A stretch of DNA of 64,000 nt from Phoronis australis (Eukaryota > Animalia > Phoronida). Shown piece by piece: positions 1-64,000 of this stretch; the first letter of the stretch is position 1; every line of letters starts with the position of its first letter. A model generated the notes under the pieces. That model made no database searches, was not told the DNA's origin, and saw only the letters and a list, made by a program, of their open reading frames with translations. The stretch covers positions 1-64,000 of the forward strand of contig NMRA01000344.1 in NCBI GenBank assembly GCA_002633005.1. The letters are read 5' to 3'. The position numbers were made by a program, and so were the translations under genes.

Positions 1-194
1 CAAGTGTTTTCATTATTTCCAAATTTTTACTTGAACTTTTTGGAGACTGATACACAACTGCAACTAAAACAGGATATATATACATGTAATTTAAAGTTCA
101 ATTGACAAAGACTTAGACATTTATTACAGAGCTAGTGTGTAATTTAACTTTCCTCTTTAAATAATGACGAATTTAAAAAATATTCACATCAATA

Positions 195-1138
195 CAGTGG
201 CGGATTTAGGATATCACAAGCAGGGCCAACATTTTGTATGTAAACATTTGCGCAAAGCACGATTGTAGATACGCATAGCATCGAATGGAGGGAGGTAACT
301 CCAAGAAACATTTTTTGTTTTTTTCCTATAAAAATCAAGCATTTTTCTTGATTCCTGAAGTATTATCCAAGTAAAAAAGGCAAAACAAAACGGAGAACGT
401 GTCAAACAGGAAAAACTACTTATACCACAGACTCGAACTCACGACCTGGCTGACAGAGCGCGAGTGCTTTACCACTGGACCAGCACAATTTAACTCCTAA
501 TTTGAAACAAACAGATCTACTTGTTTATGGTCCACGACAGCGTCTGCGCACGAAACCTACTTCTCTTTGCAATGCTTATTACACGTTTTATATTTTGTGC
601 AATCAATGTTAACAACTTTGTTGAATTTGAAATAGTCTTCACTGAATTGCCCAAGAGACCAAATCCGTTTTTTGTGTCTGCAATAATGACGCGATTGCTT
701 TGGAAATCGTCTTAAGTTAAGGTTTGACAAAGAGAGAATTATGAGTTTCTGAGTGATTCAAAAAGCCTTCGATTAAAATTCTCATCATACCAGCAGCTTC
801 TGTTTTTTCATCGTCACTCAGATTTCATTGTCTTTAAAAAATGAAGTAATTTTCTTCATTGCACAGTGGAGCGGACGTAGTGCGCAGCGCCACTGCCAGT
901 CGCCTGGGATATTGCGGGAGAGCCTATACTTAGCCATAGTTCCGTTTCGACTGCACCGCGTTCGGAAATTGTACCNCCCCCCCCCCCCAAACACTAAAAC
1001 TGCACACATTTAAATCTTGTTTCAGCCGGGGTTAATAAACAAAATCAACATTTCCCTACGCTCTTGCTGTTTTATTTTTTCCGGCAGCCAAGGGGGGAGG
1101 GGGGCTCCCTGGACCCTCCCCCCCTAAATCCGCCTATG
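195..1138. mobile_element. Non-autonomous TIR element (hAT-like ends)
   Basis: CAGTGGCGGATTTAGG at 195-210 and CCTAAATCCGCCTATG at 1123-1138 (14/16 inverted match); flanks CAATA / CAATC. Confidence 0.65.
424..484 (-). pseudogene. tRNA-derived fragment (SINE head or tRNA pseudogene)
   Basis: Minus strand has A-box-like TGGTCCAGTGGTAAAG and B-box GTTCGAGTC at tRNA-like spacing, but acceptor and anticodon stems do not pair. Confidence 0.5.
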
Positions 1139-2744
1139 CAATCCCAAATACTTCCTCAGATGCCGCCATACAGGTAGTGTGTGTAAGTCTGGCTTTTCAT
1201 TATGTACATGTAGTGTAAACCGATGAGAGTGGGACATACTTAATGAGATAAAACGACCAACTCATTTACCACATTATCATCAGACAAGTTAAAAACTGAA
1301 TAATCAAAATTTAAAGAGTCAATAACTTTGTTAATTCGCACTTTCGTGCTTGGCAAAACATTAAATAAGTTCACTTTTAATTGTACATCATGTTAAGACC
1401 GGGAAAAAAGCGTAGTCATCAAGCCTTGCACACGTGAGGTAGTCTGAATGAGCTGTGTTCTAACACTATTTAGTTCCCGTAATCGTTTTCATTGGCTATG
1501 ACACGAACAGGCGTTCATTCCAATCTCTGTTAGACAAATTGCCTTCGACATGAGCAATGATGTCAGAAGCAAGATACAAAACTAAAGTAAAGTCTATTCA
1601 ACCAACAACACGAGCACTGTACTTACGTTGCGTCAGTTGATAACACGGTCAAACTTAGGGTTTGAAGACCATGTGATATCGTTTTTATGTAAATCCACCA
1701 AAAAGAACGAAACAAAATTTCTAAATTAAGTAACCAAAACGCATTCAAAAAGGCAATATTATCCTATAAGATACGTGGTAAATGTGAACTAACCTCAGGC
1801 CCTGACATATACTCAATGCAACGCTTGAGTTATGTTGACTGCGCACGCGGCCTTGGTAGTAGCAATTGTGAAGGCTCTAGAATCGAGTAAATTCAACTTG
1901 ATGACCTTGTTTTAAGCTAGACATCACAGTTTTGTGAAGGAAACTCAGAGCTCAATAACAAATGGATCCTCTGGAATTGAAACTAACACATGCAGCGGGG
2001 TATCCAAGAACAAAGGTACAGAACCCATTCATAGATTACGCCAGTCCATTGGGCAGTAAAGTGTATGTTGTTTTGCCTAATACTCTAAAGTTTGGTGACA
2101 GAATTGGGGCTCTTGAAGCACATTTTATGAGCACAAATGAGGGTTTTAACACCTAACTTCTCCGTCGCAGGTTGACTGCATCTGAAAATGCCCAGTGTCC
2201 GTATGTGGTCTAGTGTCTCCATAACGCACGTTGCCATCCACATTCATTGTTCAAAGTTTGATATTATTATAATGTTAAAGACAATAGAATCAAAACTGTC
2301 GGTGAAACATTAGGAAGATCAATTCCTTCCATTTTGTTCTTGTTTATTCATAGATATTCGTTTTTTATATTCATTTGACTGCGAAGTCTGCCGAATATCT
2401 ATTCTCATTATACTGTACCATCGATTGGCAATGAAAGTTCCCAAAGTGCATTGCAAAATCATCAGATCGGTACGGCTTCGTTCTTAACCACCGGTTGCAG
2501 GACAAAACTGCGGATTTTCGTTTGCAGTGACGTGATTGGCTGAGAATGGTTGTTGAATTGACATGTGGTAACTATGCATGGTATATAAGTTAACAAGATC
2601 GTATTTCAATTGCGAATTAATTTAGCATATCTTAGGTGTCATAGACGCTACTGTGTTTGAAACCTCGGTCAAATAATGGCATCGAATGTCAAACGGTGTC
2701 TTTCGACCAGGTCCTTGTAATATTAAGTATCAGTTCACGGATCC

Positions 2745-5700
2745 ACCGACCACAGTACAGCCAACAAGCGGCAAGGTGGGGGGTCAACCATTCAGATCCA
2801 TGTTAAGTCTCATGAATCACATTAGGGATGAGAGAAAATGAGTGAAGTATGACACCACAAAGTTTGGTGGTTTAGGAGATACAAGGGAAGTGTTCTGGGG
2901 GGCAAAATGAGACAATTTCTTGGTGTGGAATGAGTCATTTTTGACCAAATTTTCTACTCCAGTTTCTGCTTCAAACAGAATTGTTTCTGAACAATTTTGA
3001 TATCACATGATAGGTTCATGACCAATGTCAGTAAAAACGGCACCGACACTGCAATATCAGTTACCATGGTGACACTGGAACTGTTTCCCTGGAGGTACGT
3101 TTCCGTCTTGTGAAAAACCAGCAGTAAGCTGTACCCTTATAGCGAAGCTTCCCCCGCGAGAAAACTAAAAATAATAACATGGACATGTAGAAGACTCCAT
3201 GCCCTTGGGTCTGAAAAATGACCAAAGACGTTCAAGGTTCAACGTCCTGCTTCGTGTGAGTTCAGGTAGGAATCACTAAACTCCAGGGTCTGACCCTGAT
3301 TAATATTTTTAGAAGCAAATCATTCATGCAAAAATACTTTTATTGGCACACCGTGATTGCTTATAACTTGGGCCATATTGCGTAATCATATCTTATTCAA
3401 ATGTGTTGATGTTTATGCAACTACATGTATACATTGGCATAGAAAATAGATAGTCATCATAACTTTTCATAACAAACACCAAATGTGTAACATGACTTCT
3501 GCCCATGAACTACTTTTAGAGACTAGGGAGTATGTTTTGTCTACCAATGATTTTCTGCGATTATGAAGTTAATTAAACATGCTAAAGCCGTCAAAAATAT
3601 TGGTGCCTTCACTTTAGCTTGGTATTCATATTTTGTGAGCCGAAATGGCCACATTAAATTTAATGTGTTTAATTTTTCATTAATACAATTTTAGGAATCA
3701 GGAAAGGCATATGGAGAAGAAGTGGCTTCTGCTGAAGTTGGAGACTTGCCGATTATTAGTAAAGGTTGGGTATGAAAAGTTCACAACCAGCAAGAAGGTA
3801 CCCTTCTGGACAACTAAGTGAGGGGGCTAGAGAGAGGCCGTAAAGTCTACTCCCAGAAGATATGTCAAAGAGAGTTTTTAGCTTGAGGAACGAGTTGGGG
3901 AAAAAGTATTTGCCAAAGATTACTGGCTTATACCACAACAGGTCCAAAGTAATTTGTTGAGATAGGCCACTTTCAGAAAATGTGGGGAAACTGGGACAGA
4001 GGAAGTGGAGAATGCATAGAAAGAGGCAATCTGCGATTGTCAAGGATGTAGCATTGTAAAAATTCAAAGGGAGGAAAGAGTACAGTGGATGGACCTGTAA
4101 ATACTCTGGCTGATCTGCTAAATCCAATGGTGGCATTATTGTATCAGCACAGCTGTGTAGGGAAGTAGGCTTGTGTGTTGTCGCAAGCTTTGTTTGCACA
4201 AGAACTGCTTGTGTGAACAGCACAAATCTAAAATTCACCTAGTCTAAGACTGAATTTTTGTCCAGGCACGGATTATGAACCTGGGCCACATGGTAATGGT
4301 ACATTGTTCATTTTGTTTAGCCACTGGATTTTTTGGTCTGACAGGATTTCTCAGTGTCGCCATCACATTTAGATGATTTCTGTCCAATGTACTATTCCTT
4401 GTCTTTGAAGATGCGTAATTGATCTGAATTTATGTTTCCGCATTTTATTTACCATTATAGATTTTTGTTTGTAAATGGGTATATATTACTGAAACTTGTG
4501 ACCCTGTTGCAGTTAGGCTGGTTTTGTTAACTTATCTTTCTGCCTGGGTTGTAAACCCATATTCTGTCCAGGAGGTAATAAGGTTTGATTTAGACCATTT
4601 ACCTCTATAAACTTTGCTCAGTTTGTTCCTTATCAAGATGGGAAGTGATTTCTGGAATTGTAGCGAATTGACAGTTTGCTATTCCTTGAGACCATGCTGT
4701 GTGTATAAAATCGCACACTATTAGTCTGGTCTTTAGCAATTGCATATTGCCAGATCTTTCAAAGTTCTGAAATTGCTCAGAAGTGACCTGGAAGTAATAC
4801 CTATTTCAGTACTGGCACATTAGCTCTGGTGGCTCCTTGTTTTTTTGGCGAATTGACCATTCTATGGGTAATTTTGTTACTGGTCTAGTATGTATATTCA
4901 ACTGTAATCGTAGGGCAATTGTAATGCAAACCATGTTGCAAAAGTATTTTTTCATGACCATTTCATTGTACAATGCTGCCTAATTAGAACCGACAAGCCA
5001 ATTTTTCATTTTGTGGTGGTTAGTTTTGATAAGAACATTGATGTGGTAAATACAGCTACCTCAAGTTTGCGAAGAAGAGATTTTCAGGAAAAATTGCAGT
5101 CATGCAACCAAACTTATCCTTCATTTGATATCACAATGCATTGCATGAACATTTGATCAACAGAAAATCTGACTTGAATATGTGTGAAGAAATACCCATG
5201 AGGAAATTGCAAAGTAAAACAGCTGTAAATCAAAATAACCTACATTTGTCGAGTTCATGTCTAACCCTGTTCACTGTGGAGGACATAATCGGCTTTTTAC
5301 AAAATGGACCCATGTATGGTATTTATGGGTACTATAGCCCTAAGTGATCAGTAGTAAAACGTTCAAAACATTCAGGAGGAACTAACTTGTTGCAAAATAT
5401 CGAAAAACATGAAGGACAATCGGATTTTACGGTGCTCATGCATCCATCTCAGATATATAAAAATTTCTCATTTTAGTACATTTGAGGTGCCAAAATATAT
5501 AACTAATAAACTGGATGACGAAGTTTTTATTTTAAGAAATGAAAGTAACATGTTTTGTCCACATTTTGGCTAAGTTTCATTCTCATAGCAGTGGGGGCAG
5601 ATTTGGTACAGCAGTGTACTGAACACAGCCTCAAAATGGCATAACGGGGGGCAGTGTAGTAAAACTACTAAATGAGGGTGGTAAATCGGAATCGTGTTTC

Positions 5701-5995
5701 AAGACATCTGTGTAACAATCTACTGGCACCACTAAACAATGCCAAATGAATAATAAATCAATAGCTTTCATTCAAGAAAAATATGAACAGTTAGAAATGG
5801 ACAGTTTTTATACCGTGAAAACATGGCTGCGAAGCCGTAAAATGTGTTTGAGCCTATAACTTTAGAAAAAGCGCGATATTTTGAGGAAATATTTTACCGC
5901 TGTTTATAGATCCCATAGGACTACCTATGTGCCAAATTTTGTGAAAATCGGCTGACCCAAACCTTGCCGCTCATGGCTGGTGTTCTCGTGGACTA
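2745..5995. mobile_element. Degenerate DNA transposon with Academ-like right end
   Basis: Ends in TGGACTA; right-end GGCTGACCCAAACCTTGCCGCT has a degenerate inverted counterpart AGCGGCAAGGTGGGGGGTCAACC near 2767; interior has no intact ORF. Left boundary approximate. Confidence 0.45.
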
Positions 5996-8590
5996 GTGCT
6001 TAAGACCCTTTTTAAAACACCGGAGTCAGTTCTCAAGCTCTTGATGCAACAGCCTTATGACGGAGCAAAAAAGAAACTTTGGCAGAAGACCGCTGCATTG
6101 AATGTAACACGTACATGTACTATGGCGTTTTCCTTCAAAGTAGCAGTAAGAGAAATTCCACAATTCATCCCTTTCGAAACTCAGTTTTAGACTGCTGCTG
6201 TCAATATGCGTGAGAACTGCCTTGATGTGACAAGATCATTGATGAAAATAAAATGAAAAAACGACATTAACACAATTTGTTGTGGATGAATAATGAACAG
6301 TTTTTCAAACCTTAATGTCTGGGTGTCCCACGACAGCTGTTCCATCAGGCAGATAATACTTTTCAACAAAGTTCCGTGTAACGAGTTTTCTACAACAAAA
6401 TACAAATGTAGTAAACCGGTTTCATAGTCTGGCTCCGACATTACACTGAAAACCATCATGGACATTTATAAGTCATCGTCATCATACTTTTCAGGCTTGG
6501 TAAATATGAAGGAGGACATGACCATATCAAAACACTCATAACTATGTCGTTGTGGTATATTTTTTACAAGATTTCTTTTGTAGCTGGAATAAATATCTTC
6601 CACCGATTACCCTGGTCAAAACCTAATTATGCCACTTATAAATATAAAATTAATCTGATTGTGTTTGAGGTTTGAACTGATAGATCGTTCTTGCTGAAGT
6701 TCATGTGCAGTAACTGGAATTTTTCGATGGTAAATATACAACATGAGTGCCTAGAAATGAACTCCTGATATGTGGAACCACTGGGTGAATTGATTAGTGG
6801 CTTTAATTTTAAAATTGCTCTCATATGAATTTCCAAATTCCAAGATGCCCAGAATTCTCCACTGCTTCAACAAATTACAAGGCAGCGAAGAATTCTTGCC
6901 GATGAACCTACATTATCCTAGCTACACACACTTGGAACTACTGTAGCCTAGCTGGACATCGTTTAAACTGCAGTACCCTAGCTACACACAGTTGCAGTCA
7001 ACAATGCCAATATCCGATGGGAAATGTGAATTTGTAGACAAAAAGTAAACCCTCTGTTAATGTTCTGCACATTTCATGCGCTCACGCAACCTTCGATTTG
7101 GGGGCTCGACTTCCTGACGTTGTGGACCTTTCGGTAATAAAAAAGCGGGCGGACTAAAAAGAAAAAAACGAGGGCCGGGGGCATCACTTTGAATTGCACG
7201 TTTGTGCCTGTTTAATGGACTTTTATCTCATTCTCTCGGACTTTTTGTTTCTCAGAGGCGTTCTTTTTAGCCCACTTCGACAAAAACGAACCCCCCCCGA
7301 GCCCCCCCCCCCTGGGTGCGCGCGTGCTTTTGGGAGGAGGTCCCGTGCTACCTCCCATGTAGTGAAAAGTAGGGTAGAGTTAAATAACGCTAGCACCTTG
7401 CTAGAAAACCTAAATCTTACGATATCCTATGATATATCGCAGAATATTTTGAATGAGATCACGTGTTTTTTCTCGCCGCGATAAAGCTATTGAACTCTAC
7501 CCTGTATCAACGTCTCATTTAAAAATCATTTAGCGATTCACGGAGATGAATTTAAATATCAGACTCTACAAACAACCAGAATTCTGGTGATTTCGAACAG
7601 CATTTGGGACTTAGATGAACGTTGTAGTATCCCCCATGACAAAAAGCACTTTGAGGACCACAGTTACGTATTTTGCACATTGTTATCAGAGAACTCGAAC
7701 TCTTGTAGAATGCATCGGTTTTTAGCCTGTTGTTACTGGAGTCGAAAGTGCCAGGTATTTTTCTCAATTTTTACCTGAGGGAAGGCTCGAATGTTACCAC
7801 CCAGCCTATCGAAATGTTACATCAGAGACATTTGCAAATCACAAGCTCTTGTCCGATCACTCATGCTGCTTCTATCTTGCAGGTTGCCATCGGGTGGCTG
7901 ACTTAATGCAAAGATAGATTCTGTGTCACTAAGGAAGAAGTTGGTGAAACTTAAACACTATGAAGTACGGTGAGGGGAAATGACGACTTATATCACGTGG
8001 TCATTTTGAGAGCCTCCTACTCACCGACACTTTATGGTGAGAAACTTACTGATTGAGCTGGATATCGACTATAAGGTTTCGATGAAATGCATTCAGCTCC
8101 ACTGTCAGGTGAAGTGGACAACTCTGCAATCATAGTCATAGTGCAAAAACAGTTAATGCTATTAATGTATGCATGCCATATGTAGATAACAAGGGTCTGG
8201 CATTGGATTTAGCACGAACAGTAATGTCCATAGACGGTGCAGTAATCAAAAGGATTGATTGTCGAGGATCACTCTCAGGTTATGTTAGCCAGTTAAAAGT
8301 CTGACTTGTTTACCTAAAATTATCTAAGCCAACGCCACTGTCTCTGTAATATTTACTACTTACTTCACTGACTGAGCTGAGAGACAGCACGTCGATCTGT
8401 TTTCCTTCGTGGTAGATGATAGGCACTGTGACTAAAAAATCGCTGGAAACTCCCTGTGTTAGTAGTAGTGCTGTAAAACGAGATGGTCAGGAAATTCGGT
8501 CTGAATTTTGTAACGTGAAACGCACATGAGCTGAATGACTGTAAAGTAATAGACTATGTACTGGTTTGTGCATTTAAGGCCAGTTTTTCT

Positions 8591-9477
8591 GGATTGTTCT
8601 GAAACCTCCTCGACCCCATCGACCCCCTCATCCCTCGACCCACGACCCCCTCGGCCCACAACCCCCTCGACCTACGACCCACGATACTCGACCCACAATC
8701 CAGAAGCCCGTCGACCCAGTCCACACAAGCTTGACTCGATCTGAACATTGAAAAAGCGCTGACTTGTATGACCAATGAGTTGGGCCGTGAGTTCAGCTGG
8801 TTTTTTCCTGTTTTGCAATTAAGGTAGTCGATTCGGCAAGTTTGAATGCCAAAACAACAGAAAAGAACAACGTGACCAAATCAAATGAAAGACCTACCAA
8901 CCTTACAAATGTCGAAGAGTGTAATCGCCTCGTCTGCTCTTCAGTGAATTGCAGAGTGCGAGGAACCGACAGAACTGCAATTTCACCAGTTAATACAGTT
9001 TGAAATAAAACAAAGTGTTAACTGAAAAGTATTTCAACTTTATGTGGAGTATATTGTAAACCAGTATAAAATATAAAGCAAAGAAATTTGAAATTATGAC
9101 TATTCATTTTAACGTATTCTCTCTCCCTATGCTTATTAGAACAGTGTCATTGATAGCCGCTCGTGGAACTTTGCTGGACGTTATGTCGACTAGCGCGATA
9201 TAGGGATGACAATAGCGCACCCACAATGCGCTGTTCATGACCACCACGTTCTCACGTCACTTTCTGTTTTCAATCATCAGATTTCCGTCAGAGCAGACTT
9301 GCGTGTAGGTATGTCTTATGGGAAAGTCAGCCAGCGACGTAATAAGATTATGAAGTATGTAAAAAGTGCACAGATACCTCTATTGCCACAGGTCGGGGGT
9401 CGAGGGGGTCGTGGATCATAGGTCATGGGTCGAGGGGGTTGTGGGTCGAGGGGGTCGAGAAGGTTTCAGTACAATCC
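8591..9477. mobile_element. MITE with TIRs and (CGACCC)-type subterminal repeats, Mutator-like
   Basis: GGATTGTTCTGAAACCTCCTCGACCCC versus GGGGTCGAGAAGGTTTCAGTACAATCC inverted; flanks AGTTTTTCT / ATTTTTTCA (7/9, possible 9-bp TSD). Confidence 0.75.
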
Positions 9478-9618
9478 ATTTTTTCATGAGTACTGTGAAG
9501 TGTCCCTCATCTGTGGTGTTGGCTATTGGATAGTGGTGGGTATTATTACAGAAGGTTTGATGTATACTCTGTTCATCTGTGTAGAAGTATCCGTCATTAT
9601 GATGCTCGGGCTGCCGAT

Positions 9619-10012
9619 NNNNNNNNNNNNNNNNNNNNNNNNNNNNNNNNNNNNNNNNNNNNNNNNNNNNNNNNNNNNNNNNNNNNNNNNNNNNNNNNNN
9701 NNNNNNNNNNNNNNNNNNNNNNNNNNNNNNNNNNNNNNNNNNNNNNNNNNNNNNNNNNNNNNNNNNNNNNNNNNNNNNNNNNNNNNNNNNNNNNNNNNNN
9801 NNNNNNNNNNNNNNNNNNNNNNNNNNNNNNNNNNNNNNNNNNNNNNNNNNNNNNNNNNNNNNNNNNNNNNNNNNNNNNNNNNNNNNNNNNNNNNNNNNNN
9901 NNNNNNNNNNNNNNNNNNNNNNNNNNNNNNNNNNNNNNNNNNNNNNNNNNNNNNNNNNNNNNNNNNNNNNNNNNNNNNNNNNNNNNNNNNNNNNNNNNNN
10001 NNNNNNNNNNNN
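9619..10012. other. Assembly gap (394 N)
   Basis: Run of N; ORFs spanning it are artefacts. Confidence 0.99.
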
Positions 10013-11650
10013 GTGCTTGCGTTATGCCGCAATCTCTACACGTCTATCAGAGCGTCCGTCCGTCCTATCGTCCGTCCGGCGTCCGCTGCTCTTTTGCCAA
10101 AACTCTTTGATGTATGTTTGCACATATGGTCCCTTCATGGTGAGCGAATTTTCGGACTGATCCAACTACTGGCATCTTTGCGACTGGTGTGTCCCTAGTG
10201 ACAATTCTGATTTTTTTTTCTGTTACCTCTGTACCTTTAAAGCTCATCAACGGATTTTTAAAAGCATTAAGGAATACGTACCTATTAGTATTAGTGAGAT
10301 GACGTAACTATCCGTGTTTGGATGGATTAGAAGTTTTTTGCGCCAACCAGTGGTCATTTTTACTGTTTTCGAGTCTGTTTTTGGCGCCTGCTCTATCAAC
10401 AAAACCAATCCAAGACATATAATGTTCCTACTGTGAAGAGGACGGTTCCCGTGGCTGTATCTCATTGACCCTCGCAGCGTAGCATCTGTATTAAGCTTGG
10501 CAAGGGTATATTTATTTGAATTTGGCGACTTTCGCAAGTATCGACGAACGCTATGCCCCTACTTTTTCTCTGTTTCTTTGAAGTTCCTGGACGGACTTTT
10601 ATGAAATTTGCTGAACATCTTTCTATTAACACGATGACATGTTCGCGTTGACGAATAGATTCAACGTATTTTGTGCCATCTAGTGACCATTTTTAGTGTT
10701 TTCTAGTGTTCCCGTCTATCAACCAAACCCGTATTTTAAGGATCATTTTGAAAAAAGGCGTTTACGTTTGTACGACTCGTGGTTATTTTTGAACAACTCT
10801 GCGGCACCTGCTAGGGCCAGTTTTTGCTTCTATGGCTGTATTTCCCGTACCCTCTGCAGGAGCTACACTTCAATAATTTAAACATATGGCAAGTGTATTT
10901 ACATGAAGTTAACAACGGACGACAACTGTGATTTCCAGACGTGTTCAACTACTGGGCACCCCTAGTGGCACTTTGTGCCCCTTTTGGCCCTTACCCTTTG
11001 CAAGATCTTTGTAAAATTTAGCTGATGTGTTCTTGTGGAGATGGCAACATACGACGACAAGTTTCAGACCAATCCAACGACATCCGTGCTCCCTAGTAGG
11101 CCTAGTAATTTTATTTTTAACGATTTTTTACGTTTTCTTCTGTAACTTCAGAGCTCCTAGATGAGTTTTCATGGAATTTGGCAAATTCCACCATAAAGAC
11201 AGCAGTACCTTTCCTTTATGCGATGGATTCGACGTATTTTGCGCCACTTAGTGATCATTTTGTTTGTTTTTAATCCGTCTTTTGCCGTCTTCTGCATCTG
11301 CCAAAATGCGCAGATGGTCATTATGAAATTTTGTATATGAGTTCCTACTCCCAAGAAGTTGATTGACGTCGGTTTCCAAATGGATCCAACTACTGCAGTG
11401 CCTTCTAGTGGCATTCGTTCGCATCTACAGGTGTATTTCCTAAGCCATTTTTGAGATGTTTTTTGAAATTATGCAATTGTATTCCTATTAACTTGTGGCT
11501 CAGAACAGTAATATGTTACTTTTTTACGTTCGCCTTTGTATATTTGGAGTTCTTTTATGTTTTTTTAGGAAATTTGGCAAATAGTTTTGGGAGACGACAC
11601 CTTCACGTTTTTGGTGGGTTTCAATATTTCCTGTGCTTTCTAATGGTCAG
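10013..11650 (+). repeat. Helentron/HINE-like interspersed repeat, family A, copy 1
   Basis: (CGTC)n microsatellite followed by GCTGCTCTTTTGCCAAAAC and internal subrepeats with CTAGTGGC motifs; homologous to 27780-29390 and 55020-56224. Boundaries approximate. Confidence 0.7.
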
Positions 11651-12049
11651 TTTTTGCATGATACAAATACACGTCCCTAGAAACAACACAGTTTACAGTG
11701 CGGTCATGAGTGCAGAAAACCCTCATCTGCAAATTTTAGATAATATACGTAGCAGTTGAGCAACATATAAATTTACTATTAAAATTATTTTTGTAAATGA
11801 CATTTTATTCTGAATTTGTACTGATGAATTTTGTTGTACCAAACACCACCAAAGTTCTAATCAATGTATGAAAAATTAAGATGTATACTTTTATGAATGT
11901 CTACCCAAATTCCTCACAGTGACTGTTTGTGATCGACATTCTAAAACTTTGAATATAACTATTTACCTGCAAAAGTTATCCAGTGCCTCCACTGAGTCAT
12001 GTTGTGGCCACGATATTGTTCTTCATGAAGGCGTTTACGTACTTTGTAC

Positions 12050-12072
12050 GTGTGTGTGTGTGTGTGTGTGTG
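12050..12072. repeat. (GT)n microsatellite
   Basis: Direct observation. Confidence 0.95.
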
Positions 12073-13370
12073 AAATCGTGAATTTACTTTAAGCAGCAAA
12101 TCCAATATAATTGCTTAAATAGTGAGTCTCGCATATCAAAACTGCAATCACGTTATGTTGGCATTGATGAGCCTGAATGTACTGGAAAAGGTCCAACTTA
12201 AAAGAAAAGTGGTTTCTTCTTAAGACTGGAAAATACACAATTTTCTTTGTGATGTGCATATTTCAGCTAGTTATGCCACTATGTTTCAGGGGAAAATAAC
12301 AAAAATATATTGATACTGGCCGGCTAAATATAGGTCCAATGTGTAATTTCTAACAAAATGACAATAGTACAATAGAGGCAAAGTTACAAACATATATCTT
12401 TATTTATTAGTTACAATTAATTCAACAGAAGGAAAAAATATATTTTTAAGTTCTGTTGGGAATTTCAGGGTCACGTCTCTACAAATAATTATTTTACAGA
12501 AGGTAACAGATGGGTACCTTAATTACAAGATGCATTGTATAACATACTCACTTACGATACCAAATGTAAGTTTTTGGATACTAAGTAGCACAGATTAGTG
12601 TAGCTCCAAATGGGTACATAATACCAAATGGGTATTGGCTGATTACCTTTCAAGTGAGTCGAGCAAAACGATAAATTTAATGCTAAGTACCAAGTGGGTA
12701 AACACAGCCAAATGGGCAAATATCACGGTACACCAAACAGTCAAAGGGGTTATAACAACCTGACGAAGAAGTTCCCAGACAAGCTGAGTGATATTGTAAG
12801 GAACTCGCTGTTGCGGCTCAGTTTCTTCTTCAACTTCCGGCTGCCCCAGCTTCAACAAACATTATATCCGCTCGTAAGTTTTCCCAATTAAACAATTTCA
12901 TGCTTATTATATTGATGGTCTCTTACGTTTCTTCTATAGCTTAAAGTCCTACAGCCAATCCGTCAAGGAGCCTTGTGTACCTGTTGGCAACAGCGGCTTA
13001 TTTCCCAAACTAGAATTGTCAGCATTGTGAATGCTTATTCGCAATAGCGGAGTTGCAACCGTATCGGTTTAACGATTGGGTATGTCAGTCGAACAGTCAA
13101 CACCCCATCGAAGGAGACGAAAGATCTCCAAAGATTTAGGGCATCACAAAGGTAATCCAGCAGACCTGTTTTAATTTTAATATCATCCAAAAACGTTCTC
13201 AATTCTTTAAGACGCCCAATTTTCTGAGACACTTGCGAACAACTGAACCCTACGCTTATGTCACAGGTAATGACAACATTGCTATTAAAAGAAAGAAAAA
13301 CATCCTCTTTAATTCGTTATCTGTTCAAACCCAAGGAACCAACTCTCGTCATAACGGTAATAAAGAACTA

Positions 13371-15194
13371 CTCAATTGGGTCAAAAATGTTATCCCTGTT
13401 TTTCAAAAATATGTGGTGACTGTTCTACAGTTTCACATAAAATTAAATAATTACTATTTTCAGAAACCAAGGGTGTATATAATAAGTATTGCATAAAACT
13501 GTGTCTTTATTTTTTATTCTTAGCCATAACAATTTTTTAAACGTAAAACTTGTCTGCAAAATATACAAGTTTTTTGAGACAACTTCAAACCTTTGTTACC
13601 AATTTTCAAGCCTTTTTAATTTTAAACTCCGATTACAGGTTAATGGGTCTGTCAAGCATACTTCTAGTCTAAGGTTGAGTGGGCTACAATAACTAGAGGG
13701 AGCGCGTGTACTAGCGGTGATAGATTAACAGCCTCGATTTCGCGAGCCCTTTAAATACATAGTGAAATGGCTTGCAGCCGTGCCAACTGAATCTGAGGTT
13801 GCGTGAAAGGGGTGCTTCTATGACAGGAAGTAAGCACGACCTTACACAAAGGTAAGGTTTGTGATTATTTTAACGATTCCATGATTATTCTACCGATGCC
13901 TGTTAACTGAGGTACTCGCCGATGTCGACTTCGCGGCAGTCGGTTATCTTTGTTTGTTGTGATCTGTGATACAATAATTGACGTAGCAATCGGGATCTTT
14001 TCGTACATCAAATCATTATTTTTATTTGGAATGATTTCTAACAGTTTATCATTGACAGTTACATCAATCAATGCTGAATGTTTATGCTGTCACCTCGATA
14101 CAGGTTAATGAGTTAAGATTACAATCCAAGCCCAATGGCAAAGGGTACATGACAAATATCCATTGCATTAGACAATTTGTTTACTCCCTATCATATGTCT
14201 TCTGGAAATCTATTACACGTTGAAATGGAAATCTATCACGTCTGTTTTCACGTAACCTTTGGTTTTTAGATTTGAGGGCTTGTACCGTGCAGAGGAGATA
14301 TGGATCGTTTCTGCACCGTCCCTGAATGGACAAAAATTGGTTTTTAGCATTTGACTGTAGCTAACCAACAAGATCTTCCCATCCAGTGCAGATCGGTAGT
14401 CAAAGCCTACTTTCAATATTGGAGACAACGAACAAAGCCTTTGAAAAGGAACAGCTATTTTTAAAGAAAGGTATGTAGGTCATTTTGTTAATTTACTTAT
14501 TCAGGTCCTTAGCGGGGGATAGGCATGGGGAGTTGGGGTTGAAATATTTGGTACATCTGAATGTGTGGAAATAACAGGTAATAGATATTTGGGGAAAATA
14601 GCATGGTGAGATAATCCTTGACCTTCATGAATTCCCTTCAAGTTGATCTCATGAAAGTGTTTTGCTATTTGTGTCAATTGTAAACCCGCGAAAATATATT
14701 ACATTTTCTGAATTCACAGTGACTGAATAGTCATAACTCATGCCTTGAAATATTGCAAGTCGTTATAAATTCAAATGACTGCCATTTTTGTGAAAATTGC
14801 ATTTTTGAGGGTGCCTTACGATTTGTAATTACTTTTAAACAACAGAAAGATTATCCATCATTTTTCAATGACCCAAGTCGGTTCACTCAACCTTAGACTA
14901 GAAGTATGCTTGACAGACCCATGGACCTGTAATCGGAGTTTAATATTACAAAGGCTTGAAAATGGGTAACAAATGTTTGAAGTTGTCTCAAAAACTTGTA
15001 TATTTTGCAGACAAGTGATGCGTTTACAAATTGTTATGGCTAGGAATAAAAAATAATGACACAGTTTTATGCAATACTTATTATATACACCCTTGGTTTC
15101 TGAGAATAGTAATTATTTAATTTTATGTGAAACTGTATAACAGTCATCATATATTTTTGAAAAACAAGGATAATATTTTTGACCCAATCTGGAG
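13371..15194. mobile_element. Non-autonomous element with about 310-bp TIRs and TA flanks (Tc1/mariner-like)
   Basis: 13371-13680 is the reverse complement of about 14884-15194 (e.g. GGGTCTGTCAAGCATACTTCTAGTCTAAGGTTGAGTG); TA on both sides. Confidence 0.85.
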
Positions 15195-16647
15195 TACTTA
15201 ATTATTCATAGGTCAATATTTGTTCCAGGTTCGGTGACATTTTAAGGCCACTTCAAGCTGTATCATAGACAAGCTTTGTTACTCCGTTCTCTTCCCACAG
15301 CACTTCCACACACCAGCAGTGTTGCATGGCATAATGTACAAGTCAGTGGCCCTGGAGAAATGTGAATCGCACTACTAAGTTACCATAAGACAATGTGCCA
15401 GTGGACTTTCTGTATATTCAAACGAACTATATCTGACTGCTAAACAAGTAAGCCTTGTTGATGAGGATGCCCTTTCATAGGCAATGAGTCATGTGTGTAC
15501 AATAGCTTATTTCCTTTCCTGGAAGAAACATGAGGCACTGAAACTAAAGAAGACCTAGTGACACTCTGGTCTAGTTCAGGGTCTGATTTTGGACTCAAAA
15601 CGATTCAAGTGGTATGCTGCTGTGTTTACCTTCAAGGGTCTAATTGTGGATGTTACTGAGGCTGAATAAGGTTACATGAAAGAAAGCCACGTGTCGAAAC
15701 TGGACCTTTTTTACAAGCACTTCTATAGGCCATTGAAACTAGATACCAGTGAAATGAAAGCCAAAAGCTGAGTGGCATTAAATTTTCTTTTCAGAAGAAA
15801 GGCTTTATACTATTGGTAAAAAATTTGGTACACATTATGGGGAAATGATATTCAGTGACTGCATCGATTGTCTTATTGTACGTTTTCAATTGTGAGTTAG
15901 CTGGATAAGAATCTGCTATGCACAAGATTCGAGAATAAACAATTATCAGTGTATTTAAAAACAAATGGCAAACTGAAAAAGCACAGAAAGAAACAACATT
16001 GCGACGGAGTCCATAATCAGGCATATCAAGTGCTGAATTTCTGAATCACGTTTAGTTCTCTCAGGTTATTGCTGAAGGATTGCATTTCACTTTGTCCAAA
16101 GGTAAAATAGATGGTCAGGCAGTTGCTTCCAGTTGTTTTCTCTCACCTGTAGCAGAATAGTCGGAGAAGTATTAGCAAATTGTAAAAGAAAAGACAAGAC
16201 AAAACTACTTTGTAAGGCAGAACATACTTGACGTTTCATCTTCATGTTTCTGTGTAGAAACTAATAACCTTTGTACCCAAGTCTTATTTAATATTTGAAT
16301 TAAAATATGTGAAACCGGCTAAAAGTGATTTAACAATGTGTACTTTTCATGACACTTAAAATAGGCTTCTGATCTCAACAAGAAAAATTCATTCTAGGCG
16401 TCAATTTGTTTCCAGTGCAATGTTACGACATTTACTCACTACTGTGCATCACGTACCATACACCTCTTATTTTGGGACCACTCCCACCCAGGACAATATG
16501 AATATGTGCTGCTAGCCTACCCGGCATCGGGTGAGTTTCCTAAAAGAAACACTTAGTTCCACTCAATAAACCTGTTATTCAGTGAGGTAACTGGTGGGGA
16601 TAACATCACCGAACGATGTTGATAGAAACTGATTGCTAAAAACTTAC

Positions 16648-16802
16648 CAAGTAATGTTGTGTTGTCTCCGAATGGAACTGCATAGTCATAGAGCACACAC
16701 GGGGCTTCAGCATCCACACACTTTTTGTCAGTTAGTTGACCCTTTGGACCGCAATTGTCCACGAATATAGCAACTTAAGGTCTTTTGGGAATTTGTGGCC
16801 AC
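16648..16802 (-). pseudogene. Possible frameshifted exon of a small cysteine-rich (Ly6/uPAR three-finger-like) protein
   Basis: CAG acceptor and GTAAGT donor; VATNSQKTLSCYI then, in another frame, VDNCGPKGQLTDKKCVDAEAPCVLYDYAVPFGDNTTLL; restoring 2 nt gives LSCYICVDNC. Confidence 0.3.
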
Positions 16803-17354
16803 CTGTCGAAGACTTGCACCAAGGAAATTAGCAGTAATAAGGCTTAGCGCGACGACGTATTTTGATAACAATTCCATCTTTTACCAGTTGTTTACATGCA
16901 GACAGACACGCATGCGCAATTCAATCACCACTAGTACAGCAGCGACACCGCGAGAATTCTCCGAATAGACCCATTCTTTTAATTATCGACTGGAATATCT
17001 TTTTAGGAAACACACTCAACAGTTGTAACCATGATACAGTTCGGCAAGTCGTCTACAAAATCAACTTAGTTTTGCAAAACATGCAGGGAAAATTGTGTCA
17101 TATAAGAACTCATCCTGGATCTTATGGAAATTGTTTTTCGATCATAGGCTAATTTGCAAATGGGAATTTATAAATCTTGTTGCTCGTTGGAAACGAAACT
17201 GTGTGACATAAAAATTGGAATTCAAATACGTCATCCAAGGCTTCTTTAAGACGCATGCAGTTGCCCTCGATCTCAAACATTTTACACCAAAAACACAATT
17301 TTTTTCTTTGCACAATTTTTCTTTTTTTTNTCCAACCTGTTGTCTTTGCTTATC

Positions 17355-18219
17355 AACTATAAATCAACAAAAATTGTGGGATGGCACGGTCCCGACATCC
17401 CATTTGCCGATTAGAAATAAACAATGATTCTGGGGTGGCACGGCCCTGACACACCCTTGACCAACTATAAATCAACAATGATCGTGGAATGACACGGTCA
17501 TGACACCCCTTTCATGAACTATAAAGCAACAATGATTGTTGGATGGCACGTTGCCGACACTCCTTTGACCAACTATGAATCAACAATGATTGAGGATGAC
17601 ACGGTCTTGACACCCCTTTGATCAACAAGAAATCAACAAGGATTATGGGATGACACAGTCCCGACACCCCGTCTGCGCCCAGCTATAAATAAAGAATGGT
17701 TGTTGGACAGCACGGTCCTTACCTCCTTTGACCGACTAGAAACCCATTACAATTGTGTAATGACACGGTCCCGACACCTCGTCTTTGCCCAACTATAAAT
17801 CTACAATGGTTAATTGAAAACGCAGTCCTCAAACCCATTTGACCATCTAGAAGTCAAGAATGATTGTGGGATGACACGGTTCCGACACCCCTTTGACCAA
17901 CTACAAATCAACAATGAGTGCAGATGACAGGGTCCCGGCACCCCTTTGACCGAAACAATAAATCAAACGTGATTGTGGGATGACAGGGTCCCGACACCGG
18001 TTTGAGCATTTATAAATCAACAATTATTGTGGGATGAGACAGTTCCGGCACCCCTTTGATCAACAATAAATCAACAATCGTTGTGGAATGACACGGTCCC
18101 CGACATCACTTTGACCTACTACAAATCACCAATTATTGTTGGATGAGACGGACTCGACACCCCTTTGACCAACTATAAGTCAACAATGACTGTAGGATAA
18201 CAAGGCCCCGACACCTCTT
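17355..18219. repeat. Minisatellite, about 16 copies of a 54-bp unit
   Basis: Consensus AACTATAAATCAACAATGATTGTGGGATGACACGGTCCCGACACCCCTTTGACC; diverged copies, no unique spacers. Confidence 0.92.
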
Positions 18220-19811
18220 AGGCGTTACACCTTGTTGGCATTTCAAAATGAGGATGAATTATACGCATGTTTTTGGAGCCAGTCACAATGAAAAAAGATA
18301 ACATTTTGTCACCATTAAAAGGTCATAACCCACCTCGTTTGGCCAAACTAACGCAAAGTGTGTAAAAAATTGAATCAATTACTGGACTTACGGATTGAGT
18401 TGGCTACGTGTGTCCTCCTTTCGAAGACTTCATCAGGCCACTGAGGTGTCACGTGACTCGTCATGTGATCCACAGCAAAGCGACATGATAAGAGGATGAC
18501 AGTGTTTCCCAAGATAGACACATGCACAACTAACACACTACAGTATGTGTCACTTGCCGGTGCAACTTGTTCGTGTATGTGCTCAACTCCGCAGTCTTTT
18601 GTCTATCGTGTTTCGTGCTTTAATTCTGAAAATAAAAATATTAAATTTTAAAATCAGTTGCGTTTCAGGATCAAGGCAGCGTTGGAAGTGCAGTCGTGAA
18701 GAAGCAGACATTGACGCTACGTTACAATAGACCTTATATACCTGCATTACAATAGACCTCAGGGTATCTTGAATGTACCACTGTACATTACAGTAGGTTT
18801 CACAGCAGTATCATGAGTCCAAATCAACAAGTGTTTCATTTGTACTTTTATCAGCAATAGTAAAACAGTAATCAATGGATGCAACCACCCAAAAACGCAA
18901 TACACAATAATACACATGTACAGACCCACACATGCGCGTGCATACAGGCACAAGCCAGGGCACACACACGCGTACTTCCGGCTTCCACCGTCCACTGAGC
19001 ACGGTGTTTGCTAATCACTTGACGGATGTTCGTGAAATTTTGCAAGACGCGTTGTTATGGTACTTGGGACGGCAAGAGCGCGATTTCAGATCAGTTCGAG
19101 ATGCCTAGTGACAATTAGCCTCAGTATCTACCGAGCTCCTGGGCCGACTTTCATGAACTTTTGGTGAATGCGTTTTCATTATAGAGTCAACACCTTACAA
19201 TTTCCAGACAGATTCTACGTAGACTGGGACTCCAGTTGCCATTTTATGCCCCTACATATAAATGTGTGGTCGCATATTGTCGTCGTACCATCCGGGTGTC
19301 CGGTTGTCCTCTCGAAATCTCACCCAAAGTAATCGGATCTTTATAAAGTTTGGTACAGGTGTGCCAAGCATGGTCTACAACAATTAGGAACTGCCAGTTT
19401 TTTGCAAGACAAAATAATCAACACTTACCTGCGAACAGAGAAGTAAGTGGCCCATATCAATCTTTGACGAAACGCGGATTTATTGCCACTTGACAAAAAC
19501 CTTGATTTGAAGTAAAACAGATCTTTCTCGCGATGTCAGTACTGGCCACAGTCCTCTGTTTTGTGGCTCACTTTTTAAAATGCACTAACGTACCCACAAT
19601 GTATTATAAATTAGCATAGCGTCAATGCTTTAAAGTAATTTATTTCAAATTGAAACGATCGCGATGCCGTAAGTGAGGTCTATTTTATACATACTAAAAC
19701 CCAATTTGCAACATTTTTTCTTCAGCAAAGTTTGGAGTCAGGAAAAACAGATATGTTTCAATATGTCTATGAAAATTTGTTCCATCAAAAATAGCACATC
19801 TTCCTGGTGGA

Positions 19812-19921
19812 TCAAATGGCGCTGATGGCAATGACCAGTAATAGAACAGCGGTATGGAGATGGTCACTAATTATTGACGAAGCTCCATCTTTAATCTCTT
19901 GGGTGTTGTCGTTGGGTGCAC
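19812..19921 (-). CDS. Candidate terminal exon encoding a GPI-anchor-like C-terminus
   Basis: TATTTTTAG acceptor, phase 1; (G)APNDNTQEIKDGASSIISDHLHTAVLLLVIAISAI-stop: small-residue cluster DGASS, spacer, hydrophobic tail ending at the stop; AATAAA on the minus strand at 19644-19639. Linkage to the TSP1 exon is inferred from phase only. Confidence 0.6.
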
Positions 19922-22900
19922 CTAAAAATAAACGTGCGGATTTATAAACTGTGTCCTTACAACGGCTCAACAAGTAGCCTTAATAAACACAGCTCCAGAC
20001 CGACAGCACATGCAAGTAAATTATTTGAAAGGAACTCCTCACTACAGAGCAGTCGAAATAATCAACCTGGGGAACTCGAGCGAGGCCACGTGACATCTTC
20101 AGCGAGCACTTCGAAATTTAATGTCAGTGTTATTGCCAATATCATTTTCCGGTAGCGACTTCATCGTTAAATTTGGAATCCGCTTCGTCAAACATCGCCG
20201 CCTCAATTGCAAGATTTTGGTAGATCCTAAATGATATGGTAAATCCGTCCCTGGCGCCGTTTCACAAGATCGCTATGTTTCTTATACACTCTGGTTTTAT
20301 TTGTATCATATGGAGCAAATAAAGCAAGACGGGATATCAACTCGAAGATTTTCGTCTGGCCTTCGACGCACCTTCGCCGTACTCTTTGATAGATTACTTT
20401 CTTTGAAATGCGTTCTACAGGTATTGAAGAATAAGGGATGAATACATAAATACAGTGGCGTGTACAGATGTACTAGGAAAACACAGGAGGTAGGTTTTAT
20501 CAAAGTTAGTCAGTCTGATAGGAGCCAAGACGTTCGGTTATGGTCCCTTGAGCAATGGTGCAAGAAAGGTTCCAGCAAACCCGATGCTCTTAGACTTACC
20601 ATCTTGCTGTGAACCTATCCAGGTCCCAGGTATTCAGCATACGCGTTAGGAGTAGAAACACCGCAGAAAAAGACCTAATTGGTATCTTTACATCATTTTT
20701 GGTTTTGTGTGTTTCATTTGACTCATATTACACAATCGCGCTGCGGTGTTCATGATATCTGAGATCCTAGAAAGGGAGACAGTCCACCTTCCGAAATCCC
20801 ATTGTACGGCCACTGGCGGACATTGTTGTTTCATGGACCGTAGCTGCCGTGTACGCAATAAACAAATATGGCAATATATGACGGCTCCCGTCAGTAGAAA
20901 AGCAATGGTGCTTTTTGCAATCCCTACGGCAGCAGCAACAGTTAATTGAAAATTCGTGACTTAGGCTTTTTTTTGCTTCCCCATTGATTCAAATAAGTCC
21001 ACGATTGAAACAGGATATTTCTGCGTGAAACTGTTGCCAGTCAGCCAGCGGTGGAGTGGGTGATTTGAACTTAATTTTTATTCTTGTTATATTATCATAT
21101 ATTTGTTTTTATGTATTCTTCAGTTTTATTTATTATTATTATTTATGTAGTTTTATTTATTTACTTATTCATTGTTTTTATTTATTCGCTGTTACTCATT
21201 TGAATTAGTTCTTGTGATCCCATGCAGTCAACATTCTGGCTGACGTTGGTCAATAATCTATATCATATGTTGATGGTATGGACTTCAGTGCATAATAAAT
21301 ATTAATTGTATTGTTTGGTAACCTGCTTGATAATTTGCAATAGGAACTGTCGAAGGAAGTGTTCTTTTAAAAGCATATCGAGCCTTACATCGGTGTGTAC
21401 TTCGGTAATATGTGTATTACCTTGGAAACCCAGTTACACTCAGTGACGATGTTTGTTTAGTCAAAAAATAAGGCGTCCTTGTGTTATTTATTTTGAAGTT
21501 GGCCTGCTGACGTAGGCTGAATATACCTTTAACTAACTGCTGACGGTTGATTTAAAAAAATGTGAATGATTTAGGAGAGCTGGAAAGCATCGTCAAAAAC
21601 TACACTAAATGGATTGTGTATCCAATAGGCATATTGGGTGTTTGATGGGTACATACAAGGAAGGTTTACTGGACTGCAGGCAGGATTTCCATCTCTTGCC
21701 TCCAGTTTTATTCACCACAACCCACCCCAACTCGCTACTCGTTTCAGGCACACACACCCGCTAGGTGTCGCCACGGTCCATGCCACAATAACGGCGGCGG
21801 CCAAAATGAATAGTCTTGTCAACGACCTTCATGAGAGGTCATCGATGGGGTGCGCGAGATGACTCATATGAAGTGTGAATTCGCTAAGACAAGGACGCTG
21901 CGACAAGGTCACTACAGATCGCAATTCGCCCTGGAGGCCGTGAACGTGACAGCACGGAATGAAATCGATTCTGTTCTAAATAATGGTAAAAATAGTTTCA
22001 TTGGAATATCCATTACTGGTGGAGGTACGTGATCCACTTAGTAATAATTATTTTACAATGAATTTAGGTGCAAAAAGTTGGGCAGCCAGAGAACCTTAAT
22101 AGGTACAGCGATTACGTAATTTTTTGTAACTTATCACACGAATTATTATACAAACATACGCACCACGGTCTGGTACAAGAAAATAGTCATCAGTCACAAT
22201 AAATGACCTTATAACGCCTATACACACTCTCCTTTTTATCTCTGGAAACGGAACTTGCGACGCACCTATTATTTTCGGGAAAAACTTCGAACATAAAATG
22301 TATTAATCTAACCTCTCCTTCCCATAATGCAGTTTTCATGTACTTTGGCCATCACCGGGAATTTTATTCATCTTACTGCTTTTTTGTTTCGAACGGTAGT
22401 GACTCTTGGTGCCGAATTAAGCCAACGGATGTTTCAGGATTCGGTAGTGCCATAGGCTATATCGTATACTAATGAAAACTTTAATACTAAAGTCGTGTAA
22501 ACTTTGTCAAACTATTTATTTGTTGTCCTTTTGCATATTTAGAAGAAAAAATATTTCGGAAAATAATATTATGGCAGTGATTGGATGCGTTTAAGTGCAG
22601 GAAGAAGAGCTGCTGTCACATTTCTGTTAATTTCAGTTGCTGTGAAACAAAGCGGTCCAAAGATGGCTTAAACCTACCCATAGATCGACCCTAGTACAAG
22701 TGAAACACTTGATTTCTTCTATAACTCAAGTCTAAACCATTATTGAAGTAGTGTGATTTTAATAAACGCGCTACGACTGAGACAAATACCCAGGCTTGTT
22801 GTTTAATATTCGCGTTAACTGTTCAAAATGTACTAGAGCCATCAGACATATGATTTGCCAGTGCAGATTCACTTTCAATCAAGAACAATATTAAAACGTA

Positions 22901-22972
22901 GTTCTAGCATTAAATGACCCATTGCCATCTTCAATCACCATCTGGTTTGGACAGTACAGACAGTGTTCACCC

Positions 22973-23781
22973 GGGATTTGTTCTAAAACCACCTCAAATC
23001 CACACCCAACGAGCCCCTCGAACCACTAACCCCACTACCCAACCACCACGACCCACAACCCCCGCGACCCACCACCTGCGGCAATAGAGGCATCGTTGCG
23101 CTTTTTTCAAATTCCATAACCTTGTTACGTCATTGAGAGACTTTCCCATAGCACTTACGCTGGCTCAAGACTGGTGGTTAAAACAGAAATTGGCATAGGA
23201 ACATGATCTGAAATAACGGATTGTGAGTGTGCTATTGTTGCCACGGAAACGGTTCCACAAGCGGCTGCCAATGACACTGCTTTAGTAAACTAAGGGAGGA
23301 AGTGTGGTATCACGTTTACACATAATTCCCCATCTTTAGTATTGCTTCCTGTCGTATACTCGTTTACAATATGCTACATGTAACTTCAAAATTAGTTAAC
23401 AGTTTGTTTGAAACTGTATTTACTGAAGAAATTATGATATTTGTGGTCTTATCGAACTCTCACAAAAGTAGCATGAATCTGCCATTCACTGAACAGCAGA
23501 CCTGACGATTACACTCTGGATTTAATCAGACGATTAGTAACGTTGGTATGTCTTTCAAATAATTTGGTAGTGTTTTTTTTCAGACTTGCCGAATCGATTT
23601 ACTCAATAGCAAAAAATGGGGAAAGTCAAGCAAGCACACGACCAGACTCGTTGTTCCTACAAGTCAGCGCTTTTACTATGTTCAGATCGAGGCGAGCATG
23701 TGTAAACTGGGTCGAGGGGGTTGTAGGTCGTGGGTCGAAGGCTTCGTAAGGTGTGGGGTTGAGGGAGTTTTAGAACTATCT
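22973..23781. mobile_element. Second, inverted and diverged copy of the 8591-9477 MITE family
   Basis: Shares CAAGTCAGCGCTTTT..ATGTTCAGATCGAG and GGCAATAGAGG segments in reverse orientation, with the same CGACCC/GGGTCG subterminal repeats. Confidence 0.75.
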
Positions 23782-24266
23782 CTCATACGGTTACCTTTCC
23801 CAGTATACATGGTAAACGCTTTCCACCATATCACCGAGGTACTCAACAATATCACCGAGGTACTCCTGATGTTTGCTAGAATGTCTATGGCTGAGCAATG
23901 GGTGGAATAGATTTGGGTTCCAGGTTCATGTTAGTTCCGTCAAAACAGGCGACACAGACGTTATATCGTCTCTTAAACATGCATGCAAAACGAAAACTAG
24001 TACGATGAGTCTTTAAGAATGAAATGAACCTACAAATTGGTGCCAAAGAAATTCAACATTTTTTAACTTGTAACAAAGGATCTATTCTATCGTCCACTTG
24101 TTCAAAGAGTGGCCACGGCCCACAAGGCTAATTGCTGTCCTAATTTGGTCCCTACACCACCGTATTACTTTCCTAAGGCACGCTCTTGCGAATGATTGTG
24201 TTTTAGAATGTTTGTTACACATGCGCACTCGCCCCACGAATCTTCCTCACGCTCACGCTCACTTAA

Positions 24267-25907
24267 AGGAGCATGCCACCCCAAAACAACCTAATTTGCA
24301 TCAATTTAGATCGAGTAGTTCTACTCCATAAGGACACGTACGGTTGCGTTACCTGACACCTGACGGCAGACGGAGGTGTTGAAATTATCCAATGACATCA
24401 TCGGTCTCACACGCAGTGTGTTCAGCAGTTCACAACATGGGTTACTGGTGTGAGCTTATCGCTTGAAGTAATCGTTTAACACCAATAAATCATCAAACTT
24501 CGTTGTAAAACCCTTAAAAATACACCGAGTTCTTATAAAAACGTGTTGTTTTATTTCGCTCAAAGTTTGGCAGGCTAATAAATTCTGTAGCAGGAGTTTG
24601 GGGTCTGTTTGGAGATAATTTCGAAGTATTTTCCGTGAGATACAGACAGAAGAACCTAGATCTGTGTTGTTTAGACTTGTGATTTTTTGAGTTCTAAACA
24701 CAAAACGCTTGTTATCCTGACCAGTAGCTCGGAGCCCGATCAGGCCCGTCGCTGACGGCCAGATTGACTCGTTATCCCGGCCAGTGGCTTGGAAACTGAT
24801 CAGACATCACGAACATAAACCAGCCAAAGTTCAGTGGAAAGTAAACTTCCAGTCAAGAAAATACTATAGTAGTGAGCCAAAGTAATGTGCACGTGATTAT
24901 GTTGGTGAATTAGCCACGAAACTGCAAATCTACTTACTCGTCGGGGGCCGCGAATTCAGGTTCCGCTTTGGCCACAGCACCGTCAGGGCAGAAGTTGTAT
25001 AATGTACATTGACAATCATTATTTGAGTAAAGTCAATGTAAATAAAGATTACCCTATCACCTGGCCGTGGGATGGAAATCGAGTTGTTTCACAACAGTTT
25101 CTGCCAGCATACACTAAATTAGTATGAGTTCACACGGCCTCGGTGTCCCGTCAATTAGGCCTAAAGCCGGTAACGCAGTGATTTATTCATTACTGGCTTC
25201 TCAAATCATTTGCACTCACGAACACTCCACAGGCATTACAAATTGCATCTTAAGAGACAGACTTTGTTTAAGTTTTATATAAGTATTGGTTAGGGTGAGA
25301 ATAATTCATTTTGAAACAGAACGCTCAGTAATAAACGCCAACATGGCAACTCGCAATCCCGACTTAGGACGAGCTAGAGCTCATCAGTCCCGACATCGCA
25401 GGTGGATCGTTAAGTTTTAAAGGCTATGAATTCGAACAAGAATACAATGATGAAGAAATACTAGAGAGGCGCCGTGAACAAGCTCAGACAACGGAACGTA
25501 TGGAGTTATTTGGTAAGCCGGCATTGGTCAGGCACTGTCGACATCGGCAGGCCACAGACCCGGAGATGTTTCACGGCCTCATACTTGCTATTTACAGCGT
25601 ACATTTCATTCTTCACTACCATGAGCCACTTCCTAAGCATCTCGGACTCTCGAGGAAGTAAAAAAGACGATATACCCGCTTTCCTCGCAGCTGCTTTCGT
25701 TGTTCGGACAAGCGGGAAAGATGCACCGCATCTGAGCGGCATTCACTCTGCATATGAACCACTGACGTCGCTAGCGTCGTTTCTCACCTTCCTCGCAGGT
25801 TAACGCGACACCTCTTGGCAAGGTAAGGTCGACCGTATACGAGGCGATGTGGATATAGACCGATTAAGACGACAAAAAAGACTAATTAAATCGGGTGGTA
25901 TTCTCCT
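24267..25907. mobile_element. Kolobok-like non-autonomous DNA transposon
   Basis: TTAA-AGGAGCATGCCACCC ... GGGTGGTATTCTCCT-TTAA; decayed interior includes GYEFEQEYNDEEIL (about 25420), resembling the PY.FEP acidic N-terminus of Kolobok second ORFs. Confidence 0.7.
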
Positions 25908-26764
25908 TTAAGGCCCACATGTACGAAATGGCGATGAAAGCAGTGGTTGAGGAAGTCTGATAACACAGTTCAGGAACACTTATCAATGTGAAATAGACCA
26001 ATGACTGTTCAGGAATGTGCATGTTGTCACCAAACCCGAAAGTTGTGAGTGTCCATCTGTGGCCACGTGTTTCAAGTTGGTTTGACTATAACAACAGTTT
26101 TAGTAAGGAAGAAGACCGGAGTGAGGCCATTTAATAATGCTTATTCACTGAGGCCGGCATTTTTCATCAAAATACGGACAACTGCATCCCCTTGAATGAC
26201 CATAAGTAGACTGAATGCCAGTCTTTAATTGTAAGTTGTGTAAATCACGTACTGGAACACGATGAGTCATGCCAAATGTAACAAACCTTTGGGCTTATCG
26301 GTTTACGTTTGTCTAGTGACCAAGTGTGTGTTCTTTTCTAGAATATTGCGTAACATGAACAGCATTGTGTTTGTGTCGTGTGTTCCCGTAGTGATCCAAT
26401 ACGGCGCAAAGAGCTACTATTGCTGGTATGACTTGACAAACGTACAATGTACGCTTGTGTTGCTAAAGCCTTGTTGGGACTGGTAGCCTAGTACGTCTGA
26501 ATTAAAACAATTCTTTCAACGGAAGCTTTGCCATGTGTAAAATACGTTTAGGCTATACGAGTAAATTGTGCAGAAATCAGTAGTCACTCAACCTTTCACT
26601 AGTAACCAGACTGAAGACTCGTTAGTAAATCTACATGTACCCTTCGATACCATGGTAAAAGTCGATGAAACAAGAAAAGGTAATAACTAGCTGAAATGTA
26701 AAACGAGTTTAAAAGAGATTGTTGTTTTCACCCACATACTTACAAACGCGCTAACGTTAACAGC

Positions 26765-27493
26765 TGTCAGAATATAGTCTGACAGTATTATTAGTTGTAT
26801 TGTTTTGTTTTGTTATTCAGTTTGGTTGGCATGACCCCTGAGTTAAGTACAGTGATGATGTAATTTGTTTACTACAGTATAGTGTGGAACTTTCTAGAAG
26901 ACTCTAGCATGACAGTGATTAATGCAGTCTGGAATATTCTAGAGAGTAGTATATGTTTGTAGAATGATTGGGTAGATTCAGGAAAGTTCTAGAATGTGCT
27001 TGAATTGATGTAAAGTTCCAGAACAATGCATTAGGCTATAAATACACAAGCACAGGTTTGTGTTAGTCAGAAAAAGTCAGTTGAGTCCAAGAAGATCAAA
27101 TCGGGAGATCAAGTCAGTTCAAGAGAAGATCAAGACGGGAGATAAAGTAAGTTTAAGAAAGTTTATCAAGAGAACTACAGTTGAGTTTCAGTGAAGAGAA
27201 TCAGCAGTTACAGCGATAGTCAATAGAGAGCCAGCTATAGAGACAGCAGGTTATTGAATCCGCGAGTTGCTGGAAGTATCTCAGAAGTTCAACACAAGTC
27301 AAGGCTTCGCAGCACTGGCTGGAGCATACACAGACATTACGTCGGACGTTTTGTTTGAGTAGGCTTGTGAACGTACGGTCGGGATTAATAAAGGATTAAC
27401 TCGAACCCGTCTTCAGACAATCTTCACACCGAAAGCTATTAGCACCGGTCTGTAACAACCTGCGCCCACCCACACACGGGGAAAAACGTGACA
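26765..27493 (+). mobile_element. Solo LTR (729 bp) of an LTR retrotransposon
   Basis: TGTCA...TGACA termini, exact 5-bp TSD ACAGC (26760-26764 and 27494-27498), TATAAATA near 27037, AATAAA near 27387. Confidence 0.88.
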
Positions 27494-27779
27494 ACAGCTC
27501 CACAGCATTATTAATTTATAAATAAATCAATAACATAAATGAAATATTTAAGCTCGAAACTTCGCAAGGGCACAGCATCTCAGTGGCTGAAAATGTTCTC
27601 AATGTTCAGAGAGGCCGCAACTCATTGTCCAGTGAGCAAAAGCTCCTCACTGCAAGTCTCGCGAGTCATGCATCTCCGGAACGCAGCCCCGCTGGCTGAC
27701 TGATAATTGATGACCACCGTTTCAACACTTTATCGACTAGTGACCAAGACAAGTAACAATCGAGCAGGTCGCTGATGTT

Positions 27780-29390
27780 ATAAAAACGTAGTCCGGCGCC
27801 CGTCCGGCGTCCGGCGTCCGCTGCTCTATCGCCAAAACCGTTTGACGTATGTTCATGAAATTTTGCACACGAGTTTATTTTGTTGATGGGACGGCATGAG
27901 CGAACTTTCAGACGGATCCCATTACCGGTGGCCCCCTAGTGGCAATTTTAGTTTTTTTGCGTTTACATCTTAGTCTGTATCTTCAAAGGTCCTCAACGTA
28001 TTTTCATAAAACTTGGTGTATAGGCATCTATTAGTAAGACGACGGTATCCTCTTGTTTTTGGATGGATTCGACGTAGTTTGCGCCATATAGTGGCCTTTT
28101 TACTGTTTTCTAGTCTGTTTTTTTGACGTCCACCTCTCTATCAACCAAACAGCTCTAAGTATGATTGTGAAAAATTGGCATGTATGTTCTTACTATGAAG
28201 AAGACGGTTGACGATGATTTTCCGACGACTTCGACTACTGTGGCGCCTCCTAGTTGCAGTTTTGTTGTTTTGCGCCTATGGCTATATCTCCTAAACCGTC
28301 TGCAGCATCATTACTAAACTTAGTAAGTGCATTTATATGATGTTGACAATGGACGACGAATGACTTTCGGACAGATCGGACAACTGCTGTGTCACCTAGT
28401 GGCAATTTTATTTTTTTACGTTTACCTCCGTATCTTCAAAGTCCTTAACGTAATTTCATAAAATTTGGCGTACAGCCTTCTAGTGGCCATTTTTACTGTT
28501 TTCGAGTCGTCTGTTTTTTGGCGTCCACCCCTCTATCAACCAAACCGATTTCAGGATAATTGTGATGACTACTATGGCGCCTCCTAGAGGCTGTTTCTTT
28601 TTTGCGCCCATGGCTGTATCAACTAAACCGTATGCAGGATCTTTACCAAATTTAAGTGTTTTTATATGATGTTGACAACGGACGACGATGATTTTGGGAT
28701 GCATCCGATTATTCGTATGCCCCCTGTTGGCAATTTTGGTTTTACGTTTACCTCTGTATCTTTAAAGGTCCTCAACAGATCTTCATAAAATTTTGAAGAC
28801 CGGCATCTATTGGTGAGATGACGCTATCCTCCCGCTTTTGGATGAAAACAAGGTACTTTGCACCACCCAGTGGCCATTTTTGCTCTTTTCGAGTCTGTTT
28901 TTGGCGTCTACCTCTCTTTAAACCAAATCATTCTAAGGATGGTTTTGAAAATTGGCGTATATGTTCTCAGTGTGAAGAGGACAGTTGATGATGACGACTC
29001 TGGCGCTTCCTAGTGGTAGTTTTGTTTTGTTTTGAGCCCATAGCTGACTCTCCTACACCCACTGCAGTATCTTTATTACATTTTTTAAGTTTATTTATTT
29101 GAAGCTAAATGCAGACAATGACGACTTTCAGGCGGATCCAATGAACACTGTGCCCTAGTGGCAATTTCATTTTATTCTGTTTTTCTTTGTTTCTCTGAAG
29201 TTCCATGACCGATTTCTATGATATTTAGTGTTTAGCTTCCTATTAGAGAAGCAATGACATGTTCCCGTTTTCGGACGGATTGCTTTTTTGCACCATCTAG
29301 TGGCCATTTTTATGACACAAATAAGTAACGCTAACACACCATTTGCGATGCATTCGTGGGCGCATTTCAACGCTCCGCGTTGCACTTGTT
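27780..29390 (+). repeat. Helentron/HINE-like repeat, family A, copy 2
   Basis: CGTCCGG microsatellite, 0.3-0.45 kb internal tandem units, 3' GTGGGCGCAT subterminal repeat, hairpin CAACGCTCCGCGTTG and CTTGTT end. Confidence 0.75.
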
Positions 29391-29512
29391 ACCAAAGAAA
29401 TCGCTGCTACCTTGAGTGAGGTGTTCATCGCCTACATCAGTTTATCAATGTTGTGACCTCGAGAAGATTGCCGTAAGATAATTGCAGTTCTGCTATGTAA
29501 GTGCTAGTTTAC

Positions 29513-29677
29513 CTGGACATGGAGGTTCGGCGCATTCCCTTATCTTGATATTGAGACCAGGGCACCTAGCTTCACCGAACAGTGGGTTCAGGCACGATCT
29601 CACTCGGATTTGGAAGCCGGGCCCGCAAGAGGAGGAGCATTCGGACCAACTGCCGTACTCAGTCCACGTGCCATCAT
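29513..29677 (-). CDS. Thrombospondin type-1 repeat exon, probably of the same ADAM-like gene
   Basis: ATTTCAG acceptor, GTAAAC donor; 165 nt, phase 1-1, compatible with the preceding exon; DGTWTEYGSWSECSSSCGPGFQIRVRSCLNPLFGEARCPGLNIKIRECAEPPCP is a complete TSP1 motif. Confidence 0.88.
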
Positions 29678-31119
29678 CTGAAATATGAATCTTCATTAGA
29701 ATCGTTCCCACTTGGTACTTTACTCTTGGGTGTGATACCGCCCATGATCCGACAAAAAGTTTGGTGCATGTGCATTTGACGTAAAATGTAACAACTACGT
29801 AAAATGTAACAACGTGTTACATTTTAAGAGAGGCTTAGGAACGCATAATGTAACAGTGACGTAAAATGTAATACGAAATTGTTATACTTAAAAGCGCATC
29901 ATGGCCGTCGGTGCTCATTACGGTTTTAAACATTTAGTGGTTGTCTGAACCCCTGTATAGTCGGTGGGCCAGATCTCATAGCGTTCATCCTTGTGAGTAC
30001 TTTGGGGGGCAACCTAGTTCCCACGTCTACACTTAGACATTTTTTATAAATGGTGTTTTTGTTGCACAAAATATTATGCACATTCCTGTCACTTGGTGGC
30101 GCGCTTCTATTGAATTGACCAATCAGAGAGCCAGAATGTATTGTTGTGCTTAGTTACTTCAATATGGCTGCTCCCATGGAGTGTGATGCCTGTATAATTC
30201 AAGGTTTATCAAACAGCACAAAATTGTGATGCCAGAACCTGAAGAAGCTTAGAGAAGCATCCTGACGAAAACTGATGGACTGTGGAACTCTGCAGATGAG
30301 TAGATCAAAAAGAAGAAGAGGTGTCACAAACGTTTGTGCAGAAAATAGCTGCATGTCCTGGTATAGCCTATACACAGTGTACTGCTGTAGAAGACCAAGT
30401 GTCAGACCAAAAATTGAAAGGACATAGAAAGGCATAGCAACGGTTCAAGACATCAGCAGTAGTACTAAAGCTGAAGCTGCTGAAAGTGATACAGATGTTA
30501 CCCAAAATTATCCAAGAAAATCCATTAGACTACCGAAATCTGAAACACCTAATTAACCTGAACAAGATAGGACCATTCTGAAACACGAGTGCATTATTTG
30601 TTAGCAGAAAAAGTATATTATGGACCACATTTCACGAAAGAGAAAGAAGTAACAACTTTCTAGCTTTGAAAAACAGGGACGTATTTTTGAAATGTACATC
30701 TTGGTGTTTTCCAAGTGTGTTTCAATGTTATCACCAGCTGTTTTTTTACCTTGTTCAGTCTCTTGGCTGCCTAGGCCTTAGACAATACCGCTGACCCAGT
30801 AGAGACGGTGATCATACCATAGGTACTCCATATGCCGGATGCTTTTCGGCAAATTATGCATCACACTGGTTAAACCATAAATCATGTTCCTGTAAGTTTA
30901 GAAGTACCGCGTAGAGAGGTGCGTCTGAGGAGGCCGTTAATGTATTTCATTTGTTCCCAGTTTAAACATATACTCCTGCAATCCTGTTTTTCGAACTCAC
31001 TTGTTCAGTTGCCATTTCGACACGGCTTGCGCCAAGGGATAACCGTTTGGCGTTATACTGTGGGTTTGATTTTTTAAAAGCTCTTTAAGTCAAAAATGTT
31101 TGAGAAGGTTAAATGGCCC

Positions 31120-32171
31120 CCCTTATGAAAACGCTTCCGGAAATTATAATCCCAAAAGCCAGTGAGAATCTCACTGAATTCCAGTTAGATTCCAGTGAGA
31201 ATCTAACTAATTAAGATGCCATTTAAATTAGCGAGAAAAACATTCTCACTCTAGTGAGCATACAGTTATATTCCAGTTAGAATTCAGTGAGAATCTAACT
31301 AATTTGCATAGCATTCCCACTCAGTGAGAATCTGTGTTACTGAAATTCTCACTCAGTAGGAATGCTATATGCAAATTAGTGAGAATTTGTGTTACTGAAA
31401 TTCTCACTGAGTGAACATCTCACTGGGTGAGAATTTTGGTAACCAAAACAATGCTTATTTTTGTGAGTTTATCTTGAAATTTGACTAAGGATACAATGTA
31501 ATTGCAAATTGTGAAATATAGCAGACATAAACTAACAACTATAATGTCTTTGGTGAATCAGTAAAATACTGAAAACTCAGCTGTCAACACAGAATGAAGA
31601 CATCAGTCTAATACTGGTGCTTCATGCACTCTACTAGATGTAAGAAATGTACTAACCTTAAGCTTACTAACACACAAAATCAGTCCTGGGTCCCTCTGGT
31701 TGACTTGCAGACAAACTGTTCAGTAATTTCACAATATTTTTGAGAAAAAATCAACAATCTTCAAGCATTTCTCCAACTGCTCATTCTTGGCGTCATTTTA
31801 GTTTGAATTCAGAAATCTGATTCAACTGAAATTTTCACAGTTACAGCCAATCAGGGTGTTTTTTATCTTAAATTCTCACTGAATTCTCAATCCAATTTTG
31901 GCAAGTCCAAATTCTCACTCAATTCTCACTCAGATTTTTTCTAAGTCTGAAATTCTCACTGATTCTCACTCAGAATTTTTCTAAGACCAAAATTCTCACT
32001 TGATTCTCATTGTTACATAACATTTTCCCACTATTTTCTCACTGACTGCCCCTGTTGTTCAATTCCCACTGGTTCCCACTGGCATTTCTAACTATAATTG
32101 GTGATTTAGTGAGAATTTAACTGGAATCTAACTGGAATCCAGTGAGATTCTCACTTTCTTTTTCGTAAGGG
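31120..32171. mobile_element. EnSpm/CACTA-like foldback element
   Basis: CCCTTATGAAAA ... TTTTCGTAAGGG termini and many ATTCTCACT / AGTGAGAAT subterminal repeats in both orientations. Confidence 0.7.
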
Positions 32172-32634
32172 GGAGTAGATGCTTGCAATCAACATGCCCA
32201 AGTGGCCTTCATCCCCTGCCGTAATCCTGGGATAGGGGGAACCACTTCTCAATTTTTTGAAAACATTAATTACTTAGGTAGCTTCAATGTTAATTAAATT
32301 AAAGTGCCTAAGTGGCCAGTGCCCCCATTGTAATTTGAGGACCGTGGAAGCCATTGTCCATTTCATCAAACATTGATTACCTTAAGTGTAAATCTATTGA
32401 CTATGTTATGAGCATTTGATTTAAAAAAAATAAATTTCAATCACTGCACTGGTATATCAGCTGATTTATTTTCAGTTGCATCAACTAATCTAATTATTAG
32501 ATGATGAACATTTTTAGGCGACTGATCTGACGGCATGTAAATTTGTTTGGATGGTGGTGGATCAGTTCCTGATAAGTCCGTCTGAAAAATTTGCATGCCA
32601 ACTCACTCATTGTTAAATGTTAAATAAATCTTAA

Positions 32635-33593
32635 ACAGTACACACCATGGATTTTTGCACATTTTGAATTACTGGTGGCCACAGACTAAATGTATGACGT
32701 AAAATTTAACTAAACCCATGTTTATTTTGCGTAATTAGCTCAAAATTTTGATTTTTCTTTCAATTTTGCCAATTTTCACATTTCCCGCCATGTGACGTCA
32801 TGGGTTGAACACAAGAGATCAGTGACTAGCATTGAACAATGGCGGAGACCAGGGAATTTGAAAGTGACGACGATTATGAGCAAGAATTGAACGAATACTA
32901 TGAAGAAACGTATGAGAATGGTGGCCAGGATGAGGAAATGGGGTTGCACGAAAGCGAGGACAAGTTTAATGTGCTTCCGGCTGCGTACTTTTCTACTTTG
33001 AGCCTTATGAACTGGATCCTCCCGCGAGAGAAGCGGCCTCGGGCTCGGCGAGTAAACCCAGTCATCCAACAGACGATCCTGAATTAAGAGCTGATGTTTC
33101 TGAATGATAAATATTGTCCTTTATTGAACCAGGCCTTCATCGTCTCCTGTGACTGGAGTCGAAACACGAGTCCTCAAAGTGAGCAGAACACAGAGTGACC
33201 CCGGACCGAATCGCTTGGTCCACGACGACGTCCCACACTCTCGTTCGGCGCACGAAGTCATGCCACTTCTGCGCAACTTTGGTGTCCTTTGGAACACCGA
33301 GACGTTTTCCGCCTGGCTGCTGTTGCTGCAGCCTCCGGAAACACATCTTTTGATCCCTCTACGAACCTTCTCGACGCTAAATGTACTTTGCATTCTCTTC
33401 ACTCTATACACTTTGTCCCTGATCCGAACGGTACGGCGAACGACCTGGGTTCAACCCATGACGTTGTACATAATTATTATTTTTTTTCAATTTTTGCGTG
33501 TTTCTTTATGAGCTGTGCACTAAAGGCACTGAAATCAAGTAAGATATAATAATAAAATTTATTTTGAGGTACTAGAGTCATGTTGTGTACACT
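32635..33593. mobile_element. Kolobok-like internally deleted element A (THAP relic on minus, acidic ORF on plus)
   Basis: TTAA flanks; TIR ACAGTACACACCATG versus AGTGTACACAACATG; THAP motif KRCVSGGCSN...PKDTKVAQKWHDFVRR...LCSAHFEDSCF with a frameshift (33140-33355); convergent acidic ORF at 32839-33087. Confidence 0.75.
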
Positions 33594-33597
33594 TTAA

Positions 33598-34882
33598 AGA
33601 GTTCCTACCATAACCCTGTGTTACAGAAGGAATTTCATTATTACATCTTAACAGATTTAATAGCCTTTAGTACACCTGTTGCTACGAAACAAGCTAAAAA
33701 TATATTTTTCTGTTACCGAGTTTGTACGCAATGGGTGGAAGACCGCCTCACCCGTTGTTGTTTTACCAGTGCGATACTGTGGAGTTGTGAAGAAAGTTCG
33801 CGGGGAGCCGTCTTTTTCAGACATGAAAAGGTGCGTTTGTGGAAACTGTGGTAACAACAACTTGACTGAGAACGTCTCTGTGTTCAAATTTCCTAAATAC
33901 GTGAAAGTTGCACAGAAATGTCATCGGTTTGTCATGGGCGGCGAACTATAGGGGCCTGGGGTAGGGCTATAACCCCCACTTTTTCAGGGCTAAGCCGCCC
34001 CATGGTCTATAGGCGGTGCACCACAGGAGGGCTGGGGGGTTAGCCCCCCCTTTTTTCAGTGCTGTGCCACCCATGATTGTGCGCCGAACGAGAGTGTGGA
34101 GTGTCAGTGTGGAACATGAGATTCAGTTTGACGTAAGCCACACTTTGATCGGCACATATCAAAGAATCGTGTTTCGACCACACACATAAGAGGCGTTACA
34201 ATGAAGGACTCACCACCAAGTAAGTGCATTTGCAAATTTTGTAAATAACGAACAAACTGCTTCCATTCTAGGGCGAGTGATGCCAGGCCCTGGACCCCGG
34301 CCCAGATCGAGTGCTACTACAAATAGGCTTATGCATATTGTGTTTAGACTTTGCTCATTCCATCACGGCAATAGTGAATAAGAGTAACCCAGGTTTGCTG
34401 TGGCCTTTGTCAGTAATTATTAAGTTCTATTTTGTGAGTATTGACCACCCCTTGGTAGAGTTGGTTGTGGCTCACATATGTCATTTTTCGTGCAAGTGGG
34501 TCGAATTCATACGGCCTCAAAGCCGACGAAAGTTCGCTCAATGGGAAATCGAGTTCATTGTCTGATTCTTCAATTACTTGAGTGTGATGCCCGTATCCAC
34601 TCTCCTCTCTGTCTACATAATAATTGTCCAATTCTCGCCCAATATTGTCATTGTCTTCTAACTTGCAGTGTTCCAACATTGCAAATGATTGTCAAGCGCC
34701 CAACCGTGTTCCACCCATTGCATCATTTGGCGGGAAAGTTAGAAATAAGTATTTTTTCTTCAATATTAAAAAGTTGCGACTATTTGGCATAAAAAGTGCC
34801 TATTTAGCAAGATTTTATGGTATTCGATTCATATTAGCTAACTGACACCTGAAAAAGTAAGAAAATGCATGGTGGGAACTCT
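33598..34882. mobile_element. Kolobok-like internally deleted element B (THAP relic on plus, acidic ORF on minus)
   Basis: TTAA-AGAGTTCCTACCA ... TGGTGGGAACTCT-TTAA; MKRCVCGNCGNNNLTENVSVFKFPKYVKVAQK THAP start at 33823; minus ORF 34410-34679 with LRPYEFDP. Confidence 0.8.
33933..34075. mobile_element. 143-bp MITE inserted in the THAP relic of element B
   Basis: CATGGGCGGC ... GCCACCCATG; removing it restores FVRRTRVW as in element A; TTGT duplicated. Confidence 0.8.
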
Positions 34883-35494
34883 TTAACAGTTCGGGTTTTT
34901 TCAGTTGGACAACAGCTTAGTCCAGGGCCCTGAATATGAAAATGAAATTCAAAGATAAAGACCTTGTATCTTAGAAGCCAAGTACCACAGATCATTATGC
35001 TACGAAAAATAGAAAGACAAAGATTGTGAATAGTGACAAATCCAGTTTTCAGAGATGTTTTTCTACGGTTTTGTTTGGAGTTCATTGAATCAAAGCTTCT
35101 AACACATGGAGATGTCATTTGCCTTTTTCAAAACTAAAGCAAGACGTTGAAGCTGTTCTTCAGAAAGTTGGTGTGCATGAAGTTATTTAGACAGGCAGTC
35201 TTAAGAAACGACTGTTGAAGCTACTCACTGTTGTAGTTTGTGCCCGACTAAGGGATACGACAGTGAATGGAGGCTAGTGTTCAATAATTCACTTGCTGAC
35301 TCTAATTAACACAGCCCATTATAGCATATTTTGAATTAAACGTGTGCCCAAATCCTGCCCGCCTCCAAACAAGAACTTAGTGTTTAACCCTTCATCGCCT
35401 GCGGGCCAATCATCAGTGTGCAATGCACTACCCTCTCTAATCGACCATAGTTGGCTCCTTGGCGGTGGAGCTTTGCAGTTAAAATGTATGGCAA

Positions 35495-36463
35495 TGCCCG
35501 CAGCTCCATTGACAGTACTAAACGATGAATGCTGCAAGTGCAAAAAGAACATGTGTGCTGGGAAACTGAGTTTGTGCTGCAATTCTGGGTCAAACTGTAC
35601 AGAAATGTGCAGCTGTGACAACTGTAGTAACATCAGCAACACTGACTGCATAACATTGGATAGTTCTTTGACCAGACTATCCCAAATAGACCTCCAACCC
35701 CGTTATTTCGTTTTTTTTGTATTAAAAAGTGAATTTTATTTGTTGATTAAGTCATAGAAAGTACGTACTTTGGTCATTGTCATGTATTTGTCTCATACTG
35801 CTTGATAAATGCTGTCAGAATAATCTATTATTTTAACAGTCCGTGTGCACATTCACTGAGATCATTCAACTATATTGCTTTTGTACTATAACGTATTTCT
35901 GGTGTATTGTGCAAACAAGCTATATTACTGCAGGTGCCATCACTACCGACTGGATCAACCTGGAAAGAGGTATCGTAANTGCCCGCAGCTCCATTGACAG
36001 TACTAAACGATGAATGCTGCAAGTGCAAAAAGAACATGTGTGCTGGGAAACTGAGTTTGTGCTGCAATTCTGGGTCAAACTGTACAGAAATGTGCAGCTG
36101 TGACAACTGTAGTAACATCAGCAACACTGACTGCATAACATTGGATAGTTCTTTGACCAGACTATCCCAAATAGACCTCCAACCCCGTTATTTCGTTTTT
36201 TTTGTATTAAAAAGTGAATTTTATTTGTTGATTAAGTCATAGAAAGTACGTACTTTGGTCATTGTCATGTATTTGTCTCATACTGCTTGATAAATGCGGT
36301 CAGAATAATCTATTATTTTAACAGTCCGTGTGCACATTCACTGAGATCATTCAACTATATTGCTTTTGTACTATAACGTATTTCTGGTGTATTGTGCAAA
36401 CAAGCTATATTACTGCAGGTGCCATCACTACCGACTGGATCAACCTGGAAAGAGGTATAGTAA
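35495..36463. repeat. Near-identical 485-bp direct duplication around a single N (likely assembly artefact)
   Basis: 35495-35978 repeats at 35980-36463 with about 2 mismatches seen; junction is an N at 35979. Confidence 0.85.
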
Positions 36464-38345
36464 CTGGATGTACCATCTCTCCTACTCTGTTCATCATGGG
36501 GATGAATTTTCTGATAAAGGCCGGAGAAAGGGAATGTAGGGGTCCGATGCTACAATCCGGTATCGTGGTGCCTGTAGTTGAAGCAATTATGGATGACTTG
36601 ACAATAACTACAGTGACGCATGTGCAAGCTCGTTGGGCTTTGGCAGCACTAGATGAAGTTCCAACGTGGGCTCGTATGAAGTTTAAACCCAGGAAGTCGA
36701 GACTTCTGATAATGAGAGGTGGGAAAATGGTCGACAGATTTACCTTGACCATTCAAGGCGAAGAAATTCCATCAATTGTTAACAACCCCATCAAGTGCCT
36801 AGGTAAATGGTACGATGATCTCCTGTGCGACAAGAACAACATCAAGCAGATGGAGACTCAGGTGACGGAGTGGTTGAAGAGAATAGTGAAAAGCGGTCTT
36901 CCTGGCAAGTACAAGGCATGGATTTACCAGCACGGGCTGTTACCTCGAGCAACGTGGGGTCTTATGCTGTATGACTTCCCGATATCGGCAGTAGAGTGCC
37001 TGGAGAGAACAGTAAGCAAGTGGCTGAGGAAGTGGTTGGGTGTCCCAAGAAGCTTCACACAGGTTGGTCTTTATAGCAGAACAGCAGAGCTGCCTCTAGT
37101 GCCAATCACGGAGGAGTTTAAAGTAGGGAAGTGCAGGCTGGTTCTCACATTATGGGACTCTAGAGATCCAAAGGTGAGGGATGCTGGTGTCATGACGAGA
37201 TCAGGGAGACGGTGGTCAGCAGACACACCTGTGAGTCAGGTGGAGGGTTTGTTACAGGTCAGAGATATAATTGGTAGCACCTGCGTAGGACGCCAGGGGT
37301 TGTGGACATCCCAGTTCCAACAGTGGGAGAAGGCGAGTGAGAGGCAGCGGAGGGGGATGGTACAAGCTGAGGTGAGAGCTGCAGAGGAGGAAGTCCGTAA
37401 AGCCAAGGCAGTCCAACTAAGCTAGCAGGGAGCATGGACCAGGTGGAATCTTCCAGAGAGGAAGATATCATGGGCAGACGTGTGGAGTATGGAGCCAATG
37501 CGTGTCCAGTTTTTACTTCGCTCGGTTTACGACGTGTTACCATCGCCTGCAAACCTTCTTCGCTGGGGCCTAGTGGATGACCCAGCCTGCCAGTTGTGCG
37601 GAGGAAGAGGTACATTGGCCCACATCTTATCAGGGTGCAAAATGGCACTGCAGCAGGACCGATACAGATTGCATCATGACCAAGTACTGAAGACCCTTGC
37701 AGACATCATAGATGGAGAGCGTAAGATAAGAGTAACTCAGCCTAGGGCAAGCAGACAGCACATACAATTCGTCAGGGAAGGTGAGATACGGAACAAAGTC
37801 ACGTCAGCAGCCTTGCATCCTGGATGGATTAAGCTGGGAAAAGAGAGTACATCTGGGAAGAAAGCTTATGTTCCCGAGTGTTGTGGTAACATCACTGCGG
37901 CCTGACATCATTCTGTGGTCGGATATTCATCAATGTATAGTGATTATAGAGCTTACGGTGCCTTGGGAGGAAGGATGCGAAGAGGCCCATGAGAGGAAGT
38001 TATCTAAGTATAGCGAGCTGGCGGAGACATGCAGAGCTCGAGGCTGGCAAACTTGGTTGTTTCCTGTAGAGGTGGGATGTAGAGAATTCCCTGCAAGATC
38101 TGCACGGTATTTGCTGGAGAAGCTTGGTGTGCGAGGGGGAAGGAAGAAAGCTGCAGTGAGAAGACTGGGCGAGACAGCTGAAAGGACATCTTGTTGGCTG
38201 TGGTACCGCCGGAATGAAGGAAGTTGGAGGCCTCAGTGATGCACAGTGGGTTGGCCGCCGCTGTTTATCCACCAGTGGAGACCGTTATGGTCGAAACGAG
38301 TCAAGGAAGCTGGATTCCATCTGACGACATCAAGCTACGCCTCCA
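36400..38345 (+). mobile_element. 5'-truncated non-LTR retrotransposon with RT, zinc knuckle and restriction-like endonuclease (Hero-clade-like), inactivated
   Basis: RT motifs RGIVTGCTISPTLF and IMDD; CQLCGGRGTLAHILSGC knuckle; HDQVL; LRPDIILWS...IELTVPWEE...AHERKLSKY...PVEVGCR; stop at 37423-37425 and a frameshift near 37800. Confidence 0.88.
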
Positions 38346-39067
38346 ACTAGTTAGTGTACGTCGGGTAGAAGAGAATCCTGGTTTAGCTGTTACGAAGAAG
38401 GGGCGACAAGACGTCAGACTGCATAGAAGCCTGACAAATATTGAGGCAGATAACATCACTGTAAGTACACACACATTCTACCATTAGTCAATGGTTCAGT
38501 CATTGAGGCACAGGTTTTGCCCAGCCTCAAGTGTTTTGTGTTATTTTTGTTGCCAGACAATGCCAGAATAACCTCCTAGCAACATTCAGACTTAGTTTGC
38601 ATTTCTGCCACTAGGTGTCACTTTACATTTTTTAAATTTCACTGTTAACAATTAGTCTACAATAGTAAAACATGTAGTGTGAGTATATTATTGTTCAATA
38701 CAATGACATCGATGGGTCCATGTTACTTGTTTTACAAAAAAGATAGCAAAAACTGTTGTTTTTACAAATACAAGTTCTCTAAGCTCTATGATGGTTATTA
38801 TACAACTTCAAACTCAAATTTCTCAAAAATGTGCAACTTTAAACGTGGGAACTTTTTAGAATTAATTAATAAACACCAAAATGAAATTGCCCCCCTAAAG
38901 TACTCACAAAAACCATTTTCTAGAAGCCCTACAAATTCTGGCCCACCGCCTAGTATACACACTACACTTTTTCCCACGAAACTTTTCGTATGCGGAAAAT
39001 CGTTGTTAGTAGATAGATGTTTCAACTAAAGCTTTGAGGGTGACGTTACCCTAGATGTGCACAATTA

Positions 39068-41340
39068 TGGCTTTACGGATTTTTGTTAAATGCACGACAC
39101 TTTTCATTGTTCAGTCTTTATTCCGTTACGTTCGTACTTTCGGAACAAAACTCTACTCTCGACTGAACATAGATACAGTANATATTTCGAAACATACTTG
39201 TTTCATTCTCAAGTGAAGATAAAATGACGCAATAATGCCACTACAGAGTAAAAACTGACGACACACACAGTGAGACACGGCGGGTGTGAAATACTGCAAA
39301 GAATGACTAATGAACGGGGGTAACAGGAAAGTCACGCAAACAAGTGTAACGTGCGGCGCGACCCCGTTTGCTGCTCATTCAAAACAGGCTTCTCAAAAGC
39401 AATTAAAAGGGACTCTAATACTTTCAAACACAGCACATCTTGCTCCACGTAGCGAATTGACGTGTTTTCCACAGTTTCTCGACGGGTGATTTTACCTGTG
39501 TGACATTGCAGAAAATGATCCTGGGTGGTGCCATTTTGAAGATGCATGGATAACGGACGGGAAAGACTGCAAACCGTGTGACCAATGTAACATTGTTTGA
39601 CGTTTGAACGAAGACATTTGTTCTTAGGGCATAAACAACACTACACTGTGCAACGGGGCGGACTTTCGCCTTAGAAATGTTATTTTTCATGACCAAGTTG
39701 GAGTACTTCCTATTCCGATAATAAATAATAACATCGAAGTAATCACCAGGCTTACAAACTTTAACATTTTCCCTTGTAATTTTCTTCATGGCGTGTTCGT
39801 CCTGGAGGTAATTATTAAACATGACATTTTTGTAAAATATCTTTTTGGTGACACCGGTCCGACGTGCATGGACTTCATAGCTAATTCTGGACACAAATCG
39901 CTTAATATGGAAATCCACAAAAGCATTGGTTAACCCATTATTCACCAGAGTTTGTCCAATGCGATCTACCTCTTGATTGAACAGCAAAAAGTTGGACGAC
40001 ACCGAATACGTCCTCTTTAGGAAGTTGACCACAACGGCGAACCTTATACCGCTCAGGGCACTCACTTTTGTTGAGACAGAAGCCTTTATCAGTAGGCTTG
40101 TTGTAAACTGATGTAGAAAATTCAGATGGAGAATGGTTCACAAGAACGTCCAAAAACGGAATCTTGTCATTTACAGGAAGCTCGTGGGTAAACTTCAAAA
40201 TAGAGTGGCGCTCAAGTCCATCAGGTACTGATAACAAGTCATCAAAGGCACAATAAACAAAATATCATCAACATAACGTACATGGATAGGAGTACCACCA
40301 ATCACATTGTTAGCCCTTTTTTTTCACTTCAGACATATAAAATTCCGAGAAAGTGGGACCCAGAGGAGAGCCCATGCTCACACCATCTTTTTGCAAAAAC
40401 AATTTGCCATTTATATGGCGAAATGGTACTTTGGTTGTGCAGATGGTCAATAACTCTCTCATATGAGTTGGTGAAATGTCGGGTGGCTTTAAATGTGCGT
40501 GACGTTATACACTATCCAAAATGATAGTAATGGTCTCATCCACCGGTACGTTGGTGAACAAAGACTTAGCGTCAAGCGACATAGGTTGGTAATGGAGGGT
40601 AACTGAAAACTTGCTCTCGAAGTACAGCCAGTTCAAGTTACACGACCGGGCAACTATTATCGGAATAGGAAGTCCCCCTACTTGGTCATGAAAAATAACA
40701 TTTCTAAGGCGAAAGTCCGCCCCGTTGCACAGTGTAGTGTTGTTTATGCCCTAAGAACGAATGTCTTCGTTCAAACGTCAAACAATGTTACATTGGTCAC
40801 ACGGTTTGCAGTCTTTCCCGTCGGTTATCTATGCATCTTCAAAATGGAGCCATCCAAGATCATTTTCTGCAATGTCACGCACGTAAAATCATCGTCAAGA
40901 AATTATGGAAAACACGTCAATTCGCTACGTGGAGCAAGATGTGCTGCGTTTGAAAGTATTAGAGTCCTTTTTAATTGCTTTTGAGAAGCCTGTTTTGAAT
41001 GAGCAGCAAACAGGGTCGCGCCGCACGTTACACTTCTTTGCGTGACTTTCCTGTTACCCCCCTTCATTAGTCATTCTTTGCAGTATTTCACACTCGCCGT
41101 GTCTCATTGTGTGTATCATCAGCTTATACTCCATGGTGGCATTACTGCGTCATTTTATCTTCACTTGAGAACGAAACAAGTATGTTTCGAAATGTCGTGT
41201 GTCTTGTAATTATGTCGCTAGGTCAGATACTGTATCTATGTTCAGTTGAGAGCAGAGTTTGTTCCGAAAGTACGAACGTAACGGAATAAAGACTTTAAGC
41301 AATGAAAAGCGTCGTGCATTTAACAAATTCTGTATAACCG
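39068..41340 (-). mobile_element. Penelope-like element, 5'-truncated, with inverted terminal (pLTR) copy
   Basis: Minus-strand RT relics SLDAKSLFTNVPVDETI, RYVDDIF, LKFTHE...IPFLDVLV, TSVYNKPT, then VVY of a decayed GIY-YIG; about 39070-39725 is the reverse complement of about 40655-41340. Confidence 0.88.
41161..41200 (+). ncRNA. Minimal hammerhead-ribozyme-like motif in the Penelope pLTR
   Basis: CAC-TTGAGAA-C-GAAACA(AGTA)TGTTTC-GAAA-TGTC-GTG: stem I CAC/GTG, variant core, stem II hairpin, GAAA, GUC site; second copy on the minus strand at about 39182-39216. Confidence 0.5.
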
Positions 41341-41633
41341 AAAACGTGCTCCCGAAGTACAGCCAGTTGTGTCTTTACGGTACTTTTAAACAGAGTTTAT
41401 GAGACGAAATCGAAGGGTTTTAAATCTAGCGACATGTTAACTGTCACAAACTCGCCAGGATGCATTGAAACTAACACTATTTGGCGACAAAAACAAAAAA
41501 AATATTTTACATGGGGCCCTTTCCAACCTCCCCACGTTCGCCGCAGCGCGCCTCGTATTCCCGCTTCGCGCGAATCCTGAACCCCCTTACTGAAAATGAA
41601 GATCCTCCACCCGACGGCTGTCAATGAACTCAC

Positions 41634-41745
41634 ATGGCGCCTTGGTTGATTGACCTCCGCCAACAATCCCGCCAGACACAGTTGTCTCACAACGGGGCGG
41701 TGCATACCCGTTATCACAGTGACAACTCCCTTTGTTATCGCATAC
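41634..41745 (-). CDS. ADAM-like gene exon: EGF-like domain and linker
   Basis: TTCCAG acceptor, GTGAGT donor; 112 nt, phase 0-1; VCDNKGSCHCDNGYAPPRCETTVSGGIVGGGQSTKAP (ADAM-type GHGVCnN...CHC..GwaPP.C). Confidence 0.93.
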
Positions 41746-43078
41746 CTGGAAGCAGGTAAAGACTGTTAATGGCTTGCACATCTACGACAGTGATTAGTCC
41801 TGCTAGACATGCTGTTAGTGCAATAACACTTGGGCAATACAGAGTAAGTGATGGTCAAGAGTAGTATTAAGAAGTTCCCTGAGGTTAACGTGAGTGAAAA
41901 TTTGGCATGTGCTCTGTTCTACACGTACACTGAAGTCCCGCCATTTTCAAAGCGCATCCTTGTTCAGTACGTTTTGATACGTAATGCATACGGTACCTTT
42001 CAGGCAAATGAAAGTTGGCAAATGAAAGAAGGCAAAATCGGATTGATAATGACATATTTAAACTTCATTTGTGAAATGTAACAAGACTATTTGGATTCTT
42101 GGCTCCTCTTTCGTCCTGGGGGCAGTTGTGTTTTGTTGATTTAAGGGAGAAATGGTGACATTGCAAATTTTGGTCAGTCTTTGGCATGTCATTCTTTAGC
42201 AAGGCAAAAAGAAATGACTTTGTTGAATTTCTTCATCTTTGAGAAACCTCAGCGAATGTGTTTGCTTGAAGCTATGATTTTCCACGTGTCTTGATACGGG
42301 GGCCCTAAAATGGGGCTTTTGTTGATCCAGACCAGTCAATCGAATTGTGTCCTTAGGTGGCACTAATGAAAAGGTGTAGCCACAAAGTTACGTACGTTCG
42401 TATCCTATACGTTTTATGGAAGACAAAACATGCGACATTCGTGTTGCAGGTGGTGTATTTGGATGAATGTAAGATCAAGGCAACGTGTAGGTTTAAGGTG
42501 AAACACGAATCGGTGGATTCGGTTACAAAAAAAAAATTCACGGGCCGCCGTGAAATCCGAAAGTATGCGTATGTAAACCATTTTACAAGTCACTGATCAT
42601 TTGAAGGCACAACATTTTCGAAAGCCACCAAATTATTTGGTACTGACAATGATTTTTATCAAGCCAATGATAGTTAATGCGACAAATTCAATAAAATTTG
42701 CTAAACCCTTTTGAAAAAGCGACCTTCTGGTGGACTGCAGTCTTTCTTTGATTTATTTCGCTCTAGCAATTTGATCAATTTGGTGTACTTTTCCAAAATT
42801 CGGGAAATCGGCGTCTCGGACCTATAACTGTTCTCATTATCGACCCTTTGGATTAACGAATATTAACTGAACTGGCAACGGAAGTAAGTCAACGATAACG
42901 TGCATTCTCCTTTGCCATTGAAGGTGCGATATGGCTACAGCGTACGGCGGACTGTCGACCTATGCAGTTATGGCTGGCCCCAAAGTAATCCGAAAACAAT
43001 ATTGATGTGCAGCACTCAATGTAGGATATAGCATTAAAAAACTCAAACGAGAATCCAACTTTAACGTCACATAATTAC

Positions 43079-43147
43079 CCCATGTCCGTTGCAATTGCAT
43101 GGATTAGCAATTGAGGCAATGGAAAGACATCTACGGTTGACGCACAT
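43079..43147 (-). CDS. ADAM-like gene exon: end of cysteine-rich domain 2 and start of EGF-like domain
   Basis: TTTTGCAAG acceptor, GTAATT donor; 69 nt, phase 0-0; MCVNRRCLSIASIANPCNCNGHG. Confidence 0.9.
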
Positions 43148-45637
43148 CTTGCAAAAAAGGAGAGTTAGACATGACGAGCTCCACATTGAGAAGTTGGTGC
43201 AAACGTGTAGAGTAAAGAATTGTAACCCAGCAAGGGGTTTGCCATAGCCGACAAAAACATGTTTCGTCAAAAACAGCGTTCCTTACAGGCATAGCACGTT
43301 GTTGTTTATTTAAACTGAAATTGTTCACATTTAATAAAACGCCTCAAGACGACTCACTGCTTCGGTAACTGAAACTAATCTGCCGTGACAGGGACTTAAT
43401 CACCCTGATCTAGAAACAAAAGTTCTAAGCTTAGATATAATTTCCAGTCTAAACACGGAACAAGCTAAAACAGTTCAACGTAGCAAAGTTGAAGCTTGAT
43501 CAAGGTAACAAACATAAAGCGTGTACCGTTTAGAAACAATGTAATGAACTTGTAACTGAAGACATACTACCGATAAATTGTGTAATTAACGATGCGTCAA
43601 ACCTGATTCAAAAGCATTTGGCTGTATTAACAATATTTCGCACGTCTAGCAAAGTACCTTATTTTCACTCTCGGGAAACGTCAAATATGACGTGTATACC
43701 ATGTAGCGAGAAAAAAAGATTTTGTACACCCACCTTCAACAGCTTGGAATCATACATTATTTATCCGAGGTCAAAGGTTACAGAGCTCTAACTTTAATCG
43801 AATCGCATAGCAACAGGTATAGAGCTATTCCGTATTTACCCTAAGTCCTTTCATTCACCTAGATGTCACAATATTGAGTAAACGAGGTGTGCTTAGCGAA
43901 GAAAGGTGTCACGGAAAATGAAGATAAAACGTACAACCGTTGAGAACGAATACCCCGAGTCTCGAGTGGCCGCATCGACTCTGTGGCTTTTTAGTCACAA
44001 ATACAACAAATTCTTAAAAATGACGAATCCTCTCCGAAATTCATTAATTTGATCTGTAATTTGACAGTTCGCTATTTCGATCTCGTTCTCACAGCGCGCT
44101 TTTACCACAGATTCGATTTTTGTTGTTCATTTGGTGCTTGGTTTTTTATATCATTCTCCCCGGTGGGTGGCGTGAATGTACAACGATCTTTTCCCTACTT
44201 AATTACGCACTGCACATTAAGTTGACAATGCGAGTGAATGTTGAAATAGCAAACGAGGTTAAAGAACACTGGAATGAGAAAAACAGACTAAAATGCATTA
44301 TTCGGAGTGGTTCTCTGCCACTAAAACAGAATTCAACATGCTCACCGGGTGTTTTATGGTTTGTTGTAAAGATTTCTGATTCCTGTTGATGTCAAAGTCT
44401 TTTTTCTTTGAGTTTCAAATTTAAAACACGATGTGTCGATTTTCCCTCAAGGCAAAACTCATTACTTTATTTGGTATGGCATGACACAAACGTAGCAGAC
44501 TTCCCTTATATGGAAAATGTAACGTTTGACTTTTGATCTAAATAAAACAATGGCAACTTCAAGCAGAATCCAGTCCGACTGACAGGCGATTAATGTAAGT
44601 CCATAATTAGTTACAAAGGTATCGTAGTATTTGAAGTGCACTTGGAATTATTTTTGTGGTCCATCTTAGATTCGGAGTGCGATCACCAATGATAATGTAC
44701 CGTTAATATCTATCTTGTGAGTCACCTGTTTGTAGAATGACTACGAGCCAATTCGTCATTTATTTAACTGAGAGGGAGGTTAGTGTGTGTGTTACCTACA
44801 GAGTTTTTCCTTCACGTGTATTTCAAAAATCGTAAATTTCAGGGATTTTTTTCAGGAAATTTCGTGACAGGGAAAGTGGATAACTCTATGGTAGATGTGC
44901 GAGATGGTACTTTTTTCAGGAATTGTTAAATAAATATTTTGACGAGCTTTCGCGTTTCATGCCTGTTTAAGGCATGCATACACTATATTTCAGCAAAAAC
45001 AAGTTTTCACCAAATAATTAAGCGATATCCGTCCGATTCTGAAGACTAACAACGTTTTCGGTATTTAGTCGGCTTTAGCAAGTCGATTTCCTTTGAACTT
45101 CATAACACGAGTTCCCTAAAACGGGTCGGTGAATTTAACTGAAACAGAAATTTTATTATTCATTCAGCAGCCTCAAAAAAATCTATTTTCATTTTGAAGG
45201 CTTACTTTTTGCGCACCGTAAGAAAGACGAATACGATTGATATTTTTTCATAAAAATATATTACGTCTTGCGTGATTAACTTGACATAGAAACAAAACCA
45301 ACGGTCAAAAAATCCTAACAGCCTTTTTGGGGGTAAATTGTGAAGCGTTTATTTAAAAGGGATTCATTAAAATCGACCAAGTGGCTATTTTGTTATGAAC
45401 GTACCTTTCTAAAAATGAAGTTTTGACTTAAAGAGGTGGTAACGTAATAATAGCACTGGCACATAAATATACAAACTATTTATAATCTCTGATCCCTTTT
45501 TTAGAATATGTAATGTATATATGCAGGTATCAGAATACCAAAGAAAGCCACTGACAATTTTATTATTTATTTCTTGAATGGAAAAAGTGTTTCACGTTTA
45601 ATCTTTGGTCAAAATGTAAACTGGAAAAAATAACTAC

Positions 45638-45812
45638 CTTTCCATGGCCACAGCTTTTGCCGTTGGGAGCCATTGCATTGTCATCCAACTCCTCGTCGTT
45701 CGCCCACACAGAGTAACATCCGTCAGATATCGACTTATTGTAACCATTCTTAAACATGCCGTCCAGATTGGCGAACATATACGTACAGTGAAGACGGCCA
45801 CATTGAACGTCA
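45638..45812 (-). CDS. ADAM-like gene exon: cysteine-rich domain 2, part b
   Basis: TTCCTTCAG acceptor, GTAGTT donor; 175 nt, phase 2-0; DVQCGRLHC...MAPNGKSCGHGK. Confidence 0.92.
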
Positions 45813-48038
45813 CTGAAGGAAAGACGAGGTATTGAATGTAACGCTGTCTTCGTCACTAATCCACGCAAAATGATTATCCAAAAACCTTCTCAGAGCCTAA
45901 CCAGTACGTTTGTCCTAGATACTGTTTCAAAAATATCACTTTTGTACCGCATGCGATACAATACAGGTCTCAGAAGGATGAATTTAATTGACTGCTGTGT
46001 GCAGTATAACTGTATTTAAACATATCTGAAAGAGAGGCCTCAGATCTAGCTCAATTCCGTTTCTAGATTGGGAATTTCCCCAATGAATTTCACCTTCTAG
46101 TTGGTCTCTACAGCAAAAAAGTTCTCCCTCATCCAAAACAATTGACCAGAACCTCCCGTCTAAATATCGAGAGGTGAAATCCCAGCTCCTAGCTTAGTTA
46201 AATAGGATTTGCGGCACCTTGGAAAACGTACACACAGTTCCAATCCGTCATTTGTTTTCACTCCAACACTGTTCTGGTCGACCTTCATATCTTAATATGG
46301 AATTCTGCTAAAGACATAGCCTGTCAAAGATCACAAAGTCTAACATATTCATCAAATTTAAATGTTTTTGTCACGTTTGCACCCATATTCTCTTGGCATG
46401 TTACAGACGCAAAAGAAAGCTTGCTTGGTAATTTCCAAATCGGTAAACGGTTCCAGAGACAAACAGCATCTTCATGTTGCTATTATCGCCAGTCGGAAAA
46501 CCGTTGTCGTGTGAAAAGTGGTTAGAGGTAAATTCATGAACCCCAAAACTTAGTCTTGGGGACCGCGGCCATCTAACGATACTCAAGACGTGATTGGAAA
46601 ATTCACCAATGGCATCGTTTGATGTTGAAAAAATGGCAAAAGGCACGTCATTCATAATTTTAAATGTGAGTTCCTAGTTACGTTTTGGTCATGTGATCAG
46701 AGTATTAGTGCGTACAACTTCAAACTTAGGAAAACCGGGAGTAACGTCAAACGGCGGAACGTTATTCTGAGTTGTTAAAAAATCTTGTTAAACTGTCAAC
46801 CCTCGAATTCAAAGGTGCGTCTAAAGTTACCAGTTTTCCGCCAATGTCTTATTTTCGTATTCTCCAAACAAGCCTTTATATATCATTTGCTAAACAATTC
46901 GCTTATTACACTGATTCAACACTGCAAATTTGCACCATTCCTTGCAAAATACAATATCATTTGCATACATAACGCAACAGAAAATGCTTACCAATATCAT
47001 TGCCCTTCTAACAAATGTTAAGCTCCAGTACAAAATCATTCATGAAAAAGAATAGAATTTTGGTAACCACAGCACGCCTTGATATAAAACGTGCTTACAT
47101 TCAAATCACTTTTAATTACAAGAAACATTTGATATCGGAATCTGACTGTAAGCTTTAGAGTGCAACAAAACCTGAAAAGACAGAACATTTTCCGCAACAT
47201 TACTGCCTGTATGACTCCATGGAAAAGATGGAATGCTTTCTACAGATATATCAAGTTATCCTCGTTTCACGTTCATTTTGCTCTTAGTCATTGCCGTGGT
47301 CGCATGAACATGATGCACAAATGGTCTGCATCAATAACATTTTCTGAATTGACGCTTGAGGAGGTTTGGATCAGTACAACTCTTTATACGAACTAGAATG
47401 AACATGATTAATTCCTAGGCGCAATATCAAGAAGATTTACGAAAAGACACTGTTTAAAATGTTGACAAACTTGGGGAACCTAAACGAGACGACATAGTTC
47501 GATAGCACGTACAGTGGTAATACAGGACTAGAGATGAAGGATGATGACCCCTCAGGTTATTACAGGCCGCATGAAGCGGGAACGGCAGGTGTTCCCCATA
47601 ATTTTCAAGCGACAGGGTGAAACCGGTGAGACCGCAAAAGCGTAGGTCCAAGGACACGGAGTAGTCACGAAAGGAATGGTACTTCAATAAATGGTTTTTG
47701 CCCTTACCCCCAACCAACAGTTCTCGCGTTTATGACCAGGGGCGAGCGAAATGTTTGACGTCCTGCAGGAGGCGTAGAAATACATGTAGAGACGCTGAGG
47801 ATGAATCTGGAATTTGAGACTACACGAGTGTAAAAGTTTGCCGAAATCAAATTAGTTTGTACCGTCAATTCACTTACTGCTGGCCCGTATTATGAGTTTA
47901 CAGCTTATTGAAATATTGAGGCAACATACAGTTAGCTTAGAACACGAAGTTACCGAGGCCAGTGCAGGATCCCTAGACATCAATTTCACGACTGTAAGAA
48001 TGACAATATGACGTCAGTAAAAGTCAAGTAATACTTAC

Positions 48039-48202
48039 TCGCTATGGCAAGGAAGGAACGAACGACTGCTGAAATTGTACCCACAATTCCCTCTAATATC
48101 GCCGTGCATGTTGAGGTTGGAGCACTCGACGTTTGCACTAGACCCGCCATATATTAAACACCAATCGACCATTCCATCGCACGAACCGTTGAAGCAGTGG
48201 GC
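48039..48202 (-). CDS. ADAM-like gene exon: cysteine-rich domain 2, part a
   Basis: TAG acceptor, GTAAGT donor; 164 nt, phase 0-2; AHCFNGSCDGMVDWCLIYGGSSANVECSNLNMHGDIRGNCGYNFSSRSFLPCHS. Not in the ORF track. Confidence 0.9.
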
Positions 48203-48399
48203 CTACCATGGATAATTGTTCGTGATTATTTGCAAACTATTTCGATCATACATATGTAGACAGTTTTCGAAATAACCCGTATTCAAGGAAACCAGCCTTT
48301 CAGAAAATGTTATGAGCTTTCAGTTACACTAACATAGACACATAAACATTATTTCCCTTAGTCTTCTAAATCTACTTGAGAGTTGGTGTTCAAAATTTA

Positions 48400-51300
48400 A
48401 TTACTCTGCCCGTGTAAGCGCAGAGTACTGTTGTTCCTGGGTTTTCTTCAATTTTATTACTCTGCGCGTGTAAGCGCAGAGTACTGTTGTTCCTGGGTTT
48501 TCTTCAATTTTAATCTTATTCTTATTCTTATTTTTCTTATTACTCTGCGCGTTTAAGCGCAGAGTACTGTTGTTCCTGGGTTTTCTTCAATTTTATTACT
48601 CTGCGCGAGTAAGCGCAGAGTACTGTTGTTCCTGGGTTTTCTTCAATTTTAATCTTATTCTTATTACTCTGCGCGTGTAAGCGCAGAGTACTGTTGTTCC
48701 TGGGTTTTCTTCAATTTTATTCTTATTACTCTGCGCGTGTAAGCGCAGAGTACTGTTGTTCCTGGGTTTTCTTCAATTTTATTCTTATTCTTATTCTTCT
48801 TATTCTTCTTATTCTTCTTCCGACCAACTTTGAGGCTTAATAACTCCAAATTGGGTGCAGGTACGGTCTTTAAATTCAGCATATGACTTTTGACAGTATA
48901 TAAATTTTGATTGGTTATATAATCATATTCCATATTGCACCGGAAGAGGTCGTTTGGTGCAAAGGTCATATAATTTTCAAAATGCTACTCCTCCTTCAGT
49001 TTTAAAGCTATCTTTTTCAAATTCGGTGCACAGGTATAAGTCAACATGACAATTTAAAAAATTACTTTTCTAAGTAATCGGGTCATCCAATCAGGTGAAA
49101 TAGGTCAAAGGTCATTAGGTGCAAACTAAAATTTTGAGCTAGACACTTCAAATTGACAGGTCTGATTGCCACAGGTAAATCAAATCGGAATCCAAAGTTT
49201 CAGGTCATTTAGTGCAAACATGGGGTCATTAGGTGCATTTTTCTTCTGAAAATTTGACCTTTTCAATCAGCAAGTATTCTGATGTGTCAACCGTTAGACA
49301 ACTGTGATTCTCAGCGTTAAACACATTTTCCATGGGCTTTGCAATAATTCTCCTAAAGATGCTTAAAATGCACCGGATAAGGTCAGTTAGTGCAAAGGTC
49401 ATGTAACGTTCAAAATGTTATATCTCGTACGTTTTTCAAGGAATTCTTTTCAATTTCAGCACACTGGTGTAAGTCAACATGCCAAGTGAATACCCTACTT
49501 TACTTCGCAATAAGCCTAACCAATCAGAAAAATAGGTCAAAGGTCATTGAGTGCAAACTAAAATTTTGAACTAGAGACTTCAGAATAACGTATCTGTTTA
49601 CTAAGTGCGATTGAGTTTGAATTCTAAATTTTCAGGTCATTTAGTGCACCCATGGGGTCATTCTGAAAGTTTGACCACTTCATTCATCTTGTATTCTGAA
49701 GTGCTTAAAGTAAAACATCTGTTATTATTAGCATTAACCACACTTTTAATCGAGTTAACATTTACTCCCTCATCGGGGCTCATAATGCAACGGAAGAGGT
49801 CAATTAGTGGAAAGGTCATCAAAAATTAATATGTAATTTCTCCTACAATTTTAAACAATTCCTTTTCATATTGCTAAACGGGTTGCTGTCAGTAAATTCC
49901 CATAATATTTCCAGTAATACGCACGCGCAGAGTCCGTTATTATCACGCCGTGACAATAATCTTTCTAGTTCTTATTCTTCTTATTCTTTTTCCGACCAAC
50001 TTTGAGGCGTAATAACTACAAATTGGGTGCATGTACGGTCTTTAAATTCAGCATATGGTTTTTGACAGTGTATAAATTTCGATTCGTTATATAATCATAT
50101 TCCATATTGCACCGGAAGAGGTCGTTTGATGCAAAGGTCATATAATTTTCAAAATTCTACTCACTTTTAAAGCTATCTTTTTCAAATTCGGTGCACAGGT
50201 ATAAGTTAACAATACAATTTAAAAAATTAATTTTCTAAGTAATCGAATCATCCAATCAGATAAAACAGGTCAAAGGTCATGAGGTGCAAACTAAAATTTT
50301 GAGCTAGACACTTCAAATTCACAAGCCTGATTGGTACGTCCAATTCAATTCGAAATATAAAGTTTCGGGTCATTTAGTGCAACCACAAGGTCATTAGGTG
50401 CATTTTTCTTCTGAAAATTTGTCCTATTCATTCACCAACTATTCTGATGTGTGGACTGTTAGACAACTGTGATTCTCAGCATTAAACACACTTTTACGGG
50501 CTTTTCAATAATTCTCCTTAAGCTGCTTATAATCCACCGGATAGTGTCAATTAGTGCAAAGGTCATCTAACGTTCAAAATGTTATATCTCCTGCATTTTT
50601 CAAGGAATTCTTTTTAATTTCAGCACACTGGTGTAATCCAACATGCCAATCAAACACCCTACTTTACTAAGCAATAGGTCCATCCAATCAGAAAAAATAG
50701 GTCAAAGGTCATTAAGTGCAAACTAAAATTTTGAGCTGGAGACTTCAAAATTACATAGTTGCTTAGTAAATGTGATTGAGTTTGAATTCTAAAGTTTCAG
50801 GTCATTTGGTACATCCATGGGGTCATTAGGTGTATTTTTCTTCTGAACGTTTGACCAATTCCTTCATCTTCTATTCAAAAGTGCTTAAAGTAAGACATCT
50901 GTCATTCTTAGCATTAACCACACTTTTAATCAAGTTTACACTTATTCCCTCGTCGAGGCTCATAATGCACCAGAAGGGGTCAATTAGTGCAAAGGTCATC
51001 AAAATATTCAGATGTAATTTCTCATACAGTTTTAAAGAATTCCATTTGATATTAGTAAACAGCTTGTTGTTAATAATTTTCCATAACAAGTCCAGTAATA
51101 CGTACGCGCAGAGTCCATTATTGTCACGTCGTTACAATAATCTTTCTAGTTCTTATTATTCTAATTCTTCCTTCCTTTCAGATTGCTATTACTCTTACAT
51201 AGATTTATTAAGAACAATCATGTTCATTGAGGTTAATTCGATGATCAAGGGATTTTTAATGATTATAATGTTTCGACCCAAAATGCATCAGAATGACCCG

Positions 51301-52076
51301 AAGGTGGTCAAGGAGGTTTGTTTGTAAAAATGTTTCTTCTACAGGTTTTGAGATAGACTTTCCAAATTTTGATAACAAGTAGGCACTAGAGAAGTGCATA
51401 CGAAATTTACCTGGAATTCAAATTGGATCGAGGGAACCGAGTTTACGGGTCAAAGTGCAAAAATGGTTAACGGATCGCCAAACACGATTTACGGACAAAA
51501 TCTAGATGTCAGCTGACCCAGGAAGCCGATGGGTCTGTGACCCGTGTTTGGGGGTGCGTTAACCGTGTTTCCTCGTGACTATGAGTCTGTGTCCAGTGTA
51601 TTTGGGTGCGTGGATCGTGTTTTGTGAGTCCGTTCCCGTGTTTGTAGGTCCGCGAGTCGTGTTCATGCGTCCGTGCCCGTGTTTATGAGTCTGTTGATCG
51701 TGTAGTTTAGGTGCCTTGATATAAGTGCACAAAGAACTTACATGGAATTTTGATCTGATCAACTGAAACTAATTTTTGGGTCAATGGTCAGTAAGTAAAA
51801 CAGCGATTTTTGAGCCTGACCTTCCATAATCACGTAAATGATTTCCATTCGTAAACTAAGTTGAGTAACAAACTTTGGAGTAATAAGGTGCAACTGTGGG
51901 GTCATTAAGTGCAGTTTTCCGTTGATAATCTAACTTTCCCAACCTGCTCTTTCACAGTTTCCAGGGACAACTATCTTTTTCAAACAAGGACACAACTACT
52001 ACACAATGTAATGCACCTATAAGTTACTATGCACGCGCAGAGTTGTAAGTGCGCATACGCAATTGCATTCTAGTTT
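48400..52076 (+). mobile_element. Stack of Helentron/HINE-like elements, family B
   Basis: Six copies of the 5' hairpin CTCTGCGCGTGTAAGCGCAGAG (48400-48780), a TTC/TTA microsatellite, then three bodies each ending ACGCGCAGAG + hairpin + TTCTAGTT (about 49970, 51151, 52076); bodies 1 and 2 are homologous. Confidence 0.8.
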
Positions 52077-52752
52077 ACAATTGTCATTCGATCATATCAT
52101 GCCCGATTGTCTTACGATATCCTGCTCAACACTTTTACTGAGAATGCCTCGAAAGTACTGCTGGTAGACGATAATATGGGATCGGCAAGCATCGTGCTGG
52201 TGTATACATCCAGGGTTCAAACGTTGGTGAAACTGCCTAATTCTTTCAAACTTGGTTCTGACCATTTACACACTTCGACAAAGGCGGGTTAAAAACAAGC
52301 AAGGGTCAAACATACAAATACCCATAAAGTTCTATTACATTTTCGCGTAAATATAACTTTTATTCTGTTACCAAGTAATTCGTAGCCTCGTTTATTTCCT
52401 TTTTGGTGCATTCTAATAATATAACAATATTGAAATCTTTTGGTTTTGCATGACAAAACAGTCAAAATACTTGGAGGCTCGGTTTCCTAGGAGGCGGTTA
52501 GATTTTCTTTATGTAACTGTCTTGGGTGTTGCTTTTTCATGTAGTGACTCTTCAAATTCCACGAAATAGAGAGCGAGAAAAAGACATTTTGCACGCCAAG
52601 AGTAAGGTATAATAATTGCGAAGAGCGAAAATATTTCAACCCAAAAAGAAAATGTAGCCTAGAAATCAGGCATTTGCGACGCGCTATGTTCCACAGTAAA
52701 TATACCTCCTTTTCACATGAATGAATGGTTCCAATATGCACCAGCTGCTTAC

Positions 52753-52887
52753 CTCGCCCTCTATGCAAACAGAGCCGTCCTGTTTGTGCAAGTCTTCAGG
52801 GCATGATGGCGATGAACCGCTGCAGTATTCAGGGAGGTCGCAATTATCGGAACTAGCTTTTCTACACAAAGTGCCCTGTTCTTCAAG
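52753..52887 (-). CDS. ADAM-like gene exon: C-terminal half of disintegrin domain 2
   Basis: TTTGTCAG acceptor, GTAAGC donor; 135 nt, phase 0-0; LEEQGTLCRKASSDNCDLPEYCSGSSPSCPEDLHKQDGSVCIEGE. Confidence 0.95.
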
Positions 52888-55019
52888 CTGACAAATGAAA
52901 GCAATGTGTGTTATCTCAGGAAAGAAAAGCTTGTTGCTGGTTAAATGCACGTGAGCAGCACAAAGACCTCACGGTGACTTTTTATAGATAGCAAAGTCGA
53001 GCCGTGGCTTCCAATTTATGGGCTTGAGGTATACGATTCCTGCACACTATTATCCAGGAAGAGTTCCGCAGCCAAACGTAACGGCTTTTGGTATACGAGT
53101 CCATGATCCAGAAAATCACGCAATTGATCGTATGCACTGTAAGCCCAACCTGGCAGTTGATTTCGAAAACTACTAGGCCAACCTGCATGCTCATTGAAAT
53201 ATCGCACAGGCAAATTCAATTGAGAAACACGCAGATTTGCCAAAAATAATTGGGTTGACACGTTGTTGAAATTTCGATGTGTTGCTAGGCAGGTAGTTTC
53301 GCGATCAAGGTCAACAGTCATGTAAGGAGGCAGGCTAGCATGCTCAAATAACTTAAATGATCTTTCCTAAAAATGTAGGGTCCTTCCCAAGCTTCAGCAC
53401 ATCCTGTTGCCATGGTAATCAAGGGTCTTCGCAATTACAGTAATGTAGTATGGTGTACCTGTCACACCACAACGAACATCTAAGGAGCACAATGGTCATA
53501 ACAAACATATCATCTAGGATGATTTTTGAAAATCCAAAATGGTTTTCAAAGCAACTCCCGCACGCATAGTTGGGAATAGGCATATTAAAACAACATAAAA
53601 ACTACGCACATCAAATGCAGTAGCTTTAACTAAAATCTGGGGAGGGGAATAATGCATCAGCATATCCCCAATGATCCTGTCCGTGACAGGTATTACAGGT
53701 ATTACTAAAATCAAATACTGGTATGTCAAATCTGTAGCATTTCTTAACAAGAGCAACGCAGAGCATTGAAATGCCCCACGAATTCACCGCAAACGGTGTG
53801 CTTCTAGGGTTGTTTATTTGTTTCATAAAAATAACCACTAGATGTCGCAAAAACACCCAATCCACCTGACAATTGGAAATGCCATCGCTTCTTTAATAGA
53901 AAGCTATTTATCAAATTTCATAAAAATCTCTCAAGGAGCTTCAGAGAAACAAAGGTAAAAAGAAAAAAATGAAATTGCCACTATTGGGCACAGCGTTCAT
54001 TGGATCGGCCTCCATATAAATGCAATCACTAAATTTAATGAAGATCATGCAGTGTGTTAAGGAGGCAAAATTAAGAATCTTGACCAAGCACATTGACCTA
54101 CATTTTGCTGCTGACGTCACACGGATCACGGATGGAATAAAATTAGTCATGAACCACAGAAAGTGTCCCTGATGAGTGGCAAATTTGTGTGGAAAAGATA
54201 TCCTTGTGTCCGACGTAAAATCAACTCTTTGTTCAAAACCCATTTTGTAATAATTATTTAAAACACATGAGAATTAATTAAGATGAAAGTGTTCAGAAAA
54301 ACTACGTTGTTGTGCTTGCTCGGCCTCAGTAAATGCGGGTATATTCAAATCGAGATTAAACAGGCTGTCAACTCTTTCGGTGAGAAGTTCGTGACTAGGC
54401 ATAAGTCTGATATAACATGCCGGTACCATCAATAGCACCCCGCCCTGTTGCAAGTTCTCATAGGCTCTGTCTCAAGTACTAGCATTTTGGGCTTTTTCAA
54501 ATTGTCACCTGTGTGATTAGGTGATTTGAACTTTAAAGAGAAATTTTCAATCACTAGGGGAATTTTAAGACCTCGTTGGGGGAATTTCGCGTGATTTTTA
54601 AAATATTTTTGAGAGCGGAATAGGCACGATATTCAGCCCCAAAATCAAGGGATTTAGGACCCTGTCCTTTTTGGAAAGAAAAATGCATCATATTTCAACC
54701 CGTAGTCATGAAAACACAGCCTGGCATGCCGAAGATTCACCGGTCGTTGCTATGATGCTCGGCAACCGAGATATGCGACAAAATATGATCTAACTTTTCG
54801 AAAACATTAATAAATTTTATACGGACATATTTTCCTTCGTTGCAGCATATGGCAACGTCCCAACGCTTCCGAATCTCAACGTCTTTAGGGATTGTAAAAC
54901 AGACAGTTGAATGTCCGTGTTCTAGCCGTTAGAGCAACGCGGAATACAACTATGCCGATAAGCCAACAGAACTATGGTAGCGAGCCTCGTTTTGGAACGC
55001 GCCTCCTGTCGGCGTGAAT

Positions 55020-56224
55020 TGGGTCATCTCACCAATAGATGCCTATATTCCAAATTTTCTGAAAATCTGTTGAGGACCTTTGAAGATACAGAGGTAAACC
55101 TGAAAACCTGAAACTGCCACTAGGGGTTAGTCAGATCCGTCCGAAAGTTGCTGTCATCCGTTGTGAACATAATGTAAATACACTTGCTATATTTAGCAAA
55201 GATCCTGCAAACGGTTTAGGAGATACGGCCATGGGCGCAAAAAAACAAAATTTCCACTAGGAAGCACCACAGTAGTCGAAGTCGTCGGAAATTCATCATC
55301 AGCTTTGTAGTAAGAATATACATGCCAATTTTCACAATCATCCTTAGAGCCGTTTGCTTGAAAGAGGGGTGGACGCCAAGAAGTAGACTAAGAACAGTAA
55401 AAATGGCCACTAGGTGGCGCAAATGACGTCCAATCCATCGGAAACCGGATGATAGCGTCATCTCACTATTAGATGCCAATACGCCAAATTTTATGACAAT
55501 ACGTTGAGGACCTTTGAAGATACAGAGGTAAGAGTAAAAATAAAATTGCCACTTGGGGGCACACCGGTTGTCAGATGCGTCCGAAAGTTGTCGTCATCCA
55601 TGGTCAACATCATATAAATACACGTGCTAAATTTAGTAAAGATCCTGTCAACGGTTTGGGAGATACAACCATGGGCGAAAAAAATAAACTCCCACTAGGA
55701 GGCGCCACAGTAAACCAAATCGCCGGAAAATCATCGTGAGCCGTCCTCTTCGTAGTAAAAACATGCATGCCAATTTTCACAATCATCTTTAGATCGCTTT
55801 GGTTGATAGAGGTGTGGAAGTCAAAAAACAAAATCGAAAACAGTAAAAATGGCCACAAGGGGGCTCAAACTTCGTTGAATCCATCCCAAAACGAAATGAT
55901 AGGTCACCTCATTAATAGATGCCTATATGCTAAATTTTATGAAAATACGTTGAGGTCCTTTGAAGATATAGAGGTAAGAGTAAAAAACTAAAATTGTCAC
56001 TAGGGAGCACACCGGCAGTCGGATCAGTCCGAAAGTTCGCTCATGCCGTCTCATTTATGAAAGAAAAGTAAGTGCCAAATTTCATGAACGTATGTTAAAG
56101 GGTTTTGGAGATAGAGCAGCCGATGCCGGACTGAAAGACGCGGACGGACGCCGCACGGACGGACGGACGGACGGACGGAGATGACGGCATAATGCGTCCA
56201 CATGAAAAACATGTGGGAGCATAA
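55020..56224 (-). repeat. Helentron/HINE-like repeat, family A, copy 3 (reverse orientation)
   Basis: 5' hairpin ATGCTCCCACATG...CATGTGGACGCAT on the minus strand, (CGTC)n, about 440-bp internal units (GAGGACCTTTGAAGATACAGAGGTAA near 55072, 55507, 55952). Confidence 0.8.
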
Positions 56225-57019
56225 AGACCATAAAAGAGTTACTATGGCAATTACTGTTTAAAACCATGCCTAATGTCTTTTTAAACATCAAAACGCATGC
56301 AACGGAATAAAACAAATGAAGCAAATACCTTGGGGTTGGTATTATAAAAGGTAAGTCATAATCACAAAATTTGAATACTTAAGCACAATTTTGCAATTGC
56401 AATGAAGGGTTACCACGGCATTAGATATACAGTTACACCACAAACATTCAAAGCACGACCCATTTCATTATTGTGCTTTTGTAGATAAATGTACATGATT
56501 CTTATAAGGTTGGTTTATGGCACAAAATTTGCATTCCTTTTCTGATATTTTGCTTTATATTCTAACACGAAGGTCATAATTTGTCACCAATCAGAGTGGT
56601 GCCTACTTGACGACCTAAACTGGCCTTTGTTACTACATCATCATCAGGCAAGTTTACAAAGAATAATCCTAACATCAAATGTCAATAACTTTGCTCTTAC
56701 GAAAATTTGAGCAGTGATCAAAGATAGTTTTGAGTGATTGTGGTATATGTTAGAACTTTTAGCCTTCTTGTAAAACTTACCAAGTTTTGAAGGCGGGCTA
56801 ATATGCTGGGCGGGAATTTTTGATTAGCCCGTTATATTAGCAGCGTTTAAAATGGTTACAACTGAACTGGTAACAGTGAAAAACGTGCCTACGGGATGAT
56901 AAATTTTTAAAAGCTGGCAGACTTTAATGATGGAGTGAGATAGTAAAGTGAATAAACCGGACTATGTTAAATGAACCACCCATCAATCAAAAGTTAGTAG
57001 TTAATTCAGACGTAGCCAC

Positions 57020-57181
57020 CTGACACGTGTTAAGATCGCAACACTTCCCATGCCCACACTGCACTCCTTCCGCCTTGGTGCACGTCGAAGGATTACAACA
57101 TTTGCTGGTGCATTCCCACGGGTGGCCGCAGTCACAAACTTCCCCGGCGTCCAGTTTTCCATTACCGCACGTTGGAGGAAT
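57020..57181 (-). CDS. ADAM-like gene exon: N-terminal half of disintegrin domain 2
   Basis: CCCCATAG acceptor, GTGGCT donor; 162 nt, phase 0-0; IPPTCGNGKLDAGEVCDCGHPWECTSKCCNPSTCTKAEGVQCGHGKCCDLNTCQ (CGNG....GE.CDCG disintegrin start). Confidence 0.93.
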
Positions 57182-57325
57182 CTATGGGGGAAAATCTATG
57201 AATTCAGTCACGTAAGTTTGACGTCTATCATATAACGCTTGAGTTACAGGGGCACGTTCAGATCGTGAAAAGTTGTTTCCAACAAGTTCAGTGAAATATT
57301 TAGTGTAACTAAATTTTCAACTCAC

Positions 57326-57397
57326 CCCGTCTCCAACGCCTTGGTATCCGGAAACAGTCGCCGTTGTTGTTGGTACACAGCGGTGATTTATGCAAAT
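57326..57397 (-). CDS. ADAM-like gene exon: end of cysteine-rich domain 1 plus Thr/Gly linker
   Basis: TAG acceptor, GTGAG donor; 72 nt, phase 0-0; ICINHRCVPTTTATVSGYQGVGDG, paralogous to the 69-nt exon at 43079-43147. Confidence 0.85.
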
Positions 57398-57460
57398 CTA
57401 ATAAGAAAGGTACTACATAAGGTGTTTTGGCATCGCAGAAATGGAGTCAAGTGAATTTAA

Positions 57461-58557
57461 AGAGGCCTGGCATGCAATAAACAAACTAAATTGCAATATT
57501 GGAACTAGTGTTCTGCCACTAAAGTATAACTCATCTTGCTCACCAGGTAATTTAGGGTTTGCTCGGAGAAAGTTTAATTGTTGTTGATACTAAAGCATTT
57601 TCTAAATTTCAAAAAACGATCTCTCAACTGCTCGCCACTTAGCTGCTTTTCCTAACACAAGGCAAAGCAGTCTAATAAATATTTGGTGTGGCAACACAAA
57701 GACGTATCACATCTCCCATATATCATAGACGATGGTGCATGGACTGCCAACTCCCTATATTTTCAGTGCACGAAATCTGTGATCTTGCGCATATGCCGTG
57801 ACGTCATTATTTACCAGTGACACCTGGCAGATATAGCACGCATTACTTCTGGCAAGTGTGTCGTCTGCCAATCGTTTTCATTTCGTCGGGATTTGGATCG
57901 GTGATTTGGCCCAACTTACATCGGCGTTTAAATAAATTGAACGTTCATAAAAAGTTAACTTCTTGAATACGGCTCATATTAATGCTCCAGAAATAACCAC
58001 CAAGCATACTTAAAAAATTATCTCGCACTTCGACACCAGTTTACTAGAGGTTTCATTTTAAGCTCGAATGCAAACCGATGCAGCTCAAAATTTCTGAACT
58101 CTACTGCTGGAAGACCTAGAACAACTTTTCAATACCGAAATTGTTTTTTTTTTTCGTTACTAAGCAGTAAAATAGATGGAAGAATTTCCCACCACAATAC
58201 ACTAACTGGAAGCTGACCTTGCTATATTTAGACGGTGGCGCCTCCTCTAGGATATTTCGTAAGAAAATGTTGGAGTTGCGAATCTGTTGTCTATAATCTA
58301 TGGTCATATGGAAAATGTGACCTTTGACCTCAAGAGACTTCAAGCAACTGAGTGTGAGCGCATTTTGAAAGATTCAAAACTCTGGGGTCATCTCAGAGGT
58401 TTTCTTTCGCGAGCATTCCAAAAATCGTGAATGTTGTGATTTTTTTCTGAAAATTTCCTCACAGGGGAAAGTGAATTACTCTGTGCTATATAAGATGATT
58501 CTTTGGTCATGAATTGTTTAAAAGATATTTTGACGAGCTCTCGCCTTCCTTGCGTCT
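57461..58557. mobile_element. Possible TTAA-flanked (Kolobok-like) non-autonomous element
   Basis: TTAA-AGAGGC ... GCGTCT-TTAA; its right 150 bp resembles 44825-44970. Confidence 0.4.
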
Positions 58558-59304
58558 TTAAGGTGTGAGTGAGATTATCGACGAATATTGCAGAGACATC
58601 CATCACCAATAAGCAGAAAATACAGGCTCAAGGTAGGTCTGCAAGTTTTCAATGGGGTTTTCATTGACGATGGAATACGGAAAAGCTTTTGACGGGAATG
58701 CAGTTTTGATTATTTAAATCACACAATGCAAACGCGTGTGTCACAGGTATGTTAACCAAAGTAGTAATTAAATTTGTCCATGTTGGTGGCAATTTTAATA
58801 AAAGTGTCAGTCTAAATTCAAACAATCGGCAATAGCCAGTTTGATCAATAACACTTTTGAACATAGGCGATATATAGACCTAAGCACAACGACATTCACG
58901 TGTCGGAGGCTCGTCTATATTCAATACCGCAGGTAATTATTCAATTAAATTTTTACATAATGGCCATGACATATATAAAAACCGGCTGGGCAGCAAAGGT
59001 AACTTCCTCATCAATGAACATAACAGCAGTGTGGAGACACATAGAGAAATATTAATAGGCTTCTTACTGGGATTTAATTACAAACTATTATTTGACTAGC
59101 AAACTGTAACACTTCGTCTAAAAATGTTCACATGTGGGTTATCTCGGCCAAGAACACCTTTACAGGATACTTCCTACATAGTGCATACAAAATGTAAACT
59201 TGACAGGGTTCCAAACAACATGGACAGTGTGTATTGTACCACATCATACAATTGAATTTTTGTTGGTTCAGAAAACAAGAACGCTCTGGACAAAGAAAGC
59301 CTAC

Positions 59305-59488
59305 CTTTCCACTTGAGCAAACACTTCCGTCAGGAACCATAAAAATGTCTCGAGCTCCTCCTGGAATGTGAAGCGCTTTGCACTGATGACTTGTGTAGTC
59401 GAACTGTATAGTCCCAGCTCCATTCAATGAAGACAAAGGGTCGAACGATCCCTCGTTAGTGCAAAAGAGCAGTCCACACATTCTGTCC
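59305..59488 (-). CDS. ADAM-like gene exon: cysteine-rich domain 1, part b
   Basis: TTTTTAG acceptor, GTAGGC donor; 184 nt, phase 2-0; DRMCGLLFC...MVPDGSVCSSGK (ADAM D..CG.L.C ... V.DG..CG.GK). Confidence 0.92.
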
Positions 59489-60439
59489 CTAAAAATCACA
59501 TTGTGCATAGCAGATGAGTGGCATTGTTACGATGAGTTCCCTTTGCTTGTATTTGATTTTTTTAGTCAACTAATCGCTGCCTGAGCCTGAATTTATGTAG
59601 CATACGCGTATGCCGGTTTAAACAAACACGTGTTCATTTCCTAATCTTGAAAGAACTCGTCACTTGCACTGTATACCATCTCTCTGTCACTGAGGATGAT
59701 TGCAGTTCGTCACTCCAGCTATTTTCTGTCCACTGCAGATCACACGATGATTATAGCCAACTCTTGTCGATTCTAACAATCGGCGAAGGCTAATACGAAC
59801 AGCAATTTCGCTAAGTAGCATTCAATTCACAGTTGTTCACAAAGAACCGCCACATAAACAAAAATGGCGGAATTAATAAATTCGAACAATTGTCTAAGAT
59901 AACCAAAACATTGCGTTTCAGCTAAAAACAACCCTGATAACGACTGCTTGTGCCTTTTAGGGATCGCAGTTGAAAATCATATGATGCACCAGTGGTACAA
60001 GAGGTATGCAAAATTAACAGTGAATGATGGTGAGTAGTATGCGCGTATTCTCTTGTTTAGTTTGACGTCACTTTGGCGTTCGAGGCCTGGTCAAATAAAA
60101 TTAAAATGTCGAAATTAAAAAGTAATAATTATTCCAGATTTAAGAAGTGCTGTAATTGCAATTATTAAGCACATACAAAAATTTCTACGTGGCCATGGAC
60201 CTGATCAATCGTAATCATTCCCAATACACCGATTAATCCAAACACACAATGTTGCAAAAAATCAGTGCTAACATGTCACTGTTCTTTCTGAATCTGAAGA
60301 AGCCTAGTACAGCAACATTTTTGAAATGTGACTTCATTGCTGTTCTTATTTGGGGGTCTAAACTGCGTCATATCAGTGGCAGATACGTCATTTCTTAACA
60401 TCCCAATAACAATACTTCCAATATTATCAAGTGCCTTAC

Positions 60440-60609
60440 ACGTGTTCACATTTGTAGTACTTCCCGTTGTTGTCGACTCCACAATTGCCTCGAATGGATC
60501 CTTCCCTGTTCATTCGGTAACACGGTCGTTGGGCAGCTCTGGCTGACGGTCCAAACAGCTCACGACACCGCTGTGTGTGGCTCACACACTTGTTTTTGTA
60601 GCAGTACGA
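60440..60609 (-). CDS. ADAM-like gene exon: ADAM cysteine-rich domain 1, part a
   Basis: TTACAG acceptor, GTAAGG donor; 170 nt, phase 0-2; SYCYKNKCVSHTQRCRELFGPSARAAQRPCYRMNREGSIRGNCG (ADAM_CR pattern YCY.G.C....QC..LFG ... GNCG). Confidence 0.92.
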
Positions 60610-61292
60610 CTGTAAGGCAGCAATTTTACACAAAATGCACTACACTGTGACCATTTGTCAGGTGTCAACAATAACCTTCTCATCCAGCTCTCAAACTCCA
60701 GCAACCCAAATAAATCACCGAAAGTTTGGGATAAAATTTGAAAACTCTTTTGAAAAGTCTACTAAATGAGCGACGTGAACTAACGCTTTAGGCGATTTAC
60801 ATTACCACTTCTGGGAGAGTTCACTCACCAGCAACCATAAAATCAAATCTGTTTGCATAAAATTAATGGAATTCTAATTTGACACCGTGCAATTTGACAA
60901 TTTAATACATATCAGTCGATTTCATATAGGTGGTTTAACTTTAAACCTGGTTTAAATTGGGCTTAAATCAGGTTTCAAGATAATCTGCATTTCATAAAGG
61001 TGGTTTAACTTTTGGATCAGTGGTCTAGCAAAACCTGGTTTAACTCCAGTTTAGACCTGGCGTAAGTCGGTTTGCATTTCACCAACGAGGTCTATATTCC
61101 TTAGACCTGTATTAACATCTTAAACCAGGTTTAAATTTATGCTTGGTCAGACTCAGGTTTGATATTGTTAAAAATGGCAGACATTCACGATATAGGCGCA
61201 ACTGAGTGATGCCGTGGTGTGCATTTACGTTTTAGGGCGAAAGCGGCTTATTTCCAATATTCAGTTTTAGGACAACACAATATCAAACGTAA

Positions 61293-61435
61293 CAGGGGCA
61301 GATCCAGGATTTTTAAAAAGTTTGGGTCGGATCAAATATTCTTAAAATGGGGTCAGAAAATTATAGATTTGATATCACTAAAATCAAGATAAAAATGGGG
61401 TCCGGACCACATGACCCGCCCTGGATCCGCCTATG
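61293..61435. mobile_element. 143-bp MITE inside the Harbinger relic
   Basis: CAGGGGCAGATCCAGG ... CCTGGATCCGCCTATG; flanks CGTAA / CGTAG. Confidence 0.7.
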
Positions 61436-62231
61436 CGTAGACCAGGGGTGTTGCAGGATATCCTTCGGATTTCTCAGAATATGACTGGTAGAGCAGAGCG
61501 TCATCGTCGCAAGCGCGGTTTGACTGAAGACGGCATCTTCTGATTCGCATGAGCGAGTTCCACCTCAATTGGTACACAATTTAATGTTGCCGGGCTGGCT
61601 TCCTGTCCCCCTTTATCCGCAAAAAATAAATGACACGAAATAAAGTTGTGCAGCTAATCCTGAGCAAGTACTTTAATGGTGTAGGTGCGTTTGGACATAG
61701 ACATTACAAAATGAAACATGTCCCCTCATATCCTAGATCTGCCACTGGGTCACTCACCGTTTTTCTTTGCATTTTTTCACAGATGAAATTTTCTTTCAGG
61801 CCTTCATTTTTTAACATTTATTGCAATAATGATAACACAATACAAAGACAGAAATCCTCAACGACACATCATACACGCACGCACTCATTTCACAGAAAAC
61901 TCAATTTCACAAACCAAAAACACCAAATATACTTTCTTTTTAAAGAGCAAAAACCAGGCCATCTTTGGAAAAATATGTCTCCTAATCCATTTTTACAATA
62001 ATTATATTTTTCGAATGTGAATTAAATTTCTATGTTCTTTTTTGAAAAGCCTTAGATATGGAGGTTCTACCTTCAGCTTTCTACAGTATATATTCTTTTT
62101 GGTCAAAAGAACGGTAAGATTAAAAAGTTCACTCGCGTTTCCATTTTACCACTGGCTTTCATTTTTAATGATACCCTTTAACTGCTTGTTGCTGCATTTT
62201 CCCGATTTTGGGAATTGTGCAGCCAGTCTGG

Positions 62232-62372
62232 AGCAATATCTCTCCAAGCCGGCTGCTTACGTTGACTTGATTTGGCACCAGTTTTCTTGTTCTCTATAAC
62301 ATTGGCTTTTTCTCTGATCAGTTATGGGAGGGAACATTTTTCCTCGTGAGAAAAGCTTTTAGGCCTTTTTCG
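62232..62372 (-). pseudogene. Myb/SANT-like DNA-binding protein relic (Harbinger second ORF)
   Basis: RKRPKSFSHEEKCSLP*LIREKANVIENKKTGAKSSQRKQPAWRDIA fits the RKR..nF+.EE...L......+IEnKKT......K..AW.+Ia pattern; internal stop. Confidence 0.75.
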
Positions 62373-63162
62373 CTAATGTCTGCACTGATTTTATTGCTGT
62401 GTGCCATTGTGCACCCACTTGATCAAGGTTTCATTGAAGCACTTCAATAGTTTCTGTATTGGGTTAATCCGAATTGTTACAGTAGGCTTGCATACTATAA
62501 ACATGATTTAATAAACCAGTTCCCTGATCTAACAAAATCAGGCTTTCAGACTTTTCAACCACATTGGTGAAATTCACTTTAGGTCTAAAATTAGACCAGA
62601 TTTAGGAAGACCAGGTTTAAGTCTTTAACCTGGTTTTGTTAAACTACCTCTATAAAATCGGCTGATATGTGTCTAAGTTCTAAGAGAGTTGGACGAATTC
62701 ACGTGTTTGAACTCTGGTGGGTTTGCAGTGCTAGGATTATGGAATATGAGAACACTACTACAATTTCCTTAAGAAAATACGCCTAGCCCCAAACGATTGC
62801 TTTTTCTGTCGCAGCTGTAGCCACTATCTTTTGTACACCTTTTCTCTTACATGTGGTCATATCCATGGATAGTCAGTAGATGTAACTACTCAAGCCACTA
62901 TGTTAAGTCTTTTCTCAACCAATATGTTTTACACTTTTCTTGGTCTGTCGACAAAGAATCCGTGTTTATTTATTGTTAAAGAAACCCAATCAACTGATTA
63001 CTTAGAAATAGACGTGTTGTTACAACTGGCCCTAAAATACAGGTAAAAATTTATCAAATGATCGGTGATATATTTTGGGCATTTTCTTAAACCAAACCGT
63101 TATTCTAAAAGGTATGCATTGGTATTCTTAACTATAAAGTACTAACTATAGGTTATACTTAC

Positions 63163-63300
63163 CATTTCTGAACCAACACGGCAAACAGCTCTATCAGGCT
63201 TACGCATGTCACTGGGACAATTTTTGGAATTCCCTCTGCAGTATTCGACACGATCGCATGAGTCGGTCTTGTCCCTACACACTTCCGTCGATGGTTTGAA
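63163..63300 (-). CDS. ADAM-like gene, first exon visible in window: C-terminal half of disintegrin domain 1
   Basis: AG acceptor at 63302-63301, GTAAGT donor at 63162; 138 nt, phase 0-0; reads FKPSTEVCRDKTDSCDRVEYCRGNSKNCPSDMRKPDRAVCRVGSEM, matching the disintegrin CR...CD..EYC.G.S..CP.D pattern. Not in the ORF track. Confidence 0.9.
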
Positions 63301-64000
63301 CTTGAACACAATTAAACAAACATTTCCGTTGAAGCGGCTATAAATTTAAATTCCATGTGCGAAGAGACAATTAGATTTAGACTATTTGCCGTTACAAAGT
63401 TGGTCCAAACTTGTTCCTTACTCAGATAACAAAAATGTTCGGCTTTAAAAAATGACAGCAGCGTAACTCATAATAACCATACTCGCCCGAAATGACACGT
63501 TAGCAGCCTGGTTCAAAGTAATAACGAACCGCCAGTTCTTTTGAAATCCTCAAATCAAGTCAACTTTTACAAAGGGGCAATATGACTGAAATTCTGTTGC
63601 AAAAGTAGTTTAAATCAAGCAAGATAGAAAGCGGGTGAAGTCAATTAAAATGGCAAGTAATACAAGCGTCTGAATCAATGGTATGAACAGATTTTCTTCT
63701 TTTCTGAAAATAGGCTTGTATGGGAGATAATGTCTCGTTGCATTTCGGTTTAAAAAGCATTGGACTATGTAGCTGGATGCGCAGGAGTCATAAATTTAAA
63801 ACGTTTCAGCTAAAAATACTCTCTTAGTTAAACCCCAATTCAATTCGCTTAAAATACGCTCTGTTCACACCCCAACCATACACGTATATCGGAGGAAGGT
63901 TCCAATGGAGTTGAACGGTAGTTGCCAACATTTCCAACATAACACTTGTGGGTGACGTCTTAAAACGTTGACGTCATATAAAATGCGTTGCTTTCTCGCG

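Follow-up and report, generated by a model that had tools for sequence, protein, structure and literature searches.

Can one polypeptide of the ADAM type carry two disintegrin/Cys-rich modules together with a TSP1 repeat, and how would such a protein work? The question is raised by a minus-strand locus in 64,000 nucleotides of Phoronis australis DNA (the window), in which a sequence-only reading had joined 12 exons into an ADAM-like protein of unusual composition. TSP1 repeats are the feature that separates ADAMTS from ADAM proteins. One domain structure has been described as common to all ADAM genes (PMC1867822). ADAMTS proteins contain a central TSR, then a domain of 10 Cys and a spacer of 103-160 aa in which Cys is absent, and possess no EGF (PMC4448532). 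With a probability of roughly 0.6, the locus represents one expressed gene of the ADAM12/meltrin type, which encodes a protein that combines two diverged arms with an EGF and a TSP1, is likely tied by GPI to the outer cell surface and likely uses the arms as recognition hands.

Gene structure and domain order

The 12 minus-strand exons are bounded by AG acceptors and GT donors and join to 1656 nt, corresponding to 551 codons and a stop; the spliced protein has no internal stop and contains 57 Cys. All of them lie where the sequence-only reading had placed them, and its length of about 551 aa holds. Pfam was searched exon by exon, and several of the half-domain scores lie below the Pfam cut-off for whole proteins; exons 4, 8, 9 and 12 gave no Pfam match when searched singly. 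The order of domains is disintegrin and Cys-rich, again disintegrin and Cys-rich, EGF, one TSP1 and a hydrophobic end. A true disintegrin domain (PF00200) with the ADAM loop is present twice, and each is followed by an ADAM Cys-rich domain (PF08516) with 12 Cys.

Of disintegrin 1, exon 1 (63163..63300, phase 0-0; Disintegrin E 1.7e-7) encodes the C-terminal half, which contains the loop CRx5CDxxExC. The gene runs on upstream beyond 64000, and the N-terminal half of this domain lies outside the window. Cys-rich domain 1 begins in exon 2 (60440..60609, phase 0-2; ADAM_CR E 7e-14), continues in exon 3 (59305..59488, phase 2-0; ADAM_CR weak, E 0.11), which aligns with exon 8, and ends in exon 4 (57326..57397, phase 0-0) together with a linker. 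In a pairwise alignment exon 4 is a copy of exon 9 that lacks the two EGF Cys, and an EGF is absent behind module 1. Disintegrin 2 is complete and divided between exon 5 (57020..57181, phase 0-0; E 3.3e-7) for the N-terminal half and exon 6 (52753..52887, phase 0-0; E 1.3e-8) for the C-terminal half, which has no RGD. Both loops match the ADAM consensus CRxxxxxCDxxExC (PMC3153164), the second with one additional residue.

The first part of Cys-rich domain 2 is encoded by exon 7 (48039..48202, phase 0-2; ADAM_CR E 4e-5) and the second part, with a fast-changing loop, by exon 8 (45638..45812, phase 2-0), which aligns to the ADAM12-like protein P0001. The alignment to P0001 also assigns the end of this domain and the first two EGF Cys to exon 9 (43079..43147, phase 0-0). 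Exon 10 (41634..41745, phase 0-1) supplies the remaining part of the EGF-like domain, which has 6 Cys in exons 9-10 and a weak Pfam match (EGF_Teneurin/EGF_2, E 0.01), and a Gly-rich linker. One complete TSP1 repeat with 6 Cys is formed by exon 11 (29513..29677, phase 1-1; TSP_1 E 1.3e-11); its CxxSCG corresponds to the O-fucosylation pattern in PMC4448532. After the TSP1 only 36 residues precede the stop, and the coding part of exon 12 (19812..19921, phase 1) consists of a polar spacer, small residues at 527-531 and a hydrophobic end of 13 residues, a probable GPI signal. The short 3' UTR (19640..19811, minus strand) contains a polyadenylation hexamer at about 19644 according to a hexamer scan; RNA reads accumulate and end near 19658, and the depth is about zero below 19535.

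The Pfam matches thus follow the proposed architecture (Disintegrin in exons 1, 5 and 6, ADAM_CR in 2 and 7 and weakly in 3, EGF weakly in 10, TSP_1 in 11). The sequence-only reading had named two modules; both are present, but of disintegrin 1 just the C-terminal half is found within the window. A stretch that matches P0001 at 43% over 70 aa (E 3e-17) marks a second ADAM prodomain further downstream, likewise on the minus strand. A second ADAM gene thus follows directly, and the locus lies in a tandem ADAM cluster.

Transcript evidence

Three RNA runs, X1 to X3, were chosen by their species label; their short reads report single junctions and not full-length molecules. The gene is expressed in two of the three runs of raw reads, the third being nearly silent. 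Stranded reads support all 11 junctions in both X1 and X2: nine are read across directly, with 72-171 reads in each run, and two are shown by loose ends. From exon 2 to exon 10 all eight joints were read in both runs, with 160/77 (exons 2-3), 118/93 (3-4), 92/72 (4-5), 89/78 (5-6), 109/94 (6-7), 137/80 (7-8), 171/160 (8-9) and 133/146 reads (9-10); the joint between exons 11 and 12 has 102 and 124. The loose ends at exons 1-2 (131/111 reads) give a consensus that maps exactly to the end of exon 1, and those at exons 10-11 (124/131 reads) give the exact start of exon 11 with an agreement of 1.0. The RNA joints therefore show that the two modules and the TSP1 exon are spliced together and do not belong to separate genes, as the one-gene claim had it.

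Introns 10 and 11 each contain one weak candidate for an extra phase 1-1 exon, neither with support in the listed RNA reads. Because the reads are short and 128 and 389 weaker joints exist besides the strongest ones listed here, a less abundant isoform that ends in a membrane tail may occur.

Relationship to ADAM and ADAMTS proteins

The gene is of the ADAM12/meltrin type and not of the ADAMTS type. Module 2 together with the EGF is 37-43% identical to ADAM12-like proteins, and exon 5 alone reaches 60% identity with an ADAM12-like protein of amphioxus. ADAMs of this type (MEROPS M12B; amphioxus P0001 and P0054, sea cucumber P0063) have the same order of PF00200, ADAM_CR and EGF and the same conserved Cys pattern; P0001 is 37% identical over 308 aa, and its EGF opens with the same short Cys-x-Cys. 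In contrast to them, the protein described here has two diverged modules, a TSP1 and a probable GPI signal instead of transmembrane helix and tail. The canonical ADAM has a single disintegrin and a single Cys-rich domain and lacks TSP1 (PMC1867822); here two disintegrin/Cys-rich modules and one TSP1 stand on one spliced path.

With ADAMTS and ADAMTSL the protein has in common the adamalysin-type modules, the TSP1 and the absence of a cytoplasmic tail. However, its TSP1 stands behind the EGF, neither a spacer nor a 10-Cys domain follows, and the disintegrins are of the ADAM type. Exon 11 scores 45 bits against Pfam TSP_1 versus 28 against TSP1_ADAMTS, and judged by these profiles it is a generic single-exon repeat and not the ADAMTS-derived part of a hybrid. 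What remains of the proposed 'ADAM/TSP1 chimaera' is a TSP1 spliced onto an ADAM-type protein, but no ADAM-ADAMTS hybrid.

The sequence-only reading had staked its claim on the layout being uncommon, and it is absent in the 137 relatives compared, none of which (0/137) has a TSP1. Extra modules were flagged in six of the 81 relatives of at least 300 aa; four are single modules split by insertions and two are near-identical copies. Doubled modules thus appear in two of the 137 (P0002 and P0013), and they are likely gene-model errors because the copies are 96-99% identical. Word-index searches for homologues with single exons were nearly blind, so that absence from them says little; of the candidates, 0 of 2 held for exon 3, 1 of 2 for exon 5 (amphioxus ADAM12-like) and 1 of 1 for exon 11 (a mussel SCO-spondin-like protein). 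An alignment of exons on a scaffold was rejected as a profile for its poor quality. In the ESM Atlas all leads were below 0.9, and no cluster among those listed combined ADAM and TSP1 families. Neither this layout nor doubled disintegrin domains are described in the largely non-subscription literature covered. Taken together, known domains have been rearranged here in a lineage-specific way, which gives a known family a new architecture.

Possible origin of the two modules

Modules 1 and 2 have 31% of their residues in common over 171 aa (E 1e-20), and the exon pairs 1/6, 2/7, 3/8 and 4/9 have the same phases and can be aligned. The matching phases therefore suggest a duplicated five-exon block, to which a phase 1-1 TSP1 exon was added. 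Within the tandem cluster a phase-0 block (disintegrin N, disintegrin C and three Cys-rich exons) would have doubled, the half-EGF orphaned in the first copy would have decayed to the linker, the TSP1 exon would have been inserted, and the exons for membrane and tail would have been replaced by one with a GPI signal.

Alternatively, the two modules could stem from different genes, from tandem ADAM paralogues that had diverged before a deletion fused them. The protein would work in the same way, and such a fusion is a possible, though the less favoured, course of events. It agrees with the tandem cluster, with an intermodule intron that is the shortest of all (144 nt) and with the fact that each module resembles some foreign ADAMs more closely (35% and 40%) than it resembles the other module. 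In a tree of 79 proteins and both modules, calculated by a quick method, the modules also do not group. However, both form long branches without supported placement, and fast change after an internal duplication would look alike.

Fast change is seen in the second arm itself. Compared with the RNA samples, 16 of the 113 codons of Cys-rich domain 2 are changed, none of them at a Cys, and exon 8 has 10 amino-acid differences in 58 codons. The pN/pS of this fast-changing domain is 0.66, above the expectation at omega 0.2 (P 0.004). The listed differences cover exons behind exon 6, and exon 10 (0.17 on three changes) is the sole internal control. A test for positive selection showed none, with pN/pS between 0.52 and 1.03 by exon and data set; since pN/pS is below 1, relaxed constraint explains the change as well as selection does.

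Protease domain and carboxy terminus

With P0001 as query, tblastn found no metalloprotease exon within the window, and the prodomain exons that it did find belong to the next gene. It is rather probable that a prodomain and a metalloprotease domain lie upstream of the window. Alternatively, the protein could be a non-catalytic receptor for adhesion or recognition, which binds without cutting; its N-terminus would then hold a dead metalloprotease, or nothing but a signal peptide followed by more disintegrin/Cys-rich repeats. The doubled, fast-changing arm fits a binding role, yet most full-length relatives have an intact zinc motif and the ADAM prodomain of the neighbouring gene is normal, neither of which bears directly on this gene. 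A non-catalytic protein is judged unlikely, if still to be reckoned with.

At the other end a transmembrane helix and a cytoplasmic tail are absent, as the read transcript passes from exon 11 to exon 12 and stops after 13 hydrophobic residues. These have a mean hydropathy of 2.86, the highest of any 13-mer in the protein, and similarly hydrophobic ends occur in three of 1252 open frames. By the omega-site rules for GPI signals, residues 527-551 show the GPI order of small omega residues, polar spacer and terminal hydrophobic run without a tail, and the end is a probable GPI anchor signal. The RNA differs here by L542I and L544V, both conservative so that the run stays hydrophobic, and by D527S at the candidate anchor site. 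If the end were no GPI signal, the protein would be secreted into the matrix, like ADAMTS and ADAMDEC1, or held by a minimal tail anchor. This is improbable: the run is short, the best 19-residue window averages 1.83, exon 12 changes fast overall (pN/pS 0.75) and secreted matrix proteins typically carry TSP1, but the order of the elements, the rarity of such ends and the conservative nature of both changes within the run speak against it.

Tail-less relatives of the ADAMs offer parallels. Snake venom P-III metalloproteinases, which are secreted, and ADAMDEC1, which is soluble, have lost the portion for membrane and tail, and in P0071 (309 aa) the D-C-EGF series is likewise followed by a terminal hydrophobic run; all three differ from the present protein in having one module and no TSP1. 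An artefact, whether a duplication in the assembly or exons of separate genes strung together by chance, as the doubled modules of P0002 (96%) and P0013 (99%) might suggest, is rejected as scarcely conceivable, the copies here being 31% identical and every junction being read in RNA.

Proposed function and meaning

On the preferred reading of a single GPI-tied surface protein, the two arms would probably serve to recognise partner or substrate proteins at the cell surface. The doubled arm would extend the C-shaped ADAM scaffold and present two hypervariable loops, and the TSP1 may bind the matrix or act as a stalk. Lacking a tail, the protein would escape control from inside the cell, and release by cleavage of the anchor could be possible. 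Sample-restricted expression and fast change lend indirect support to a gamete or immune role. Amniote testicular ADAMs (ADAM2, 3, 20, 21, 24) likewise show tandem clusters and restricted expression (PMC4550289), but they keep the single-module transmembrane layout. The furthest-reaching version, a first example of a catalytically active, GPI-anchored ADAM with two tandem hypervariable arms on a TSP1 stalk, from a fast-evolving, lineage-specific cluster for self/non-self or gamete recognition, is speculative and unlikely in its entirety.

The weight of the finding is limited to a single lineage and familiar parts. Within these bounds, the RNA-supported gene means that the disintegrin/Cys-rich arm can double and persist for long, and that a TSP1 can join a true ADAM by itself; the ADAM tail is probably exchangeable for a lipid anchor. 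If the upstream protease domain is real, the protein would be a protease held at the surface by a lipid anchor, and its exosite would be doubled. The gene offers a natural test of whether the arm serves spacing or recognition, and of whether an ADAM is able to work without inside-out control.

Gene structure and domain layout

The window is eukaryotic DNA with about 40% G+C and short exons set among repeats. All 12 minus-strand exons of the ADAM-type gene at 19812..63300 (exon 1 at 63163..63300, exon 12 at 19812..19921) were recovered by motif and splice-site scans of the window, and with refined borders, marked by AG acceptors and GT donors, they comprise 1656 nt coding for 551 aa, including 57 cysteines, and a stop, as the sequence-only reading had described (about 551 aa, joined without stops). 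Disintegrin 1 lies in the window with its second half alone, and no additional exon was seen in the scan of 63301–64000. We lean towards a protease domain encoded upstream of these exons; a non-catalytic form of the protein is less likely.

Pfam was run on the exons one by one. Disintegrin matched exons 1, 5 and 6, ADAM_CR exons 2 and 7 and weakly exon 3, EGF weakly exon 10 and TSP_1 exon 11. Exons 4, 8, 9 and 12 showed no Pfam match when scanned singly; exons 8 and 9 align to the corresponding parts of an amphioxus ADAM12-like protein. The order first read from the DNA, two disintegrin/Cys-rich modules followed by EGF-like, TSP1 and a hydrophobic C-terminus, is borne out by these matches and alignments, with disintegrin 1 half in the window, and is close to certain. 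TSP1 is a single phase 1-1 exon with six cysteines, and shuffled units are usually symmetric phase 1-1 exons. It carries a CxxSCG pattern resembling the O-fucosylation site in the available text of PMC4448532; WxxW was not found in this exon. Both disintegrin loops agree with the ADAM consensus as given in the accessible part of PMC3153164, and RGD was found in neither loop.

Transcript evidence

RNA data taken by species label comprise three raw-read runs (X1, X2, X3) and one contig set (X4); about one fifth of each run was read, the reads are short, and the counts are among the joints listed. In X1 and X2 the eight joints from exon 2 through exon 10 have 72–171 reads each, all in the orientation that transcription from the minus strand would give, including 92 and 72 reads at the joint linking module 1 (exons 1–4) to module 2 (exons 5–9); the exon 11–12 joint has 102 and 124. 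Loose ends of reads that run off exon 10 (124 and 131 reads, agreement 1.0) map to the first bases of exon 11, and those of reads that run into exon 2 map to the last bases of exon 1. The reads stop near 19658, next to a polyadenylation hexamer. The proposed junctions are thus supported by read joints (exons 2–10, 11–12) and by loose ends (1–2, 10–11), and the single gene first proposed holds, since reads tie the modules to each other and loose ends and joint reads tie in the TSP1 exon. X3 gave one read at one joint and X4 one contig covering the last exon; as X3 is nearly silent compared with X1 and X2, expression depends on the sample. At 57362 in exon 4, most reads (103/135 in X1, 70/96 in X2) carry a 3-base insertion, so the linker between the modules varies in length, in frame.

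Sequence variation

Compared with the window, the reads carry fixed differences, amounting to about 6% in the 3' UTR (nine listed in 154 nt) and 7–11% at synonymous sites; differences are listed in exons 7, 8, 10 and 12 and the 3' UTR. The source of the reads is therefore a population that has diverged or a sister form, and the runs under one species label represent a diverged population or a cryptic sister species. In exons 7–8, 16 of 113 codons are changed (listed differences and six more from a loose end), none of them a cysteine; pN/pS is 0.66, or 0.72 from the table rows alone, above an omega of 0.2 (P 0.004) and not above 1. Five changes cluster in the eight codons 357–364, which we take to lie in the part of the ADAM Cys-rich hand known as its hypervariable region. 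This region of the Cys-rich domain is named as a likely binding site in the available text of PMC3153164. Because the listed differences include no rows for exons 1–6, the variation in exons 7–8 serves as a lead only.

Origin of the doubled module and genomic surroundings

Modules 1 and 2 share 31% identity over 171 aa, which rules out an assembly echo as the source of the doubling. Exon pairs 1/6, 2/7, 3/8 and 4/9 have matching phases and can be aligned; in exon 4, a copy of exon 9, the two EGF cysteines are missing. Such pairing would be the expected trace of a doubled five-exon block, and the pattern would fit because the remaining EGF part (exon 10) was left uncopied. The present data are compatible with either internal duplication or the fusion of two paralogues.

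Three exons on the minus strand (8101–8050, 6389–6311, 1876–1794), in frame and with canonical splice sites, encode the prodomain of another ADAM gene, with 43% identity over 70 aa to the amphioxus ADAM12-like protein (E 3e-17). The best matches being to amphioxus weakly suggests an invertebrate deuterostome. The doubled-module gene therefore stands in a tandem ADAM cluster, an arrangement often seen in vertebrate ADAMs according to the accessible text of PMC4550289. Between both genes lies a tandem array with a 54-nt unit (17346–18209; units 60–80% alike). Intron 10 holds a plus-strand non-LTR retroelement remnant in several frames (36322–38239; RVT_1 E 8e-6). Two long inverted copies (39184–39723 and 40655–41193; 94–95% complementary, about 0.9–1.4 kb apart), whose reading frames are interrupted and in which Pfam gave no clear match, are probably a transposon remnant, and a direct repeat with 100% identity over 300 nt or more (35495–35794 and 35980–36279), which adjoins an N at 35979, is possibly an assembly overlap. 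Introns 11 (27800–29400) and 5 (53880–56130) contain members of one dispersed repeat family, oriented oppositely to each other; X1, X2 and X3 all cover them deeply with RNA reads, which probably stem from other copies of the repeat.

Relatives and known systems

An exhaustive search with exon 2 yielded 137 representatives (E up to 0.001); the nine that were run through Pfam proved ADAM-type, as do those that carry a name. Extra modules were flagged in six of 81 stored proteins of at least 300 aa, four of them reading as single modules with insertions. The module copies of a bat model (P0002) and a priapulid model (P0013) are 96% and 99% identical, the latter with the membrane helix repeated as well, and resemble errors of gene modelling or assembly. 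TSP1 was flagged in none of the 81, and in a scan of all 183 stored proteins the positive control was the sole match. That the layout might be common among invertebrate ADAMs, as the sequence-only reading had considered, is not seen among these relatives, a sample small against all ADAMs, rich in fragments and without a close orthologue, so the layout may occur in annotated genomes of near kin. No description of a two-module ADAM with TSP1 was found in the literature searched, PMC12549020 included; the gene is real and expressed, and its layout is apparently undescribed.

The gene is built of the same kind of parts as ADAM12-type ADAMs, and the protein would work like an ADAM ectodomain. However, the canonical ADAM in the available text of PMC1867822 is a single module without TSP1, followed by membrane helix and tail, whereas this protein has two modules and TSP1 and lacks both helix and tail. 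ADAMTS identity is ruled out by the EGF present and the spacer absent, ADAMTS having a spacer and no EGF in the accessible part of PMC4448532. Perhaps another tail-less ADAM form is P0071 (309 aa, from a long ENA contig), with disintegrin, Cys-rich and EGF parts only and a hydrophobic end.

C-terminus and proposed working

By the general rules for GPI signals the end of exon 12 fits such a signal, with small residues at 527–531 followed by a polar spacer and a final run of 13 hydrophobic residues; of the 1252 open frames that the window contains, 3 have such a hydrophobic end. Of the probable GPI signal first suggested, the sequence pattern is present, and the anchor itself, predicted from this pattern, is likely. 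The protein would be GPI-anchored at the cell surface, with two arms that may bind partners or substrates and with EGF and TSP1 holding them outward. We give this reading as a whole a probability of about 0.6; lacking a cytoplasmic tail, the protein would be beyond the control that such a tail exerts.
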